Shown here: positions 1 to 22,023 of the stretch, one piece after another
Layout of the letters: the number at the start of each line of letters is the position of its first letter
Numbering within the stretch: the first letter of the stretch is position 1
UHGV virus genome: UHGV-0871375
Length of the DNA: 22,023 nt
Direction: 5' to 3' (one strand)
From: a virus
Notes under the pieces: model-generated
Told to the model about the DNA's origin: nothing
What the model saw: only the letters and a program-made list of their open reading frames with translations
Database searches by the model: none
Program-made: the position numbers and the translations under genes

Positions 1-1
1 A

Positions 2-127
2 TCCATGGAGATGTCATCGTCGTTTTCCTCATGCGTATCTCGCCTTTCTTTTCTCTTCCCTGATGATTCCATATATTTGGAGAAGTCCGGGTTGTTGACC
101 ACGGAACGCATTTGCGACTTTATATAA
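2..127 (+). CDS. possible 3' end of an early-region gene whose start lies outside the window
   Basis: Frame is open from the window edge to TAA at 125-127 while the other two plus frames hit stops earlier; next gene's RBS and ATG follow immediately. No homology recognised. Confidence 0.2.
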   Translation, partial: SMEMSSSFSSCVSRLSFLFPDDSIYLEKSGLLTTERICDFI

Positions 128-143
128 AATGGGGAGACACAAA

Positions 144-386
144 ATGTTCAAACGCTGCATCACCAAGTGTGGAAGCACACCTGACATCCACGCTTTTATT
201 AATGAAGATGGTAAGCTTGTTGTTGAGAGGAGTGGTCATTTTATTAGCAAACAACTTATCATTACCTCTCCAGCGGAGATGGCCGGGGAATGGATAGTTT
301 CTGAACCAGAGGAGTTGCACATCCCGCTTCCTTATGGCCCTCAGGGACTGATTTATAACCGTTATGTTCAGAAGGAGGCGGGTTGA
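144..386 (+). CDS. hypothetical early-region protein (80 aa)
   Basis: ORF 129..386 in the track; ATG at 144 is preferred because GGGGAG at 131-136 sits 7 nt upstream, whereas the ATG at 129 has no RBS. Same strand and operon direction as xis/int. No family recognised. Confidence 0.55.
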   Translation: MFKRCITKCGSTPDIHAFINEDGKLVVERSGHFISKQLIITSPAEMAGEWIVSEPEELHIPLPYGPQGLIYNRYVQKEAG

Positions 387-665
387 CAATGTCAGGCATA
401 ACATCGCCGAGAAATCGAAAGAAAAACAGAACAAGGTAAACGTTGATCTTGCAGCATCAGGCATGGAGTACAGAGAGCGCCTTAACATACCTGTTATCAC
501 TGAGCAGGTATCATGAGAGCAACCTGAGCACTCACGCGAGTATTTCATGGAGCGCATCAGATACTATCGCGAGCAGTCGTTAAACATGCCCAAGGGAAGC
601 AACCCATGGTATATCGATATGGATGAACAGAACGCCAAGAAGTAAACGCAATTTGAACGAATGCG

Positions 666-692
666 AACCCGCCGAGTGCGGGTTTTCTTTTA
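666..692 (+). terminator. intrinsic terminator-like hairpin plus T-run
   Basis: aacccgc-cgagt-gcgggtt stem-loop followed by TTTTCTTTT, read directly from the sequence. Confidence 0.5.
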
Positions 693-734
693 TCTGAACT
701 CGCTACGGCGAGTTTTGTTTTATGGAGACAAGAA

Positions 735-1079
735 ATGTCAGATTTGGCTATGAAGGTTTTGAAATGGCAATCGACTGGCGATGTTGGCATCAGTAGCGCA
801 ACTCTTGCCTCAATCGCATGTGGACTGAAAAAGAATATCTATGGTCATAGCTTCGGTGCTCCACATGACGCAGCCGATTTCAGACGATGCGTTGCACTTG
901 TTGAGCAGATTCCAGAAATCAGAGATTCATTCGACAAGGTTGCAAAGCGCGTTCCGGCATTCAAAGGAATCCTCAACGAATGGGATTTCCTCGTTGCTCT
1001 TTTGAAGTCTGAAATGAAGATACACGGAAACAAAGCACCAGAGACTTACAGAAGAATCAGCGAGCTACGCAAGGACTAA
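735..1079 (+). CDS. hypothetical early-region protein (114 aa)
   Basis: Clean 114-codon ORF with GGAGA RBS about 8 nt upstream of the ATG; terminator-like hairpins on both sides. No family recognised. Confidence 0.65.
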   Translation: MSDLAMKVLKWQSTGDVGISSATLASIACGLKKNIYGHSFGAPHDAADFRRCVALVEQIPEIRDSFDKVAKRVPAFKGILNEWDFLVALLKSEMKIHGNKAPETYRRISELRKD

Positions 1080-1136
1080 CCCGCCTCACACTCGATGAGG
1101 CCTGTTCATTTCTCAAGATATCCAGACCTACCATCG

Positions 1137-1156
1137 CCGCATCAATGCGGTTTTTT
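1137..1156 (+). terminator. short hairpin plus T6 run upstream of xis
   Basis: ccgca-tcaa-tgcgg followed by TTTTTT at 1151-1156. Short stem, so weak. Confidence 0.35.
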
Positions 1157-1157
1157 C

Positions 1158-1200
1158 TTGCGTGTAATTGCGGAGACTTTGCGATGTACTTGACACTTCA
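1158..1200 (+). promoter_or_regulatory. pI-like promoter with CII box (TTGC-N6-TTGC)
   Basis: TTGCGTGTAATTGC at 1158-1171 matches the lambda CII recognition repeat and the surrounding sequence matches lambda pI as I recall it. Its position overlapping the xis start is the lambda arrangement that lets Int be made without Xis. Confidence 0.55.
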
Positions 1201-1402
1201 GGAGTGGAACGCTCGCCAGCGACGCCCAAGAAGCCTTGAAACAGTTCGTCGATGGGTGCGCGAATGCAGGATATTCCCTCCTCCGGTTAAGGATGGAAGA
1301 GAGTATCTGTTCCACGAATCAGCGGTAAAGGTTGACTTAAATCGACCAGTAACAGGTAGCCTTTTGAAGAGGATCAGAAATGGGAAGAAGGCGAAGTCAT
1401 GA
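1184..1402 (+). CDS. xis: excisionase Xis (72 aa), lambda-type
   Basis: Translation MYLTLQEWNARQRRPRSLETVRRWVRECRIFPPPVKDGREYLFHESAVKVDL... is essentially lambda Xis from memory. The true start is the ATG at 1184, not the upstream ATG at 1145 used by the ORF track. The 3' end overlaps int as in lambda. Confidence 0.9.
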   Translation: MYLTLQEWNARQRRPRSLETVRRWVRECRIFPPPVKDGREYLFHESAVKVDLNRPVTGSLLKRIRNGKKAKS

Positions 1403-2453
1403 GCGCCGGGATTTACCCCCTAACCTTTATATAAGAAACAATGGATATTACTGCTACAGGGACCCAAGGACGGGTAAAGAGTTCGGATTAGGCAGAGACA
1501 GGAGGATAGCAATTACTGAAACAATACAGGCCAATATTGAGTTACTCTCAGACAGCGGACGCAAATCACTGATAGACAGAATTAAAGGCGGTGACGCAAT
1601 CACTCTTCATGTGTGGCTTGACCGATATGAAAGAATCCTCACCGAAAGGGGGATCAGGCCGAAAACTCTACTCGACTACGCCAGCAAAATCAGGGCAATC
1701 CGAAGAAAATTGCCGGACAAACCGCTCACTGACATATCAACGAAAGAAGTGGCAGCAATGCTAAACACCTACGTAGCAGAAGGTAAAGCAGCTTCCGCAA
1801 AATTAATCAGGTCAACCCTTGTTGACGTTTTTCGTGAAGCAATAGCCGAGGGGCATGTGGCAACGAATCCGGTAACAGCAACCCGTACAGCAAAGTCAGA
1901 AGTAAGGCGCTCAAGGCTGACAGCTAATGAGTATGTCGAGATTTACCATGCAGCCGAACCTCTCCCTATCTGGCTAAGGCTGGCGATGGATTTGGCCGTC
2001 GTTACAGGGCAGAGAGTCGGCGATTTGTGCAGAATGAAATGGTCAGACATAAACGACAACCATCTTCACATTGAACAGAGTAAAACAGGGGCTAAACTCG
2101 CCATTCCGCTAACGCTAACGATTGACGCGCTCAATATCTCATTGGCTGATACACTACAGAAATGCAGGGAGGCCAGCAGCAGTGAAACTATAATCGCATC
2201 AAAGCATCACGATCCGCTTTCCCCGAAAACAGTATCAAAGTATTTTACAAAGGCGAGAAATGCATCTGGACTCTCATTTGATGGAAACCCGCCAACATTC
2301 CATGAACTGCGTAGCCTGTCAGCGAGGCTATACCGGAACCAGATTGGCGATAAGTTTGCTCAACGTCTTCTCGGGCATAAATCAGATTCAATGGCGGCGC
2401 GGTATAGGGACAGCCGTGGACGGGAATGGGACAAAATTGAAATCGACAAATGA
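1380..2453 (+). CDS. int: tyrosine integrase, lambda Int family (357 aa)
   Basis: The first ~47 aa (arm-binding domain) match lambda Int as recalled. Catalytic residues are present in lambda-like context (VTGQRVGDL, EQSKTG, HELRSL, LLGHKS, ARYRD). Residues ~55-170 (core-binding domain) are clearly diverged from lambda. Confidence 0.95.
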   Translation: MGRRRSHERRDLPPNLYIRNNGYYCYRDPRTGKEFGLGRDRRIAITETIQANIELLSDSGRKSLIDRIKGGDAITLHVWLDRYERILTERGIRPKTLLDYASKIRAIRRKLPDKPLTDISTKEVAAMLNTYVAEGKAASAKLIRSTLVDVFREAIAEGHVATNPVTATRTAKSEVRRSRLTANEYVEIYHAAEPLPIWLRLAMDLAVVTGQRVGDLCRMKWSDINDNHLHIEQSKTGAKLAIPLTLTIDALNISLADTLQKCREASSSETIIASKHHDPLSPKTVSKYFTKARNASGLSFDGNPPTFHELRSLSARLYRNQIGDKFAQRLLGHKSDSMAARYRDSRGREWDKIEIDK

Positions 2454-2680
2454 TTTTATTTTGACTAATAATGACCTGCCCACATTAATTCATTGATAAT
2501 AAAAGAGATTTTAAATATACAACTTATTCACCTAAAGGGTGATAAAATCATACAAATCACCTAAAAATCATATAGTTGCATGCATTAGTGGTTAAATAAC
2601 AGACTACAAAATGCTACAAAACACAACATATCCAGTCACTATGAATCAACCACTTAGATGGTATTAGTGACCTGTAACAG
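2454..2680. other. attP-like attachment region with lambda-type arm sites; core not identified
   Basis: 2600-2680 is close to the reverse complement of the lambda attP P arm, including arm-type sites CAGTCACTAT (2631-2640) and TTAGTGACCT (2664-2673). A P'-arm-like site with one change (ATAATGACCT) lies at ~2472-2481. The lambda core GCTTTTTTATACTAA is absent; a CAACTTATT core-type-like motif sits at 2520-2528. Confidence 0.55.
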
Positions 2681-2684
2681 AGCA

Positions 2685-2726
2685 TTAGCGCAAGGTGATT
2701 TTTTGTCTTCTTGCGCTAATTTTTTG
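2685..2726 (+). terminator. sib/tI-like hairpin terminator downstream of int and attP
   Basis: ttagcgcaag ... cttgcgctaa inverted repeat followed by TTTTTT; matches my memory of the lambda sib/tI retroregulation element and lies in the same relative position. Confidence 0.6.
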
Positions 2727-3020
2727 TCAACACACTGGGTTGGCTTAATTTACAACCATGCTCAGTATCTCGATAAGCGCAGAGAAATGATGCAATGGTG
2801 GGCGGACTGGCTTGATGAAAAGGTGGAGTGATCCACCTTAACTATCGAATGACACAAATCCTTGCAATCCAGTGCAAAGCTTTGTGTACCTTAGTTTTGT
2901 CTCATAGGTAATTCTGCTTTAACTGCGATGCAGGAATCTGTCACCAGACGCACGTCTCGTTGTTTTATGGTTTTCCGTTCATGATTAATATGTTAGCTTG
3001 TCAAAGTTTGTGTTTAAGAT

Positions 3021-3691
3021 ATGGTGATTGATGCAATGTTAAGCGTTCAGATGACTCCACAAGCAAAAGTTAGCTTCGAGGAGCAATGTTTTTTTCATGC
3101 TTCAGGTCTTGTTGTTGCCCCAATAAATGTTGGAGCATTCTCCTACTTTGGCGCTAATTGTATGCTCGGCGGCTTTACGATGGGTAGATTTTGTTCAGTT
3201 GCTCCAGGAGTAAAAATTGGCCTTGGCGAGCATGAAACTGGGTATTTTTCTACGCATCCTTTTTCTTTGGCTCAAAAAATGGTTTTAAAATCCCTGATGG
3301 TATAGGAATGCAACGCGACCTCTCTCAACAGAAGCATGGTATACCAAGAATTGGTCATGACGTATGGATAGGTGCAAATGCGGTTATCAGGCGAGGTATA
3401 ACTATTGGTACTGGCGCTGTTATTGCTGCTGGCGCTATTGTCACCAAAAATGTCGAGCCATATTCAATCGTAGGTGGCGTTTCTGCAAAACACCTAGGGT
3501 ACAGATTTGAGGAATCAATCATCAAAGAGTTACTGGATAGCCAATGGTGGGAATATGATTTAAGCTCATTTATTGGGATTGATACAAGGACACCGACTAC
3601 TTTTTTAGAGCAGTTTAATGCTATAAAAGATAAAAAGAAGGCATCTTATAAGAGATTTACAATTCTTCCATCCGGTGAAATTGTTGAATAG
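3021..3691 (+). pseudogene. hexapeptide-repeat (left-handed beta-helix) acetyltransferase, XAT/CatB-Vat-like, split by a frameshift
   Basis: ORF 3021..3305 carries N-terminal motifs (SFEEQ..., GRFCSVAPG, STHPFSL) and ORF 3308..3691 in another frame carries the hexapeptide core ([13 protein letters not shown]...[12 protein letters not shown]...PYSIVGG) and a C-terminal WW motif (LLDSQWWEY). The two frames join into one ~215-aa protein (...HPFS[L/F][11 protein letters not shown]...) if one nucleotide is added in the T-rich stretch at ~3263-3269. Confidence 0.6.
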
Positions 3692-3712
3692 CGCATCCCT
3701 GCGCTATATTTT
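3690..3712. terminator. shared hairpin between the convergent acetyltransferase and tailspike genes
   Basis: agcgca-tccc-tgcgct perfect 6-bp stem at 3690-3705 lies in the 19-bp gap between the two stop codons, followed by ATATTTTA on the plus strand. Confidence 0.4.
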
Positions 3713-6077
3713 AAATAAACATAAGAATAAACATCAGAAGTTCCTCGTATCTGATACCATACTGATAACCAGCAGGTTTAATAATAACCTGCCTTCCTGT
3801 GTAATATTCCTCGTCGTACCACTCTCCTGTTTCATTGTTTTTAACACTCCTAATTAATACCTCTGGAGCATAAATATCATCCCATTCATCATAACACCAG
3901 AACGCATAGTTATTAGGGTCAAGACCGTATTTTCTGAGAATATTACCTACAGTTTGTGCACCAACACCGAAATGAATCCGAGCGCCATCACTCTTGATCT
4001 TTACTGCATCTTTAAATTTAAACCTCCAGATATTTTTCTTTATTTCAAGCGCAGCAAGACGCTCTGATTCTGTTGTTTTCTCGTCAGCCTCAATACGCAA
4101 TTTCAGCTCTTCATTCGACGTGTTGATACTGCCAGTACCAGCGTATACCTGTGACCATCGAAATGCTGATGTTCCGTTTGAGTTAACATTATCAACAGTT
4201 GGTTTTATAAGGCCAGAAAAATGAGTTTCAGGTGATGTATGAAGAAGATATCCGCCAGAATCGTTTTTTGTGCGTAATTCTATAGAGTCTACAATTATTC
4301 CACTGCGACGAATAATGATAGCGTTATTACCTTGTGCACCATTGTCTTTCTGAGTGGATAGTGTGTATCCGGTACGAGTATCTATCCTCCATCTTTTGGT
4401 ATCTTCTGATGCTTCCTGATTATAAAGATAAATAGAGTTATCAGTGTAATTATTTTTGCCATCAATATTTGTAAGTGTAAATGTGTTATTTACTTTGTCA
4501 TCATTGACCATTAAATTGGCAAGAGTGTAGAGAGGAGATGCAGTATACTGGCTGCAATTAAAACCACGTGCGTTTTGTATGTTAAGTAATGTTGTGACAT
4601 TAGCATTAATGCTAATATTGGAAAAGTTTGTCGCCTGATTTGCTCCATGTATTGATGATGTTACTCCTATCTGAGCTCCAATATCCAATGTACCAAAACT
4701 TACATTAATGAAGTTGTTTGCATCGCCACCATCTATAATTATTCCTTTTTTAGTCGTCGTATAACCTGATGCACTGCTAATCTCCAATCCATTAATGGTG
4801 CACACTCTTGGTCTGATGAGTCTAATTCCTACCCATTCATTTCCGTGGTCATATCCTCCTCCTGCTCTATGTATGGCTAGTCCATTAGCAATCAAAAGAA
4901 ATCTGTTATCAAGATTAATAGGGTGAAGCTGGCTATTAATGATAACGTTTGTCCATATAGACTCACCATACGCATAGCGATTTGATTCGAACACTCTATC
5001 CTGAGCATCATAAACACCGTTTAGGGATCTAGCAACATCGACATTGGTAAGATTGAAATATGTCTTCTGCTTAATTTCAAAAAAATTGGCAACGTTATGC
5101 GTTGTGATATCACTCACACGCATGGATAAAATACCTTCTTCTGGAGCGGTGCGAATGAATCCATCAAGGAACTGTTCATTATAACTTTTGGCTATCTGAT
5201 AACATCCAACAGCATCAATGCGTTCGATTGTGAACTGCCAACTATCACCACAGTTAAAAGACCATTCCCAACCGTACTTCTGTGCGAATTCATCAGAATC
5301 AATATTTGCAGTCTCAGAACAGAAAGATAAAAATCTAAATGTTGGTTTTGGCCTTAGATGATTAAGCCCGACACCTCTTGGGGTATATATGGCATTAGCG
5401 CCATTCCCGCCTTTGCTTTTAATTGTAAGGTGACTTAAACCAAATTCAACATCATGCTTAGTTGGTGCAGCGAAAACAAATCCATCTTTTGGTGATGTGG
5501 TATTATCAAACACAATAACCGTTTTACCCTGTCCATCGCCACACATATTCACTGGTGGTATATTAACTGGTCCAATTAAATTATATGTTCCAGTTGGAAT
5601 ATATAACTTTCCACCATCTCCAAGAGCATTTGCTGCTGCAATAAATGCCACCGTATCATCGTTAACACCGTCACCTTTCGCCCCATAATGCTGTGGCGTA
5701 ATTAACAGCATACGGTCAGAAAAAATCTCTTCCCTAAGTTGATCAGGATCGTATTTTAATACATTTGGAAAATAAAACTGCTGAGTGCCATATGCATCAT
5801 ATACAGCCATAGAATGGCCTTGCACAGTTACGAATTTGGCAATCTGCCCGTTATATACCGGATATCCAGCAGCGTTAATGATGATTGGTTGCGAAACAGG
5901 AACATGAGAGCCGTCTTCGTTCTCTACATAAACCTGAATCTGGTTTTCTGGACTTACCGGGTCAGTGTCAATTTTTCCGATATAAATTTTGCCGTTGGCT
6001 ACTGCTTTAAAAGAACGCGCCATAGTGAAAAGTTGCGAAGGCATACTCACTACAACATTGGCTGTAATGTCTGTCAT
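3711..6077 (-). CDS. tailspike protein (788 aa): P22-type head-binding N-domain, pectate-lyase-like beta-helix domain, C-terminal chaperone-like domain
   Basis: First ~110 aa ([41 protein letters not shown]...VTVQGHSMA) match the P22-family tailspike head-binding domain. [11 protein letters not shown] opens a right-handed beta-helix depolymerase-like region. The C-terminus ([11 protein letters not shown]...IWRFKFKD...[10 protein letters not shown]) resembles intramolecular chaperone (peptidase S74-type) domains. GGAG RBS is 9 nt upstream. Confidence 0.9.
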
Positions 6078-6241
6078 TTAATTTTCTCCAGACGTAGCAA
6101 TGCGGAACAAGATGCAACTTGCCCGGCATTGCATTAATGTAAGTTATGATTTGTTAACTATGAAATGAGTCTATGCAAAAAGATCTGTTGAATATTGCGT
6201 TCTATATATTTGGTTTTTGCACATTTCTGGTGTTTGCAAAG

Positions 6242-8239
6242 CTATTCTGACAACGAATCAGACTTCGCACCCTGCGTCAGGGCGTTAATTGCCTTTTGTG
6301 CCTGCTGCATGGTTTTCTCAAACTCTGTTGATCCGCGTGGGGTGTTTGCCATTCGGAGCATTGCATTTCTGAATGGCTCGCTCTCATAGGCGCGAGTAAG
6401 AAGTCCGTAGCTTACTGCTGCGCCAGTTGTCGCCGGGTTCATTGCCGTCCCATACCCAATAATGAACGGGATAGTTTGCTGCCCTGTGGGTGTTGTTACT
6501 GCCGCTTTTGCAGCCTGCTGCGTGGATTGTAGGTAGTTTTTTAATCCTTTCAGATAAGCAGCGTCCTGCCCCTTAAATGTGATGCCAGTCTGGTTTTGCA
6601 GGATGTTAAGCTGCCGAAGGAACTGGTCAGGGGATCCGCCAGATTTCTCCATCGCCTTTCCAATGATGCCATTGCGCATTTGCGCCCTGCCAACACGACC
6701 AACTGAGTTATACAGCGTCTTAATTTCCGATTTGTTCTTGCTGAATAGCATGTTGTTGACAACTTCCGGCGTCAGGTCTCCTTTCATGAGAACATTCTTC
6801 AGCCTGGTATTCTTTAGTTTCGCCGCTTCGTCAGCGTAGACGGCATTGGCCTGCTGATATTTACGGAGAGTATCGTTGCCAAGATTCTGACCAATGGCAC
6901 CATTGATATCGTCGGTCATCGCCTTGTAAACACGTTGAATGGCGGCATCGGAACGGTTTGGTAAGACTGGTCGCTCCCCCTTCACGTCCATTCTGAACTG
7001 GCTGCGCAGATCGCTTAATTGCTTCAAATCCAGATTAACCGGACCATCAGGGCCAGCATTGCGAACAAGCTCATCACGATATGACTGAAGTTTTGAAATT
7101 GTCTCGTTATCAGCTACCTTACCAAGCTTCTGCAGATTAGATATTTCTGTATCAATCTGCTGAATTGCTCGCGCAGGCTGAATGTTTACTCCAGCCATAG
7201 CATTCTGAACCTGCTCCAGTCGATTACCGGCGGCACGACGAATTCCTAATGTTTTCGCTTTAAGGCTGTCAATAACAACAGATGGATCATACTCACCGAA
7301 TTTATCAGCAAATCTCTGCACCAACTGGCTTCTCGCTTCCTGTTGCGTTGCTCTCATTCCGCTTGTGCCAGCCAGAGGGATATTTTCTGCTGTAGTCTGC
7401 GCCATTTTTCCGACGCGGGAAGTGGGTTGTAACAGGTCTGTGGTGTGCAGAGGAACGCCTTCACGCTCTGCAAATCTGATAGCTTGCTGTGCTTCTGGCG
7501 CAATAGCACCACGAACTCCACGATAAGCAGCACCTAATCCACGTCCGGCAGCGTTAATAGCACCGCCAGCCAGCACACCAACGCCTAAATCGGTGGCGAG
7601 TGCTTCCGCATCATCTTTCGCACTATTTGCAGCAAGTGATCCAACTGCGTTTTCTGCTAGAAGGCGAGTTGCCCCCTGAGCAATTCGACCAGCAAGTGTT
7701 GGTGCCTGTACCGCCGCTCTCTCAACTCCAGCAGGAGTGAGGTAAGGCAATGCTTCAGAAAATACCCTTCCCTCTGTCGTTTGTGGAGTCAGCGCACCTT
7801 GCTGAAGGCCAAAGTCCTGCTCTAATCCCTGCGTTGTTACTCGTGGTGCTGGTTGATATGTACCATCGCCAATACCGAGTTTACCGCCAGCCCAAGCCGC
7901 CGCGCTTGTTACAGCATCGGCAACTGATGCAGGTATGTTTGCCACGTTCACGCCAGCCTGCACCAGTCCACGACCAGTCTCTTTTACTGCTTCACCAAGA
8001 TCAGACATAAATCCACTTTGCTGTGGTTGTTGCTGTGCTACTGGTTGTTGTGTCTCCACTGGCTGCACAGATGGCAATGGATAGGCAGCATAGAAAGCTT
8101 GCTTAGCCTGCTCTGCATTTTCTCCGGCTTGCGGGGCCACGACTTCATTGAAGTATTGCTCCTGAGCCTGCGCTTTTTGTTCTGGTGCTAACGCCTGATA
8201 CTGTGGAGAGGCGATAACATCTTTCCATGCTTTAGCCAT
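6242..8239 (-). CDS. ejection/internal protein, P22 gp16-like (Sf6 gp13 position), 665 aa
   Basis: Gln/Ala-rich low-complexity N-region typical of ejection proteins; position immediately before the tailspike; start overlaps the upstream stop. Confidence 0.8.
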   Translation of the reverse strand: MAKAWKDVIASPQYQALAPEQKAQAQEQYFNEVVAPQAGENAEQAKQAFYAAYPLPSVQPVETQQPVAQQQPQQSGFMSDLGEAVKETGRGLVQAGVNVANIPASVADAVTSAAAWAGGKLGIGDGTYQPAPRVTTQGLEQDFGLQQGALTPQTTEGRVFSEALPYLTPAGVERAAVQAPTLAGRIAQGATRLLAENAVGSLAANSAKDDAEALATDLGVGVLAGGAINAAGRGLGAAYRGVRGAIAPEAQQAIRFAEREGVPLHTTDLLQPTSRVGKMAQTTAENIPLAGTSGMRATQQEARSQLVQRFADKFGEYDPSVVIDSLKAKTLGIRRAAGNRLEQVQNAMAGVNIQPARAIQQIDTEISNLQKLGKVADNETISKLQSYRDELVRNAGPDGPVNLDLKQLSDLRSQFRMDVKGERPVLPNRSDAAIQRVYKAMTDDINGAIGQNLGNDTLRKYQQANAVYADEAAKLKNTRLKNVLMKGDLTPEVVNNMLFSKNKSEIKTLYNSVGRVGRAQMRNGIIGKAMEKSGGSPDQFLRQLNILQNQTGITFKGQDAAYLKGLKNYLQSTQQAAKAAVTTPTGQQTIPFIIGYGTAMNPATTGAAVSYGLLTRAYESEPFRNAMLRMANTPRGSTEFEKTMQQAQKAINALTQGAKSDSLSE

Positions 8240-9540
8240 TAATCACCCCATAGTGAAGAAAAGTTACTGCCAGCAGGAGATTGTTGTCCTGGCGTATTCT
8301 GTACTGGCTCCTGATAATCAAACTGTTTTTTAACAGTGCTCAACTTGCTTTCAAGCTGATTTCTAATCTTTCCGATAGAGTCACGAAAAGCCTTTTCGCT
8401 CATTTTGGGGCTTAGGGCACCAACCGCATCGGATAATTTTTTACCCTCAGCATCTGAAAGAGCCCCCATACCCTTAAGGGACTGCACCATAGGAAGGAAA
8501 GTTTGAGCTTTAAAGGTGTCGAGCCTTGCTTCAAAGTTAGCCGCATCAGAGCCAGGAACTGTTGGAAACGCTGAGCGAATTCCTACTGCTTTTGAAAGGC
8601 CGGGGCTTTGCTCTATCTCGTTGAGAGAATCAAGCGCTGTGCTGAACGTATCAACTGCACCCTGAGCGGCGGCCTGCCTGTCAGCGCGGGCTATGTCAGC
8701 CTTTTGCCGAACATCTGCCTGTTTCTGTTTTAGCTCTTCAAGCTTTAACTGATTGCTTTCTCTGGCTATTTGTCTGTCCAGAGCCTTTTCTTGTAATTCT
8801 GCTCTTTGTATTTCGCGGGAAAGAGCAGCATTCTGTGCGCTGATGTTCTGTCCACGTATCTGGATGTCCTGCCCTCTCGCCTGAAGTGCTTCGCTGGCCT
8901 GATTGCTGCGGATTGTCTCTGCCAGTCTGCCTCGGTCAATCTCACGACCAGCTATCTTGTCCTGAACATTGAAGTAATCAATCGGACCAAGCGCAGCCAT
9001 TCCAAGGTGATCAACAAACTCACCAAACCCTGAAGGATTCTGCTGATACATCTGAGCAACGTTGTTAGGGTCAACACCGACGCGAGTCAGTTCCTTGGCG
9101 TTGTTTTGTAGCCATGATTGCATTGCTTCTGGAGACGATGCCGCAAGGCGAGCGCCAGCCGCCAAGGTGCCGATAGAGTTGCGCTGGTCTTCGTCTGCCC
9201 ACTTCATGCCAGACTGAATCTTCTCTAATTGACCAGGATATTTGGTCATCAAATCTCGCACCTGCTGTCGATCACCTGACTGGATGGCTGCCGCATATTC
9301 TTTTTGGAATGCAGCATCCGCTTCCTGTTGCTTTGCGGCTTGATATGTTTGAGCGACACTACCAAGTCCCTGCAACGCCTGAAGGCCGATGTTATTGCGA
9401 CCTGAACGCTCCATTTCGTTGTTCTGGCGAATATAGGCCAACGCCTCACTTACATCACTTGCCTTTGGCGCATTTGAGTTTTGCCCACCGATACCAGCAA
9501 GAAAACCGCCTGAGTTGATTCCTTGTTGCCAAGTAGCCAT
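8239..9540 (-). CDS. ejection protein, P22 gp20-like, 433 aa
   Basis: Size and position in the gp7-gp20-gp16 block; Gly/Ala/Gln-rich composition; coupled stop/start with the next gene. Confidence 0.8.
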   Translation of the reverse strand: MATWQQGINSGGFLAGIGGQNSNAPKASDVSEALAYIRQNNEMERSGRNNIGLQALQGLGSVAQTYQAAKQQEADAAFQKEYAAAIQSGDRQQVRDLMTKYPGQLEKIQSGMKWADEDQRNSIGTLAAGARLAASSPEAMQSWLQNNAKELTRVGVDPNNVAQMYQQNPSGFGEFVDHLGMAALGPIDYFNVQDKIAGREIDRGRLAETIRSNQASEALQARGQDIQIRGQNISAQNAALSREIQRAELQEKALDRQIARESNQLKLEELKQKQADVRQKADIARADRQAAAQGAVDTFSTALDSLNEIEQSPGLSKAVGIRSAFPTVPGSDAANFEARLDTFKAQTFLPMVQSLKGMGALSDAEGKKLSDAVGALSPKMSEKAFRDSIGKIRNQLESKLSTVKKQFDYQEPVQNTPGQQSPAGSNFSSLWGD

Positions 9541-9549
9541 ATTCCCACC

Positions 9550-10224
9550 TTAAAACAATGATCCAAGACCACCGATAATGCCGCCACCAATTGCGCCAAC
9601 AGCCGTACCTATTCCTGGCACCACAGAGCCAATCATCGCCCCTGATGCCGCACCGCTCATGGCACCTCCCAAGGCTGATTGCAGTCCTGATGGTCGGTTA
9701 GCATTAGCCGCAGATGCTGCCGCCTGCTGTTGATACAATTGGCTGACGTTGTTAGCGTAGTTCTGTCCGGCGTTTGCCTGACCTGTAAGAGCACCAAGGC
9801 CGATATTTGCCAGATTGTTGTAGTTGTTCATCTGACCTGACAGCCAGTTTTGACCGAGTGTAGGTGCGATTGCTGCTAACTGGTTTCCTGTTGCTGTAGA
9901 GCCTAATCCACCCGTTGCCTCTGCTGCTGCCAGACTCTGGTAACGCGCCTGCCCTGCAAGGTCTTTATACTGCTGGGAGTTGTAATACTGGTTAAGCGCC
10001 TGACCTTGCCCCTGAAGAGAGGAAAGATTCTGCAACTCTGATACATACTGCTGAGCGAGTGGAGTGAACGGTGCAAGGTTTTGCATGTTCGTCTGCCACA
10101 TTTCACGCTGCAATTCGATACCCTTTTCAGTTGCGCGTGCCTGGGCTTTTGAACCGCCATCACTGCCACCTTTGCAGTAAACAGCTTTGCTGAGGTGCTT
10201 ATTGGCAATCTGGAGAATTAACAT
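9550..10224 (-). CDS. ejection protein, P22 gp7-like, 224 aa
   Basis: Size and position; glycine-rich hydrophobic C-terminus (GAMSGAASGAMIGSVVPGIGTAVGAIGGGIIGG). ATG at 10224 overlaps the upstream gene by 26 nt. Confidence 0.75.
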   Translation of the reverse strand: MLILQIANKHLSKAVYCKGGSDGGSKAQARATEKGIELQREMWQTNMQNLAPFTPLAQQYVSELQNLSSLQGQGQALNQYYNSQQYKDLAGQARYQSLAAAEATGGLGSTATGNQLAAIAPTLGQNWLSGQMNNYNNLANIGLGALTGQANAGQNYANNVSQLYQQQAAASAANANRPSGLQSALGGAMSGAASGAMIGSVVPGIGTAVGAIGGGIIGGLGSLF

Positions 10225-10681
10225 TCTTTAGCTCCTCGTATTTTGAGCGCGGTAACTGATAAATCGTGATGCCTACAGGCTTTCCATTGCTGGTATAAGC
10301 ATCATCAAGGTGACCAACACGGGTAGCGCCAAGCAAACGGATAATTGACCGTCCGTATTTCGTGGTGTCAGGAACCATGGTAATGCTGTTAAGGAATGGT
10401 GAGTTTTCGAGAAGCCATTTGCAGAATAATCGATGCCCTTGCAGTGCATATTCGCCACGGAATCCTGGGTCGTACACCGCATGACATTCAACAACGCTAT
10501 GCCAGAAGTTACGCACTTCATGAACGCCAGCCAGCACTAATCCTTCGTAGATGCCGAGATATACCGCATCAGGCTTGATGTAGTATTTATCTCCACTGTC
10601 TACGATATTTCCCGTGTTTGCCGGGTTGTTGAGGAATTCTGCAAGCTTCACCGGATTATCGATGAGCTTTATTTCCATCAC
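10199..10681 (-). CDS. P22 gp14-like protein, 160 aa
   Basis: Conserved position between tail needle and gp7-like gene; 4-nt ATGA overlap with the needle stop. Confidence 0.7.
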
Positions 10682-11631
10682 TGCTCCGCAATGATTTTGA
10701 TGGTTGTGGCAGTAAACGACGCACCATTAGACTGAATGGTTAACGTACTGCCATTTGTGGCAAGAAAGCCGTCTTTATCCACGCTGAAGAACGTAGCTAA
10801 CAGGATGTTATCGGTTGTTGTCGCCGAGTTGCGACTGCTTACCAGTGTGTCAGGAACAGAGCCGGAAAAGGTTAGCTGCATTGATCTGTTTGCGGTTCCG
10901 CTGGGCCACGTCCCGACGATCGACAGCTTGAAGAACAAGGTTTTGTTCTCGTTGAACACAACCATCTTGTTGTTAACGGTGTCGAAGAATGGTGCCAACG
11001 TTCCGGATGACGGCGTGAGCGTTTTCAGCAAGCTAACAAGGTTAGTCGGCGCTGTCGGGATGGTTACAGATACTCCTGAGTAAACAACCTCTGATTTCTT
11101 GCGCGTGGTGGCATACTCAAGCGCAGATATTCTTGTTGAGTGATCACCAACTGTGCTTTGTAGCGTCGAAATACTTCCTTCTGCCGCTGTGAGCCTGGTA
11201 TCAAGTGCGTCGATATCGGTTTTATTCTGAGTTATGCGCGCATCATGGTTTGCTAACTCAGATTCATTGGCAGCAATTCGTGTCTCGTGATCAGCCAGCT
11301 CTGTTTCAGCAGCCGTAATCCTTGTTTCATGATCTGCAAGAGTGCTTTCCGCTGCTGCAATTCTATGTTCATGATTGATGAGAGTTGCTTCAGCAGCTTC
11401 AATTCTGGATTCATGGTCTGCAAGGGTGACATCCTGCTCATCATTCTTCACCTGTGCATCATAAGCCCCCTTCCCTGCTTCGTTGGCCTTGTTAGCCACG
11501 TTACCAACATCAGCGCCCTGTGCGATAACGTACAGCAGATATGACTGCGAGAAGATATCGCGCGGAAGGACTGATGTGTCGAGCCGCGTAGCCTGGATGA
11601 TTACCGGCTCATTGAGATTCGAATCAGCCAT
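10678..11631 (-). CDS. tail needle (P22 gp26-like) with extended C-terminal knob, 317 aa
   Basis: N-terminus [39 protein letters not shown] matches the P22 gp26 N-terminus; the central part is a heptad coiled coil; the longer C-terminal domain is like the Sf6-type needle knob. Confidence 0.9.
11212..11424 (-). repeat. five tandem 42-bp (14-aa) coding repeats inside the tail needle gene
   Basis: Protein repeats [14 protein letters not shown] / [14 protein letters not shown] / [14 protein letters not shown] / [14 protein letters not shown] / [14 protein letters not shown]; the DNA periodicity shows up as repetitive antisense ORFs in the track. Confidence 0.8.
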
Positions 11632-13049
11632 TACTCAATCCTTATCTGGCAACCAGACAGAGTGACAGGTGACTTCGTGATAACGCGCAATTTGAAGCCG
11701 ACATTTTTCCTGATGCGCCCTACTCGCTTCCACAAAACACGTTTGTCGTAAACGAACGGTTCATTCTGCTCAATCATCTGCTCACGCCCGTAATTGATGC
11801 CGTCAGTGGTTGCAGAGAGAAAAAGGCGGTCAGCATACTGCGCAACGCCAGTTGACGACTCAACCTCAAGGTCGAAAACTCTGGCGTTATCCGCTTTGAA
11901 CAACGGAGTAAACAGCAGGTGTTCCTGTTGCTTGTCGTACTGGCTGCTGATATCGAACTGCAATCTCCCTGTCATCGATTCAAGCTTATCGCCGCACGTA
12001 ATTTGGTTGCCTTCGTAAATGAAGTCGATAGCGCGGTACACATCGTCATACAGGCCTGTTTTCAGTACACACCATTGCGGACCATTGGCGCTTGAAGATG
12101 CGTCGTACACGAGGACGTGGCGCGGCAGGTGAATAATCAGCAACTCATGAGCATCAAACCGCAACGATTCCATCACGCCATCAGCCAGTTCATCAGCAGT
12201 GTAGGAGCGGAGGATTTTCTCAATGCTCGCGCTGGCTATTGGTGATACCTGACCGGAGCCGATGATATACACAGACGGCGCACCTGTTGCCGGATTGCTG
12301 ATGAACGCATACGAATCGGCGAACGGCGTTTTGCAGTAAGTCCCGGCAATACCTTTCTGCACCATCAGCGATGGCTGTGCGACATACAAAGCAGCACCAA
12401 CTGTGGTTGCACCAGTCAGGGAGAAATATTCAATCGTCGATGAACCAAAGCAGACGATGAAGTCTCGCCATGTTCCGATACCGATGATGCCGTCCGGCTG
12501 AGACTCGGCACGATATTGTGCGCTGTAACGGTCAGGATGAGATTCGTCTTCAGGGTCAGTGATGAACCATGAATCCGTGCCGTCTTTTGACCACGCATAA
12601 CGCCCACGTAAGCGAGTAATGTCACGAACCGAACCTAACTCGTACTGTGTGAATCCGCTGTCTGTAGGCCAGTTTGAGACGGTTTTAACCGTGCCATCAT
12701 AGCGATACTCAACCAGTTGACCATTAACGCCTACCGCCTGTGATGTCCGGCCATGCGCCATTGATACACGACCACTTCCGGCGACATCACCAACCTCGCT
12801 TTCTCCTTTGTACAGTTTGCCACCACACACGCGATAAACAGCACTCTGCGCCATGTTGTACTCGACGCCGCGCGATACACCGTTCACATCAGAGCGTTTG
12901 GCAATGCCCGGGAATGAGCGAAGATATCCGCTGCTGTTCAGGATTTCTTTGGGTGTAGCCAACATATTCACTGGCAGATAGTCGATATAGTCGGCGTTTC
13001 GAAAGTCTTTGCCGACACCTTTCATAAGCGGAAGTTGCTGAATCGGCAT
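11631..13049 (-). CDS. tail hub / head-completion protein, P22 gp10-like, 472 aa
   Basis: Same length as P22 gp10 and recognisably the same protein along its length ([16 protein letters not shown]...[17 protein letters not shown]). Confidence 0.95.
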
Positions 13050-13058
13050 TTATTCACC

Positions 13059-13520
13059 TCACGTACTCGGATCATCTTTCTCGATGTAAAACCGATTCCA
13101 CGTAAACGCGCTTTTGTTACCACTACCGCGAGGCATGTCATTTCGCCGCTCAAGTGGTGGTATTTTGGTTAAAGCGATACAGATTGTTTGATATGCACTG
13201 TCAGCAGCGGTAAGGAGAGCGTCTGACGGCTGAATGACGTTATCCATGCACACTTGCACAGCGAGTTTCAAAGCGACGCCATCATTTGCCCATGCAGGGA
13301 TACCTGAATCATCGTCAGGTAACGGCATGATGCCGTTTTCTGTATCAGCAAACTGATACCCAAGCTCGATACCTTTCGCCAGCCATGCTGCCATCATGTC
13401 TTCGAGGTCATTAATGGCATCTTCAATTGCCTGAGGGTCAGCATCTGTCAACGTGGCATTGGAATACAGCCCGGCTTTTCGTAAAGCCTTTAGAACGAGA
13501 TCACCCTTCGTTTTCGCCAT
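13059..13520 (-). CDS. portal-closure / tail accessory protein, P22 gp4-like, 153 aa
   Basis: Size and position between coat and gp10-like genes. Confidence 0.8.
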   Translation of the reverse strand: MAKTKGDLVLKALRKAGLYSNATLTDADPQAIEDAINDLEDMMAAWLAKGIELGYQFADTENGIMPLPDDDSGIPAWANDGVALKLAVQVCMDNVIQPSDALLTAADSAYQTICIALTKIPPLERRNDMPRGSGNKSAFTWNRFYIEKDDPST

Positions 13521-13689
13521 CTTCTTCCGCCTTAGCCACTTTTTGCTTCGTTGCGGTTTCTTCAGGAGTTTTTACCCAACCTTTTTTCAGGTGAGATTTA
13601 ACTTCTTCGTCATCAACAATGATGTAATCGACAGCAAACTGACCACAGGTGATCATGTTGCCAGGCTTATAGAGCATTGTTCGTGCCAT
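13501..13689 (-). CDS. small hypothetical protein (62 aa) between coat and gp4-like genes (Sf6 gene 6 position)
   Basis: ATG at 13689 preceded by GGGAGAAG RBS; the ORF track's start at 13728 is further upstream. Acidic C-terminus; 20-nt overlap with the gp4-like gene. Confidence 0.5.
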   Translation of the reverse strand: MARTMLYKPGNMITCGQFAVDYIIVDDEEVKSHLKKGWVKTPEETATKQKVAKAEEDGENEG

Positions 13690-13730
13690 TGTCTTCTCCC
13701 AATAAAAATGGGGCCGAAGCCCCACCAAAA

Positions 13731-14984
13731 TTACTGCCCGGCAATAACGATGCCCGTATATTCAGGAACAAGTACAGAGCAACCGTACAGAGTGGTGAAA
13801 CGAGCAGTGGTTACGCCTTTGATGTGGTCGAAGGCGTAAGACATGATCAGCGTAGCGCCCTGCTCGGTGGTTGCTGTCATTACCTGTGGACCCTGACCAG
13901 TCGGGAACGCCAGTTTGCCGTACATCAGCTCAACAGAACCATCAGCCCAGAACAGGTTAGCCGGTGCAGCATTCTTGTTGAGAATGGTGATTGCTGCGCT
14001 ATTTGCCGCGTTAGCATCAACGTTTGCATATGGTCGGCTGGCGACATCCGCGTTGTCAGGCGGCAGAATTTTCGGGGAGATAGTTACTGTCGTTCCGCTT
14101 ACTGCCAGAACGCGGAATACCTGCGGCTGCCAGGTGGTATCTTTGGTGATCTGGTGTACAGAATTCACCCCTGCAATGGTAAACGCATCACCAACCTGCA
14201 AACCTTCAGCAGATACCGTAATGGTCCCCTGTCGGTTATCAACTGGCATATCGTTAGCATCTTTCGCTTCAACTTTGTGCGCAGGTGCTGCTGCCAGCGT
14301 AATGGAAGTTGCTGTCCCTTTCGGAACACGACCAGAAATATCGGTCTTGTAGCTATCAAAGGAAGCAACCGGAGGGATCTGCGCTTTTTCGTATGCTGTC
14401 AGGGTTGCGCCCTGAGCGTAGGCACGATGACCAAGCTCGCCAGCAAGGTCTTTGTAGTTGAAGGGGTTCCAGAAAGAGCGACGGTTGATACCCTGCGGTA
14501 CACCAATCGCCGTCATGGTGGCATCAATACCTGCCGCACAGTTCCACAAATCACGGCCCTGTGAACCAGTGGTTGAGTCAGACATTGTGATCACGTTAGT
14601 AGCACGCTGCGTAACCATGGAAATCAGGTCAGAGTCAATCTGTGCAGCAAGGCGCATACCTGCGGAGCGACCAGCTTCAGTTTTATGCTCAGGGTCACGC
14701 ATTTCACGCGCATCCAGAGTGTACAGAATGTTTTTCGGCTCCTTGAATACAGAAGGAACAAGGCGCTGAACCAGTGCTGTAGGTGTTTTTCCGCTGAGGT
14801 CGAGGCCTTCCTCAATGTTCATGTGGTAATGCTGCGGACGATACAGAACATCACCTGCTCGCTGCATTGCTGTATCACCGGGACGGAATTTTTTAGCGTT
14901 ACGGGAAACTACGCAGGCGGCCTCAAAGCCTTCAACGTAGTTTTCGAACATGATTTCAAGGTCTTTTGCTAATTGGTTAGCCAT
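13731..14984 (-). CDS. major coat protein, P22/Sf6-type, 417 aa
   Basis: Position after scaffold; C-terminal region (ANVDANAANSAAITILNKNAAPANLFWADGSVEL) matches the P22 coat family as recalled. Confidence 0.9.
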   Translation of the reverse strand: MANQLAKDLEIMFENYVEGFEAACVVSRNAKKFRPGDTAMQRAGDVLYRPQHYHMNIEEGLDLSGKTPTALVQRLVPSVFKEPKNILYTLDAREMRDPEHKTEAGRSAGMRLAAQIDSDLISMVTQRATNVITMSDSTTGSQGRDLWNCAAGIDATMTAIGVPQGINRRSFWNPFNYKDLAGELGHRAYAQGATLTAYEKAQIPPVASFDSYKTDISGRVPKGTATSITLAAAPAHKVEAKDANDMPVDNRQGTITVSAEGLQVGDAFTIAGVNSVHQITKDTTWQPQVFRVLAVSGTTVTISPKILPPDNADVASRPYANVDANAANSAAITILNKNAAPANLFWADGSVELMYGKLAFPTGQGPQVMTATTEQGATLIMSYAFDHIKGVTTARFTTLYGCSVLVPEYTGIVIAGQ

Positions 14985-15002
14985 GCTTAATGCTCCGATA
15001 GG

Positions 15003-15896
15003 TTATTTTTTTGCCTTTTTAGCGGCGAAATACGGCGTCCAGTCACCAGTTTCCAGCGCCTTGGCTTTCAGTTTGTCGAGGTTATTGATTACTGCGCCGT
15101 TGCTCCCCTTAACTGTCGGGGTTGTGGCTGCCGTGGTTTTTGCTTTTGGCATGATTCTGGCCTTCGATTCGATACGTTCCAGCAGACGACCGATTGCTAC
15201 GGGGTTGGTAGCTTCTGCCAGTTGCTTGCGCAGTTCAGCGTTGCGACCGAGCGCCAGAACAACGATTTCCGGCTTCTCTGACTCAAACAGGATCGCGTTT
15301 TGTGTCTCGATGGGGATTTCCTCGAGTACGGCCTGTTCTGCTTCCTGATAGCCAGGAACCTTGAGAGCCTTAACACGTTGCTGATATTTGGATAATCGCT
15401 CTTGATAGGCAGCCTGAAGCTCCTGCTCCTTCTGCTTGCGAGCCATCTCCTGTTGCTGGTACTTGCCGTTATCCTCTGCCCACTTAGCCATGCGTTGCTG
15501 ATAGATTTCTTCATCGAAACCGATGTCCTCATCATCCAGTTTTGGCATTCGCGGTGGTTGAGTGATTACCGGCTGCTGCTCGACGGGTTTCTGAGACTGA
15601 CGCATCAGCTCTTTCAGCTCACGGTCTTTCTCTTTAATCGTCTTGCGCAAGTGTTTTACCAGTCCATGCTCTGCGCCATCTTCGCTGGTTGGCGAATCCA
15701 GCTTTTCGTCACCAAAGTAGAATTCCTGTTCTGATTCGTCGTCATCAGTGTCAGTAGCTTCCTCTGCATCATTTCCTGAGGACTCACTGCCATCTGCTGT
15801 TTCGACTTCTTCAGCCAGTTCGACATCATCAGGAATCTGCTCTGACGCGTCGGTTTCGATTTCAACTTCTGGTGTGTTTTCTGCCATCTGGTCCAT
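15003..15896 (-). CDS. scaffolding protein, 297 aa
   Basis: Strongly acidic N-terminus, charged coiled-coil composition (KEKDRELKELMRQ..., QQQEMARKQKEQELQAAYQERL), position between portal and coat. Confidence 0.85.
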   Translation of the reverse strand: MDQMAENTPEVEIETDASEQIPDDVELAEEVETADGSESSGNDAEEATDTDDDESEQEFYFGDEKLDSPTSEDGAEHGLVKHLRKTIKEKDRELKELMRQSQKPVEQQPVITQPPRMPKLDDEDIGFDEEIYQQRMAKWAEDNGKYQQQEMARKQKEQELQAAYQERLSKYQQRVKALKVPGYQEAEQAVLEEIPIETQNAILFESEKPEIVVLALGRNAELRKQLAEATNPVAIGRLLERIESKARIMPKAKTTAATTPTVKGSNGAVINNLDKLKAKALETGDWTPYFAAKKAKK

Positions 15897-15986
15897 TTGT
15901 TACCCCTGTTTACTCGATGTTCAGCCCATCGGAAGGCAATAGGGTGCCAGGCCTCATAAAGACAGCCATTGCACGTTATGGGTTAA

Positions 15987-18185
15987 TTACTGCTGTGGTT
16001 GTTGCTGAGTTGATTTTTGTAGGATGCTGCTGATGTCCATGCGCTGCGCATGACCCTGTGCCTGACTTTTCAGGACAAGCTCTGCATCAGCACGGGCATT
16101 GTCTCCTTGCTGTTGCTGGAACTGTCCGAGCAGTTTCAGAGCCTCGCGGATATCAGATTTCTGCTGACTATCGGCAGATGCGAGGATTTTCACAACATTT
16201 GCCGCAGCAACCTGAGCATCAGTCTGTGCCTGGAATGCTTTAACCTGAATGGCTTCCTGTTCGTTCTGCGCTTTCTGCAATTCAGCCTGACCAGCAAGAA
16301 GCTGACCTTGCGCTGCAACCATAGCCGGATCTGGCTGACTGGCCTGTTGTTGTTTCGCCTGCTCAACCATCTGCTGCTCTTCTGGCGTTCTCGGCTTGAT
16401 AACTCCAGACAGAAGCAACTGATTGCGGTTGTATTCTTTAAGGTCATCCATCCCTTCGCCGTCCATATTGTCGAGAATCATCGACGATACAAGGTCGTGC
16501 TTCGGCGTTCCTGGTGGGATAAGTGCCAGCATGGAAAGTAACGACTTAACCGTTGCATCACGGCGAGTAGCGAACGACTGACCGACATCGACAGTCACTT
16601 CATAGTTACCCTGCGAAAGGTCGTTAAGCGCGATAACCTGGCCTGTCTGACGGTCAACCACTTCACCAGTCATCAGCGCCACGTCATCGCTGCCGTCCTC
16701 ATTAACGATACGCATCGGCGTATCGCTGCCATAGACTTCACGAGCCATAGAAAGCCACACAACGCCAGCGCGACGCATGGATTTAGCCATGTTGTCCATG
16801 TAGATATAGGACTGCGTATCCATCCGGTTAAAGATGCTATCAACGGTATCGGTAGCAACGTTGCTCGGCATGTTCTCAAGCTGCGACGCGCCTGTAATTT
16901 GCTGAATAGCCGTTCCGGTGTACTGCAATAGCCCGGCAAGAGCAGGAGGCATTTGTGTCGGAGGTGTATAACTGCTGACCTGAGCCTGCGCAGTAATATC
17001 TCCGTTTTTGTTTTTCAGACTTACCATCGGCAGGAACGCCGGGCGCTTTTTGTTGCGCTCCGCCCAATGAGTGGCGAGAGGACCAGGAATCATGTCAACA
17101 TCAACTACAGGAATTCCATCACCGCCAGCCTGAGTAGCGTTATCTGCAATCATGGAAACCATCAGGTTCTCAAGACGCTGTGCATCCATCGCTTTTGCTG
17201 CGTGGCCTTCGATTCGCTCCTGATTATCAACAAATGAGCGACGCCCATATACCGGGATGAGTGGAATATGTTCGCCCGGAATACGCTTCGGTTCTTCCAG
17301 CCATTCAGCGCCAGACAGAAGACCGCAATAAACGCGGCGTTTCTTCACTGTCCGCTCACCGATCAGTTCGAATGAACCATCGGTTAGCTCGTCGACAATA
17401 TCTTTGATTTGATCTTCATCATAGATTGCCGTTTCTCCGCTAACAGGGTTGCGCCATGCTGAGAGCTTCACCTTCTCTATGCGAACTTCGTAGTAGCGTC
17501 CAACATAGATGGCATCAGGCGTTGACCAGTCATATTGAGTGCCAGTGTCATCACGAGAAAGGCTTGCCGCAATGGAATCAGGGTATTCAGCCTCGAACGC
17601 TTTAGGCGTCATGGAGAACATTTCCATAGCCCACATAGCATCAGAGCGGTCATATTGCTTGCTGTCCTGATCGAAGAAAACGCATGTCGCTGGGTCGTAA
17701 ACAGGAAGAAGGCTGATGCGTCGCTGCTCGTTACTCGGATCCATTTCATCTTCGTAATCGGCACACATGCGGAAACAACCGAATCCGCCCGTTACAGCAT
17801 CATCAAATGCGTTATCACACGCTTCACCACCGGATGTTTCCTGATAGTCAGCGCGGAATTTGCCGTTCATCTTTTCGGCTAACGCTTCCGATGCCTTGTC
17901 ATCCTTCGGCCTGAATTTAACGCTGATGCGATTCTGTCGATACTCGCCAATGATGCGATCACATTCACGGGCAATCTTATTCAGTTCAAAACGCGGGTAA
18001 TGCTCAAACCTGCCCTCATCAAACGAGTAACCAGCGTTTGTGCTACCTTCCCACTGTGCGCCGGACACCCTGACGAAACGTTGAGCCTCAATAATCTGCT
18101 CACGCATATCCTGCGTTGCTGACCAGGCATTATCAAAGTTGCACAGCACCTTGCGATGCCAGTCAGTCATCTTTTTTTCTGCCAT
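15987..18185 (-). CDS. portal protein, P22 gp1 / Sf6 gp3 family, 732 aa
   Basis: Length and conserved segments (EHIPLIPVYG..., C-terminal PAMVAAQGQLLAGQAELQKAQNE barrel region) match the P22-family portal. Confidence 0.95.
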   Translation of the reverse strand: MAEKKMTDWHRKVLCNFDNAWSATQDMREQIIEAQRFVRVSGAQWEGSTNAGYSFDEGRFEHYPRFELNKIARECDRIIGEYRQNRISVKFRPKDDKASEALAEKMNGKFRADYQETSGGEACDNAFDDAVTGGFGCFRMCADYEDEMDPSNEQRRISLLPVYDPATCVFFDQDSKQYDRSDAMWAMEMFSMTPKAFEAEYPDSIAASLSRDDTGTQYDWSTPDAIYVGRYYEVRIEKVKLSAWRNPVSGETAIYDEDQIKDIVDELTDGSFELIGERTVKKRRVYCGLLSGAEWLEEPKRIPGEHIPLIPVYGRRSFVDNQERIEGHAAKAMDAQRLENLMVSMIADNATQAGGDGIPVVDVDMIPGPLATHWAERNKKRPAFLPMVSLKNKNGDITAQAQVSSYTPPTQMPPALAGLLQYTGTAIQQITGASQLENMPSNVATDTVDSIFNRMDTQSYIYMDNMAKSMRRAGVVWLSMAREVYGSDTPMRIVNEDGSDDVALMTGEVVDRQTGQVIALNDLSQGNYEVTVDVGQSFATRRDATVKSLLSMLALIPPGTPKHDLVSSMILDNMDGEGMDDLKEYNRNQLLLSGVIKPRTPEEQQMVEQAKQQQASQPDPAMVAAQGQLLAGQAELQKAQNEQEAIQVKAFQAQTDAQVAAANVVKILASADSQQKSDIREALKLLGQFQQQQGDNARADAELVLKSQAQGHAQRMDISSILQKSTQQQPQQ

Positions 18186-18186
18186 A

Positions 18187-19602
18187 TCAACCTACACCAC
18201 AAGGAATTGAGTAACTGGAATAGTCGGGTTGCGCAGCCGACTCCGGGCAATGCATACACATCATCAGCGCATCAGCCAGGTTAGGAGATGGAATACCGAG
18301 CTTCTGCTTCATTTCGACCTTAGTCATTAGCTCCAGCTTCCCGTTTTTATTGAATTTGCGCTGAATCTGCGTCAGTTCTGCAAACAGCTTCTCCAGCATA
18401 TTCTCGCCTATCGCTTCTTTATCGAAACTCAGCATGTCGTCGGGAGCTGCATACTCACCGTGGACAACCGCCCGATATGTCAGATACAGCCTGTCAGCCA
18501 GCGCGTAATAGAATTGCGCTCGCTTATTGCGGAATACATCGCCAATAGTGCGAACGTTGTCTCCCTGCACGACTTCATCAGCCCATGCTCCGGCCTGATA
18601 AGGCGCATCTTCATCGAATGGCGATTCGCTGCCCTTGAACATCGTGGCGGTAATTTTCTTGCCGGAGAATGCTTCCGTTGTCTGTCTGCGTAGCCCTGCA
18701 CCGACACCATCGCCATCCCACAGGTAATGGTCAGCGCCGTCTTCAATCGCCAGCGAAGTAGCCCAGTCAGCACCCTCGTTGATGTCCATCAGCAGACCTT
18801 CGGCAATGCGCTTAACTACCGAACCGTGGCGCGATGCATAACCTTTAGCATCCGGTCCTGTATCTGACGGGTCATGCGCAGAGACAACAGCGCCTTTCGC
18901 CTTCCATCCGAGTTTCTTGTGCGCATCGGTTGCGGCTTCAAGCCATTCACATTTGATAATTGCCATATCACTTGCGCTCACTGGCTCACCAAGCCAGATG
19001 TGACGATACAGTGTCGGATTTCTGCGTTTGCACTCTTCCATCTCCAGACGGAGAACTTCAGGAAAGTGCGGGTTGTCGGTGTAGTTCACCGTCAGTAGGC
19101 AAATATCATCGGGAGGATTTACGACGAATCGCTGATAGGTATCGTCGAGGATGTTCTTCGGGTTAAAGCTCACCCATATTTCGGAAAACGGCTTGCGGAT
19201 GGTTGGTATCAGGATATCCCATGATTCCTTCGTTACCGCTTCCGCTTCTTCCACCCAGCAGATATCAATGCCTTCGAGCGATTTAATCTTCGTCGGGTTG
19301 TTTTTGATGCCGTAGAACATGAATTCAGCATTCGTTCCGAGATGACGAATCATGGAACGCTGAATTTCAAACTCAGCCGAATACCCTTCCCGCTCGATGG
19401 TGTCTTCAAGCAACCGGATTACCGAATCACTGATACTGTTTTGCAGCTCGCGAGCGCAGAGAATACGCACCGGCTGCCGACGCGCCGCTTCAACAAGCAG
19501 CCTGGCAATTGCCCATGACTTACCGCTACCTCGACCGCCTTTGGCGACTTTGTAGCGATGCGCCTCAATGAACGGTTCAAAGATAGGATTAATCGAGGTC
19601 AT
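18187..19602 (-). CDS. terminase large subunit, 471 aa
   Basis: Walker A (KVAKGGRGSGKSWAIARLL) near the N-terminus; Sf6 gp2-like length; ATGA overlap with the small-subunit gene. Confidence 0.95.
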   Translation of the reverse strand: MTSINPIFEPFIEAHRYKVAKGGRGSGKSWAIARLLVEAARRQPVRILCARELQNSISDSVIRLLEDTIEREGYSAEFEIQRSMIRHLGTNAEFMFYGIKNNPTKIKSLEGIDICWVEEAEAVTKESWDILIPTIRKPFSEIWVSFNPKNILDDTYQRFVVNPPDDICLLTVNYTDNPHFPEVLRLEMEECKRRNPTLYRHIWLGEPVSASDMAIIKCEWLEAATDAHKKLGWKAKGAVVSAHDPSDTGPDAKGYASRHGSVVKRIAEGLLMDINEGADWATSLAIEDGADHYLWDGDGVGAGLRRQTTEAFSGKKITATMFKGSESPFDEDAPYQAGAWADEVVQGDNVRTIGDVFRNKRAQFYYALADRLYLTYRAVVHGEYAAPDDMLSFDKEAIGENMLEKLFAELTQIQRKFNKNGKLELMTKVEMKQKLGIPSPNLADALMMCMHCPESAAQPDYSSYSIPCGVG

Positions 19603-20024
19603 TTTCCGAACAGAGTGCTCATCGGTGATGTTTCAATCTGAATTGCGCCGCCGTCCTTACCGACAAGCTCGTTAGTTACCTTGTCGCCATACTTACGGGG
19701 ATTCATTCTGGCCAGCGCCCATTTGCGGGTATCAACGCGAAGTCTTGCCTTTGCCACCTCAGCAGCATCTGGAATCGCATTGTCAGCAATTTCGAATATC
19801 TCTTCGAAAATAGAATCAGCTCGCGCCTCAGTTGCCTTCGCGTACTTGTCTCTAAATTCGTCATGCTCTGACAGCCAGCGAAATACAGTAGCCTTTGCTG
19901 GCATGCCGGGGCGCTTGCAAACCTTAACCAGACTTTCCCCGGAGGCAAGCAGCGCACAGATATCATCAGCCACCTCCGGCAGGTAATCCGAAGGGCGACC
20001 GACATTCTTTTTCTCAGTCGCCAT
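19599..20024 (-). CDS. terminase small subunit, Sf6 gp1-like, 141 aa
   Basis: Size and position directly upstream of TerL; sequence recalled as similar to the Sf6 small terminase (MAT...GRPSDY...CKRPGMP...). Confidence 0.85.
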   Translation of the reverse strand: MATEKKNVGRPSDYLPEVADDICALLASGESLVKVCKRPGMPAKATVFRWLSEHDEFRDKYAKATEARADSIFEEIFEIADNAIPDAAEVAKARLRVDTRKWALARMNPRKYGDKVTNELVGKDGGAIQIETSPMSTLFGK

Positions 20025-20103
20025 ATTGATTATTTCCCTTCTGCTTGCTTATCCCATTCATCGCGGAATTTGGATGGGTTGTCGAAACCTTGAGTTGCCA
20101 TGT

Positions 20104-20346
20104 TTATGCTCCGGTAGTGAACAGGTCTAACGCTTCCTTCGATTTACGCACCGCTTCAAATGTGCGGATCGTGATATCTGAATTAGCTCCGCCTGACTGG
20201 AAGTGAATTTTGAATAACTCAAGCTTCAGCTCGTCAGTGCCAATGAACTGAAATGCTTCTTCTGCGGCTGCGTTCTGGTTCATGACCAGTTTGTAAATCT
20301 CTAACTGGAATTTCTGTTCTTCAGTCATGGGAATAATCTCTGCCAT
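20104..20346 (-). CDS. hypothetical 80-aa protein upstream of terminase (P22 orf80 position)
   Basis: Clean ORF in late-operon orientation between a terminator and the TerS gene. Confidence 0.55.
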   Translation of the reverse strand: MAEIIPMTEEQKFQLEIYKLVMNQNAAAEEAFQFIGTDELKLELFKIHFQSGGANSDITIRTFEAVRKSKEALDLFTTGA

Positions 20347-20451
20347 TGTTGGCTCCGTTTATCCGTTAAAAGGGATATCAGTTAAGTTATCCCGTGTAGG
20401 GTATAAGCCATTATCAAAGCCACTCTGTAGGGAATGGCTTTTGTGATGGCA

Positions 20452-20475
20452 ATAAAAAAGGCCGCCTGAGCGACC
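20452..20475 (-). terminator. intrinsic terminator on the minus strand
   Basis: Minus-strand RNA folds GGUCGC-ucag-GCGGCC (one G-U pair) followed by UUUUUUAUU; 10 nt downstream of the stop of the 20486..20656 ORF. Confidence 0.45.
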
Positions 20476-20485
20476 TGTTAGTTGT

Positions 20486-20656
20486 TCACAACTTCCATTG
20501 AAGGTCCAGCATGTCGAAAAATGATCCGCATTTAGGGGGATTTTCCATTCTTGCCCTCTCTTCAGCCGCTTTGTAATAAGCCATTGGCCTTTTCACACCA
20601 TCAGCACCAGTGATGTATTCAACGCCTTCCTTCGGATCTTTGTTTACTGAAACCAT
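20486..20656 (-). CDS. small hypothetical protein (56 aa)
   Basis: ATG at 20656 with GGAAGAGG RBS; the ORF track's start at 20671 is a GTG codon. Followed by a terminator. Confidence 0.45.
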   Translation of the reverse strand: MVSVNKDPKEGVEYITGADGVKRPMAYYKAAEERARMENPPKCGSFFDMLDLQWKL

Positions 20657-20837
20657 CGCAACCTCTTCCACTTGTTCATCATCGATTCAGCGGATGTCTT
20701 TCCATCAGTCCGCCACCACAAAGAATCTTTTTTGCCATAAGGCTGGAGGTTCATCTTTCAGTGGCTGCCAGTGTTATTTCCCCACTTACTGGCTTGGGTT
20801 GCTTCGTGGTACTGCTGTTAATTAGTGAGTCCGGGGA

Positions 20838-21323
20838 TTATTTCAGTTCGTTACCAGGCATTTCTTTTAGCTCTTTCAAATGACAACGATTGAGACTAAA
20901 CCACTCCCCGTGCGACCTATAGTTGTAATATTTTTGGTGCAATTTGGTTTCAAGCTCTCTATCGGCCGGAATCTTTGCAATTAGATTTAGCTTCCCACCA
21001 CTCATGCGAGATATCTCTGAAATTCGTTTATTACCCCTGCGACTAAACCCTATTTTTGTTAGCCCACTATCTTCAGCATGCAGAACGTACACATATGATT
21101 TTTGCGAAGCACTGGGTGCGACTTTGTTGTAATTAATCATGTCAAACATGAAGCCTTGCTTTAGCAAAGTTTCAAAAAAGATAGAATTAACACACCCATT
21201 CCTTCTCAGATCTGCACTTAGCTTGTCAATTTCCTCTATGATGTCGCCAGACCCCTTTCCACTTATAAGAAAATCTTGGTACATGCGACCAATTCTTGAG
21301 GTAATTTCAACAAAGTTATTCAT
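20838..21323 (-). CDS. T5orf172-domain (GIY-YIG superfamily-like) protein with unknown N-terminal domain, 161 aa
   Basis: C-terminal half SYVYVLHAEDSGLTKIGFSRRGNKRISEI...KLHQKYYNYRSHGEWFSL fits the T5orf172 pattern (YVYVL...KIG...R...E..LH..F...GEWF). Gene is visibly AT-richer than its neighbours. Confidence 0.8.
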   Translation of the reverse strand: MNNFVEITSRIGRMYQDFLISGKGSGDIIEEIDKLSADLRRNGCVNSIFFETLLKQGFMFDMINYNKVAPSASQKSYVYVLHAEDSGLTKIGFSRRGNKRISEISRMSGGKLNLIAKIPADRELETKLHQKYYNYRSHGEWFSLNRCHLKELKEMPGNELK

Positions 21324-21468
21324 AGCGTTTACCTTTTAGAAAGATGAGCCTGTTCGCACAGAAAAGCCGTCCCCGAGATGGTCGCCACCATATACGGCAA
21401 TTCTCAGGCTCAGCTTTCTGAAAGACTCGGGGTTTATATGCGCTGCGATGCGCGTTTACTGCGGACAC

Positions 21469-21493
21469 AAAAAAGCCCCGCGAATGCGAGGCT
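21469..21493 (-). terminator. intrinsic terminator on the minus strand, downstream of Rz
   Basis: Minus-strand RNA folds AGCCUCGC-auuc-GCGGGGCU (8 bp, one G-U pair) followed by UUUUUUGUGU. The plus strand has a C-A mismatch and no T-run. Confidence 0.55.
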
Positions 21494-21666
21494 AAATCCT
21501 GGTGTTTGTGATGACTGGCTCTTATCTCAACGCAGCCCCTTACTGCGCGCCAGATGCTCAATATCAAGCATCAGCAATGAGATGTTTAATCTGGATTCAC
21601 TCCAGAAGTGAGCACCACCCTGTCTACAGAGCCAGATGTGAAGGATGATGAGTAAAATTATCGCTA

Positions 21667-22023
21667 TCATCGAAGGCATTGCGTCCTGATGTATTCCTGC
21701 AGGTAGTTAACCTGCGCGGTTATCCTGTCTATTCCACTTCGGAGACGGTAATAATTGAGTTCAGCATCTGCTGTAAGTCTTGGGCTTTCTCCATCGCCCA
21801 TGCTGCTGGCTCCGGTCGTTGACTTTGCACAGGTGGCGGCGACTTGCAGGCGCTTACGACCAGCAGAAACATCAGCACGGAGACTTTCGATAGTCGCGTT
21901 AGCATCAGCAAGCTCCTTTGTGTATCTGGCGTCGAGTTCTGCTACATCACGTTGACGCTTCTGCATGTCAGCGATGATGGATGCGGCTTTGTCGCGCTGC
22001 TCTTTGTAGGCGATGGCGTTATC
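21667..22023 (-). CDS. Rz: Rz i-spanin, 5' end beyond the window
   Basis: MQKRQRDVAELDARYTKELADA...EYIRTQC matches lambda Rz from about residue 54 onward; the frame stays open to the window edge, so the true start is outside. Confidence 0.85.
   Translation of the reverse strand, partial: DNAIAYKEQRDKAASIIADMQKRQRDVAELDARYTKELADANATIESLRADVSAGRKRLQVAATCAKSTTGASSMGDGESPRLTADAELNYYRLRSGIDRITAQVNYLQEYIRTQCLR
21729..21911 (-). CDS. Rz1: Rz1 o-spanin lipoprotein, embedded in Rz in the +1 frame
   Basis: 60-aa ORF entirely inside Rz; signal peptide with lipobox (LLVVSAC) followed by a proline-rich mature part, the classic embedded Rz1 arrangement. Confidence 0.8.
   Translation of the reverse strand: MLMLTRLSKVSVLMFLLVVSACKSPPPVQSQRPEPAAWAMEKAQDLQQMLNSIITVSEVE

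Follow-up and report, generated by a model that had tools for sequence, protein, structure and literature searches.

An Escherichia coli temperate phage of the P22/Sf6 type carrying the integration cassette of HK022 with an unbroken attP

Results

Organization of the window

The window analysed here is the whole 22,023-nucleotide stretch of virus genome UHGV-0871375. In it an integration module on the plus strand is joined to a complete Sf6/P22-like late operon on the minus strand (3711-21966). The features and their coordinates are collected in Table 1. An earlier note on this DNA had described a mosaic of an int/xis/pI/sib module and Sf6/P22-like late genes, and each of these elements was found at its place.

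Table 1. Features of the window, with the basis of each assignment
Feature	Position	Strand	Basis or remark
DNA polymerase III theta / phage P1 Hot homologue, early-left accessory gene	364-651	+	read from sequence
114-aa ORF upstream of xis	735-1079	+	ORF list; within HK022-shared segment (homology from about 707-718)
Integration module (pI, xis, int, attP, sib)	1158-2730	+	HK022-type
pI region	1158-1183	+	TTGC-N6-TTGC repeat at 1158-1171; directly before and overlapping xis start
xis, excisionase, 72 aa	1184-1402	+	Pfam Exc, E = 3.9e-41
int, tyrosine recombinase, 357 aa, HK022 type	1380-2453	+	Pfam Arm-DNA-bind_1 (1.1e-27), Phage_integrase (1.8e-41)
attP	2448-2674	.	colinear with annotated HK022 attP
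attP P' arm	about 2454-2519
attP core/identity segment	2520-2537		caacttattcacctaaag
attP P arm	2538 to about 2674
Arm-type sites	2468-2477, 2633-2642 (CAGTCACTAT), 2664-2673		arm-site scan
sib / tI hairpin, putative retroregulation site distal to attP	2678-2727	+	matches HK022 'sib transcription processing site'
Scar: last 85 nt (with stop codon) of IntS/Sf6-type integrase gene	2747-2831	+	prophage alignments
CatB-related (hexapeptide-repeat) O-acetyltransferase gene, frameshifted	3036-3691	+	aligned with intact WP_000953884 genes; Pfam Hexapep on distal ORF
Tailspike, 788 aa, P22 head-binding domain and pectate-lyase-like beta-helix	3711-6077	-	Pfam Head_binding, E = 8.7e-67
Spacer between gene 16 and tailspike, 164 bp, without immI genes	6078-6241	.	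ORF coordinates
gp16, ejection, 665 aa	6242-8239	-	PF26808 Phage_P22_gp16 on same-length, same-position ORF of related prophages
gp20, ejection	8239-9540	-
gp7, ejection	9550-10224	-
gp14-like DUF2824	10199-10681	-	Pfam DUF2824
gp26 tail needle with Sf6-type knob	10678-11631	-	Pfam PF16532 Phage_tail_NK (3.2e-109)
gp10	11631-13049	-	Pfam Phage_stabilise
gp4	13059-13520	-	Pfam P22_Tail-4
Coat	13731-14984	-	Pfam P22_CoatProtein
Scaffold	15003-15896	-	position and annotation in relatives
Portal	15987-18185	-	Pfam P22_portal
TerL, terminase large subunit	18187-19602	-	Pfam Terminase_3
TerS, Sf6-type terminase small subunit	19599-20024	-	Pfam PF20901 Sf6_terminase (1.3e-44)
DUF2560 ORF, upstream of terminase	20104-20346	-	Pfam
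T5orf172/MUG113-domain ORF, upstream of terminase	20838-21323	-	Pfam
Rz spanin, upstream of terminase	21667-21966	-	Pfam

Integration genes

The window is colinear with phage HK022 (X51962 / AF069308) over 707-2730 at 94.9% nucleotide identity (718-2730 at 95.0%), a segment covering the annotated xis, int, attP and sib of that phage. Xis is identical to lambda Xis at 71 of 72 residues, and its gene overlaps int. Int is composed of an N-terminal arm-binding domain of the lambda Int type and a C-terminal catalytic domain, and is 96% identical to HK022 Int against 75% to lambda Int. The pI region is the same base for base in lambda and HK022 over TTGCGTGTAATTGCGGAGACTTTGCGATG, and its TTGC-N6-TTGC repeat is presumably the cII-binding motif established for lambda. 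Since a promoter-like scan of the window gave no more sites than shuffled sequence, pI was assigned by its identity to lambda only; by analogy it would function as a promoter. The 114-aa ORF upstream of xis matched no Pfam family. The name 'ORF114' occurs as an annotation in the phage 434 record M60848.

attP, sib and the integration target

The core of attP is that of HK022. The lambda core, GCTTTTTTATACTAA, is absent from both strands of the window; lambda itself has it, and so do the sister prophages 720R6 and AH21A060 at their ends. As this core is missing, the window does not have the integration specificity of lambda (attB-lambda, between gal and bio); judged by sequence, its specificity is that of HK022, with torS/torT as the predicted target. 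The module had been called lambda-type in the earlier note, which holds at the level of the family and the module architecture, but not for specificity. The arm-type sites are near-identical in lambda, as is sib, which is nearly the same in lambda and HK022. The sib region folds into a predicted stable hairpin (-36.1 kcal/mol, z = -4.56); by analogy with lambda and HK022, its transcript may be processed by RNase III.

Integrated relatives were used to locate the crossover. Chromosomal E. coli prophages match the window either only up to 2537 (int side, by torS) or only from 2520 (tail side, by torT). The int-side junction aligns as ...AACTTATTCACCTAAAG|TGCACC (torS side) and the tail-side junction as CAACCTTTTTCACCTAAAG|GATGAC (torT side), and the window carries the phage halves of both. 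The prophage of L018 (GCA_048107305.1), by torS, matches 124-2537 with one mismatch, and that of L028 (GCA_020474465.1), by torT, matches 2520-16077 with two differences in the att core and one 1-bp indel in a T run. In integrated relatives torS starts about 95 bp after int, and each of the 10 long contigs shown has the exact Int protein next to torS. A search for exact patterns spanning attP or the junctions had no match in viral_contigs or genome_contigs. The HK022 attB is located in the torS-torT interval, which in about 5% of E. coli genomes is occupied by a prophage whose int is HK022-like (PMC6814406). The near-identical relatives thus point to HK022 attB between torS and torT as the integration target, with crossover in 2520-2537. 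The statement that attP lies intact between int and the tail genes, in a non-integrated gene order, is borne out by the unsplit attP of the window as compared with relatives split at the core, and no host DNA abuts int.

The segment between int and the O-acetyltransferase

The segment 2454-3020, which might have been bacterial chromosome, proved to be phage DNA. It is made up of attP and sib (to 2730; 90-95% identity to those of HK022 over 2454-2730), the remnant of an IntS-type integrase, and the leader of the O-acetyltransferase gene. Matches to CUS-3-type and IntS-type prophages start at 2747/2748. In prophage L027 a 385-aa integrase gene ends at the equivalent of 2831, and in strain S87 the scar is annotated as an N-terminally truncated fragment. 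The scar was left when the integration module was replaced, an HK022-type cassette supplanting an older IntS/Sf6-type integrase. Positions 2853-3020 are contiguous with the O-acetyltransferase in many prophages, and this region upstream of the gene is common to other P22-like prophages.

The frameshift in the O-acetyltransferase gene lies in a run of five T at 3259-3263, as against six in intact relatives. It is the sole difference between the window and the L028 prophage outside the att core, and the truncated ORF is also found in one other assembly.

Late operon and the 164-bp spacer

The late gene order is the same as in Sf6 and 720R6; the P22-type virion set is complete and carries the features of the Sf6 subgroup. 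The exact tailspike protein is found in many E. coli prophages. Pfam Inj_translocase and P22_gp7 were matched among the ejection proteins, and nucleotide identity to genes 12-13 of Sf6 is 95% here. In the Pfam search of the window itself, neither the scaffold nor the 665-aa gp16 had a match. In the slot upstream of terminase, relatives carry Rha or KilA-N genes.

The absence of immI, with 164 bp only in its place, was confirmed by ORF coordinates. No ORF of at least 50 aa is listed in the spacer, and neither the immI genes (ant, arc, mnt, sieA, sar) nor an Rfam match such as sar was found between gene 16 and the tailspike. The corresponding gap in Sf6 (13555-13718) is also 164 bp and aligns with the spacer gaplessly along its length; the spacer differs from the AH21A060 prophage at one of 201 aligned positions. 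As the gap is homologous to that of Sf6, the lack of immI represents the arrangement already known from Sf6, inherited from that lineage and not a new deletion.

Discussion

Relationship to known phages

The best-matching phage records are all Lederbergvirus (94-96% nucleotide identity). Gally (OV696608), a Lederbergvirus and prophage of E. coli LF82, is likewise a P22-like podovirus whose xis-int-attP-sib cassette is of the HK022 type and meets the IntS scar at the same junction; it aligns with 714-2938 in one piece at 93.8%, and its record, too, has attP written unsplit. Its tailspike is different, it has no O-acetyltransferase, and between gene 16 and the tailspike it retains mnt and two ORFs, part of an immI-like region. 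It covers only 42% of the window overall.

The Shigella phage Sf6 (AF547987) shares the Sf6-type small terminase, the needle knob, the ejection genes (95% nucleotide identity over 5740-9195) and the spacer without immI. Unlike the window, it has an IntS/P4-like integrase, a membrane-type Oac and a different receptor-binding part of the tailspike; its attP lies upstream of int, so that in the prophage int remains next to oac and the tailspike. With the Salmonella phage P22 the window has in common all virion protein families and the order tailspike, O-antigen modification gene(s), attP, int, xis. P22 differs in its integrase, in having gtrABC in place of the acetyltransferase and in the 2,890 bp between gene 16 and gene 9 that carry sieA, mnt, arc, sar and ant; its nucleotide similarity is low, about 70% in patches. 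HK022 itself, which also targets torS-torT (PMC6814406), is a lambdoid siphovirus with HK97-like head genes, and its similarity to the window ends at 707 and 2730. The mosaic of a Sf6/P22-like late operon and an integration module of the lambda family was upheld.

What the window shows is an ordinary temperate E. coli phage of the P22/Sf6 type with the integration cassette of HK022 and an unbroken attP. Very probably it represents about 22 kb of a roughly 40-kb P22-like (Lederbergvirus) phage in the attP permutation, in which a Sf6-like virion module is combined with pI-xis-int-attP-sib of siphovirus HK022. Public E. coli genomes already contain the same phage in integrated form: with three differences over 2520-16077 from the L028 prophage, the window is this phage in its attP permutation, that of a circle or virion. 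Published P22-like phages that have an HK022-type integrase and sit at torS/torT include Gally, integrated between these genes (PMC9928086), and the window is nothing unusual for the group.

Origin of the unsplit attP

That the source molecule was a virion or a circle we infer; the gene order itself shows an unsplit attP only, and the same 22 kb would also arise from a tandem lysogen. If two or more prophage copies lay in tandem at torS/torT, the copy-copy junction would regenerate an intact attP, and in this window, both ends of which lie within phage DNA, it would look like a circle. The strain list of PMC6814406 writes HK022 lysogens as '(HK022)n', which suggests that multi-copy lysogens are handled routinely, and every contig shown with the exact Int or tailspike is chromosomal, though these were only the longest contigs, which favours chromosomes. 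However, none of the 5,426 complete E. coli genomes has a locus that covers at least 80% of the window, so that no tandem junction of this phage turned up in them, and the order is equally unsplit in conventional phage records (Gally, Sf6). We regard an origin from tandem copies as improbable.

An apparent attP could also be produced if the assembly had wrongly joined the two ends of a prophage at the short core they share. In draft assemblies prophage ends are break points, the L028 contig stopping within its prophage, and attL and attR have only about 11-18 bp in common with attP. Such a repeat is, however, below the usual word sizes of assemblers. The joined sequence matches HK022 attP at every base of the core and arms, and core positions 2522 and 2526 differ from attB, as they should in a true attP. 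Moreover, P22-like prophages at torS/torT are spontaneously induced at a high level (PMC9928086), and therefore real attP molecules are expected in cultures. An assembly artefact is thus very unlikely. The reading of 2454-3020 as host DNA at the end of an integrated prophage found no supporting evidence and was rejected as hardly conceivable, given HK022 attP and sib, the 3' end of a phage integrase gene and the prophage-contiguous 2853-3020, and real torS and torT junctions differ in sequence immediately after the core.

Proposed life cycle

Anatomy, homologies, break points and integrated counterparts are what was observed; the steps of integration, including recombination activity, are modelled on lambda and HK022 and would run as follows. 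After injection, the headful-packaged DNA would form a circle. Activation of pI, inside the xis start, by a cII-type protein would yield Int without Xis. Int, acting on the arm sites and the core, would then recombine attP with HK022 attB in the torS-torT intergenic region. Integration would place xis-int beside torS, and the P arm, sib, O-acetyltransferase and tailspike beside torT. As long as attP is unsplit, as it is in the window, Int would be held down, because sib lies downstream of int and read-through transcripts would be processed. Because integration parts sib from int, induction could express Int and Xis for excision.

Possible recombination history, and accessory genes

The junction of sib with the IntS scar (2730/2747) is common to the torS/torT integrators (the window, Gally, S87) and occurs in at least one attB-lambda integrator, vB_EcoP-720R6. 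In the sister P22-like prophages that use attB-lambda (vB_EcoP-720R6, AH21A060), what is shared with the window starts only at 2593, within the P arm, and phages with an identical tailspike still carry a full IntS-type integrase. From these shared junctions, the P-arm sharing and the full integrase beside an identical tailspike, a single capture of a lambda-family cassette may be envisaged, followed by retargeting from an argW-type site to attB-lambda and then to torS/torT through exchange within the conserved arm-site/sib stretch. Separately, the T5/T6 tract of the O-acetyltransferase, broken in two independent assemblies, might act as an on/off switch for surface acetylation. Taken jointly, these proposals are speculative and rather doubtful. 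If true, the arm-site/sib stretch would be a recombination hot-spot letting one virion type hop between chromosomal sites.

Besides the frameshifted O-acetyltransferase, a second accessory gene is broken, the theta-like gene being interrupted by an in-frame TGA at 514-516. The theta/Hot annotation is carried by homologues in Klebsiella phages and P1. The two broken genes could hint at decay; yet the phage life cycle requires neither of them, and integrated relatives have the theta stop as well, the same stretch being annotated in NZ_CP182374 as 'DNA polymerase III subunit theta, internal stop'.

Gene map and affinity of the late region

The window was mapped from an ORF list and Pfam scans (Table). 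The Sf6/P22-like packaging, head and tail module proposed in the earlier note was recovered as a complete P22-type late operon by Pfam. In megablast searches against phage records, the late region matched only P22-like (Lederbergvirus) phages, at 93–96%: vB_EcoP-720R6, Kapi1, CUS-3, Sf101, Sf6, HK620 and Gally. No phage record covered 80% of the window in the same search. GC content falls from ~50% in the late operon to 37–41% over 2000–6000, in keeping with a mosaic.

Table. Features of the window.
Feature	Position	Strand	Basis or remark
Early-left accessory ORFs	1-1080	plus	ORF list
theta / P1 Hot homologue (DNA polymerase III theta)	364-651		early-left; in-frame TGA at 514-516
xis	1184-1402	plus	Pfam Exc
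int	1380-2453	plus	Pfam: lambda-Int arm-binding and tyrosine-recombinase catalytic domains
Non-coding stretch	2454-3020		between int and O-acetyltransferase gene
HK022-type attP + sib	2454-2730
att core	2520-2537
Remnant of displaced integrase gene	2747-2831		last 85 nt
Upstream region of O-acetyltransferase gene	2853-3020
Hexapeptide-repeat O-acetyltransferase gene	3036-3691		ORF list + Pfam; CatB-related
Tailspike gene	3711-6077	minus	Pfam; 788 aa, P22 head-binding domain
Gene 16	6242-8239	minus	late operon
T5orf172/MUG113 (GIY-YIG-like) ORF	20838-21323	minus	161 aa; between Rz and DUF2560/terminase
Late operon, read right to left: start		minus	Rz, T5orf172-domain ORF, DUF2560
Late operon: second part		minus	Sf6-type small terminase, large terminase, portal, scaffold, coat
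Late operon: third part		minus	gp4, gp10, tail needle with Sf6-type knob, gp14
Late operon: fourth part		minus	ejection proteins gp7, gp20, gp16

The integration module is of HK022 type

HK022 matched 707–2730 in one piece at 94.9% (718–2730 at 95.0% in a second comparison), and its record annotates xis, int, attP and a 'sib transcription processing site' in this segment. Xis is identical to lambda Xis at 71 of 72 residues. The pI region, TTGC-N6-TTGC repeat included, is the same as in lambda and differs from HK022 at two positions of the aligned stretch. In a three-way alignment, the P' arm, the arm-type sites of the P arm and the sib hairpin are conserved in the window, HK022 and lambda. An arm-site scan located the P-arm site CAGTCACTAT at 2633–2642, among others, and for the sib region a long hairpin is predicted, as expected (-36.1 kcal/mol, z = -4.56).

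Int shares 96% identity with HK022 Int and 75% with lambda Int. The attP core follows HK022 (CAACTTATTCACCTAAAGG), and the lambda core GCTTTTTTATACTAA is absent from the window. Lambda specificity is therefore rejected: the earlier description of a lambda-type int/xis/pI/sib module fits the family but not the specificity. HK022 specificity implies insertion at AACCTTTTTCACCTAAAGTGC, expected between torS and torT in E. coli MG1655; the HK022 attB lies between these genes (PMC6814406). The window had no tRNA by ARAGORN and no Rfam match at the gathering threshold, and thus neither a tRNA-type att site nor a sar-like RNA.

A promoter of HK022 inside the int-side prophage end has been reported to drive torS (PMC6814406). 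The P' arm of the window is ~90% identical to that of HK022 and carries two promoter-like matches on the plus strand, directed from int toward the core (TCGACA-18-AATAAT, 2443–2472; ATGACC-18-GATAAT, 2471–2500). The sigma-70/terminator consensus scan of 1000–6400 gave no excess of promoter-like sites over shuffled sequences (13 versus 14.9 ± 3.8).

attP is unsplit in the window

Matches between the window and E. coli chromosomes either stop at 2537 or start at 2520, and none crosses this stretch; in integrated relatives the host neighbour is torS on the int side and torT on the tail side. Junction alignment gave ...AACTTATTCACCTAAAG|TGCACC (host) on the int side and (host) CAACCTTTTTCACCTAAAG|GATGAC... 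on the tail side; the window has phage DNA on both flanks of the core. The closest integrated counterparts are almost identical to the window. One adjoining torT (L028, GCA_020474465.1) matches 2520–16077, differing only by one T-run indel and by two att-core changes, which an attB-derived half-site would be expected to have. Another adjoining torS (L018, GCA_048107305.1) matches 124–2537 with one mismatch. The attP said to lie intact between int and the tail genes is thus continuous in the window.

About 5% of E. coli genomes hold a torS/torT prophage with an HK022-like integrase (PMC6814406). Gally, a P22-like phage of strain LF82, is integrated at this site (PMC9928086) and has the same cassette and right-hand junction as the window (714–2938 at 93.8%). 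Exact 51–55-mers across attP, the sib/scar junction and the frameshift described below had no match in viral_contigs; in genome_contigs, neither the 51-mer across attP nor a gapped pattern from attP to the scar was matched. All contexts returned by exact-protein look-ups were integrated or of IntS type.

Both ends of the window are phage DNA. All that follows from the gene order is an unsplit attP, and over these 22 kb a tandem lysogen would look identical. The simplest reading is a virion-derived or circular genome. Phage records of this group (Gally, Sf6) are conventionally in the same order, and none of the complete E. coli genomes in the collection runs across the attP junction. The intact attP marks the record as phage order, not prophage order. 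The mosaic in the non-integrated arrangement is confirmed as an observation, and its interpretation is supported once the specificity is corrected to HK022, in an order that also fits a tandem lysogen.

A defective remnant of the same phage, a deletion derivative, was seen between torS and torT (L013/L025; GCA_038411665.1, ABRUVO010000001.1). It retains int, xis and a small number of early ORFs, joined to an HNH gene and to the genes for the needle, gp14, gp7, gp20, gp16, the acetyltransferase and a tailspike identical to that of the window, and lacks those for head, terminase, lysis, replication and immunity.

Replacement of the integration module

HK022 similarity ends at 2730, and matches to prophages with an IntS/Sf6-type integrase begin at 2747. 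One of these, L027, has a 385-aa integrase gene whose end corresponds to 2831; 2747–2831 is therefore the 3' end of a displaced integrase gene. The region 2853–3020 is contiguous with the O-acetyltransferase gene in many prophages. Host DNA at 2454–3020, the case in which this segment would be bacterial chromosome, is ruled out, all of its parts being phage.

The integrase remnant is joined 17 bp past the end of HK022 homology, as the scar of an integration-module replacement, and is also present in Gally, in the S87 prophage and in vB_EcoP-720R6, a prophage at attB-lambda. Sf6 and CUS-3 have attP upstream of int, which keeps int beside oac and the tailspike gene in their prophages. The window received a cassette with attP downstream of int, like P22 itself. 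The attB-lambda sisters vB_EcoP-720R6 and AH21A060 have a late region that is the same as or related to that of the window, and they match the window from 2593 on, the P-arm part common to lambda and HK022. On this evidence, specificity may be swapped within the conserved arm/sib sequences. The swap with its scar is a clean textbook case of lambdoid mosaicism and brings no new principle.

Absence of immI

The spacer between gene 16 and the tailspike gene is 164 bp, exactly as between genes 13 and 14 of Sf6, and the two align without gaps; the AH21A060 prophage differs at one position. In P22, by contrast, 2,890 bp with sieA, orf59a, mnt, arc, sar and ant separate gene 16 and the tailspike gene, and CUS-3, Gally, 720R6 and the NRZ14408 phage carry partial or full immI-like sets. 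The immI-less state is common to many prophages (positions 9836 to 10001 of the prophage loci compared). The absence of immI, noticed earlier, is real, but is the known Sf6 state.

Proposed life cycle

By analogy with lambda and HK022, DNA would be packaged by a headful mechanism (Sf6-type terminase) and would circularise after injection. The pI promoter, dependent on cII, would give Int without Xis, and Int would recombine attP with the torS-torT attB. As long as attP is unsplit, sib downstream of int would destabilise read-through int message; integration would part sib from int, allowing Int and Xis to be made on induction. Without immI, an antirepressor circuit would be lacking.

Changes in torS expression and in TMAO respiration have been reported for prophages at torS/torT (PMC6814406), and lysogens of the window phage may share this phenotype. 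The phenomenon is ordinary and already described, and its importance is small beyond correct annotation: the proper label is a temperate coliphage of Lederbergvirus type whose HK022-type integrase targets torS/torT, not a lambda-att phage.

Minor observations

The O-acetyltransferase gene, beside the tailspike gene, is split into ORFs of 94 and 127 aa by a T5 run at 3259–3263, which is T6 in intact relatives. This indel is the only difference from L028 outside the att core. A true polymorphism, a switch and a sequencing error in the homopolymer are all conceivable; the case for an error purely of the window record is weakened, as the same truncated 127-aa ORF recurs in one further assembly, SRR11347971, where it is integrated at torT.

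The slot between Rz and DUF2560/terminase is variable, with Rha or KilA-N genes in relatives in place of the T5orf172/MUG113 ORF. Positions 1–123 have no similarity to L018, which is elsewhere 99.96% identical, indicating a further mosaic boundary at ~124 in the early-left region. The in-frame stop of the theta homologue (…VITEQVS*EQPEH…) also occurs in E. coli NZ_CP182374, where RefSeq annotates the gene with an 'internal stop'; the stop is thus common to a lineage and not an error in the window record.

What the first reader, a model, noticed from the sequence alone, without database searches (positions are those of the whole stretch)
129..1156. Two uncharacterised early-region genes upstream of xis, each followed by a terminator
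The 80-aa and 114-aa proteins (144..386, 735..1079) sit in the lambda ea-region equivalent between the recombination genes and xis, a hypervariable region where accessory genes accumulate. Neither matches a family I recognise, and each is followed by a terminator-like hairpin, suggesting independently acquired units.
Basis: partly seen in the sequence, partly recalled or inferred. Interest (0 to 1): 0.5.

Follow-up and report, generated by a model that had tools for sequence, protein, structure and literature searches.

The report
Ordinary phage accessory genes before xis

Summary
Both ORFs exist as described: orf80 at 144..386 and ORF114 at 735..1079. The anatomy is only partly as described.

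- **A missed gene.** Between the two ORFs lies a DNA polymerase III theta / P1 Hot-like pseudogene (364..645). It has an in-frame TGA and a 1-nt deletion near its start.
- **Terminators.** The tandem terminators at 665-685 and 696-715 follow this pseudogene, not orf80. The terminator after ORF114 (1136-1151) is the conserved hairpin just upstream of the CII-dependent pI promoter of xis-int, as in lambda and phage 434.
- **ORF114.** It is 95-99% identical to ORF114 of phage 434, HK022 and Stx phages. It belongs to a family of about 2,859 50%-identity clusters with no Pfam, NCBIfam or PADLOC model. Its predicted fold is a confident all-alpha one (pLDDT 93.5) with no solved relative. In temperate phages it is usually the last gene before xis, whatever the xis/int type.
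- **orf80.** It occurs in only 91 of 5,426 complete E. coli genomes. It shows purifying selection (dN/dS about 0.17), but no usable structure model was obtained.
- **Left edge.** The first ~123 bases of the window come from an unrelated phage, probably a chimeric assembly join.

Verdict: ordinary, already annotated exo-xis accessory genes. Function is unknown and interest is low to moderate.

The parts
1..123 (.). Foreign segment, probably a chimeric assembly join. It is an internal piece of a minus-strand 170-aa gene of an unrelated low-GC phage.
   Evidence: 100% identical to IMG/VR UViGs of metagenome 3300045988 up to about 126, then switches to E. coli prophage sequence with only ATAA shared. 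No match in complete E. coli genomes or in phage records.
144..386 (+). orf80: small protein-coding gene of unknown function (PHROG 9613; PGAP 'hypothetical protein').
   Evidence: ORF with SD GGGGAGA. phrog_9613 E 8e-50. dN/dS 0.17 against a 70%-identical homologue. Present in 91 of 5,426 complete E. coli genomes, always with the theta pseudogene. AF2 pLDDT 50.6, so no usable model.
364..645 (+). Pseudogene of a DNA polymerase III theta / phage P1 Hot homologue. It has an in-frame TGA at 514-516 replacing the conserved Arg codon, and a 1-nt deletion between 397 and 398 that puts the canonical ATG389 out of frame.
   Evidence: PF06440 E 3.4e-15; phrog_1105; NF008207 at 91 bits when read through. 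Alignment to P1 hot and a Klebsiella phage theta gene. Intact relatives begin MSGHNIAEKS. PGAP note 'internal stop' in all 5 prophage annotations read. About 20 copies inspected, showing independent extra lesions.
665..694 (+). Intrinsic terminator-like hairpin (8 bp, 5 GC) plus UUUUCUUUU, at the 3' end of the theta pseudogene.
   Evidence: Co-conserved with the theta 3' end in Gifsy-1/2 (coordinates +99).
696..724 (+). Second terminator-like hairpin (8 bp, 4 GC) plus UUUUGUUUU. It is part of the conserved 5' flank (about 680-734) of the ORF114 module.
   Evidence: Positions 680-720 are 97.6% identical in 933W and other Stx phages, HK140 and mEp234. Some part of 660-734 is present in 68 of 80 ORF114-bearing viral contigs.
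735..1079 (+). ORF114: member of a large uncharacterised phage protein family (PHROG 1229) with a predicted seven-helix all-alpha fold.
1083..1101 (+). Hairpin directly after the ORF114 stop, without a proper U-tract. It is conserved with the ORF114 module; its role is unknown.
   Evidence: Conserved in 434 and in E. coli prophages with other xis types.
1136..1160 (+). Intrinsic terminator immediately upstream of pI. It is homologous to the hairpin at the end of lambda orf55 and to the terminator annotated in phage 434.
   Evidence: One compensatory stem change between this window and lambda (A-T to C-G).
1158..1171 (+). CII box TTGC-N6-TTGC of the pI promoter.
   Evidence: Read directly from the sequence. 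Identical to lambda and 434, where it is annotated as the pI / CII binding site.
1184..1402 (+). xis (72 aa, lambda-type excisionase).
   Evidence: PF07825 E 2.5e-40.
1380..2453 (+). int (357 aa, lambda/HK022-type tyrosine integrase).
   Evidence: PF00589, PF09003 and PF02899. 97% DNA identity to HK022.

Best explanation
Positions 129-1156 are the promoter-distal end of the early-left (pL-type) operon of a P22-like (Lederbergvirus-like) temperate E. coli phage.

The stretch carries three cistrons read left to right towards xis-int:
1. orf80, a rare small accessory gene.
2. A decayed copy of a Hot/HolE-like DNA polymerase III theta gene.
3. ORF114.

No promoter of their own was found. Inferred: they are delayed-early genes, reached only by antiterminated RNA polymerase that reads through the intrinsic terminators at 665-694, 696-724 and 1136-1160. 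The last of these is the conserved terminator that insulates the CII-dependent pI-xis-int unit from unmodified upstream transcription. The hairpins also coincide with mosaic joints, so they double as module boundaries where lambdoid phages exchange cassettes.

ORF114 is a compact seven-helix protein. Most of its invariant residues sit at helix N-caps or in the first turns of helices of the model. Inferred, with low confidence: it is a non-enzymatic early accessory protein that binds a conserved host component, giving host take-over or counter-defence. It is not a DNA-binding or catalytic protein. orf80 is real but of unknown role. The theta copy is non-functional.
For: Shown:
- ORFs and Shine-Dalgarno sites.
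- The theta pseudogene and its two lesions. About 20 further copies were inspected, with independent additional lesions.
- Terminator positions.
- Homology of the 1136-1151 hairpin and the CII box with lambda and 434, including one compensatory stem change.
- The same gene order at the end of the N-cIII-kil-recombinase-ssb-abc2-ea22/DUF550 operon in many prophages.
- Only one weak + strand sigma-70-like site, at 233-262 inside orf80, upstream of xis.
- Mosaic joints at about 124, about 680 and about 1113-1171.
- ORF114 lies next to at least five different xis/int types.
- ORF114 family size and lack of any annotation.
- A confident all-alpha model with no solved relative.
- The rest of the window is a P22-like virion and lysis module.

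Inferred: expression by antitermination, and protein binding as the mode of action of ORF114.
Against: - No expression data exist. Dependence on antitermination is inferred from lambda and P22 biology only.
- The native upstream context is missing from the window, because 1-123 is foreign DNA.
- The invariant S/D/D/R/C/W set of ORF114 could equally mark a catalytic or ligand-binding site.
- One family member is fused to a CCA-adding enzyme / HD protein, which hints at nucleic-acid or nucleotide chemistry.
- The near-constant position next to xis could reflect a functional link with excision rather than plain module geography.
Confidence: 0.6

Rival explanations
1. ORF114 is an accessory factor of site-specific recombination. 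For example, it could modulate Xis/Int directionality or a host factor such as IHF or Fis. That would explain why it is kept immediately upstream of xis.
For: It is the last gene before xis with lambda-type Exc/Int, TorI-type xis, an HTH-xis with a P4-type Int, and 933W-type xis (as a hybrid gene). The same holds for the 60%-identical Citrobacter homologues and the 33%-identical Mannheimia homologue.
Against: Homologues occur away from any annotated integrase: beside recombination/exonuclease genes in Salmonella phage Sergei, and inside a 264-aa protein between recombination genes in Yersinia phage P840. They also occur in 60-kb Vibrio phages and an Aeromonas phage whose neighbourhoods were not examined. 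The family has no basic recognition helix and no structural similarity to Xis or other HTH folds. It pairs with unrelated recombinases, which argues against a specific partner.
Confidence: 0.12
2. orf80 and/or ORF114 are morons: autonomously transcribed, terminator-bounded cassettes expressed from the prophage to benefit the lysogen, for instance by phage exclusion.
For: ORF114 is bracketed by terminator-like hairpins, as is its Mannheimia homologue. Both genes have patchy, mosaic distributions.
Against: No sigma-70-like promoter lies in 646-734 or upstream of orf80. The TATAAAAT at 121-128 straddles the chimeric join. Both genes are co-oriented with the early-left operon in every prophage examined. 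Neither hits PADLOC.
Confidence: 0.1
3. The theta/Hot-like gene is still functional, through UGA read-through or as a truncated 50-aa peptide. The region would then carry three working genes.
For: The TGA is present in nearly all copies, in prophages with different xis/int modules. The two ORF halves are otherwise intact, and each has its own PHROG.
Against: - All copies also carry the 1-nt deletion that disconnects the canonical SD/ATG.
- Some copies carry further independent frameshifts (L111, P0206).
- All copies are >=97% identical, so a shared TGA is explained by recent common descent.
- Intact prophage theta genes are 85 aa with Arg at this position.
Confidence: 0.07
4. orf80 is not a gene but a chance ORF in decaying DNA next to the theta pseudogene.
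For: Very narrow distribution: only 9 related protein clusters. No tblastn hit in 50,697 phage records. AF2 pLDDT 50.6. Frameshifted and hybrid variants exist.
Against: dN/dS 0.17 with dS about 1.5 against a 70%-identical homologue in a different prophage context. Good SD. The exact protein is on record in 445 blocks of the assembly collection. PGAP and PHROGs both call it.
Confidence: 0.12

Closest known systems
ORF114 of coliphage 434 (GenBank M60848; CPT_434_33 in OL657226), with the equivalent gene of HK022 and Stx phages; PHROG 1229
   Same: 95-99% amino-acid identity, same length, same position directly upstream of the terminator-pI-xis-int block.
   Different: Nothing substantive. In 434 and vB_EcoP-720R6 a lambda orf55-like gene precedes it. 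Here it is preceded by the theta pseudogene and two hairpins.
Bacteriophage P1 Hot / E. coli HolE (DNA polymerase III theta subunit, PF06440)
   Same: Positions 400-645 align along the whole length of Hot and of prophage theta genes, at about 73-79% amino-acid identity to 85-aa prophage theta proteins. Hot stabilises the epsilon proofreading subunit (PMC2528190).
   Different: The copy here has an in-frame TGA at the conserved Arg and a 1-nt deletion after the start, so it is a pseudogene. Intact prophage copies sit in the nin region of the rightward operon, not in the exo-xis region.
Lambda exo-xis region genes next to xis (ea8.5, orf55)
   Same: Same genomic slot: the last non-essential genes of the pL operon before xis. 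The same terminator/pI junction follows (PMC8614690).
   Different: No sequence homology. Neither orf80 nor ORF114 hits PF20735 (Lambda_ea8_5) or any other Pfam family. ORF114 is predicted all-alpha, whereas Orf55 is described as a small alpha/beta protein.
Terminator upstream of pI in lambda and 434 (annotated in OL657226 with PMID 6305007; from memory, the t'I terminator of Benedik et al. 1983)
   Same: The hairpin, U-tract and adjoining TTGC-N6-TTGC box are collinear with lambda and 434, with one compensatory stem change.
   Different: In lambda the hairpin overlaps the stop codon of orf55. Here it lies 57 nt after the ORF114 stop.
Morons of lambdoid phages (promoter-gene-terminator cassettes)
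   Same: A small accessory gene bounded by terminator-like hairpins, with a mosaic distribution.
   Different: No promoter was detected, and the gene is co-oriented inside an early operon.

Membership tests
DNA polymerase III theta / Hot (PF06440, NF008207) | Significant match to the family profile over its length | tested here: met
   PF06440 E 3.4e-15 for the N-terminal fragment. phrog_1105 matches both fragments. The read-through protein scores 91.4 bits against NF008207, just under its cut-off of 97.
DNA polymerase III theta / Hot (PF06440, NF008207) | Uninterrupted reading frame of about 76-87 codons with its own start | tested here: not met
   TGA at 514-516 and a 1-nt deletion after ATG389. 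PGAP flags 'internal stop'. It is therefore filed as a pseudogene.
PHROG 1229 / phage 434 ORF114 family | Full-length profile match and near-identity to named members | tested here: met
   phrog_1229 E 9.9e-51 over residues 1-114. 95.6% identity to 434 and 96.5% to HK022.
PHROG 9613 (orf80) | Full-length profile match | tested here: met
   E 8.4e-50, residues 1-80 on profile positions 3-82 of 82.
Lambda Ea8.5 (PF20735) / lambda Orf55 | Sequence homology to the positional equivalents in lambda | tested here: not met
   No Pfam hit at E<=0.1 for either protein. They are positional analogues only.
Moron | Own promoter upstream of the gene | tested here: not met
   The consensus scan finds no sigma-70-like site in 646-734 or in native sequence upstream of 144. 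A non-consensus promoter cannot be excluded.
Moron | Terminator downstream of the gene | tested here: met
   Hairpin plus U-tract at 1136-1160 after ORF114. For orf80 this is not met.
Intrinsic (rho-independent) terminator | GC-rich stem-loop followed by a U-tract | tested here: met
   Sites at 665-685, 696-715 and 1136-1151. The site at 1083-1101 lacks the U-tract.
Intrinsic (rho-independent) terminator | Termination in vivo or in vitro, and read-through by antiterminated polymerase | not testable with these tools
   Needs term-seq or in vitro transcription.
Known anti-phage defence or anti-defence proteins | Match to a PADLOC model or to a solved anti-defence structure | tested here: not met

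The most novel reading that the evidence does not exclude
ORF114 represents a very large (about 2,900 clusters at 50% identity) phage protein family that is absent from Pfam, with a fold not yet seen in solved structures. Its invariant S-P-D-D-R-C-W constellation may form a binding or catalytic site for a universally conserved host target or signalling molecule. That would make it a new class of early host-takeover or counter-defence factor, spread from Enterobacteria and Vibrio to Actinobacteria phages.
Probability: 0.2. Interest if true: 0.6.

Novelty: already known. Interest (0 to 1): 0.25.

Why it matters
For genome annotation:
- The region has three cistrons, one of them a dead theta/Hot gene.
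- Its terminators are the normal internal terminators of a lambdoid early operon.
- The window starts with about 123 bases of foreign DNA, so its left edge should not be interpreted.

For biology, the only item of wider value is ORF114. It is a compact domain that can be modelled with confidence. It is present in thousands of phage lineages, including the textbook phages 434 and HK022 and Shiga-toxin phages, yet it has no family model, no structure and no function. It would be a cheap target for a DUF definition, for structure determination, and for a knock-out or pull-down experiment in a very tractable phage.

Tried and rejected
- **Domain fusions in the ORF114 family.** Twenty multi-domain members had no Pfam or PHROG-annotated partner. 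The exceptions were one CCA-adding enzyme/HD fusion and one weak zinc ribbon. This is too thin to build on.
- **orf80 structure.** pLDDT was 50.6, so no fold search was attempted.
- **An apparent orf80-theta overlap.** I first took to show DNA homology between Klebsiella/P1 theta genes and the 3' end of orf80. I rejected this on noticing that coordinates are relative to window:100-700. The homology starts at window position 400.
- **A possible divergent gene at the left edge.** The minus-strand ORF at the left edge turned out to be a fragment of an unrelated phage gene.
- **An orf80-theta module elsewhere.** I looked for a native orf80-theta module in other prophages. The genes upstream of the intact theta genes examined are unrelated to orf80.
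- **Distant ORF114 loci.** The search for related loci with the diverse alignment failed. With the closer alignment it returned only 97-99% identical loci.
- **Literature and RNA searches.** Searches for ORF114 and for accession numbers found nothing. The exo-xis modelling review does not cover this gene. Rfam gave only a sub-threshold rsmX hit over the hairpins, and no tRNAs were found.

Full report
**What the window is.** Positions 2454-22023 are 94-96% identical to P22-like E. coli podophages: vB_EcoP-720R6 (a Lederbergvirus), Kapi1 and CUS-3. They encode a tailspike with the P22 head-binding domain, DNA-transfer proteins, portal, terminase and lysis genes on the minus strand. On the plus strand, xis (1184..1402, PF07825 E 2.5e-40) and int (1380..2453) are 97% identical at the DNA level to HK022.

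**Checking the observation.** Both ORFs exist. Each has a GGAG-type Shine-Dalgarno: GGGGAGA before ATG144 and GGAGA before ATG735.

The terminator scan gives 6 sites in 2.6 kb, against 2.4 +/- 1.4 in shuffles. The + strand sites are at 665-685, 696-715, 1083-1101 (no real U-tract) and 1136-1151 (folds). Nothing terminator-like follows orf80 for 279 nt. 'Each followed by a terminator' is therefore true for ORF114 and false for orf80.

**The missed gene.** The interval 364..645 is a homologue of the theta subunit of DNA polymerase III.
- The 50-aa ORF 364..516 hits PF06440 (E 3.4e-15).
- The in-frame 32-aa ORF 547..645 hits the C-terminal part of phrog_1105, 'DNA polymerase III theta subunit'.
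- Read through, the product scores 91 bits on NF008207.
- It aligns along its length with phage P1 Hot and a Klebsiella phage theta protein.
- Hot can replace theta in stabilising the epsilon proofreading subunit (PMC2528190).

Two lesions are visible. First, TGA at 514-516 replaces the Arg codon conserved in Hot, HolE and prophage theta proteins (VAREQPE). Second, one base is missing between 397 and 398. Intact relatives read ATG TCA GGT CAT AAC (MSGHN...), whereas here the sequence is ATGTCAGGC-ATAAC. As a result, the SD-preceded ATG389 is out of frame.

PGAP annotates the same locus as 'DNA polymerase III subunit theta, internal stop' in all five prophage annotations I read. About 20 further copies were inspected. 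All share the deletion and nearly all share the TGA. L111 keeps CGA but has another frameshift. P0206 keeps Arg but is frameshifted at its C-terminus. Independent extra lesions indicate neutral decay rather than recoding.

Intact prophage theta genes sit in the nin region of the rightward operon. This copy is therefore a displaced, dead cassette.

**orf80.** It hits only phrog_9613, of unknown function.
- The 5.8-billion-protein search finds nine related clusters, mostly E. coli.
- tblastn against 50,697 phage records finds nothing.
- Only 91 of 5,426 complete E. coli genomes carry the orf80-theta segment, at >=97% identity. In 84 of them the match covers at least 80% of the segment.
- It is nevertheless likely to be a gene. 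Against a 70%-identical homologue in a different prophage context, dN/dS is 0.17 with dS about 1.5. Its exact product is on record in 445 blocks of the assembly collection.
- The AF2 model is unusable (pLDDT 50.6). Its function is unknown.

**ORF114.** This gene is not new as a sequence. It is 95.6% identical to ORF114 of phage 434, so named in M60848. It is 96.5% identical to the HK022 gene and 98-99% identical to genes of Gally, mEp043 and Stx phages. It has no Pfam, NCBIfam or PADLOC match.

A profile of 12 homologues finds 2,859 clusters (50% identity) at E<=1e-3, and 618 at E<=1e-10. tblastn finds 277 phage records, all annotated 'hypothetical protein'. Hosts include Escherichia, Salmonella, Vibrio, Yersinia, Mannheimia, Aeromonas and Arthrobacter.

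Seventy-eight diverse members share invariant S20, P43, D45, D48, R51, C52 and W83. W11, G18, S21, L55 and P60 are nearly invariant. Scanning all 78 against Pfam, and the profile against PDB sequences, gave only noise.

In the model, most conserved residues fall at helix N-caps or in the first turns of helices:
- G18-I-S20-S21 lies before helix 19-28.
- P43-x-D45 lies before helix 46-58.
- D48, R51, C52 and L55 run along that helix.
- P60 and W83 each open a helix, and W11 lies near the end of helix 3-12.

A scaffold role is therefore at least as likely as catalysis, but this is inference. Fusion partners are uninformative, apart from one CCA-adding enzyme/HD protein that carries the domain at its C-terminus.

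**Position and module structure.** In enterobacterial prophages ORF114 is consistently the last gene before the excisionase, whatever the recombination module:
- lambda-type Exc/Int (this window, 434, L024, L025, L028);
- TorI-type xis (L002, L015-L023, L026);
- a 63-aa HTH protein with an oppositely oriented P4-type integrase (L012, L027);
- the 933W xis/int, next to a hybrid gene that appears to keep only the N-terminal half;
- two different integrases next to the 60%-identical Citrobacter homologues;
- a small ORF plus integrase next to the 33%-identical Mannheimia homologue, which is likewise bracketed by predicted terminators.

Its upstream neighbour varies: orf80 with the theta pseudogene, an orf55-like gene, a 99-aa ORF, or DUF551. 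Only 5 of 80 ORF114-bearing IMG/VR contigs carry orf80, and 20 of 80 carry the lambda-type xis/int. Homologues also occur away from any annotated integrase, in Salmonella phage Sergei and Yersinia phage P840. A dedicated role in excision is therefore unlikely.

DNA mosaic joints fall at about 124, about 680 and about 1113-1171. These are at or next to the hairpins. The segment 680-720, which includes the second hairpin, is 97.6% identical across many Stx and HK phages.

**The last terminator.** The hairpin GCCGCATCAATGCGG plus T6 at 1136-1156 abuts TTGC-N6-TTGC at 1158-1171. It is collinear with lambda, where it overlaps the orf55 stop codon, and with 434. The 434 record annotates a terminator (PMID 6305007) followed by the CII-dependent pI promoter. 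One stem pair differs from lambda in a compensatory way (A-T to C-G). An analogous hairpin precedes an unrelated HTH-type xis in strain DETEC-P61. It is thus a feature of the xis-int control region, not evidence that ORF114 is a self-contained acquired unit. From memory, PMID 6305007 is Benedik et al. 1983 on pI and the t'I terminator. I could not open the paper.

**How it most likely works.**
- *Shown:* three co-oriented cistrons, no detectable promoter, three credible intrinsic terminators, a conserved operon context, and a dead theta gene.
- *Inferred from lambda and P22 biology:* the genes are delayed-early. They are transcribed from pL by N/gp24-modified polymerase that ignores the terminators. 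The last terminator keeps unmodified transcription out of xis-int, so Int synthesis for lysogeny depends on CII and pI.
- *ORF114:* probably a small protein-binding accessory factor acting early in infection. A ligand-binding or enzymatic role, or a link with excision, is not excluded.

**An artefact at the left edge.** Positions 1-123 are 100% identical to the interior of a 170-aa minus-strand gene. That gene lies next to portal and terminase genes in unrelated low-GC UViGs of metagenome 3300045988. Identity ends at about 126, where E. coli prophage sequence begins, with only ATAA shared. Neither complete E. coli genomes nor phage records contain this segment. The join is most simply a chimeric assembly. 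The TATAAAAT at 121-128 is therefore not a native promoter element. The native upstream neighbour of orf80 is usually a DUF550 dATP/dGTP pyrophosphohydrolase gene, with other genes in some prophages.

**Verdict.** The finding is real but ordinary. It consists of already annotated, non-essential exo-xis accessory genes of a lambdoid/P22-like phage. It has one missed pseudogene and a partly wrong terminator assignment. The residual interest is that ORF114 belongs to a very large, entirely uncharacterised family with a confidently predicted fold not seen in solved structures.

Noticed in passing
window 1-126: The first ~123 bases are identical to an internal fragment of a gene from unrelated low-GC phage contigs of metagenome 3300045988. 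They join the E. coli phage sequence through a 4-base overlap (ATAA). This is a probable chimeric assembly end.
   Followed up: yes
window 364-645: Hot/HolE-like DNA polymerase III theta pseudogene with TGA at 514-516 and a 1-nt deletion at 397/398. Both lesions are shared by nearly all ~20 further E. coli prophage copies inspected, and a few copies carry further independent frameshifts.
   Followed up: yes
window 3021-3691: A hexapeptide-repeat acetyltransferase appears split over two ORFs in different frames (3021..3305 and 3308..3691). It lies between the attachment region and the tailspike gene. It may be a frameshifted surface-polysaccharide modification gene.
   Followed up: partly
window 2658-2831: A 57-aa ORF ending ...QWWADWLDEKVE resembles, from memory, the C-terminal stub of a P4-type integrase just downstream of int. 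There is no Pfam hit, so this is unverified.
   Followed up: partly
L038 (Mannheimia phage vB_MhS_1152AP2) 2444-4202: The 33%-identical ORF114 homologue shows the same architecture as the window: predicted terminator, gene, predicted terminator, small ORF, integrase.
   Followed up: partly
L030 (phage 933W) 1762-2073; hits H124-H126: 933W-like Stx phages appear to carry a hybrid gene (L0063, 103 aa) next to xis. The conserved ORF114 5' flank abuts it, and three other Stx-type phages (H124-H126) match only ORF114 residues 1-56. This suggests recombination inside the gene.
   Followed up: partly
P0015, P0052, P0062 (E. coli prophage proteins): These are fusions between DUF550 (dATP/dGTP pyrophosphohydrolase) proteins and ORF114. 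The join falls at a short shared motif (LLWDAQRRAGIS / LKWQSTGDVGIS), consistent with deletion by recombination between neighbouring genes.
   Followed up: no
P0176 (558-aa protein from the representative library): A CCA-adding enzyme / poly(A) polymerase head plus HD-domain protein carries an ORF114-like domain at its C-terminus (residues 451-537). It is the only fusion with an annotated partner.
   Followed up: no

What the first reader, a model, noticed from the sequence alone, without database searches (positions are those of the whole stretch)
1380..2726. Lambda-type Int with conserved arm-binding domain and arm sites but diverged core-binding domain and a non-lambda core
The N-terminal ~47 aa and the P-arm sites (CAGTCACTAT, TTAGTGACCT) are lambda-like, and pI and sib/tI are retained. 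But Int residues ~55-170 are diverged and the lambda core GCTTTTTTATACTAA is absent. This implies the lambda recombination machinery retargeted to a different attB. The first P' arm-type site also carries a substitution (ATAATGACCT).
Basis: partly seen in the sequence, partly recalled or inferred. Interest (0 to 1): 0.5.

Follow-up and report, generated by a model that had tools for sequence, protein, structure and literature searches.

The report
HK022-type integrase and attP module
This is the well-studied phage HK022 version of the lambda integration machinery (same arm sites, different core, inserting between the E. coli genes torS and torT), here carried by a P22-like phage; it is real but already known.

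Summary
Int (1380-2453, 357 aa) is identical to lambda Int for its first 47 residues. xis, pI, the P1/P2 arm sites and sib/tI are 90-100% lambda-like. The rest of int and the core are not, and the lambda core is absent. Int is 96.4% identical to HK022 Int and 74.8% to lambda Int. Xis is identical to HK022 Xis. The known HK022 specificity residues (D99, P282, K283, K287, R319, R329) are all present. The core reads ACCCTTT-AGGTGAA-TAAGTTG, with the HK022 overlap AGGTGAA at 2527-2533. E. coli K-12 attB is GCACTTT-AGGTGAA-AAAGGTT, in the torS-torT intergenic region. attL and attR junctions built in silico from the window and K-12 occur at 100% identity in sequenced E. coli. About 195 of 5,426 complete genomes carry such junctions. 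One correction: divergence from lambda runs from residue ~55 to the C-terminus, not only 55-170. The ATAATGACCT P'1 variant is shared with HK022. The carrier is a P22-like phage, as published for phage Gally. A stump of a CUS-3-type integrase gene follows sib. Already known; low interest.

The parts
735..1079 (+). 114-aa ORF of unknown function upstream of xis. It lies within the block shared with HK022.
   Evidence: HK022 homology runs from window 718 to 2730 at 95%. No Pfam hit.
1158..1171 (+). TTGC-N6-TTGC repeat of the cII-dependent pI promoter, just upstream of and overlapping the xis start.
   Evidence: Read directly. The 1160-1219 segment is 98.3% identical to lambda. The mEp235 record annotates a lambda cII site under the match. 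Function is inferred from lambda.
1184..1402 (+). xis, excisionase, 72 aa.
   Evidence: Pfam Exc PF07825, E = 3.9e-41. Identical to HK022 Xis and 1 residue different from lambda Xis, S59 against G59.
1380..2453 (+). int, an HK022-type heterobivalent tyrosine integrase of 357 aa. Arm-binding domain about 1-64, core-binding domain about 65-169, catalytic domain about 170-357.
   Evidence: Pfam Arm-DNA-bind_1, SAM-like and Phage_integrase domains. 96.4% identical to HK022 Int and 74.8% to lambda Int. Catalytic R212, K235, H308, R311, H333, Y342 are present. HK022 specificity residues D99, P282, K283, K287, R319 are present.
2454..2526 (.). P' arm of attP, 73 bp. P'3-P'2-P'1 arm-type sites lie at about 2454-2477, with P'1 = ATAATGACCT at 2468-2477. 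The IHF H' site is at 2486-2498.
   Evidence: Alignment to HK022 and lambda. Exact IHF consensus TATCAATGAATTA on the minus strand. The 73-bp distance from the int stop to the junction equals that reported for HK022 (PMC6814406).
2520..2540 (-). attP core. On the minus strand it reads C = ACCCTTT, overlap O = AGGTGAA (2527-2533), C' = TAAGTTG.
   Evidence: The HK022 core is ATCCTTT-AGGTGAA-TAAGTTG in the X51962.1 sequence. K-12 attB is GCACTTT-AGGTGAA-AAAGGTT. The two alignment blocks to the GF4 prophage meet at window 2520-2537.
2541..2676 (.). P arm of attP. H2-like IHF site at 2566-2578, Xis X2/X1 region at about 2595-2632, P2 at 2633-2642, IHF H1 at 2644-2656, P1 at 2664-2673.
   Evidence: Alignment A2, IHF scan, arm-site scan. 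2540-2599 is the least conserved part: 72% to HK022 and 48% to lambda. The X1/X2 assignment is by alignment to lambda and relies on my recollection of the lambda sites.
2677..2726 (+). sib retroregulation site and tI terminator hairpin followed by a T-run.
   Evidence: Identical to lambda and HK022 except for one extra T. Annotated as 'sib transcription processing site' in X51962.1. Folds at -24.2 kcal/mol, z = -6.24.
2727..2831 (+). Stump of the 3' end of a different, CUS-3-type integrase gene. It marks the right-hand joint where the HK022-type cassette replaced the earlier integrase.
   Evidence: HK022 homology ends at 2730. Window 2748-2864 matches CUS-3 1266-1385, the last 84 nt of its int (192-1349) and beyond. 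RefSeq annotates the equivalent stretch as 'integrase, missing N-terminus' in EC5931.

Best explanation
Window 718-2730 is an HK022-type site-specific recombination cassette: small ORF, pI, xis, int, attP, sib/tI. It sits in a P22-like (Lederbergvirus) phage genome. Int is a heterobivalent tyrosine recombinase. Its N-terminal domain, identical to lambda's for 47 residues, binds the lambda-type arm sites P1, P2 and P'1-3. Its core-binding and catalytic domains carry the HK022 specificity residues and recognise the HK022-type core ACCCTTT-AGGTGAA-TAAGTTG. With IHF bending attP at H', H2 and H1, Int exchanges strands across the 7-bp overlap AGGTGAA with the 21-bp attB GCACTTT-AGGTGAA-AAAGGTT. That attB lies in the 82-bp torS-torT intergenic region, just upstream of torS. 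The resulting order is torT-attR-(sib, tailspike ... xis, int)-attL-torS. Xis, identical to HK022 Xis, directs excision. pI (cII-dependent) and sib regulate int as in lambda.

Shown here: sequence identity, domain and residue content, site layout, identity of the core with attB, and natural attL/attR junctions. Inferred from lambda and HK022 biochemistry: the strand-exchange mechanism, the IHF and Xis roles, and the pI/sib regulation.
For: - DNA is 94.7-95% identical to HK022 int-xis-attP-sib, whose record annotates int, xis, attP and sib.
- Int is 96.4% identical to HK022 Int and Xis is 100% identical.
- D99, P282, K283, K287, R319 and R329 match HK022, not lambda. N99D and H329R are cited as HK022 specificity switches in PMC10863862, and R319 in PMC7736782.
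- The overlap AGGTGAA is identical in the window, HK022 and K-12 attB.
- Chimeric attL and attR built from the window plus K-12 flanks occur at 100% identity over 307 and 347 nt in real genomes. 194 and 198 of 5,426 complete E. coli genomes cover at least 80% of them, always next to torS and torT.
- The GF4 prophage carries the same cassette at 99.3-99.7%, split exactly at 2520-2537.
- The only two exact IHF consensus matches in the 22 kb lie in attP.
- Literature: HK022 integrates between torS and torT, and about 5% of E. coli genomes carry HK022-like-Int prophages there (PMC6814406). The P22-like phage Gally sits at this site (PMC9928086) and is 93.6% identical over window 1100-2900.
Against: No recombination assay exists for this particular copy. 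The C core site differs from HK022 at one position, ACCCTTT against ATCCTTT. Int has 13 substitutions relative to HK022, clustered in residues 48-137. The P-arm segment 2540-2599 is only 72% identical to HK022. None of this argues for another target. attR junctions that retain this exact C site and P arm exist at 100% identity at torT.
Confidence: 0.96

Rival explanations
1. A new integration specificity: a lambda/HK022-like Int retargeted to an attB that is neither lambda's nor HK022's, driven by the C-site change and the 13 Int substitutions.
For: One substitution in the C core site and six substitutions in the core-binding domain relative to HK022. The P-arm segment 2540-2599 is only 72% identical to HK022.
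Against: The overlap and C' are identical to HK022, and all the specificity residues checked are of HK022 type. Prophages with this exact attP variant sit at torS-torT, with 100% attL and attR matches. The changed base is the second from the outer end of C. The outer two positions of the 7-bp core sites were reported dispensable for HK022 Int (PMC7736782).
Confidence: 0.02
2. A lambda-specificity Int whose lambda-type core was overlooked or lies elsewhere in the window.
For: The N-terminal domain, Xis, arm sites, pI and sib are lambda-like.
Against: No match to GCTTTTTTATACTAA with up to 3 mismatches anywhere in 22 kb. Residues 99, 282, 283, 287 and 319 are those of HK022, not lambda. Identity to lambda is about 50% across 2480-2599.
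Confidence: 0.005
3. An inert relic: the cassette is a non-functional passenger, and the phage does not integrate or uses another recombinase.
For: A second integrase fragment lies at 2727-2831. An intact attP is found inside a chromosome in strain EC5931.
Against: The int and xis ORFs are intact with all catalytic residues. The other integrase is only a 3' stump. The intact chromosomal attP in EC5931 is explained by a tandem dilysogen flanked by proper attR at torT and attL at torS. Near-identical cassettes are integrated at attB in many unrelated strains.
Confidence: 0.02

Closest known systems
Phage HK022 Int/Xis/attP (Yagil et al. 1989, record X51962.1; attB between torS and torT)
   Same: Same gene order and length: Int 357 aa, Xis 72 aa. 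Int is 96.4% identical and Xis 100%. The DNA is 95% identical over window 718-2730. Same overlap AGGTGAA and the same C' site. Same P'1 variant ATAATGACCT. The same 73-bp distance from the int stop to the junction. Same attB.
   Different: 13 Int substitutions: A48T, G58D, N59S, R60G, E62K, A71G, A78V, T85R, S88T, A117T, S137A, A187E, Q261K. One base differs in the C site. The core-proximal P arm is about 72% identical. The carrier is a P22-like podovirus rather than the HK022 siphovirus. Downstream of sib the sequences are unrelated.
Phage lambda Int/Xis/attP
   Same: The first 47 Int residues are identical, and Xis differs at 1 residue. The P1, P2 and P'3 arm sites, the IHF H1 site, the pI region and sib/tI are 90-100% identical. 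Same three-domain architecture and catalytic residues, and presumably the same mechanism.
   Different: Int is 74.8% identical overall: 69.5% in the core-binding domain and 72.9% in the catalytic domain. The core and overlap differ (AGGTGAA against TTTATAC), and the lambda core is absent. attB is torS-torT instead of gal-bio. P'1 and P'2 each carry one substitution.
Escherichia phage Gally (prophage of AIEC LF82) and the torS-torT prophage of E. coli GF4; Stx1a-converting phages and H19J
   Same: Gally and the GF4 prophage are P22-like phages carrying the HK022-type cassette with the same integrase stump after sib. Gally is 93.6-93.7% identical over 715-2938, and GF4 is 99.3-99.7% over 1147-4234. 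The Stx1a phages share xis-int-P' arm at 98.5-98.9% up to the core at 2537.
   Different: The remainder of the genome is mosaic, including the middle of the tailspike, the immunity region and morons. The Stx1a phages are lambdoid Stx converters, not P22-like.

Membership tests
HK022-type integration module | Int protein closely related to HK022 Int along its full length | tested here: met
   344/357 identical (96.4%), with no indels.
HK022-type integration module | Core-specificity residues of HK022 rather than lambda (D99, P282, K283, K287, R319; also R329) | tested here: met
   All are present. The list of five is from my recollection of Dorgai et al. 1995 (pmid 7674300). N99D and H329R are confirmed in PMC10863862, and R319 in PMC7736782.
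HK022-type integration module | attP core with 7-bp overlap AGGTGAA flanked by HK022-type C and C' sites | tested here: met
   The core is ACCCTTT-AGGTGAA-TAAGTTG at 2520-2540 (minus strand). The overlap and C' are identical to HK022, and C differs at 1 of 7 positions.
HK022-type integration module | attB in the torS-torT intergenic region, with prophage junctions there | tested here: met
   K-12 attB is GCACTTTAGGTGAAAAAGGTT, just upstream of torS. Predicted attL and attR are found at 100% identity in natural genomes next to torS and torT. The GF4 prophage is split at the core.
HK022-type integration module | Int-catalysed attP x attB recombination demonstrated for this element | not testable with these tools
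   Requires an in vivo or in vitro assay. Only natural junctions of near-identical cassettes were observed.
Lambda-family heterobivalent tyrosine integrases (arm-binding plus core-binding plus catalytic domains) | Arm-DNA-binding N domain, SAM-like core-binding domain, and a tyrosine recombinase catalytic domain with the R-K-H-R-H-Y residues | tested here: met
   PF09003 E = 1.1e-27, PF02899 E = 6.4e-14, PF00589 E = 1.8e-41. R212, K235, H308, R311, H333 and Y342 are invariant.
Lambda-family heterobivalent tyrosine integrases (arm-binding plus core-binding plus catalytic domains) | attP with arm-type Int sites and IHF/Xis accessory sites flanking the core | tested here: met
   P1, P2 and P'1-3 by alignment. 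IHF consensus at 2486-2498 and 2644-2656 (exact) and at 2566-2578 (1 mismatch). The Xis-site region aligns with lambda.
Lambda-specificity Int/attP (lambda, 434, HK97 type) | Core GCTTTTTTATACTAA with overlap TTTATAC | tested here: not met
   0 matches with up to 3 mismatches in the whole window. The aligned position carries a different sequence.

The most novel reading that the evidence does not exclude
The single C-site change (ATCCTTT to ACCCTTT), together with the cluster of substitutions in the N-domain/core-binding linker and core-binding domain (residues 48-137), could mark a co-evolved sub-variant of HK022 Int. Such a variant might have quantitatively altered core recognition or secondary-site preference. 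It is shared with Stx1a-converting phages and P22-like prophages and would be of some use for HK022-Int genome-engineering work.
Probability: 0.07. Interest if true: 0.3.

Novelty: already known. Interest (0 to 1): 0.1.

Why it matters
It matters little as a discovery. HK022 against lambda is the classic example of an integrase keeping its arm specificity while changing its core specificity. Prophages with HK022-like Int at torS-torT are documented in about 5% of E. coli genomes, including P22-like ones such as Gally.

The practical value is annotation. The phage in this window can be predicted with confidence to lysogenise at torS-torT. By analogy with HK022 (PMC6814406), it would then displace the native torS promoter and change aerobic torCAD (TMAO reductase) regulation in its host. 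The integrase stump after sib is a tidy example of integration-module swapping between lambdoid siphoviruses and P22-like podoviruses.

Tried and rejected
- Searching for arm-type decamers as a statistical signal gave 31 hits against 30.6 expected at 2 mismatches. It is uninformative by itself, so alignment context was used instead.
- The simple terminator scan did not report sib/tI, because its apical region (an inner 3-bp helix closed by a 5-nt loop above a bulge) does not fit the scan's simple stem-loop pattern. Folding confirmed the hairpin.
- An exact-pattern scan of one genome per species for the attR-side core found nothing. The same kind of scan in IMG/VR returned only HK022 and mEp235. 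These gave no host-range information beyond E. coli.
- The first megablast of attP against E. coli genomes was dominated by hits at about 78% identity that cover nearly the whole attP query, which I read as lambda-type attP. It did not reveal junctions directly, so chimeric attL/attR queries were used instead.
- I considered that the intact attP inside the EC5931 chromosome meant integration by another route. I rejected this after finding a tandem dilysogen flanked by torT and torS.
- A literature search for N99D/E319R returned mostly unrelated papers.
- The large protein-database, structure-prediction and fold-search tools were not used. The DNA-level identification made them unnecessary.

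Full report
**What is in the sequence.** The flagged interval holds an intact 357-aa ORF at 1380-2453 on the + strand. It overlaps the end of a 72-aa ORF at 1184-1402. A 277-bp AT-rich non-coding stretch follows at 2454-2730. Pfam identifies the two proteins:
- The larger is a three-domain lambda-type integrase: Arm-DNA-bind_1 E = 1.1e-27, SAM-like core-binding domain E = 6.4e-14, Phage_integrase E = 1.8e-41.
- The smaller is an excisionase: Exc, E = 3.9e-41.

**Check of the observation.** Aligned with lambda Int, residues 1-47 are identical and the first difference is at residue 48.
- CAGTCACTAT at 2633-2642 and TTAGTGACCT at 2664-2673.
- ATAATGACCT at 2468-2477.

The decamer consensus alone is not above chance in 22 kb: 31 hits against 30.6 expected at two mismatches. 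The surrounding DNA, however, is 90-98% identical to lambda over 2600-2719 and 93-100% over 1160-1459. The sites are therefore homologous, not coincidental.

The sib/tI hairpin at about 2677-2726 equals lambda's except for one extra T. It folds at -24.2 kcal/mol, z = -6.2. The TTGC-N6-TTGC motif of pI is at 1158-1171. The lambda core GCTTTTTTATACTAA has no match with up to three mismatches anywhere in the window.

One correction is needed. Divergence from lambda is not limited to residues 55-170. Identity to lambda is 66% over 55-170 and 73% over 170-357. Nucleotide identity stays at 58-72% across 1520-2419.

**What it is.** A megablast of window 1100-2900 against phage records returns coliphage HK022 at 94.7% over 1,631 nt. 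The match includes record X51962.1, which annotates int (357 aa), xis (72 aa), the attP site and the sib site. Homology to HK022 runs from window 718 to 2730 at 95% and stops immediately after sib/tI.
- Int is 344/357 (96.4%) identical to HK022 Int and 74.8% to lambda Int.
- Xis is identical to HK022 Xis and differs from lambda Xis at one residue.
- At the positions known to switch lambda Int to HK022 core specificity, the window has the HK022 residues: D99, P282, K283, K287, R319 and R329.
- The basis for those positions is Dorgai et al. 1995 as I recall it. N99D and H329R are confirmed in PMC10863862 and R319 in PMC7736782.
- The catalytic residues R212, K235, H308, R311, H333 and Y342 are all present.

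**The core and the bacterial site.** In the three-way alignment the window and HK022 share ...ACAACTTATTCACCTAAAGG... where lambda has its own core. Read on the minus strand:
- The window core is ACCCTTT-AGGTGAA-TAAGTTG, with the overlap at 2527-2533.
- HK022 has ATCCTTT-AGGTGAA-TAAGTTG.
- E. coli K-12 carries GCACTTT-AGGTGAA-AAAGGTT in the 82-bp gap between the divergent genes torS and torT, a few bases upstream of the annotated torS start.

I built the two junctions expected from recombination within the overlap, using window P' arm + torS flank and torT flank + window P arm. I then searched all complete E. coli genomes. Both chimeras are found at 100% identity over their full 307 and 347 nt in several strains. 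194 and 198 of 5,426 genomes contain a place covering at least 80% of them, always annotated torS plus integrase, or torT.

In strain GF4 the two junctions lie 42 kb apart and bracket a P22-like prophage. The window aligns to that prophage in two blocks:
- 1147-2537 at 99.7%, ending at attL next to torS.
- 2520-4234 at 99.3%, starting at attR next to torT.

The blocks overlap by only the 18 bp around the core. It fixes the crossover region at 2520-2537. Stx1a-converting prophage records also break at window 2537 and annotate a 15-bp duplication there.

**attP anatomy.**
- The P' arm is 73 bp from the int stop to the overlap, the same distance reported for HK022 (PMC6814406).
- The only two exact matches to the IHF consensus WATCAANNNNTTR in the whole 22-kb window fall inside attP. 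They lie at 2486-2498 (H' position) and 2644-2656 (H1 position).
- A one-mismatch match at 2566-2578 aligns with lambda H2.
- The Xis-site region next to P2 aligns well with lambda, as expected for a virtually identical Xis.
- The least conserved part is the core-proximal P arm at 2540-2599: 72% to HK022 and 48% to lambda.

**Mechanism.** By homology with the lambda and HK022 systems, the N-terminal domain of Int binds the arm sites. The core-binding and catalytic domains bind C/C' and B/B'. IHF bends the arms to form the intasome. Two pairs of strand exchanges, 7 bp apart across AGGTGAA, integrate the phage between torT and torS. Xis redirects the reaction to excision. pI allows cII-dependent int expression without xis, and sib provides retroregulation.

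The sequence features and natural junctions are shown here. The biochemical steps are inferred from the literature on lambda and HK022 (PMC7736782).

In the prophage, int and its P' arm face torS. For HK022 a phage-borne promoter in this position replaces the native torS promoters and abolishes aerobic torCAD expression (PMC6814406). Sigma-70-like hexamers reading toward the core occur at 2443-2472 and 2471-2500. That is only a consensus match.

**Context.** The rest of the window is a P22-like (Lederbergvirus) structural region: tailspike, ejection proteins, portal and terminase. The best whole-module match among phages is Gally, at 93.6% over window 1100-2900. Gally is the published P22-like prophage of E. 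coli LF82 that sits between torS and torT (PMC9928086).

Right after sib, window 2748-2831 matches the last 84 nt of the integrase gene of phage CUS-3. RefSeq annotates the equivalent stretch in E. coli EC5931 as an integrase missing its N-terminus. The HK022-type cassette therefore replaced an earlier integrase in a P22-like backbone and left a stump.

**Comparison with what is known, and novelty.** All testable defining features of the HK022-type module are met. The defining feature of lambda specificity, the lambda core, is not. The differences from HK022 itself are:
- 13 amino-acid substitutions.
- One base in the outer part of the C site.
- A diverged core-proximal P arm.

These differences are shared with natural prophages integrated at torS-torT, so they do not change the target. 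The outer two positions of the 7-bp core sites are reported dispensable for HK022 Int (PMC7736782).

The prevalence of such prophages was reported as about 5% of E. coli genomes. I find about 3.6% with near-full junction matches.

**Verdict.** The feature is already known and of low interest.

Noticed in passing
window 2727-2831 (+): 3' stump of a CUS-3-type integrase gene directly after sib/tI. The reading frame ends ...YNHAQYLDKRREMMQWWADWLDEKVE, and 2748-2864 is 90% identical to CUS-3 1266-1385. It is the scar of an integration-module swap into a P22-like backbone, and is also present in Gally, GF4 and EC5931.
   Followed up: partly
window 3021-3691 (+), T-tracts at 3089-3095 and 3260-3264: A hexapeptide-repeat O-acetyltransferase gene is split into 94-aa and 127-aa ORFs. 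Compared with the intact 606-nt CatB-related gene in the E. coli GF4 prophage, the window has T7 instead of T6 and T5 instead of T6. This could be phase variation, a pseudogene or a sequencing error.
   Followed up: partly
window 3711-6077 (-): The 788-aa tailspike is mosaic relative to the GF4 prophage. 3711-4234 is 99% identical, 5056-6092 is 93%, and the central part 4235-5055 has no match. This suggests an exchanged receptor-binding domain.
   Followed up: no
L005 and L010 (E. coli EC5931, NZ_CP104592.1, about 2974834-3055950): Two copies of a P22-like prophage lie in tandem between torT and torS, in the order torT-attR-prophage-int-attP-prophage-int-attL-torS. This explains an intact HK022-type attP inside a chromosome. 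The window itself could therefore come from either a phage genome or such a dilysogen.
   Followed up: yes
window 2443-2500 (+): Two overlapping sigma-70-like promoter matches (TCGACA-18-AATAAT and ATGACC-18-GATAAT) lie in the int 3' end and P' arm and read toward the core. In a lysogen they would point at torS. They are candidates for the phage-borne torS promoter mapped in HK022.
   Followed up: no
window 2853-2890: A 38-nt stretch is 92% identical to lambda 27471-27508 (just beyond sib in the lambda b region), although the flanks are unrelated. It is a small mosaic fragment.
   Followed up: no
window 735-1079 (+): A 114-aa ORF with no Pfam hit lies inside the block shared with HK022 and Gally, upstream of xis. 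Its function is unknown.
   Followed up: no
one search hits, e.g. NZ_CP025318.1 2714844-2715133: Many STEC genomes (O157, O26, O103, O111, O121) carry a match at 78% identity that spans almost the whole attP query (1-290) next to an integrase gene. I did not work out why an apparently unsplit attP-like stretch sits in these chromosomes.
   Followed up: no

What the first reader, a model, noticed from the sequence alone, without database searches (positions are those of the whole stretch)
2658..2831. Integrase-C-terminus-like relic ORF between sib and the acetyltransferase
A 57-codon frame running through the P arm and sib hairpin ends ...NHAQYLDKRREMMQWWADWLDEKVE*. This tail resembles what I remember of the extreme C-termini of P4-family tyrosine integrases. 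It may be a scar of an earlier integration module, or the 3' end of a gene carried to reconstitute a target, and could hint at the phage's history or target site.
Basis: inference. Interest (0 to 1): 0.35.

Follow-up and report, generated by a model that had tools for sequence, protein, structure and literature searches.

The report
Leftover tail of a replaced integrase gene
The last 27 codons of a P4/IntS-type phage integrase gene survive as a dead fragment just after the sib terminator of this phage's lambda/HK022-type integration cassette; it is a common, already-annotated scar marking where integration modules get swapped between lambdoid phages, not a working gene.

Summary
Window 2748-2831 is the last 27 codons plus stop of an IntS/Sf6/HK620/CUS-3-type integrase. 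That integrase belongs to the P4 family. The fragment is 27/27 aa identical to intact genes and 96% identical in DNA to Sf6.

Only that part is integrase-derived. The first 30 codons of the 57-codon ORF are the attP P arm, the sib hairpin and a 19-nt linker read in frame. In 52 of 55 related copies a TGA closes the frame just before the relic.

The fragment sits at the far end of a lambda-type xis-int-attP-sib cassette of HK022 specificity (attB between torS and torT). The same joint is in phage 434, Gally, JEP4 and others, in 48 IMG/VR contigs, and in 759 of 5,426 complete E. coli genomes. PGAP already flags it as a partial pseudogene. Copies carry premature stops, frameshifts and stop losses. 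Lambda has deleted the relic but keeps the hairpin after it.

Some relic-bearing prophages match intact-integrase prophages almost exactly from the first relic base rightward (1 mismatch in 2,578 nt). The relic therefore marks, and probably serves as, the right-hand homology patch for cassette exchange. The "reconstituted target gene" alternative is rejected. This is ordinary and of low novelty.

The parts
680..737 (+). Short left-hand homology patch shared with Sf6, 434, Gally and several IMG/VR loci. It marks the approximate left edge of the lambda-type cassette relative to Sf6.
   Evidence: blastn, (49-58 nt, 86-96% identity)
1145..1402 (+). Excisionase (xis) of the lambda-type cassette.
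   Evidence: Pfam Exc PF07825, E 7e-41
1380..2453 (+). The phage's own, intact lambda/HK022-type tyrosine integrase (357 aa).
   Evidence: Pfam Arm-DNA-bind_1 + Phage_int_SAM_1 + Phage_integrase; ORF list
2447..2674 (+). attP of HK022 type. The common core is about 2523-2537 (CTTATTCACCTAAAG).
   Evidence: Alignment to HK022 X51962's annotated attP. Crossover mapped against attL/attR of the torT/torS prophage in NZ_AP021894.
2677..2727 (+). sib / tI hairpin and U-run (stem 2682-2720). This is the natural distal end of the lambda-type cassette.
   Evidence: Alignment to HK022's annotated 'sib transcription processing site', with HK022 homology stopping at about 2730; RNA fold
2729..2747 (+). 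19-nt linker of unknown origin between sib and the relic. It is 19 or 23 nt in relatives. It ends in TGA in the relic frame in 52 of 55 copies, but in TTA here.
2748..2831 (+). The relic: last 27 codons plus stop of an IntS/Sf6/HK620-type (P4-family) integrase gene, residues I359-E385. It keeps the tyrosine conserved with P4 (Y360) but no other catalytic residue.
   Evidence: PGAP pseudogene 'incomplete, missing N-terminus' at the identical position in NZ_AP021894.
2852..2887 (.). Hairpin downstream of the integrase stop codon, annotated in HK620 as the terminator of the excision transcript. It is conserved in 434, Gally, Stx phage 1717 and EC.P3, and also in lambda (27471-27508), which lacks the relic.
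2748..2938 (+). Full right-hand homology patch (relic plus 107 nt) shared with intact-integrase phage HZ41 and with Gally, JEP4 and 611R6. Beyond 2938 the acetyltransferase module has no match in the phage collection.
3021..3691 (+). Hexapeptide-repeat (CatB-related) O-acetyltransferase. It is split in the window by a 1-nt deletion at 3259/3260. Its position matches that of oac in Sf6.
3711..6077 (-). P22-type tailspike, convergent with the acetyltransferase.
   Evidence: Pfam Head_binding, E 9e-67

Best explanation
Window 2748-2831 is a dead 3' fragment: the last 27 codons plus stop of an IntS/Sf6/HK620/CUS-3-type integrase gene of the P4 family.

Shown here:
- The fragment is fused, through a 19-nt linker, to the distal end of a lambda-type xis-int-attP-sib cassette of HK022 specificity. 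The fusion point lies just after the sib/tI terminator.
- The first 358 codons of the old integrase, its promoter and its upstream attP are gone.
- The 57-codon ORF is an accident of this variant: attP, sib and linker happen to be open in the relic's frame.

Inferred:
- One old illegitimate join created the sib|linker|relic joint.
- The joint has since travelled with the lambda-type cassette.
- The retained integrase 3' end and the roughly 105 bp after it (including the int terminator hairpin) are still homologous to phages with an intact IntS-type gene. They therefore act as the right-hand crossover patch where lambda-type and IntS-type integration cassettes are exchanged by homologous recombination. 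Each exchange refreshes the right part of the relic from an intact gene.
- Copies that are not refreshed decay, and lambda has lost the relic altogether.

The relic has no coding or regulatory function of its own.
For: Identity of the fragment:
- 27/27 aa identical to intact integrases.
- DNA homology with intact-integrase phages starts exactly at 2747/2748.
- The parent gene has P4 architecture and aligns with P4 Int through the tail.

The cassette ends after sib:
- HK022 homology stops at about 2730.

The joint is shared:
- It is in 434, Gally, JEP4, Huey, mEp332, PhiR70_1, ev099, 720R6 and Salmonella phages.
- It is in 48 IMG/VR contigs and 3 GTDB species representatives.
- It is in 759 of 5,426 complete E. 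coli genomes.

Not a gene:
- TGA sits immediately before the relic in 52 of 55 copies.
- Lesions include premature stop, frameshift and stop loss.
- Distinct codon variants in the first 19 codons are 8 synonymous / 0 nonsynonymous in 72 intact genes, against 8 synonymous / 16 nonsynonymous in 54 relic copies.
- Lambda lacks the relic.
- PGAP calls it a partial pseudogene.

Exchange at the relic:
- Right flanks differ among relic loci. Several equal the right flanks of intact-integrase loci from the first relic base: L028/L069 have 1 mismatch in 2,578 nt and L025/L077 have 3 in 2,578. To the left, one member of each pair has sib plus linker and the other has the integrase body.
- A second, independent truncation of the same 3' end, starting at window 2771, flanks other integration modules in Stx phage 1717, 2851, EC.P3 and E212 and occurs in 19 IMG/VR contigs.
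Against: - The exact crossover points cannot be located, because the first ~57 nt of the relic are nearly invariant. The near-identical pairs show that the relic start is the boundary of the exchange, not that the crossover lay inside the 84 nt rather than further right.
- Only one end of each prophage pair was held, so the left crossover was not seen.
- The intact-gene comparison set is narrow (all at least 99% identical to Sf6 Int). Some 'variant tails' of relics could be alleles of more distant integrases rather than decay.
- The origin of the 19/23-nt linker is unexplained.
Confidence: 0.85

Rival explanations
1. The relic is a purely passive scar. It is a fossil of one illegitimate event and plays no part in later exchanges. 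Its spread reflects only hitch-hiking with the lambda-type cassette.
For: - The same left joint is found everywhere.
- Many copies are decayed.
- HK022 and lambda work without the relic.
Against: - The right flanks of the joint are very diverse.
- In several cases they are virtually identical to those of intact-integrase prophages, starting exactly at the first relic base. This requires recombination at or just right of the relic.
- 14 of 55 copies keep a perfect tail, and several others carry tails also seen in intact alleles.
Confidence: 0.12
2. The 57-codon ORF, or a shorter peptide within it, is a real small gene or regulatory peptide.
For: An ATG-initiated open frame of 57 codons exists in the window.
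Against: - No Pfam match.
- The start codon lies in the attP P arm with no Shine-Dalgarno-like sequence before it.
- The frame crosses the tI terminator.
- 52 of 55 homologous copies have TGA directly before the relic.
- Copies carry frameshifts and stop changes, and nonsynonymous variants are absent from intact genes.
- Lambda and HK022 lack it.
Confidence: 0.02
3. The fragment is the 3' end of a target gene, carried by the phage so that integration reconstitutes the interrupted host gene.
For: Many phages that integrate into genes or tRNAs do carry such duplicates (general knowledge).
Against: - The att core (2523-2537) is about 210 bp away, beyond sib.
- The attB is the torS-torT intergenic region (PMC6814406).
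- No tRNA or Rfam match in 2300-3100.
- The source gene is a phage integrase whose own attP lies upstream of it.
Confidence: 0.01

Closest known systems
Integrases of Sf6 (gene 16), HK620, CUS-3 and E. coli KplE1/CPS-53 IntS (argW-specific recombination module)
   Same: - The relic is the last 27 codons of this gene: 100% aa identity and 92-96% DNA identity.
- The downstream terminator hairpin is shared with HK620.
- The layout int -> O-antigen-modifying gene -> convergent tailspike is the same as in Sf6.
   Different: - 358 of 385 codons are missing.
- Also missing are the promoter, the upstream attP and the TorI-type RDF. The module is described in PMC2951348.
- The fragment is not functional.
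Satellite phage P4 integrase
   Same: The parent gene aligns with P4 Int over its full length (35% identity, E 6e-78). This includes the tail motif RR.MMQWWAD.LD and the conserved Tyr. attP lies upstream of int in both.
   Different: P4 Int is 439 aa with a longer C-terminal extension. The relic is not derived from P4 itself.
'Boundary sequences' of lambdoid phages (Clark et al. 2001, J Mol Biol 311:657; concept cited in PMC3029335)
   Same: It is a short conserved patch at the edge of a functional module, shared by phages that differ on one or both sides. Such patches are proposed foci for homologous recombination that assorts modules. The Sf6 record annotates bsq2-bsq7 but no bsq1. Sf6 is also the phage that lacks the hairpin after int.
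   Different: I could not read the paper. Whether this patch is their bsq1 is a guess from memory and annotation, not a test.
Lambda / HK022 sib-tI retroregulator
   Same: It lies immediately upstream. The relic ORF runs through it.
   Different: The relic is outside sib. HK022 has sib without the relic, and lambda has sib joined directly to the post-stop sequence.

Membership tests
P4/IntS-type tyrosine integrase (as a derived fragment) | Sequence identity of the fragment to the C-terminus of intact family members | tested here: met
   27/27 aa identical to CUS-3, HK620, HF4s and N7 Int. 96% DNA identity to Sf6. The tail motif is shared with P4 Int.
P4/IntS-type tyrosine integrase (as a functional gene) | N-terminal Arm-DNA-bind_3 (PF13356) domain and central domain | tested here: not met
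   These domains are present in intact Sf6 Int. In the window the sequence upstream of 2748 is linker, sib and attP. ORF57 has no Pfam hit.
P4/IntS-type tyrosine integrase (as a functional gene) | Complete catalytic domain (R-K-H-R-H-Y) | tested here: not met
   The relic corresponds to residues 359-385. The PF00589 match in Sf6 Int spans 199-365. Only the conserved Tyr (Y360) falls inside the relic.
P4/IntS-type tyrosine integrase (as a functional module) | attP with a tRNA (argW) core immediately upstream of int | tested here: not met
   No tRNA-like sequence in 2300-3100. The only att site is the HK022-type one.
Lambdoid 'boundary sequence' / mosaic joint | Short conserved patch flanked by unrelated sequence in different phages, at a module edge | tested here: met
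   To the left there is either sib plus linker, an integrase body, or a third type of sequence (Stx 1717, EC.P3). To the right there are many different flanks.
Lambdoid 'boundary sequence' / mosaic joint | Identity with bsq1 of Clark et al. 2001 | not testable with these tools
   The paper is not held. The Sf6 record lists bsq2-7 only.
Target-gene 3' end carried for reconstitution | Overlaps or abuts the att core and duplicates the 3' end of the host target | tested here: not met
   The core is at 2523-2537. attB is the torS-torT intergenic region (PMC6814406).
Protein-coding small ORF | Frame and start conserved in relatives, with purifying selection | tested here: not met
   TGA lies before the relic in 52 of 55 copies, and copies carry lesions. 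Codon variants are 8 synonymous / 16 nonsynonymous in relics against 8 / 0 in intact genes.

The most novel reading that the evidence does not exclude
The retained integrase 3' end plus terminator hairpin is more than a tolerated scar. It would be a selected, portable 'homology arm' that, with a short patch on the left (window 680-737), lets whole integration cassettes of unrelated specificity be swapped by homologous recombination among lambdoid and P22-like phages. The specificities seen are HK022/lambda-type, IntS/argW-type and the type found in Stx phage 1717. This would explain why at least two independent truncations of the same 84-190 bp persist in about 14% of E. coli genomes.
Probability: 0.2. 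Interest if true: 0.4.

Novelty: already known. Interest (0 to 1): 0.2.

Why it matters
The finding shows that this P22-like phage, or a recent ancestor, had an Sf6/HK620-type argW-specific integration module. That module was replaced by a lambda-type cassette that targets the torS-torT site. It gives a clean, datable example of cassette exchange at a short conserved patch.

For annotation there are three practical points:
- The 57-codon ORF should not be called as a gene.
- 2748-2831 should be marked as an integrase pseudogene fragment.
- The phage's target cannot be inferred from the fragment.

The finding opens no new question. Gene remnants at mosaic joints of lambdoid phages are a familiar phenomenon, and RefSeq already flags this one.

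Tried and rejected
- **Old attP or tRNA fragment downstream of the relic.** None was found (ARAGORN and Rfam empty). None is expected, because attP is upstream of int in Sf6, HK620 and P4.
- **Pfam scan of the 57-aa ORF.** No hit, as the fragment is too short.
- **Search for a phage with an intact IntS-type integrase followed by the same acetyltransferase.** No phage record matches window 2939-3720, so the direct 'parent' arrangement was not found.
- **Literature search for a description of this relic.** Four full-text searches found only the KplE1 intS paper and papers citing the boundary-sequence concept. The HK620 genome paper is not held.
- **MAFFT alignment of Sf6 Int with lambda-type Ints.** It aligned the wrong tyrosine (Y365). 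The BLASTP alignment with P4 Int and the Pfam coordinates point to Y360, so I relied on those.
- **The hairpin at 2852-2887 as an intrinsic terminator.** It is only weakly terminator-like, and only on the minus strand, in the simple scan. I make no functional claim beyond HK620's annotation.
- **Origin of the 19-nt linker.** No convincing similarity to the integrase body or to lambda. It remains unexplained.

Full report
**1. What is there**

The window is a P22-like (Lederbergvirus-type) temperate phage in the excised configuration. The relevant features, in order, are:
- xis at 1145-1402 (Pfam Exc).
- A 357-aa lambda-type integrase at 1380-2453 (Arm-DNA-bind_1 + Phage_integrase).
- attP and the sib/tI hairpin.
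- The ORF in question, at 2658-2831.
- A hexapeptide-repeat O-acetyltransferase at 3021-3691.
- A convergent P22-type tailspike at 3711-6077 on the minus strand (Head_binding).

Aligning the window to the HK022 int-att record maps HK022's annotated features onto it. HK022's attP corresponds to about 2447-2674 and its 'sib transcription processing site' to about 2677-2727. HK022 homology ends at about 2730.

**2. The tail is an integrase C-terminus**

tblastn of the last 34 residues against 50,697 phage records gives 100% identity over the last 27 residues (LIYNHAQYLDKRREMMQWWADWLDEKVE is query 8-34). The matches are to the annotated, full-length integrases of CUS-3, HK620, HF4s and N7, with Sf6 and IME10 matching over 26 residues.

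At the DNA level:
- Window 2748-2824 is 96.1% identical to the 3' end of Sf6 gene 16.
- Window 2748-2876 is 92.5% identical to HK620 int plus its downstream region.
- Window 2748-2864 is 90% identical to CUS-3.

In whole-window and joint-spanning searches, phages and E. coli genomes with an intact gene (annotated intS) begin to match at exactly 2747/2748.

Intact Sf6 Int has the domain order Arm-DNA-bind_3, Phage_int_M, Phage_integrase. It aligns over its full length with satellite phage P4 Int (35% identity, E 6e-78). The alignment includes the tail: VRGIYNH-AQYLDKRREMMQWWADWLD against VRAAYIHTSEHLDERRLMMQWWADYLD.

The relic corresponds to residues I359-E385. It keeps the tyrosine conserved with P4 (Y360) and nothing else of the catalytic domain.

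**3. The 57-codon ORF is not a gene**

- Only 2748-2831 is integrase-derived.
- Codons 1-30 are the P arm, the sib hairpin and a 19-nt linker (2729-2747). HK022 stops matching the window before the linker, and the integrase body shows no convincing match to it.
- Among 55 loci with the same sib|linker|relic joint, 52 have TGA in the relic frame immediately before the first relic codon. The window has TTA there, which is why its frame stays open back to an ATG in attP.
- ORF57 has no Pfam match.
- Relic copies carry premature stops (3 copies), a frameshift, an in-frame insertion with stop loss (6 copies) and stop loss in 434-type copies (3 copies).
- In the first 19 codons, 72 intact genes show 8 distinct synonymous and 0 nonsynonymous codon variants. 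The 54 relic copies show 8 synonymous and 16 nonsynonymous variants, 7 of them from one frameshifted copy.
- NCBI's PGAP annotates the identical sequence in E. coli 2018-10-1CC as a pseudogene, 'incomplete; missing N-terminus'. Its position corresponds to window 2748-2831.

**4. The joint is old and widespread**

The same joint occurs in:
- Phage 434 (siphovirus).
- The P22-like phages Gally, JEP4, Huey and 720R6.
- mEp332, PhiR70_1 and ev099.
- Several Salmonella phages.

An exact-pattern scan finds it in 48 IMG/VR contigs. It also finds it in the GTDB representatives of E. coli, S. flexneri and E. whittamii. A 110-nt query spanning the joint is covered at least 80% in 759 of 5,426 complete E. 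coli genomes.

Other states of the same region exist:
- HK022 has sib but no relic.
- Lambda has sib joined directly to the sequence that follows the integrase stop codon. It retains the hairpin (lambda 27471-27508 matches window 2853-2890 at 92%) that HK620's record annotates as the terminator of the excision transcript.
- A second, independent truncation of the same 3' end begins at window 2771 (CGATAAGCGC). It lies next to other integration modules in Stx2 phages 1717 and 2851 and in EC.P3 and E212, and it occurs in 19 IMG/VR contigs.

**5. How it got there and what it does now**

In Sf6 the order is attP, int, oac promoter, oac, then a convergent tailspike. The window has the same order from the relic onward. 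An Sf6/HK620-type module was therefore replaced by a lambda-type cassette, and the replacement ended inside the old integrase gene. This much is inferred from layout and homology.

The later behaviour of the joint is also informative. The right flanks of the 55 relic loci are highly diverse. Several are virtually identical to the right flanks of loci with an intact integrase, starting at the first relic base:
- L028 versus L069: 1 mismatch in 2,578 nt.
- L025 versus L077: 3 mismatches in 2,578 nt.

Immediately to the left, one member of each pair has sib plus linker and the other has the integrase body.

This is what homologous exchange of whole integration cassettes would produce, with the right-hand crossover in the relic/hairpin patch (2748-2938). 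It also explains why many relics remain perfect despite having no function. A short left patch (window 680-737) shared with Sf6, 434 and Gally may be the other arm.

This matches the 'boundary sequence' idea proposed for lambdoid phages by Clark et al. 2001, cited in PMC3029335. The Sf6 record annotates bsq2-bsq7 but not bsq1, and Sf6 is also the phage that lacks the post-int hairpin. The patch may therefore be their bsq1. I could not read that paper, so this is a guess.

**6. Target site**

The window's P' side (2301-2537) and P side (2523-2760) are each identical, apart from one base, to the two ends of a prophage remnant that lies between torS and torT in E. coli 2018-10-1CC. The common core is about 2523-2537.

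The core is identical to that of HK022. HK022's attB is known to lie in the torS-torT intergenic region (PMC6814406). The relic is about 210 bp from the core and on the far side of sib. No tRNA-like or Rfam element is present. The 'reconstituted target gene' idea is rejected, and the relic says nothing about the present target.

**7. Verdict**

This is a common integrase pseudogene fragment at a mosaic joint, already flagged in RefSeq. It is interesting mainly as a tidy example of cassette exchange. Novelty is low.

Noticed in passing
window 3021-3691 (indel at 3259/3260): The O-acetyltransferase is split into two ORFs (3021-3305 and 3308-3691). Compared with the intact 218-aa 'CatB-related O-acetyltransferase' of E. 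coli 2018-10-1CC, the only difference in 718 nt is one missing base in a T run. This could be a frameshift pseudogene, a phase-variable tract or a sequencing error.
   Followed up: partly
window 2939-3720: No record in the 50,697-phage collection matches the acetyltransferase module. Shared sequence with other phages ends at 2938. Matches were seen only in E. coli chromosomes.
   Followed up: partly
L137 (Stx2 phage 1717) 1944-2076; L138 (EC.P3) 2501-2638: A second, independent truncation joint of the same integrase 3' end. The relic starts 23 nt later (window 2771) next to different integration modules. It also occurs in 19 IMG/VR contigs.
   Followed up: partly
L004 (lambda NC_001416) 2472-2509 = lambda 27471-27508; window 2853-2890: Lambda has no relic, but next to sib it keeps the hairpin that follows the IntS-type integrase stop codon. 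This suggests that lambda's b-region edge descends from a relic-bearing ancestor by deletion.
   Followed up: partly
L007 (E. coli 2018-10-1CC, NZ_AP021894) 19884-27400: A prophage remnant of only about 7.5 kb lies between torT and torS. Its ends are 100% identical to the window's att-proximal regions. It is interrupted by IS1 and lacks the structural genes.
   Followed up: no
window 680-737: A 49-58-nt patch is shared with Sf6, 434, Gally, the torS-torT prophage and several IMG/VR loci, upstream of an unannotated 114-aa ORF (735-1079, no Pfam hit). It may be the left boundary of the swapped cassette.
   Followed up: partly
window 2820-2839: A perfect 8-bp inverted repeat (AAGGTGGA gtga TCCACCTT) straddles the integrase stop codon. 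It is imperfect in HK620 and in 434.
   Followed up: no
window 3711-6077 (-): Besides the P22 head-binding domain, the tailspike has a pectate-lyase-like region. It also has weak, sub-threshold hits to the endosialidase C-terminal chaperone domain (Peptidase_S74, E 0.0018).
   Followed up: no

What the first reader, a model, noticed from the sequence alone, without database searches (positions are those of the whole stretch)
3021..3691. Frameshifted XAT-like hexapeptide acetyltransferase at the tailspike/attP conversion locus
The slot between the tailspike and attP/int is where P22-like phages carry O-antigen modification genes (gtrABC in P22, oac in Sf6). Here it holds a soluble hexapeptide-repeat acetyltransferase with a CatB/Vat-like WW C-terminus, an unusual gene for this slot. 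It is split into two frames in a T-rich stretch (~3263-3269); restoring one nucleotide gives a full-length ~215-aa enzyme. This could be recent pseudogenisation, a homopolymer sequencing error, or slippage-based on/off switching.
Basis: partly seen in the sequence, partly recalled or inferred. Interest (0 to 1): 0.6.

Follow-up and report, generated by a model that had tools for sequence, protein, structure and literature searches.

The report
Frameshifted phage acetyltransferase beside the tailspike
A P22-like E. coli phage carries, next to its tailspike gene, a soluble acetyltransferase gene that probably decorates a host surface sugar polymer, and in this copy a one-base loss in a run of six T's has broken it; this is a common, recurrent kind of gene loss, not a dedicated genetic switch.

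Summary
Window 3036-3691 (+) encodes a soluble CatB/Vat-like (XAT-class) hexapeptide acetyltransferase. It lies convergent to the tailspike (3711-6077, -) and beside attP/int. It is split by a 1-nt deletion: T5 at 3260-3264, where every intact allele has T6. Intact 218/223-aa alleles occur on at least 191 public contigs and in 10 of 5426 complete E. coli genomes.

A public contig (CYGL01000194.1) is identical to the window over 13,464 nt except for this one T. The same T5 lesion occurs in three other assemblies, on two haplotypes marked by SNPs on both sides. It is therefore a recurrent hotspot mutation and probably real, although a homopolymer sequencing error in this record cannot be excluded.

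Other alleles carry unrelated lesions (a single-C deletion, a single-A deletion, an 11-nt deletion, T4 to T5). None of the 15 alleles sampled without regard to tract length is OFF, whereas 65.6% of phase-variable neuO alleles are OFF. The gene has no tandem repeat array. This points to ordinary recurrent pseudogenisation, not programmed phase variation.

The closest homologs sit in kps capsule loci, an O-antigen cluster and another prophage's tail-fibre end. Scores fall far below the CatB and Vat cut-offs. The likely role is acetylation of a surface polysaccharide (lysogenic conversion); the acceptor is unknown.

The parts
3036..3691 (+). XAT-class (CatB/Vat-related) hexapeptide O-acetyltransferase gene, frameshifted. 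The start follows RefSeq annotation of intact alleles; an upstream in-frame ATG at 3021 gives 223 aa.
3021..3305 (+). N-terminal ORF of 94 aa. Native residues run up to ...STHPF, followed by 13 out-of-frame residues. It contains the catalytic His codon (H66, 3231-3233).
   Evidence: This exact 94-aa product is also encoded on 3 other public contigs.
3260..3264 (+). T5 homopolymer, the site of the -1 deletion. It is T6 in all intact alleles.
3308..3691 (+). C-terminal ORF of 127 aa: the left-handed beta-helix coils that carry the hexapeptide repeats, plus the WW-containing C-terminal helices.
3089..3095 (+). T7 tract, a second polymorphic homopolymer. T6 alleles use the ATG at 3086 and give a 201-aa N-truncated protein.
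3688..3707 (.). GC-rich hairpin followed by a T-rich tail, between the convergent stop codons of the acetyltransferase and tailspike genes. Probably a shared terminator.
   Evidence: Sf6 has an annotated terminator in the same position between its tailspike and oac genes.
3711..6077 (-). Tailspike of 788 aa: P22-type head-binding domain, pectate-lyase-like beta-helix and a C-terminal S74-type chaperone domain. It is always found next to the acetyltransferase.
2844..3020 (+). Conserved upstream region. Homology shared by prophages with different integrases begins at about 2844. It presumably holds the gene's own promoter, which has not been mapped.
   Evidence: A weak promoter-like match lies at 2998-3025.
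1380..2453 (+). Lambda/HK022-type tyrosine integrase. The attP core starts near 2520, and xis lies at 1145-1402.

Best explanation
The gene encodes a soluble, cytoplasmic, acetyl-CoA-dependent acetyltransferase with a left-handed beta-helix fold of the XAT (CatB/Vat-like) class. It travels as a low-GC module together with the tailspike of P22-like E. coli phages. Its most likely role is lysogenic conversion: in the lysogen it would O-acetylate a surface polysaccharide (capsule or O antigen) while that polymer is still on the cytoplasmic side. This would alter the receptor or antigen, as NeuO of CUS-3 does for the K1 capsule. In this genome the gene is inactive. One T has been lost from a T6 run 11 codons after the catalytic His. 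That loss cuts the conserved loop [13 protein letters not shown] and separates the catalytic loop from the acetyl-CoA-binding coils. The lesion is a very recent, real mutation at a replication-slippage hotspot. It is one of several independent ways this accessory gene is lost in nature, and not a programmed on/off switch. Shown here: the lesion, the fold class, the linkage to the tailspike, recurrence of the lesion, and the genomic contexts of homologs. Inferred: the substrate, the conversion role, and that the lesion is not a sequencing error.
For: Lesion: the window has T5 where all intact alleles have T6, and the allele is otherwise identical to WP_241374840.1.

Recency: CYGL01000194.1 equals window 2808-16271 except for this one T.

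Real and recurrent: the exact 94-aa product is encoded on 3 further contigs from other samples and other prophage contexts. T5 sits on two haplotypes that differ at SNPs upstream (2846, 2850-2852, 2859) and downstream (3591, 3598, 3623) of the tract.

Not a switch: 10 of 10 complete genomes and 5 of 5 IMG/VR and metagenome contigs have T6. Full-length forms are on at least 191 contigs, against 3 for the T5 product. Other alleles carry unrelated lesions (single-C deletion, single-A deletion, 11-nt deletion, T4 to T5). Tandem Repeats Finder reports no repeat array in the gene. By contrast, 65.6% of neuO alleles in complete genomes are OFF (PMC13001214).

Function: the protein shows hexapeptide and XAT matches, H66 is invariant in 50 homologs, and there is no membrane-spanning segment. 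The closest homologs lie in kps-type capsule loci (52-59% identity), in the O127/O90 O-antigen cluster between wzx and wzy (38% identity), and at the tail-fibre end of a P2-like prophage. A CatB-related O-acetyltransferase is also reported in an ST131 capsule locus (bioRxiv 10.64898/2025.12.15.689991).

Module: the gene is always next to the tailspike, whichever integrase or attachment site is used. GC is 40.7% for the gene and 38.6% for the tailspike, against 50.5% for the virion genes. The slot is the same as for Sf6 oac and CUS-3 neuO.
Against: No reads are available, and the lesion is in a homopolymer. The gene holds 8 of the 44 runs of 5 or more identical bases in the 13.4 kb that is otherwise identical to CYGL01000194.1, so a single random homopolymer error would land in it about 18% of the time. 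The acceptor is unidentified. The same gene sits in hosts with O25, O16, O17-group, O21 and O154 O-antigen clusters and is paired with two tailspike types, which does not fit one O-unit acceptor. No biochemical data exist for any close homolog. Recurrence at one tract is also what a low-rate reversible switch would produce.
Confidence: 0.6

Rival explanations
1. The T5 is a homopolymer sequencing or assembly error in this record, and the phage actually carries the intact T6 gene.
For: It is the only difference from CYGL01000194.1 in 13,464 nt. It lies in a homopolymer. The AT-rich gene holds 18-23% of the homopolymer runs of that stretch. All 15 alleles sampled without regard to tract length have T6.
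Against: The same T5 allele is present in three other independently assembled samples, on two haplotypes. No other gene in the window is frameshifted; all virion ORFs are intact. A surviving real mutation is expected to fall in the one dispensable gene.
Confidence: 0.18
2. The T6 tract, and perhaps the T7 tract at 3089-3095, works as a low-frequency reversible slipped-strand switch that turns receptor acetylation on and off. This would be a functional analogue of neuO phase variation.
For: There were at least two independent T6-to-T5 events at one tract. The window and L020 differ only at this tract. A second homopolymer in the same gene is polymorphic. There is precedent in the same slot of a P22-like prophage: neuO.
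Against: The tract is only 6 nt long and there is no repeat array. OFF alleles are rare: 0 of 15 in unbiased samples and about 1.5% of contigs, against 65.6% for neuO. Only T5 and T6 are seen, with no range of tract lengths. Many inactivations are not at homopolymers, which is the pattern expected from decay.
Confidence: 0.12
3. The enzyme is an antibiotic-modifying xenobiotic acetyltransferase (chloramphenicol or streptogramin A resistance) carried as phage cargo, and has nothing to do with surface polysaccharides.
For: The best solved-structure matches, by sequence and by fold, are CatB and Vat enzymes. The catalytic His and the WW motif are conserved. Some databases name members 'chloramphenicol acetyltransferase' or 'antibiotic acetyltransferase'.
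Against: It scores 97.5 bits against the CatB cut-off of 350 and 99.7 bits against the Vat cut-off of 300, with only 30-40% identity to these enzymes. The closest homologs lie in capsule and O-antigen loci and beside phage tail-fibre genes, not in resistance contexts. No plasmid record carries it. It is strictly linked to the tailspike.
Confidence: 0.04
4. The frameshift is partly bypassed. A -1 slip of tRNA-Phe on the run CCT TTT T would recreate exactly the wild-type ...HPFFFG... protein, giving low-level expression from the T5 allele.
For: Re-reading one T after codon 3261-3263 restores the complete 218-aa sequence. The T run allows perfect re-pairing.
Against: There is no canonical X XXY YYZ slippery heptamer, and no stimulatory structure was identified or sought. 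T5 alleles are rare and not conserved as a lineage, so nothing suggests selection for recoding.
Confidence: 0.03

Closest known systems
NeuO, the K1 polysialic-acid O-acetyltransferase of the P22-like prophage CUS-3
   Same: It is a soluble hexapeptide-repeat acetyltransferase encoded between int and the tailspike of a P22-like E. coli prophage. It modifies the polysaccharide that the phage's own tailspike recognises, and it is found in both ON and OFF states through slippage.
   Different: It shares only the generic beta-helix coils (34% identity over 79 aa; PDB 3jqy E 7.9e-5). NeuO switches through 3-53 copies of a heptanucleotide repeat, with about two thirds of alleles OFF. This gene has no repeat array and is rarely OFF. 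NeuO runs in the same direction as the tailspike, whereas this gene is convergent with it.
Oac of Shigella phage Sf6 (O-antigen acetylase)
   Same: The architecture is identical: the conversion gene is convergent with the tailspike, a terminator lies between the two, and int is alongside.
   Different: Sf6 gene 15 is annotated as a lipopolysaccharide O-antigen acetylase. From prior knowledge, not tested here, it is an integral-membrane acyltransferase-3 protein acting on the periplasmic side. The protein here is soluble and has a left-handed beta-helix fold.
XAT-class antibiotic acetyltransferases (CatB, Vat(A-H), PaXAT)
   Same: They share the fold, the catalytic His on the extended loop, and the WW region.
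   Different: Scores are far below the curated family cut-offs, and TM-scores are only about 0.55 with divergent N- and C-termini. The genomic context is polysaccharide or phage receptor-binding genes, not resistance.
'CatB-related O-acetyltransferases' in E. coli kps capsule loci and in the O127/O90 O-antigen cluster
   Same: They belong to the same protein family over the full length (52% and 38% identity). The [13 protein letters not shown] motif hit by the frameshift is conserved in the capsule-locus homolog.
   Different: Those are chromosomal biosynthesis-cluster genes and are themselves uncharacterised biochemically. This one is phage-borne and linked to a tailspike.

Membership tests
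XAT-class hexapeptide acetyltransferases (CatB/Vat/PaXAT) | Left-handed beta-helix fold with hexapeptide repeats | tested here: met
   PF00132 E 8.8e-12. AlphaFold2 model with pLDDT 94.7. The top 27 Foldseek PDB hits are all CatB-type or Vat enzymes.
XAT-class hexapeptide acetyltransferases (CatB/Vat/PaXAT) | Catalytic His on the extended loop that precedes the conserved S-T-x-P-F motif | tested here: met
   H66 is invariant in 50 homologs and aligns with the loop His of CatB 6pu9. That this His is the catalytic residue comes from prior knowledge of XAT enzymes.
XAT-class hexapeptide acetyltransferases (CatB/Vat/PaXAT) | Score above the curated equivalog cut-off for CatB (350 bits) or Vat (300 bits) | tested here: not met
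   97.5 and 99.7 bits. The protein is related to these families but is not a member of either resistance family.
XAT-class hexapeptide acetyltransferases (CatB/Vat/PaXAT) | Acetylates chloramphenicol or streptogramin A | not testable with these tools
   Needs MIC or enzyme assays with the repaired gene.
Prophage lysogenic-conversion acetyltransferases (Sf6 Oac, CUS-3 NeuO) | Encoded in the tailspike-att/int slot of a P22-like phage | tested here: met
   The reference architectures are shown.
Prophage lysogenic-conversion acetyltransferases (Sf6 Oac, CUS-3 NeuO) | Orthology to Oac (membrane acyltransferase-3 family) or to NeuO | tested here: not met
   The maximum 19-residue Kyte-Doolittle hydropathy is 1.43, so there is no membrane-spanning segment. 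Similarity to NeuO is limited to 79 aa of coil. The membrane nature of Oac is prior knowledge, not tested here.
Prophage lysogenic-conversion acetyltransferases (Sf6 Oac, CUS-3 NeuO) | Acetylates the host surface polysaccharide and changes phage adsorption or serotype | not testable with these tools
   Inferred only from position and from the contexts of homologs.
Phase-variable contingency locus (slipped-strand switch) | Long homopolymer or multi-copy tandem repeat within the coding or promoter region | tested here: not met
   T6 and T7 are the longest runs. Tandem Repeats Finder reports no array in the gene.
Phase-variable contingency locus (slipped-strand switch) | A high fraction of OFF alleles and a spread of tract lengths among isolates | tested here: not met
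   0 of 10 complete genomes and 0 of 5 viral or metagenome contigs are OFF at this tract. The T5 product is on 3 contigs against at least 191 for full-length forms. For neuO, 65.6% of alleles are OFF.
Phase-variable contingency locus (slipped-strand switch) | Recurrent independent length changes at the same tract | tested here: met
   T5 occurs on two haplotypes with flanking markers on both sides.

The most novel reading that the evidence does not exclude
A previously uncharacterised XAT-type soluble acetyltransferase is a tailspike-linked receptor-modifying module of P22-like and P2-like coliphages. Its short T6/T7 runs would act as a low-rate reversible switch, letting lysogen populations toggle acetylation of a capsule or another shared glycan. 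That would be a second, mechanistically different NeuO-like system, possibly acting on a non-O-antigen receptor common to O16, O25, O17-group and O21 hosts.
Probability: 0.12. Interest if true: 0.55.

Novelty: new member of a known kind. Interest (0 to 1): 0.3.

Why it matters
If the enzyme acetylates the phage's own receptor, it would add an XAT-type soluble enzyme to the list of phage serotype- or capsule-conversion genes in E. coli, including lineages carrying O25 and O16 O-antigen clusters. That matters for phage-therapy host range, for vaccine antigens and for serotyping. It would also warn against reading 'CatB-related' annotations as antibiotic resistance. The frameshift itself is an ordinary loss-of-function allele. 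Its main practical value is as a marker: this phage genome probably cannot convert its host, and the T6 run is a site to re-check in any assembly.

Tried and rejected
1. I looked for the gene in phage records. No INPHARED phage carries it at the DNA level, and protein-level hits are only distant Vat-like genes of Gram-positive phages. No plasmid carries it.

2. I scanned the GTDB representative genomes for a conserved 31-mer and found nothing. I scanned IMG/VR for the T5 allele and found nothing.

3. I tested whether lysogens share the capsule type of the closest chromosomal homolog. That capsule polymerase gene is present in only 1 of 5426 genomes, and that genome is not one of the lysogens, so the idea was rejected.

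4. I tested whether lysogens share one O-antigen type. They do not: O25, O16, O17-group, O21 and O154 were found. The simple model of one O-unit acceptor is therefore not supported.

6. A literature search for phage PSK1, whose tailspike is the closest in the phage collection (54% identity), found nothing. Searches for phage-borne XAT or hexapeptide conversion genes also found nothing.

7. The promoter scan gave no more hits than shuffled controls, so no promoter is claimed.

8. A split but active enzyme made from the two ORFs was rejected. The 15 conserved residues [15 protein letters not shown] would be missing from both products.

Full report
**What is in the sequence**

On the + strand, ORF 3021-3305 (94 aa) is followed, in another frame, by ORF 3308-3691 (127 aa). 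I aligned this stretch with prophage alleles from complete E. coli genomes. The window differs from the allele of strains 2018-10-1CC and AVS0578 at a single position: a run of five T's (3260-3264) where the others have six. Restoring the T gives the 218-aa RefSeq protein WP_241374840.1, annotated 'CatB-related O-acetyltransferase', starting at ATG 3036. Other gene callers start at ATG 3021 and give 223 aa.

**Surroundings**

The window is a P22-like (Lederbergvirus-type) phage in the vegetative, circular gene order.
- The left end holds xis (1145-1402) and a lambda/HK022-type int (1380-2453).
- In five lysogens integrated beside torT, host DNA joins the phage at window 2520, so the attP core starts about there.
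- The acetyltransferase gene follows. A hairpin (3688-3707) lies between its stop codon and the convergent stop codon of the tailspike.
- The tailspike (3711-6077, -) has a P22 head-binding domain, a pectate-lyase-like beta-helix and an S74-type C-terminal chaperone domain.
- Beyond it lies an uninterrupted series of large minus-strand ORFs of P22-like virion-module sizes, matching Sf6-type virion genes in related phages.
- Sf6 has the same architecture: tailspike, terminator, convergent oac, then int. CUS-3 carries neuO between int and its endosialidase tailspike.

**What the protein is**

- It matches the Pfam hexapeptide repeat (E 8.8e-12).
- By sequence, the best solved relatives are type B chloramphenicol acetyltransferases and Vat streptogramin acetyltransferases (E 3e-26 to 7e-20).
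- An AlphaFold2 model built from 48 homologs is confident (pLDDT 94.7, pTM 0.90). Its top 27 Foldseek PDB hits are all CatB-type or Vat enzymes, with TM-scores of about 0.5-0.57.
- H66 is invariant in 50 homologs and aligns with the loop His of CatB. W171 and W172 are conserved.
- No segment is hydrophobic enough to span a membrane.
- The protein is not a CatB or Vat family member by the curated thresholds: 97.5 bits against a cut-off of 350, and 99.7 against 300.

**Where its relatives live**

- A 52%-identical, full-length homolog sits in a kps-type capsule locus of an O15:H12 strain.
- Homologs of 59% and 53% identity sit in similar capsule loci, alongside KpsM/T-like ABC transporter genes, a protein of about 1171 aa, and KpsC/S-, KpsD- and KpsE-like genes.
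- A 38%-identical homolog lies between wzx and wzy in the O127/O90 O-antigen cluster.
- A 62%-identical homolog lies at the end of a P2-like prophage, next to its tail-fibre and tail-fibre-assembly genes.
- A recent preprint also notes a CatB-related O-acetyltransferase in an ST131 capsule locus.
- These contexts point to acetylation of a surface polysaccharide, not to antibiotic resistance.

**A tailspike-linked module**

In all ten complete genomes that carry the gene, and in the other loci fetched that extend past its 3' end, the gene abuts the tailspike gene (IS1-disrupted in 2018-10-1CC). The integrase and the attachment site vary: torT, ybhB/bio, dacD, and beside a P4-like integrase. Shared homology starts at about window 2844. 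GC is 40.7% for the gene and 38.6% for the tailspike, against 50.5% for the virion genes.

Two tailspike types, 73% identical in the receptor-binding part, are paired with the same acetyltransferase. Host O-antigen clusters are:
- O25 and O16 for the window's tailspike type;
- O17/O44/O73/O77/O106 and O21 for the other type;
- O154 for a degraded prophage.

No single O-unit acceptor explains this, so the acceptor remains open. A capsule or another shared glycan is possible.

**Is the frameshift real, and is it a switch?**

Evidence that it is recent:
- Contig CYGL01000194.1 is identical to window 2808-16271 (13,464 nt) apart from the extra T. The lesion is therefore either extremely recent or an error.

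Evidence on a sequencing error:
- The exact 94-aa product is encoded on three other contigs from unrelated samples and different prophage contexts.
- In two of those contigs the T5 lies on a haplotype that differs from the window's at SNPs both upstream and downstream of the tract. That haplotype matches an intact T6 allele from strain LSC52.
- The same deletion has therefore arisen at least twice, so the tract is a hotspot.
- An error still cannot be excluded. The AT-rich gene holds 8 of the 44 runs of 5 or more identical bases in the 13.4 kb.

Evidence against a dedicated switch:
- All 10 complete genomes and all 5 IMG/VR and metagenome contigs have T6.
- Full-length proteins are on at least 191 contigs, and the T5 product on 3.
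- Other broken alleles carry unrelated lesions: a single-C deletion next to the tract, T4 to T5 at 3283-3286, a single-A deletion outside any run (4 contigs), an 11-nt deletion, and T5 combined with A5.
- There is no repeat array.
- For neuO, a true contingency gene in the same slot, repeat numbers range from 3 to 53 and 65.6% of alleles in complete genomes are OFF (PMC13001214).

The pattern fits recurrent loss of a dispensable accessory gene, with a slippage-prone run as the commonest point of failure.

**Consequence of the lesion**

The break falls 11 codons after H66, inside the conserved motif [13 protein letters not shown]. The first product keeps the catalytic loop but lacks the coils that carry the hexapeptide repeats. 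The second product starts at native M92. Residues 77-91 are missing from both, so a split enzyme is unlikely to work. A -1 ribosomal slip on the T run would recreate the native sequence, but nothing suggests that this has been selected.

**Verdict**

The finding is a well-documented but ordinary pseudogene allele of an uncharacterised prophage-borne acetyltransferase. The gene family in this slot is mildly interesting: it is an XAT-type analogue of NeuO, its substrate is unknown, and it is absent from catalogued phages. The frameshift itself is not novel biology.

Noticed in passing
window 3086-3095: A second polymorphic homopolymer. T7 here becomes T6 in strains GF4 and A10, and the resulting protein variant is seen on 15 contigs. 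The deletion breaks the frame from ATG 3036 but brings ATG 3086 into frame, just downstream of a GAGGAG Shine-Dalgarno-like sequence. RefSeq annotates the result as an intact 201-aa protein lacking 17 N-terminal residues. Whether it is active is unknown.
   Followed up: partly
window 3711-5740, compared with L002, L004, L006, L008, L009, L021 and L024: Two tailspike types, 73% identical in the receptor-binding part, are each paired with the nearly identical acetyltransferase. Recombinants exist: L011 has the window's tailspike type but the other acetyltransferase haplotype.
   Followed up: partly
L026, L028, L029, L031 and L033 (host rfb loci): Hosts carrying the module have O25, O16, O17/O44/O73/O77/O106, O21 and O154 O-antigen clusters. 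An almost identical type B tailspike (99.4%) occurs in an O21 host and in an O17-group host. This is odd if the tailspike is O-antigen-specific.
   Followed up: partly
L017 518-1171 and L018 3171-3824: A 62%-identical homolog of the acetyltransferase sits at the end of a P2-like myovirus prophage, next to its tail-fibre and tail-fibre-assembly genes and beside the host suf genes. The family has been captured beside receptor-binding genes in two unrelated phage types.
   Followed up: no
proteins P0138, P0139 and P0140 (corresponding to window about 3355-3380): Three 'partial' products from different assemblies end within six codons of each other at ...IGHDVWI(GAN). Contig breaks at one spot suggest an IS insertion or a repeat at that position in some alleles.
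   Followed up: no
window 2658-2831: A 57-aa ORF whose 3' part RefSeq annotates in lysogens as a pseudogene remnant ('incomplete, missing N-terminus'). It has no Pfam match. It lies in the stretch downstream of attP that is shared at about 88% identity with many lambdoid prophages, including phages Gally and 434.
   Followed up: partly
window 6077-6242: The window goes straight from the tailspike to the gp16-like ejection-protein gene. Several relatives carry an immI-like region here (Arc/Mnt-type repressors and an antirepressor), which this phage lacks.
   Followed up: no
window 3714-3739: A 12-nt tandem duplication (AATAAACATAAG, 2.2 copies) lies at the 3' end of the tailspike ORF and gives the repeated C-terminal peptide ...LMFILMFI.
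   Followed up: no
L001 5194-6856 and L030 9790-12156: Strain 2018-10-1CC keeps an intact acetyltransferase next to a tailspike truncated by IS1, in a degraded prophage at torT. It also carries a second P22-like prophage at dacD with a 788-aa tailspike but no annotated acetyltransferase beside it.
   Followed up: no

What the first reader, a model, noticed from the sequence alone, without database searches (positions are those of the whole stretch)
3711..6077. Modular tailspike with a self-cleaving chaperone-like C-terminus
A conserved P22-type head-binding domain is fused to a pectate-lyase-like beta-helix and ends in a segment resembling the intramolecular chaperone domain of endosialidases and T5 pb1 (TSNEELK...[10 protein letters not shown]). 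The receptor-binding part is AT-richer than the virion genes and forms, with the acetyltransferase, a low-GC host-interaction module. The polysaccharide substrate is unknown.
Basis: partly seen in the sequence, partly recalled or inferred. Interest (0 to 1): 0.5.

Follow-up and report, generated by a model that had tools for sequence, protein, structure and literature searches.

The report
Capsule-targeting P22-like tailspike with self-cleaving chaperone
This is the tailspike of a P22-like temperate E. coli phage: a standard virion-attachment domain joined to a sugar-cutting beta-helix and a self-removing folding domain. Its hosts suggest it targets a rare capsule type rather than the O-antigen.

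Summary
ORF 3711-6077 (minus strand, 788 aa) has four parts:
- a P22 head-binding domain (aa 1-113, Pfam E 9e-67);
- a short endosialidase-stalk-like junction (aa 621-653);
- a C-terminal intramolecular chaperone, Peptidase_S74 (aa 654-788).

The chaperone call rests on sequence (PDB profile E 9e-40 to K1F endoNF), on fold (the top 10 Foldseek hits are all chaperone structures) and on all five T5 pb1 catalytic-site residues (D629, R640, T653, S654, K659). Cleavage itself was not tested.

The low-GC module is real: 0.38 against about 0.51 for the virion genes. The tailspike travels with a convergent CatB-like O-acetyltransferase in prophages at four or more integration sites. That gene is frameshifted in this window.

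New here: the four complete E. coli genomes with this exact beta-helix have different O-antigens (O16, O25b-like, O21 and a fourth that is not O16). All four carry one rare group-2 capsule locus, found in 22 of 5426 genomes. Across the wider beta-helix family the figure is 11 of 14 genomes (Fisher p about 1e-25). The spike is therefore most likely a capsule depolymerase, laid out like phage CUS-3 (endosialidase plus NeuO).

It is a new member of a known kind.

The parts
3711..6077 (-). Tailspike gene, 788 aa plus stop (87.6 kDa precursor)
   Evidence: ORF list and translation. RefSeq annotates copies at least 98.8% identical as 'phage tailspike protein' in four complete E. coli genomes. The exact protein occurs on contigs in 76 blocks of the assembly index.
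5739..6077 (-). P22-type head-binding (virion adaptor) domain, aa 1-113
   Evidence: PF09008 at 222.9 bits, E 8.7e-67. Matches Sf6 gp14 (7sg7) aa 1-120 at E 1.7e-64 and the P22 gp9 head-binding structures.
5691..5738 (-). Linker and recombination junction (aa 114-129, just after the ...YDPDQL motif at aa 110-114), where similarity to other P22-like tailspikes ends
   Evidence: Megablast hits to 30 phages and about 1000 E. coli genomes stop at ORF nucleotides 314-380. The AF2 model has pLDDT below 50 for aa 85-124.
4218..5690 (-). Right-handed parallel beta-helix, aa 130-620; predicted receptor-binding and depolymerase domain
4119..4217 (-). Stalk/junction segment, aa 621-653, ending at the predicted scissile bond T653|S654; it carries D629 and R640
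   Evidence: Weak match to the last 33 positions of PF12219 End_tail_spike (18-20 bits). Aligns with T5 pb1 residues 1231-1263 and with K1F endoNF.
3714..4118 (-). Intramolecular chaperone / Peptidase_S74 domain, aa 654-788 (16.0 kDa, predicted to be released). Ser654 codon is 4116-4118 and Lys659 codon is 4101-4103.
   Evidence: Single-sequence phmmer against PDB: 7y5s 1e-19, 4uw8 1.5e-14, 3gw6 2e-10. Family profile: 3gw6 8.6e-40, 3gud 2.9e-39. Foldseek on the C-terminal model returns 3gw6, 4uw8 and 3gud as its top 10 hits. T653, S654 and K659 are invariant in 16 relatives.
3688..3707 (+). Terminator-like hairpin between the convergent tailspike and acetyltransferase genes
   Evidence: Terminator scan: 8-pair stem, 4 G-C pairs, then a T-rich tail. 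It is conserved in other copies of the cassette.
3021..3691 (+). CatB/Vat-like hexapeptide O-acetyltransferase, disrupted here by a -1 frameshift (T5 at 3260-3264 against T6 elsewhere), giving ORFs 3021-3305 and 3308-3691
   Evidence: Hexapep Pfam hits. DNA alignment to intact 218-aa copies, WP_000953884. NCBIfam gives below-cutoff matches to CatB/Vat and WcaF-type acetyltransferases.
2748..2831 (+). 3' remnant of a CUS-3/IntS-type integrase gene; a recombination scar at the outer edge of the cassette
   Evidence: blastn to the 3' end of CUS-3 int (90% over 120 nt) and to the GF4 locus. The translation ends ...YNHAQYLDKRREMMQWWADWLDEKVE*.
1145..2453 (+). Lambda-type excisionase (1145-1402) and integrase (1380-2453); context only. 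The window is in the excised attP gene order.
   Evidence: Pfam Exc, Arm-DNA-bind_1 and Phage_integrase. In genomes the same int/xis pair lies next to torS, and the tailspike end lies next to torT (L017).
6242..10224 (-). P22-like ejection-protein genes directly upstream of the tailspike (665-aa gp16-type protein, 433-aa Inj_translocase, 224-aa gp7); context only
   Evidence: Pfam Inj_translocase and P22_gp7. PF26808 Phage_P22_gp16 is recorded on the 665-aa product in loci with the same gene order (L015, L017, L018).

Best explanation
The gene encodes the receptor-destroying tailspike of a P22-like temperate coliphage. It is assembled from exchangeable modules.

1. **Attachment.** Residues 1-113 dock the spike on the tail. 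Membership of the head-binding family is shown by homology; the docking role is inferred from that family.
2. **Receptor binding and cutting.** Residues 130-620 form a right-handed beta-helix that binds and probably cleaves a surface polysaccharide. The fold is shown; enzymatic activity and chemistry are inferred. The most likely substrate is the capsule made by one rare group-2 (kps) locus. Its region 2 has two genes, one of which is a polymerase-like protein with a Bcs3-type ribofuranosyltransferase/phosphatase module whose relatives carry a KpsC/KpsS-type module. That implies an acidic polymer containing ribose and probably Kdo. This step rests on host co-occurrence, and I put it at about 0.65.
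3. **Folding and self-cleavage.** Residues 654-788 are an intramolecular chaperone. It should nucleate trimer folding through the junction at aa 621-653. Once three chains are in register, Ser654 activated by Lys659 would cut the T653|S654 bond. That would release a 16-kDa fragment and leave a 71.7-kDa mature spike. Homology, fold and all catalytic residues are shown; cleavage is inferred, at about 0.85.
4. **Capsule modification.** The convergent cytoplasmic hexapeptide O-acetyltransferase travels with the spike. It probably acetylates the same polymer during its cytoplasmic synthesis in lysogens, blunting attack by related phages, as NeuO of phage CUS-3 does for the K1 capsule. This is inferred by analogy. 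In this window the gene is frameshifted.
For: **Architecture.**
- Pfam domains; PDB sequence hits.

**Chaperone.**
- All 16 C-termini in the family match PF13884.
- The family profile hits 3gw6 at 8.6e-40, 3gud at 2.9e-39 and 4uw8 at 2.3e-27.
- The Foldseek top 10 are all chaperone structures.
- D629, R640, T653, S654 and K659 align with D1239, R1250, T1263, S1264 and K1269 of T5 pb1, whose roles are described in PMC4690869.
- T653, S654 and K659 are invariant.

**Substrate.**
- Hosts of the beta-helix at 99.7% identity or more have O16, an O25-family cluster with a wbbJKL-type 3' end and O21. TUM9803 lacks the O16 wzy gene.
- The kps region 2 of AH21A060 occurs in only 22 of 5426 genomes. Those 22 include all four exact hosts and 7 of the 10 genomes with variant helices.
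- Fisher p is 9e-26, or about 1e-21 after removing duplicate assemblies.
- The prophages sit at different sites (bio/ybhB, argW, torT, and a fourth site that was not identified), so they were acquired independently.
- The polymerase has a Bcs3-like module (E 2.8e-28), and its relatives carry PF05159 and HAD domains.

**Module.**
- Tailspike and acetyltransferase are adjacent in all 14 copies inspected.
- CUS-3 has the order tailspike, neuO, int.
- The acetyltransferase shares the hexapeptide core with NeuO (34% identity over 79 aa).
Against: - No biochemical data exist for cleavage, depolymerase activity or substrate.
- The capsule link is correlative. It rests on 12 independent strains carrying a helix of this family, 9 of which have the capsule locus. 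Some of them may share ancestry, for example within ST131.
- Three genomes carry a related helix without the capsule locus (88-93% nucleotide identity over the first 634 nt only, in a non-P22-like prophage).
- Half of the genomes with the capsule locus have no such spike.
- The K type is not named. The link to the KrkA-like enzyme of O16:H5-ST131 (PMC12887879) could not be verified.
- Peptidase_S74 is below Pfam's cutoff in the full-length protein (19.0 against 22 bits).
- PHROG 8280 labels a distant relative as colanic-acid degrading.
- The beta-helix fold alone does not distinguish hydrolase, lyase, or binding without catalysis.
Confidence: 0.65

Rival explanations
1. It is a conventional O-antigen-specific endoglycosidase tailspike, as in P22, Sf6 and HK620. 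Under this reading the linked acetyltransferase is an O-antigen serotype-converting enzyme.
For: This is the default for P22-like phages. The head-binding domain is 87-98% identical at the DNA level to those of Sf6, HK620 and others. O16 and the O25b-like cluster share wbbJ/K/L-type genes, so they could share a Glc-Rha(OAc)-GlcNAc substructure. That substructure is recalled from memory, not tested here.
Against: Hosts of essentially identical helices have three different O loci, including O21, which has an unrelated gene set. The O16 wzy gene is absent from three of the four hosts. The rare kps locus is present in four of four. A soluble cytoplasmic hexapeptide acetyltransferase suits a polymer built in the cytoplasm, although WbbJ-type enzymes do also act on O-units.
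Confidence: 0.15
2. It degrades colanic acid or another polysaccharide common to all E. coli.
For: PHROG 8280, labelled 'tail spike protein with colanic acid degradation activity', matches aa 1-655 (E 3e-107). All three hosts whose wca region was inspected carry wca genes.
Against: Most of that PHROG score can be accounted for by the head-binding domain: other PHROGs that match only aa 1-121 reach up to 282 of its 362 bits. tblastn with the helix alone finds no characterised colanic-acid enzyme, only phage PSK1. A ubiquitous substrate cannot explain enrichment of about 200-fold in genomes with one rare kps locus.
Confidence: 0.05
3. The C-terminal domain is a relic. It still helps trimerisation but is not cleaved, or the spike binds its receptor without cutting it.
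For: The full-length Pfam S74 score is below threshold. Four family members lack the domain altogether, and one (P0018) has a degenerate Ser/Lys motif. No active site has been mapped in the helix.
Against: All five residues of the pb1 catalytic site are present, and T653, S654 and K659 are invariant across 16 relatives. A ladder of invariant acidic residues lies in the helix. The close structural relatives are enzymes.
Confidence: 0.1

Closest known systems
Phage CUS-3 tailspike (endosialidase SiaK1) with the neuO acetyltransferase
   Same: Both are P22-like temperate coliphages. In both, a P22 head-binding domain is fused to a capsule-specific centre and a C-terminal intramolecular chaperone. 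The next gene downstream is a hexapeptide O-acetyltransferase, followed by int. The CUS-3 virion genes are about 95% identical to the window over 46% of its length.
   Different: The centre here is a beta-helix, not a GH58 sialidase beta-propeller. Only the last 33 stalk residues resemble endosialidase. The acetyltransferase is convergent, is only distantly related to NeuO (34% over 79 aa) and has no heptanucleotide repeat tract. The predicted capsule is not polysialic acid.
K1F endosialidase CIMCD (PDB 3GW6), T5 pb1 (4UW8), GA-1/phi29 gp12 (3GUD), Kp7 tail fibre (7Y5S)
   Same: The C-terminal domain is homologous: profile E-values from 9e-40 to 2e-27, the same predicted fold, and the same S-x4-K dyad with its auxiliary Asp, Arg and Thr.
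   Different: The upstream receptor-binding domains are unrelated. Identity within the chaperone is only about 25-32%.
Coliphage K5A lyase KflA (PDB 2X3H)
   Different: Identity is 14% with no detectable sequence homology. KflA belongs to a lytic T7/SP6-like phage with a different adaptor. Its lyase residues were not compared.
P22 gp9, Sf6 gp14 and HK620 gp9 tailspikes
   Same: The head-binding domain is near-identical, the gene position is the same, and the receptor domain is a beta-helix.
   Different: Those spikes end in a beta-prism or 'caudal fin' trimerisation domain with no cleaved chaperone, and they target O-antigens.
Escherichia phage PSK1 tail spike (PP541512)
   Same: It is the only cultured phage in the collection with a homologous helix: 56% identity over 97% of the domain.
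   Different: Its genome is 39.6 kb and it is not one of the P22-like phages found with the head-binding part; its adaptor domain was not examined here. Its receptor is unpublished.

Membership tests
Peptidase_S74 / C-terminal intramolecular chaperone domain (CIMCD) | Sequence match to the family model (PF13884) at or above the curated cutoff | tested here: met
   The full-length protein scores 19.0 bits, below the cutoff of 22. The isolated C-terminal 183 aa score 22.3 bits, a marginal pass, and all 16 family C-termini match (best E 2.2e-16). The independent PDB profile search is unambiguous: 3gw6 at 8.6e-40.
Peptidase_S74 / C-terminal intramolecular chaperone domain (CIMCD) | Ser-Lys catalytic dyad (S-x4-K) at the domain start, with the preceding Thr and the upstream Asp and Arg that complete the site | tested here: met
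   S654 and K659, T653, D629 and R640 align with S1264, K1269, T1263, D1239 and R1250 of T5 pb1 (roles from PMC4690869). T653, S654 and K659 are invariant in 16 relatives.
Peptidase_S74 / C-terminal intramolecular chaperone domain (CIMCD) | Fold: helical core plus beta-hairpin 'tentacle', as in 3GW6, 4UW8 and 3GUD | tested here: met
   The AF2 model of aa 606-788 has pLDDT of 84-97 across aa 656-788. The Foldseek top 10 hits are all 3gw6, 4uw8 or 3gud (E 1.8e-9 to 1.7e-5, probability 1.0), followed by the MyRF ICA domain. The model is a monomer; the trimer was not modelled.
Peptidase_S74 / C-terminal intramolecular chaperone domain (CIMCD) | Autoproteolytic release after trimer assembly | not testable with these tools
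   This needs expression followed by SDS-PAGE or mass spectrometry. The predicted products are 71.7 kDa and 16.0 kDa.
P22-like tailspike (gp9 family) | N-terminal Head_binding domain (PF09008) | tested here: met
   222.9 bits, covering the full profile 1-113.
P22-like tailspike (gp9 family) | Gene lies downstream of the gp7/gp20/gp16 ejection genes in a P22-type virion module | tested here: met
   RefSeq annotation of syntenic prophages agrees.
P22-like tailspike (gp9 family) | C-terminal beta-prism / caudal-fin trimerisation domain retained in the mature spike | tested here: not met
   Beyond aa 120 there is no meaningful similarity to P22, Sf6 or HK620 spikes: only two negligible stretches in Sf6, i-E 7e2 and 4e3. 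The C-terminus is an S74 chaperone instead.
Pectate-lyase-like beta-helix (PF12708) / 'GH28-related' | Match to PF12708 and a right-handed parallel beta-helix fold | tested here: met
Pectate-lyase-like beta-helix (PF12708) / 'GH28-related' | True GH28 membership (match to the Glyco_hydro_28 model) | tested here: not met
   No Glyco_hydro_28 hit at E of 1 or below in Pfam. Polygalacturonases appear only as fold neighbours at 11-14% identity. The RefSeq name 'GH28-related' on relatives reflects the N-terminal PF12708 cap only.
Endosialidase (GH58) tailspikes | Sialidase beta-propeller catalytic domain | tested here: not met
   Only the last 33 positions of PF12219 match, below cutoff. The centre is a beta-helix.

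The most novel reading that the evidence does not exclude
This tailspike family may be the dedicated depolymerase for a serologically unassigned group-2 capsule, probably a ribofuranose/Kdo polymer, that is carried by some ST131 (O25b:H4) strains and by O16, O21 and other E. coli lineages. Its linked acetyltransferase would then be a second, independent NeuO-like phage gene that modifies capsule form. If so, this would be the second CUS-3-type capsule-specific temperate P22-like phage. To my knowledge it would also be the first sequence-defined phage enzyme against this class of capsule.
Probability: 0.45. Interest if true: 0.55.

Novelty: new member of a known kind. Interest (0 to 1): 0.4.

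Why it matters
The architecture adds little on its own. Modular tailspikes with a cleaved C-terminal chaperone have been known since the K1F, K5 and CUS-3 work.

The useful result is a testable pairing between one spike and one capsule locus. That locus is rare, has no assigned K type here, and occurs in clinically important lineages, including ST131 bloodstream isolates. If the pairing holds, the spike becomes a ready-made typing and decapsulation reagent, and a receptor-binding module for engineered phages or pyocins. The linked acetyltransferase would be a second case of a prophage editing its host's capsule.

The analysis also shows that prophage tailspikes can be matched to K loci by genome co-occurrence alone.

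Tried and rejected
- **O16 as receptor.** The first host examined is O16. A chimeric query (helix plus O16 wzy), read against a helix-only baseline, showed that the other three hosts lack O16 wzy. Their loci are O25-family and O21. Rejected.
- **Colanic acid.** This was suggested by the PHROG 8280 label. It does not fit the association with a rare locus, and no characterised homologue was found.
- **Naming the K type.**
  - Neither the full-length polymerase nor its N-terminal 428 aa gave any PDB hit in the N-terminal region, so identity with the KrkA-like enzyme of PMC12887879 is unverified.
  - No 1113-aa KrkA-like protein was recognisable among the homologues.
  - The ST131 clade A type K100 (PMC13171598) seems unlikely, because region 2 has no CDP-ribitol genes. 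This is my inference.
  - Accession searches in the literature found nothing.
- **Phage PSK1 and host strains.** No paper was found on PSK1. Serotypes of the host strains were not looked up in the papers that name them; only NRZ14408 is mentioned at all.
- **Phase variation of the acetyltransferase.** Two of 14 copies carry independent -1 slips in T tracts. That is too few to separate phase variation from mutation or homopolymer sequencing error.
- **NCBIfam.** It gave no hit for the tailspike.
Full report
**1. Observation**

The window has an uninterrupted ORF at 3711-6077 on the minus strand, 788 aa long.

Pfam finds four domains:
- Head_binding, aa 1-113: 222.9 bits, E 8.7e-67.
- Pect-lyase_RHGA_epim, aa 130-204: 38.3 bits against a cutoff of 27.
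- End_tail_spike, the last 33 positions only, at aa 621-653: 18.4 bits, below cutoff.
- Peptidase_S74, aa 654-718: 19.0 bits, below the cutoff of 22.

The coordinates and the description are therefore correct.

**2. Genomic context**

The window is the virion half of a P22-like temperate phage. On the minus strand it runs from terminase and portal (15987-19602), through coat, gp4/gp10/needle and the gp7/gp20/gp16 ejection genes (6242-10224), to the tailspike.

Beyond the tailspike lie:
- a convergent hexapeptide acetyltransferase (3021-3691, plus strand);
- about 560 bp of non-coding DNA;
- a lambda-type int/xis pair (1145-2453).

This is the excised (attP) gene order. In bacterial genomes the same int/xis pair lies next to torS, and the tailspike end lies next to torT (L017). 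The virion genes are 93-96% identical to those of phages vB_EcoP-720R6, Kapi1, Huey and CUS-3.

**3. Modular structure**

DNA similarity to 30 phages and about 1000 E. coli genomes stops at ORF nucleotides 314-380, which is the end of the head-binding domain. The full-length gene occurs in only 4 of 5426 complete E. coli genomes, at 98.8% identity or more.

The central domain has only 32 clusters of relatives among 5.8 billion proteins. In those relatives it is joined to different N-terminal adaptors: PF09008, PF18668, PF03906 (T7 tail-fibre N-terminus) and PF27114.

One strain, NRZ14408, carries the helix twice:
- on a P22-like prophage;
- as an 860-aa protein, named 'GH28-related' by RefSeq, on an unrelated prophage.

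Among cultured phages, only PSK1 has a homologous helix (56% identity).

**4. The beta-helix**

An AlphaFold2 model built from 27 relatives has pLDDT mostly above 90 for aa 130-500 and 61-84 for aa 510-620, and shows a long stack of short strands.

These neighbours include lyases, hydrolases and epimerases at 8-17% identity. The fold is therefore established but the chemistry is not. There is no Glyco_hydro_28 hit.

Invariant acidic residues D278, D288, E334, D347 and E372, together with the nearly invariant D305, D357, D360, E364 and D410, are candidates for the active site. This is inference.

**5. The C-terminal chaperone**

Four lines of evidence agree.

- **Sequence.** The last 180 residues match Klebsiella phage Kp7 tail fibre 7Y5S (1e-19), T5 pb1 4UW8 (1.5e-14), 9VVR (1e-11), K1F endosialidase chaperone 3GW6 (2e-10), 6EU4 and the neck-appendage chaperone 3GUD.
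- **Family profile.** A profile of 16 family C-termini raises these to 9VVR 6.7e-50, 3GW6 8.6e-40, 3GUD 2.9e-39 and 4UW8 2.3e-27. All 16 members match PF13884. The window fragment scores 22.3 bits when scanned alone.
- **Catalytic residues.** The T5 pb1 paper (PMC4690869) assigns the autoproteolytic site to Ser1264 and Lys1269, with Thr1263, Asp1239 and Arg1250 of a neighbouring chain. In the alignment these correspond to S654, K659, T653, D629 and R640, and all five are conserved. T653, S654 and K659 are invariant across the family.
- **Fold.** A separate AF2 model of aa 606-788 has pLDDT of 84-97 across aa 656-788. Its ten best Foldseek hits are all 3GW6, 4UW8 or 3GUD, followed by the eukaryotic MyRF ICA domain.

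By analogy, cleavage at T653|S654 would give a 71.7-kDa mature chain and a 16.0-kDa released fragment. Cleavage itself was not tested. Four family members lack the domain, and one has a degenerate motif.

**6. The low-GC module and the acetyltransferase**

| Region | GC |
|---|---|
| Head-binding part | 0.413 |
| Beta-helix | 0.380 (GC3 0.27) |
| Chaperone | 0.378 |
| Acetyltransferase | 0.407 |
| Virion genes | 0.49-0.52 |
| int | 0.476 |

(All values.)

The tailspike and a 218-aa CatB/Vat-like hexapeptide O-acetyltransferase (WP_000953884) are adjacent and convergent in every copy examined. These prophages sit at bio/ybhB, argW, torS-torT and a fourth site that was not identified. Some have the arc/ant immunity region upstream of the tailspike and some do not.

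Shared homology ends at window position 2853, 2748 or 2523, depending on the copy. Positions 2748-2831 are the 3' remnant of a CUS-3/IntS-type integrase, which is a recombination scar. A terminator-like hairpin at 3688-3707 separates the two genes.

In this window the acetyltransferase has a -1 frameshift: T5 at 3260-3264 where other copies have T6. The GF4 copy has an independent -1 slip in a T7 tract. The other 12 copies are intact. I cannot tell mutation, slippage and homopolymer sequencing error apart.

**7. Substrate**

| Host of the helix at 99.7% identity or more | O-antigen locus |
|---|---|
| AH21A060 | O16 cluster |
| AVS0578 | O25-family cluster with a wbbJKL-type 3' end |
| GF4 | O21 |
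| TUM9803 | lacks O16 wzy; otherwise unknown |

These hosts do not share an O type.

AH21A060 carries a group-2 kps locus whose serotype-specific region 2 has only two genes:
- a 1169-aa polymerase-like protein;
- a 329-aa protein with weak, below-cutoff matches to alpha/beta-hydrolase and TPR models.

That region 2 occurs in just 22 of 5426 complete genomes, all at 99.7% identity or more. The 22 include all four hosts of the exact helix. They also include 7 of the 10 genomes carrying variant helices: LSC52, A10, NRZ14408 (two assemblies), 2018-10-1CC, TBU0218 and GF43. Three genomes with a more diverged, non-P22 version lack it.

The association is 11 of 14 against 11 of 5412, Fisher p 9e-26. 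After removing duplicate assemblies it is about 1e-21. For the four exact hosts alone, the chance expectation is 2.7e-10.

The hosts differ in O type, source and prophage integration site, and both sequence variants of the capsule locus are represented. Shared ancestry alone is therefore an unlikely explanation.

The polymerase has a module homologous to the ribofuranosyltransferase/phosphatase part of the Haemophilus Bcs3 capsule polymerase (E 2.8e-28). Its relatives carry Capsule_synth (KpsC/KpsS-type) and HAD domains. This points to a polymer containing ribofuranose and probably Kdo.

PMC12887879 reports a KrkA-like enzyme in O16:H5-ST131 and suggests K19 or K97 for it. I could not confirm that it is the same protein.

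**8. Mechanism and comparison**

The best-supported picture is a capsule-specific tailspike.

1. The head-binding domain mounts the spike on the tail.
2. The beta-helix binds and depolymerises the capsule so that the phage can reach the outer membrane.
3. The chaperone folds the trimer and then removes itself.
4. In lysogens, the linked cytoplasmic acetyltransferase would modify the same polymer, which group-2 systems assemble in the cytoplasm.

The closest precedent is phage CUS-3. It has a P22 head-binding domain, an endosialidase centre and the same chaperone family, followed by the hexapeptide acetyltransferase gene neuO and then int. NeuO is a phage-encoded, phase-variable capsule O-acetyltransferase that increases resistance to phage (abstract of PMC13001214). 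The acetyltransferase here shares only the hexapeptide core with NeuO and lies on the opposite strand. It is a positional analogue, not an orthologue.

**9. Verdict**

The architecture is a new member of a known kind. Its main value lies in the specific, testable prediction of its capsule target.

Noticed in passing
window 3021-3691 (+), frameshift at 3260-3264: The CatB-like O-acetyltransferase is split into two ORFs by a -1 change in a T tract (T5 against T6). The GF4 copy has an independent -1 in the T7 tract that corresponds to window 3089-3095. The other 12 copies inspected are intact. The cause could be inactivation, low-rate slippage or a homopolymer sequencing error.
   Followed up: partly
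window 2748-2831 (+): This is the 3' end of a CUS-3/IntS-type integrase gene (...YNHAQYLDKRREMMQWWADWLDEKVE*). It is stranded between the acetyltransferase and a lambda-type int/xis pair, which makes it a scar from module exchange between P22-like phages with different integrases.
   Followed up: partly
window 1145-3020, compared with L017: The window is in the excised (attP) gene order. In genomes the same int/xis pair sits beside torS, and the tailspike/acetyltransferase end sits beside torT. The attP core within about 2460-2750 was not mapped.
   Followed up: no
E. coli genomes GF4, TUM9803, 2018-10-1CC/TBU0218; NRZ14408: In one search, GF4 has three and TUM9803 and 2018-10-1CC/TBU0218 two places that match the same beta-helix. 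Only the best place in each of these genomes was inspected. NRZ14408 carries the helix on two unrelated prophages, one P22-like and one other. Where confirmed, this is polylysogeny by phages predicted to use the same receptor.
   Followed up: partly
L013 3629-8246 (kps region 2 of AH21A060): This two-gene, low-GC (0.32) region 2 encodes a 1169-aa polymerase-like protein with a Bcs3-like ribofuranosyltransferase/phosphatase module, and a 329-aa protein with weak alpha/beta-hydrolase and TPR matches. RefSeq annotates both only as 'hypothetical protein'. The locus occurs in 22 of 5426 complete genomes, including four records labelled O25b:H4-ST131.
   Followed up: partly
window 6078-6241: The tailspike follows the gp16-type ejection gene directly. 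The arc/mnt/ant immunity (immI) region found at this position in CUS-3 and in several other carriers of the same spike (L003, L006, L021) is absent here.
   Followed up: no
tailspike ORF nucleotides 389-1022 against 1023-1860 (window about 5056-5689 against 4218-5055): The first third or so of the beta-helix (aa 130-341) is 88-99% identical at the DNA level across variant spikes. The distal part drops below megablast detection. This indicates a second recombination or diversification boundary inside the receptor-binding domain.
   Followed up: no

What the first reader, a model, noticed from the sequence alone, without database searches (positions are those of the whole stretch)
20486..21493. 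Terminator-bracketed AT-rich moron (T5orf172-domain protein plus small ORF) between lysis and packaging genes
Between Rz/Rz1 and the terminase genes sits a cassette with a strong minus-strand terminator upstream (21469-21493), a 161-aa protein with an unrecognised N-domain fused to a T5orf172/GIY-YIG-like C-domain, a 56-aa ORF, and a second terminator (20452-20475). The large gene is markedly AT-richer than the flanking late genes, the signature of a horizontally acquired moron. This locus is a known accessory hotspot in lambdoid and P22-like phages, and T5orf172 proteins are poorly characterised. It is the best candidate here for an undescribed exclusion, defence or anti-defence function.
Basis: partly seen in the sequence, partly recalled or inferred. 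Interest (0 to 1): 0.7.

Follow-up and report, generated by a model that had tools for sequence, protein, structure and literature searches.

The report
Phage nuclease gene in swap-slot
Between the lysis and DNA-packaging genes of this P22-like phage sits an optional, AT-rich gene for a small GIY-YIG (T5orf172-type) nuclease; the gene is already catalogued, its function is untested, and it occupies a well-known interchangeable slot rather than forming a self-contained new cassette.

Summary
The described features are all present: two minus-strand intrinsic terminators, a 161-aa protein with a T5orf172/MUG113 (GIY-YIG) C-domain, a 56-aa ORF, and low GC (0.389 against about 0.51 for the terminase genes).

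The gene is not new. It is 98.8% identical to Salmonella phage epsilon34 gp68 / g341c gp64, annotated "GIY-YIG nuclease family protein". It occurs in 58 of 5426 complete E. coli genomes, and it lay after Rz in every locus inspected.

The region is not one terminator-bracketed moron. It consists of two adjacent swap-slots that assort independently.
- Slot 1 holds T5orf172 here. In relatives it holds Rha, KilA-N or a Tad2-like protein, or is empty.
- Slot 2 holds the 56-aa ORF plus terminator here.
- The same T5orf172 gene is found with five different slot-2 states.

No sigma-70 promoter-like site was found. The 150-nt leader up to the ATG is shared with Rha and KilA-N genes in 147 phage records.

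The most likely reading is a late-operon, read-through-expressed, HEG-like nuclease gene that is exchanged through its conserved flanks. Its N-domain is an acidic three-helix bundle, not a recognisable DNA-binding domain.

Verdict: a new member of a known kind, of modest interest.

The parts
21667..21966 (-). 3' part of Rz (i-spanin), cut by the window end; Rz1 is embedded at 21911-21729
   Evidence: Pfam Phage_lysis E = 5e-35 and phrog_13. The Rz1 ORF has a lipobox-like LVVSAC sequence.
21527..21679 (-). 50-aa ORF, homologue of Sf6 gp65 / epsilon34 gp67; overlaps the Rz stop
   Evidence: Annotated in epsilon34, Sf6, Huey and E. coli prophages. Nucleotide identity 97-99%. No family hit.
21464..21493 (-). 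Intrinsic terminator 1, distal to the lysis genes
   Evidence: Folds at -17 kcal/mol, z = -3.3. Annotated as a terminator in epsilon34; terminators are annotated at the same position in HK106 and HK639. Stem changes are compensatory across phages.
21324..21463 (-). Conserved non-coding leader of slot 1, running up to the start codon. It contains a long predicted hairpin whose inner stem (GCCGT...ACGGC) is followed by UUUUCU and whose outer stem pairs with the AAAGG ribosome-binding region.
   Evidence: Shared at 84-94% identity with HK620 (KilA-N), Gally (Rha) and HK106 (a 32%-identical T5orf172), and at 66% with L011. Found in 147 phage records. Indels of 1-2 nt rule out coding. RNAalifold gives 40 pairs, 10 of which have double changes in at least one sequence. 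No Rfam match.
20838..21323 (-). Slot-1 gene: a 161-aa protein with an N-terminal three-helix bundle (residues 1-70, pI 5.2) and a C-terminal T5orf172/MUG113 GIY-YIG domain (residues 71-161, pI 9.7)
   Evidence: Pfam and PHROG hits. AlphaFold model pLDDT 88.7. BFVD fold matches to T5orf172, MUG113, GIY-YIG and BRO proteins. Invariant residues Y79, K90, I91, G92, R100, E125, L128, H129, E140, W141, F142. 98.8% identical to epsilon34 gp68.
20692..20827 (-). Boundary segment D, conserved in almost all relatives. It carries a ribosome-binding site plus an ATG (20754) that opens a 36-aa ORF (20754-20644), annotated in epsilon34 as similar to the N-terminus of ST64T orf118.
   Evidence: 95-99% identity to HK620, Sf6, Huey, Emek, BIS08P22, Dewey, HK106, Gally and L013. 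epsilon34 misc_feature.
20486..20656 (-). Slot-2 gene: a 56-aa ORF (alternative GTG start at 20671)
   Evidence: phrog_5425, E = 1e-40. Homologues of 54-62 aa down to 61% identity, including Yersinia, lying in the same lysis-terminase interval. 100% identical in phage Gally, downstream of Rha.
20452..20476 (-). Intrinsic terminator 2, at the end of the slot-2 module
   Evidence: Folds at -11.6 kcal/mol, z = -2.8. Homology to BIS08P22 resumes at 20476, and to Sf6, Huey and Emek at 20447-20451.
20104..20346 (-). DUF2560 gene (P22 orf80 / HK620 hkbM / Sf6 gp67), a constant neighbour upstream of TerS
   Evidence: Pfam DUF2560 E = 2.6e-42. Present in all compared loci.
19599..20024 (-). Sf6-type small terminase subunit
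   Evidence: Pfam Sf6_terminase E = 1.3e-44.

Best explanation
The 161-aa gene is a free-standing T5orf172-type GIY-YIG nuclease gene. It is the same gene as epsilon34 gp68 and sits in slot 1 of a two-slot interchangeable region between the lysis and packaging modules of lambdoid phages.

Expression (inferred): it is transcribed as part of the late operon. Q/gp23-antiterminated polymerase reads through terminator 1 and the structured, widely shared leader. It does not have a promoter of its own.

Protein (inferred from conserved residues and fold):
- The basic C-domain binds and cuts or nicks DNA by GIY-YIG chemistry. Y79, R100 and E125/E140 correspond to I-TevI Y6, R27 and E75/N90.
- The acidic three-helix N-domain provides oligomerisation or partner/target selection. 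It is not a classical DNA-binding module.

Biology (inferred): it behaves like a homing-endonuclease-like selfish or competition gene.
- It is active late in infection, or after induction, on the DNA of related co-resident or co-infecting phages.
- It spreads among P22-like and other lambdoid phages by recombination in the conserved flanks (the leader and segment D).

The 56-aa ORF and terminator 2 are an unrelated neighbouring module.
For: Identity:
- Pfam MUG113 and T5orf172 hits are above their cut-offs; phrog_4284 E = 3e-74.
- 98.8% identity to epsilon34, g341c and NM-3 proteins that RefSeq annotates as GIY-YIG nuclease.
- AlphaFold model pLDDT 88.7 with a beta-beta-alpha-beta-alpha C-domain; BFVD matches to GIY-YIG, MUG113, T5orf172 and BRO proteins at E = 1e-6 to 1e-4.

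Catalytic competence:
- Y79, K90, I91, G92, R100, E125, L128, H129, E140, W141 and F142 are invariant in 19 homologues with 24-98% identity to the window protein.
- hhalign places Y79, K90, G92 and R100 on I-TevI Y6, Y17, G19 and R27. The I-TevI sequence was verified against PDB 1mk0/1ln0.
- A T5orf172 protein, ICP1 Odn, is a proven nuclease that is killed by mutating the conserved Glu (PMC8263062).

Selection:
- pN/pS = 0.39 in both domains against the 60% homologue.
- The ORF is intact in the E. coli loci listed (one match covers 90%).

Conserved position across divergence:
- Homologues of 60% identity (L011, a lambdoid phage with a Terminase_2 / Mu_F head module) and 32% identity (HK106, an HK97-like siphovirus) sit in the same place, after Rz plus a terminator.

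HEG-like genomics:
- Sporadic presence.
- Intergenic location next to the terminase genes, as for 35% of surveyed T5orf172 HEG neighbourhoods (PMC10448857).
- A canonical HNH_3+AP2 gene lies just upstream of slot 1 in Dewey.
- Between Salmonella and E. coli phages the gene plus about 105 nt upstream is 99-99.5% identical. The bordering patches carry 9-12 differences in 21432-21510 and 1-6 differences in about 35 nt after the stop codon. DUF2560 is 94.7-96.7% identical.

Late-operon expression:
- No promoter-like site.
- The leader, ribosome-binding site and ATG are shared with Rha and KilA-N genes.
- The P22-type late transcript runs from the lysis genes into the head genes (PMC2629481).
Against: - No nuclease assay exists for this protein or any close relative.
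- Characterised T5orf172 HEGs carry Zn-finger (CapR / DUF723 / DUF4397) or RepA_N DNA-binding domains (PMC10448857). This protein has none. Its N-domain is acidic (pI 5.2) and matches only generic helical bundles, so sequence-specific targeting, a defining requirement for homing, is unexplained.
- The Tyr of the second motif is Lys (K90). The mapping onto I-TevI is statistically weak (hhalign E = 0.047, probability 1%).
- Exchange exactly at the ATG and just after the stop codon is fully explained by ordinary homologous recombination in the conserved flanks. No co-conversion gradient could be demonstrated.
- The consensus promoter scan cannot exclude non-canonical or activator-dependent promoters, so expression in the lysogen remains possible.
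Confidence: 0.5

Rival explanations
1. One reading: an autonomous moron. The gene, with or without the 56-aa ORF, is expressed from the prophage independently of the late operon and protects the lysogen (superinfection exclusion or defence) by cutting incoming DNA.
For: - Low GC and GC3.
- Sporadic distribution.
- Terminator 1 would insulate the gene from upstream transcription.
- Nucleases are common defence effectors.
- A weak domain-level hit to the PADLOC candidate PDC-S57, E = 0.0056.
Against: - No promoter-like site on either strand in 2.1 kb, where 2.8 are expected by chance.
- The leader is the same one used by Rha and KilA-N genes in 147 phages.
- The two ORFs assort independently.
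- No significant PADLOC or NCBIfam defence family match.
- A constitutively expressed nuclease with no partner immunity gene would endanger the host.
Confidence: 0.15
2. A domesticated conflict nuclease acting for the phage, by analogy with ICP1 Odn. It would be expressed late and cleave a satellite, a competing prophage or a host defence element; alternatively it would act as an anti-defence factor.
For: - T5orf172 nucleases have repeatedly been recruited against satellites, including in coliphages (PMC10448857; PMC8263062).
- The same slot carries a Tad2-like (anti-Thoeris family) protein in phage Huey, Pfam E = 1.7e-24.
- The position is conserved over 32-60% protein divergence, which suggests a benefit to the phage rather than pure selfishness.
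Against: - There is no RepA_N or other domain borrowed from a known satellite.
- No target is identifiable.
- The gene is rare: about 1% of E. coli genomes, and about 2% of those carrying the conserved flanks.
Confidence: 0.15
3. A non-catalytic DNA-binding late regulator: a functional analogue of the Rha and KilA-N proteins that otherwise occupy the slot, comparable to the domesticated T5orf172 repressor CapR of PLE.
For: - The gene replaces Rha or KilA-N exactly at a shared ATG behind a shared leader.
- T5orf172 domains occur fused to Bro-N in baculovirus BRO proteins, which appear among the fold matches.
- CapR shows that T5orf172 proteins can act as repressors (PMC10448857).
Against: - All motif residues associated with catalysis are invariant across distant homologues, which would not be expected for a purely binding role.
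- Rha and KilA-N slot proteins share a C-terminal ORF11CD3 domain that is absent here, so there is no evident shared partner interface.
Confidence: 0.15
4. A packaging accessory nuclease that assists the terminase, like the HNH protein gp74 of HK97.
For: - The gene lies close upstream of TerS and TerL.
- There is a precedent: HK97 gp74 (discussed in PMC10448857).
Against: - Most phages with the same Sf6-type or P22-type terminases lack the gene.
- The same gene occurs with two different terminase types.
- HK106 carries both a T5orf172 gene and a gp74-type HNH gene.
- The P22/Sf6 family are headful (pac) packagers and are not known to need such a factor (established knowledge).
Confidence: 0.03

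Closest known systems
Salmonella phage epsilon34 gp68 / g341c gp64 / NM-3 homologue (RefSeq 'GIY-YIG nuclease family protein'; phrog_4284)
   Same: 98.8% amino-acid and 99.4% nucleotide identity. Same position after Rz, gp67 and the terminator, with the same leader.
   Different: Those phages have an empty slot 2: segment D abuts the DUF2560 leader. The window has the 56-aa ORF plus terminator 2 there. epsilon34 (and, by annotation, NM-3) have a different small terminase. The window also has a variant patch at 21432-21468. None of these proteins has been characterised; the epsilon34 paper does not discuss gp68.
Free-standing T5orf172 homing-endonuclease-like genes of phages (ICP1 and others; Barth, Dunham & Seed 2023, PMC10448857)
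   Same: T5orf172 nuclease domain at one terminus; intergenic position next to terminase genes; sporadic occurrence at a boundary of genetic exchange.
   Different: 87% of those proteins carry CapR, DUF723 or DUF4397 Zn-finger DNA-binding domains, often repeated. This one has a single acidic three-helix bundle with only one Cys and no Zn-finger motif. At 161 aa it is much smaller than I-TevI (245 aa, from established knowledge).
ICP1 Odn (gp88), origin-directed T5orf172 nuclease (PMC8263062)
   Same: T5orf172 domain retaining the conserved Arg and Glu; phage-encoded; lies in a variable locus that also carries Rha or Bro-N genes.
   Different: Odn's specificity comes from a RepA_N domain copied from its satellite target. 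No such domain, and no identifiable target, exists here.
I-TevI catalytic domain (GIY-YIG archetype; PDB 1mk0 / 1ln0)
   Same: Motif correspondence Y79 = Y6, G92 = G19, R100 = R27, and a Glu in the helix after strand 3.
   Different: Tyr17 is replaced by Lys90. There is no linker, Zn-finger or helix-turn-helix DNA-binding region. Sequence similarity is not significant on its own (hhalign E = 0.047).
Alternative occupants of the same slot: P22 Rha / HK620 hkbK (KilA-N + ORF11CD3)
   Same: Same leader, ribosome-binding site and ATG context; same position; similar size (165-172 aa).
   Different: Unrelated folds and domains. Rha and KilA-N proteins are DNA-binding proteins, not nucleases.

Membership tests
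GIY-YIG superfamily, T5orf172 (PF10544) / MUG113 (PF13455) branch | Profile match above the curated threshold | tested here: met
   MUG113 scores 46.2 bits (cut-off 22.3) and T5orf172 scores 34.8 bits (cut-off 20), over residues 77-154.
GIY-YIG superfamily, T5orf172 (PF10544) / MUG113 (PF13455) branch | Conserved motif residues: Tyr in strand 1, x-I/V-G in strand 2, Arg in helix 1, Glu in helix 2 | tested here: met
   Y79, K90-I91-G92, R100, E125 and E140 are invariant in 19 homologues. Their mapping onto I-TevI Y6, Y17, G19 and R27 comes from hhalign and is weak. The second-motif Tyr is Lys here.
GIY-YIG superfamily, T5orf172 (PF10544) / MUG113 (PF13455) branch | Alpha/beta fold with a three-stranded sheet flanked by helices | tested here: met
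   The AlphaFold model has E77-83, E89-94, H97-108, E112-119 and H122-131 at pLDDT above 86. There are 70 BFVD matches at E <= 1e-3; the named ones are mostly T5orf172, MUG113, GIY-YIG or BRO proteins. Foldseek against PDB with the two-domain model gave nothing significant.
GIY-YIG superfamily, T5orf172 (PF10544) / MUG113 (PF13455) branch | Metal-dependent endonuclease activity | not testable with these tools
   Requires biochemistry. The only precedent is Odn E180A.
Free-standing homing endonuclease gene (HEG) | Nuclease domain joined to a sequence-specific DNA-binding domain | tested here: inconclusive
Free-standing homing endonuclease gene (HEG) | Sporadic presence or absence at one site in otherwise collinear genomes, inserted between genes | tested here: met
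   58 of 5426 E. coli genomes and 3 phages carry it. The site is empty in Sf6 and 611R6 and holds other genes elsewhere.
Free-standing homing endonuclease gene (HEG) | Cleavage of the HEG-less allele and super-Mendelian inheritance with co-conversion of flanks | not testable with these tools
   Only indirect evidence is available: a high-identity tract at about 21431-20834, flanked by divergent patches. This is equally compatible with ordinary recombination.
Moron (Hendrix / Juhala definition: an independently transcribed insert with its own promoter and terminator) | Own promoter upstream of the gene | tested here: not met
   No sigma-70-like site in 19900-22023 on either strand. The upstream region is a leader shared with other genes. 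Non-canonical promoters are not excluded.
Moron (Hendrix / Juhala definition: an independently transcribed insert with its own promoter and terminator) | Own terminator immediately downstream | tested here: not met
   The next terminator (20476-20452) lies 360 nt downstream, beyond segment D and the 56-aa ORF. It belongs to a module that is absent from epsilon34 and E. coli W, which carry the same gene.
Moron (Hendrix / Juhala definition: an independently transcribed insert with its own promoter and terminator) | Compositional deviation and presence or absence among relatives | tested here: met
   GC 0.389 and GC3 0.389, against 0.51-0.55 for the terminase genes. Distribution as.
Odn-type anti-satellite nuclease | T5orf172 domain fused to a DNA-binding domain homologous to a satellite replication initiator (RepA_N) | tested here: not met
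   No RepA_N or other Pfam domain in residues 1-70. No fold match.
Known anti-phage defence systems (PADLOC-DB 2.0) | Significant match to a system protein model | tested here: not met
   The only hit is PDC-S57 at E = 0.0056 over the nuclease domain. The 56-aa, DUF2560 and gp65-like ORFs gave no hits.

The most novel reading that the evidence does not exclude
The lysis-to-terminase interval of lambdoid phages may be a plug-and-play late-expression dock.
- A conserved, structured leader would control termination and ribosome access for whatever conflict gene is plugged in. It has terminator 1 plus a roughly 95-nt hairpin that hides the ribosome-binding site and ends in a second terminator-like stem, and it is absent from Rfam.
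- The T5orf172 protein, with its unusual acidic helical N-domain, would be a protein-guided anti-satellite or anti-defence nuclease, not a homing enzyme. It would recognise its target through a partner protein rather than through a DNA-binding domain.
Probability: 0.12. Interest if true: 0.6.

Novelty: new member of a known kind. Interest (0 to 1): 0.3.

Why it matters
If the protein is an active nuclease, it adds a minimal architecture (helical bundle plus T5orf172) to the HEG-like nucleases that sit at boundaries of genetic exchange in phages. It would extend that picture from lytic vibriophages to temperate lambdoid phages of Salmonella and E. coli, including ST131 and E. coli W prophages.

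More practically, the analysis shows how this hotspot is built:
- two independently assorting slots;
- framed by a strongly conserved leader and a boundary segment;
- able to carry anti-defence-type cargo (a Tad2-like protein in Huey).

That makes the locus a rational place to mine for accessory genes, and the leader a candidate regulatory RNA. As it stands, the gene itself is a catalogued, uncharacterised family member, and nothing here overturns current understanding.

Tried and rejected
- Foldseek of the whole two-domain model against PDB gave no hit at E <= 0.001.
- hhalign against I-TevI aligned only the first 26 columns, at probability 1%. I use it as a motif map, not as proof.
- I recalled that PLE NixI is a T5orf172 nuclease. 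This was wrong: the paper describes an HNH/N nuclease, so the comparison was dropped.
- Rfam at E <= 1 on 19900-22023 returned only a chance hit (Atu_C8, 20.5 bits against a gathering score of 50) overlapping terminator 2.
- PADLOC and NCBIfam gave nothing significant for any of the four small proteins. The 'anti-silencing Mip' hit for the 56-aa ORF (E = 0.098) was rejected.
- Plus-strand and overlapping ORFs in the region (for example 21139-21339, 20944-21132, 21378-21611, and the 83-aa ORF at 21567-21316) were considered and rejected. They have no family support, and frame-breaking indels occur in the leader alignment.
- The idea that the 56-aa ORF is a partner (immunity or specificity factor) of the nuclease was rejected on co-occurrence. 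It is present in 23 E. coli genomes and the nuclease in 58, with only one partial overlap. It occurs with Rha in Gally.
- The epsilon34 genome paper was read for any statement on gp68; there is none.
Full report
**What the window is.** The window is the late half of a P22-like (Lederbergvirus) genome, read on the minus strand. It carries a tailspike with a P22 head-binding domain, P22-type coat and portal genes, Sf6-type TerL and TerS, and the end of Rz. An integrase and a hexapeptide acetyltransferase fragment lie on the plus strand near the other end. Fifteen public contigs carry the identical protein; the six shown have the window's gene order downstream of it.

**Observation check.**
- Terminator 1 has its stem at 21493-21474 followed by a U-tract (-17 kcal/mol, z = -3.3).
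- Terminator 2 has its stem at 20476-20459 followed by a U-tract (-11.6 kcal/mol, z = -2.8).
- The 161-aa ORF (21323-20838) matches Pfam MUG113 (E = 7e-12) and T5orf172 (E = 2.4e-8) over residues 77-154. Its first ~70 residues have no Pfam hit.
- The 56-aa ORF (20656-20486) belongs to phrog_5425.
- The large gene has GC 0.389 and GC3 0.389. The terminase genes have GC 0.515 and GC3 0.51-0.55. The gene falls in the lowest 8.8% of equal-sized windows.
- Two genes were omitted from the finding: a 50-aa homologue of Sf6 gp65 between Rz and terminator 1, and DUF2560 between terminator 2 and TerS.

**The gene is already catalogued.**
- It is 98.8% identical in protein (99.4% in DNA) to epsilon34 gp68, g341c gp64 and an NM-3 gene. 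RefSeq calls these "GIY-YIG nuclease family protein". The epsilon34 record even annotates the upstream terminator.
- It occurs once each in 58 of 5426 complete E. coli genomes, including E. coli W and ST131 strains. In all five loci inspected it lies after Rz, the gp65-like ORF and the terminator.
- The epsilon34 genome paper does not discuss it.

**Anatomy of the locus.** BLAST of the region against 13 related loci resolves a mosaic.
- Rz, the gp65-like ORF and terminator 1 are shared with Sf6, Huey and epsilon34.
- A roughly 150-nt leader (21463-21324) runs exactly to ATGAA of the slot gene. It is shared with phages whose gene at that ATG is different: HK620 hkbK and Dewey (KilA-N + ORF11CD3), Gally (Rha + ORF11CD3) and HK106 gp64 (a T5orf172 protein only 32% identical).
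- The gene body is specific to epsilon34-type loci.
- Starting 10-20 nt after the stop codon, a 135-nt boundary segment (20827-20692) is 95-99% identical in nearly all relatives, including the siphovirus HK106.
- The 56-aa ORF plus terminator 2 (about 20692-20447) was found, among the compared loci, only in the window and partly in E. coli 13KWH46.
- The DUF2560 leader and gene are again universal.

**Two slots, not one cassette.** The region therefore contains two adjacent slots.
- Slot 1 across relatives holds Rha, KilA-N, a Tad2-like protein (Huey; Pfam Tad2-like E = 1.7e-24), T5orf172, or nothing (Sf6, 611R6). In Dewey an HNH_3+AP2 gene sits just upstream of the leader.
- Slot 2 holds nothing (epsilon34, E. 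coli W, HK620), the 56-aa ORF (the window, Gally), Sf6 gp66 / Gp49 family, DUF551, or other small ORFs.
- The 56-aa module occurs in 23 E. coli genomes. These overlap the 58 T5orf172 genomes only in one partial case. In phage Gally the module is 100% identical and sits downstream of Rha.
- A 61%-identical homologue lies in the same interval of Yersinia P22-like prophages, so it is a real small gene, but an independent one.
- The "terminator-bracketed cassette" is therefore a juxtaposition of separately assorting modules.

**Expression.**
- No sigma-70-like promoter is detected on either strand in 19900-22023, where 2.8 would be expected by chance.
- The leader occurs in 147 phage records: P22-like, HK97-like and Stx-converting phages, and phages listed for Klebsiella, Enterobacter, Hafnia and even Actinobacillus. 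It lies upstream of Rha, KilA-N or T5orf172 genes.
- One- and two-nucleotide indels exclude a coding role for the leader.
- RNAalifold predicts a long hairpin. Its outer stem pairs with the AAAGG ribosome-binding region. Its inner stem (GCCGU...ACGGC) is followed by UUUUCU. Ten of 40 pairs show double changes in at least one sequence. The element is too conserved for a firm covariation test, and most of the changes come from one divergent sequence.
- The element matches nothing in Rfam.
- In P22-type phages the late transcript runs from the lysis genes into the head genes under Q/gp23 antitermination (PMC2629481).
- Taken together, the simplest reading is read-through late expression, not autonomous expression. 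This is an inference; only transcript mapping can settle it.

**The protein.**
- The AlphaFold model, built from 18 homologues, has mean pLDDT 88.7.
- Residues 3-68 form three long helices, an up-down-up bundle. This domain is acidic (pI 5.2), has one Cys and no His.
- A short linker follows, and then a beta-beta-alpha-beta-alpha domain with pI 9.7.
- BFVD matches for the C-domain are T5orf172, MUG113, GIY-YIG and baculovirus BRO proteins.
- Y79, K90, I91, G92, R100, E125, L128, H129, E140, W141 and F142 are invariant in 19 homologues with 24-98% identity to the window protein.
- hhalign, although weak, places Y79, K90, G92 and R100 on I-TevI Y6, Y17, G19 and R27. My recalled I-TevI sequence was verified against PDB 1mk0/1ln0.
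- Both domains are under purifying selection: pN/pS is about 0.39 against the 60% homologue, with synonymous sites saturated.

**Evolutionary pattern.**
- More distant homologues keep the position. A 60% homologue follows Rz in a lambdoid phage with Terminase_2 / Mu_F head genes. The 32% homologue HK106 gp64 follows Rz plus a terminator in an HK97-like phage. The gene is thus an old alternative occupant of this slot, not a one-off insertion.
- Among epsilon34 (Salmonella) and the E. coli prophages, the tract from about 21431 to 20834 differs from the window at only 3-6 positions.
- The bordering patches (21432-21510 and 20833-20802) carry 9-12 and 1-6 differences, and DUF2560 is 94.7-96.7% identical.
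- This indicates recent spread of the gene unit across backgrounds.
- Recombination in the conserved flanks is enough to explain the pattern. Homing is compatible with it but not demonstrated.

**Comparison with the known.**
- T5orf172 is a GIY-YIG subfamily. ICP1 Odn is a proven T5orf172 nuclease, inactivated by E180A (PMC8263062).
- T5orf172 HEG-like genes are enriched next to terminase genes (35% of neighbourhoods) and at boundaries of genetic exchange. 87% of them carry Zn-finger DNA-binding domains, and others carry RepA_N (PMC10448857).
- This protein shares the nuclease domain and the genomic behaviour. It lacks any recognisable DNA-binding module, which is the main obstacle to calling it a homing endonuclease.
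- It fails the promoter and own-terminator criteria of a moron. It matches no PADLOC system.

**Verdict.**
- Best explanation (confidence about 0.5): a late-operon, HEG-like T5orf172 nuclease gene occupying slot 1 of a two-slot exchange region.
- Rivals: a prophage-expressed defence moron (0.15), a domesticated anti-satellite or anti-defence nuclease (0.15), a non-catalytic regulator analogous to Rha or KilA-N (0.15), and a packaging helper (0.03).
- It is a new member of a known kind, with interest about 0.3.
- The more intriguing by-products are the highly conserved structured leader and the finding that the slot can carry a Tad2-like protein.

Noticed in passing
window 21324-21470 (minus strand); A6 alignment; L002, L014, L015, L026-L033: A roughly 150-nt non-coding leader between the post-lysis terminator and the slot-1 start codon. 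It is conserved at 84-95% in 147 phage records of several host genera, upstream of Rha, KilA-N or T5orf172 genes. It is predicted to form a long hairpin that pairs with the ribosome-binding site and contains a second terminator-like stem followed by UUUUCU. It has no Rfam match. It could be a regulatory RNA, an RNase III site, an attenuator, or simply a recombination boundary sequence.
   Followed up: partly
window 20692-20827 (minus strand): A 135-nt boundary segment that starts 10-20 nt after the slot-1 stop codon. It is 95-99% identical in P22-like phages and in the HK97-like HK106, whatever genes flank it. It carries a ribosome-binding site and an ATG (20754) whose ORF continues into different sequences in different phages: 36 aa here, orf53 in Emek, and the 'ST64T orf118 N-terminus' noted in epsilon34.
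   Followed up: partly
L004 (phage Huey) 1256-1756: In phage Huey, slot 1 holds a 166-aa protein with a Tad2-like (Thoeris anti-defence 2) domain, Pfam E = 1.7e-24. The record annotates it as 'anti-CRISPR'. Slot 2 there holds an Sf6 gp66 / N4 Gp49-family protein, also labelled 'anti-CRISPR'.
   Followed up: partly
window 21432-21468: The window differs at the same 9 positions from all five other T5orf172-carrying loci compared. In that patch it partly resembles the HK106 / 2B8 leader variant. This looks like a small recombinant patch just downstream of terminator 1.
   Followed up: partly
window 21527-21679 (minus strand): A 50-aa ORF overlapping the Rz stop codon, homologous to Sf6 gp65 / epsilon34 gp67, with a hydrophobic N-terminus (MPSMIAIILLIILHIWL). 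It is 97-99% conserved at the nucleotide level and has no family assignment.
   Followed up: no
L013 5001-5498 (Logan SRR17171683 contig): A decayed P22-like prophage in which a 165-aa chimeric ORF joins YbcO/Rz-like sequence to the last ~41 codons of the T5orf172 gene, next to an integrase. This is evidence that the gene can be lost by deletion.
   Followed up: no
P0010 (183 aa) and window ORF 21567-21316: One homologue is called with an N-terminal extension (..GRLFCANRLIFLKGK..) that is a translation of the conserved leader. In Chronis, HK639, pPE4 and Tbat2_3 the annotated Rha or KilA-N starts also lie inside the leader. These are probably mis-called start codons.
   Followed up: partly
L034 (phage vB_EcoP-611R6) 1700-2140: A 146-aa gene annotated 'HNH homing endonuclease' sits exactly where the small terminase subunit is expected, directly upstream of TerL. 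It is probably a mis-annotation. The same label appears in 683R2 and phiv205-1.
   Followed up: no
window ~2160-3700: A second low-GC stretch (down to 0.35), from the 3' end of the integrase gene (1380-2453, +) to the tailspike gene. It contains a 127-aa hexapeptide-repeat acetyltransferase ORF (3308-3691, +) and a 94-aa ORF (3021-3305, +). This is probably the attP / O-antigen-conversion region of the phage.
   Followed up: no
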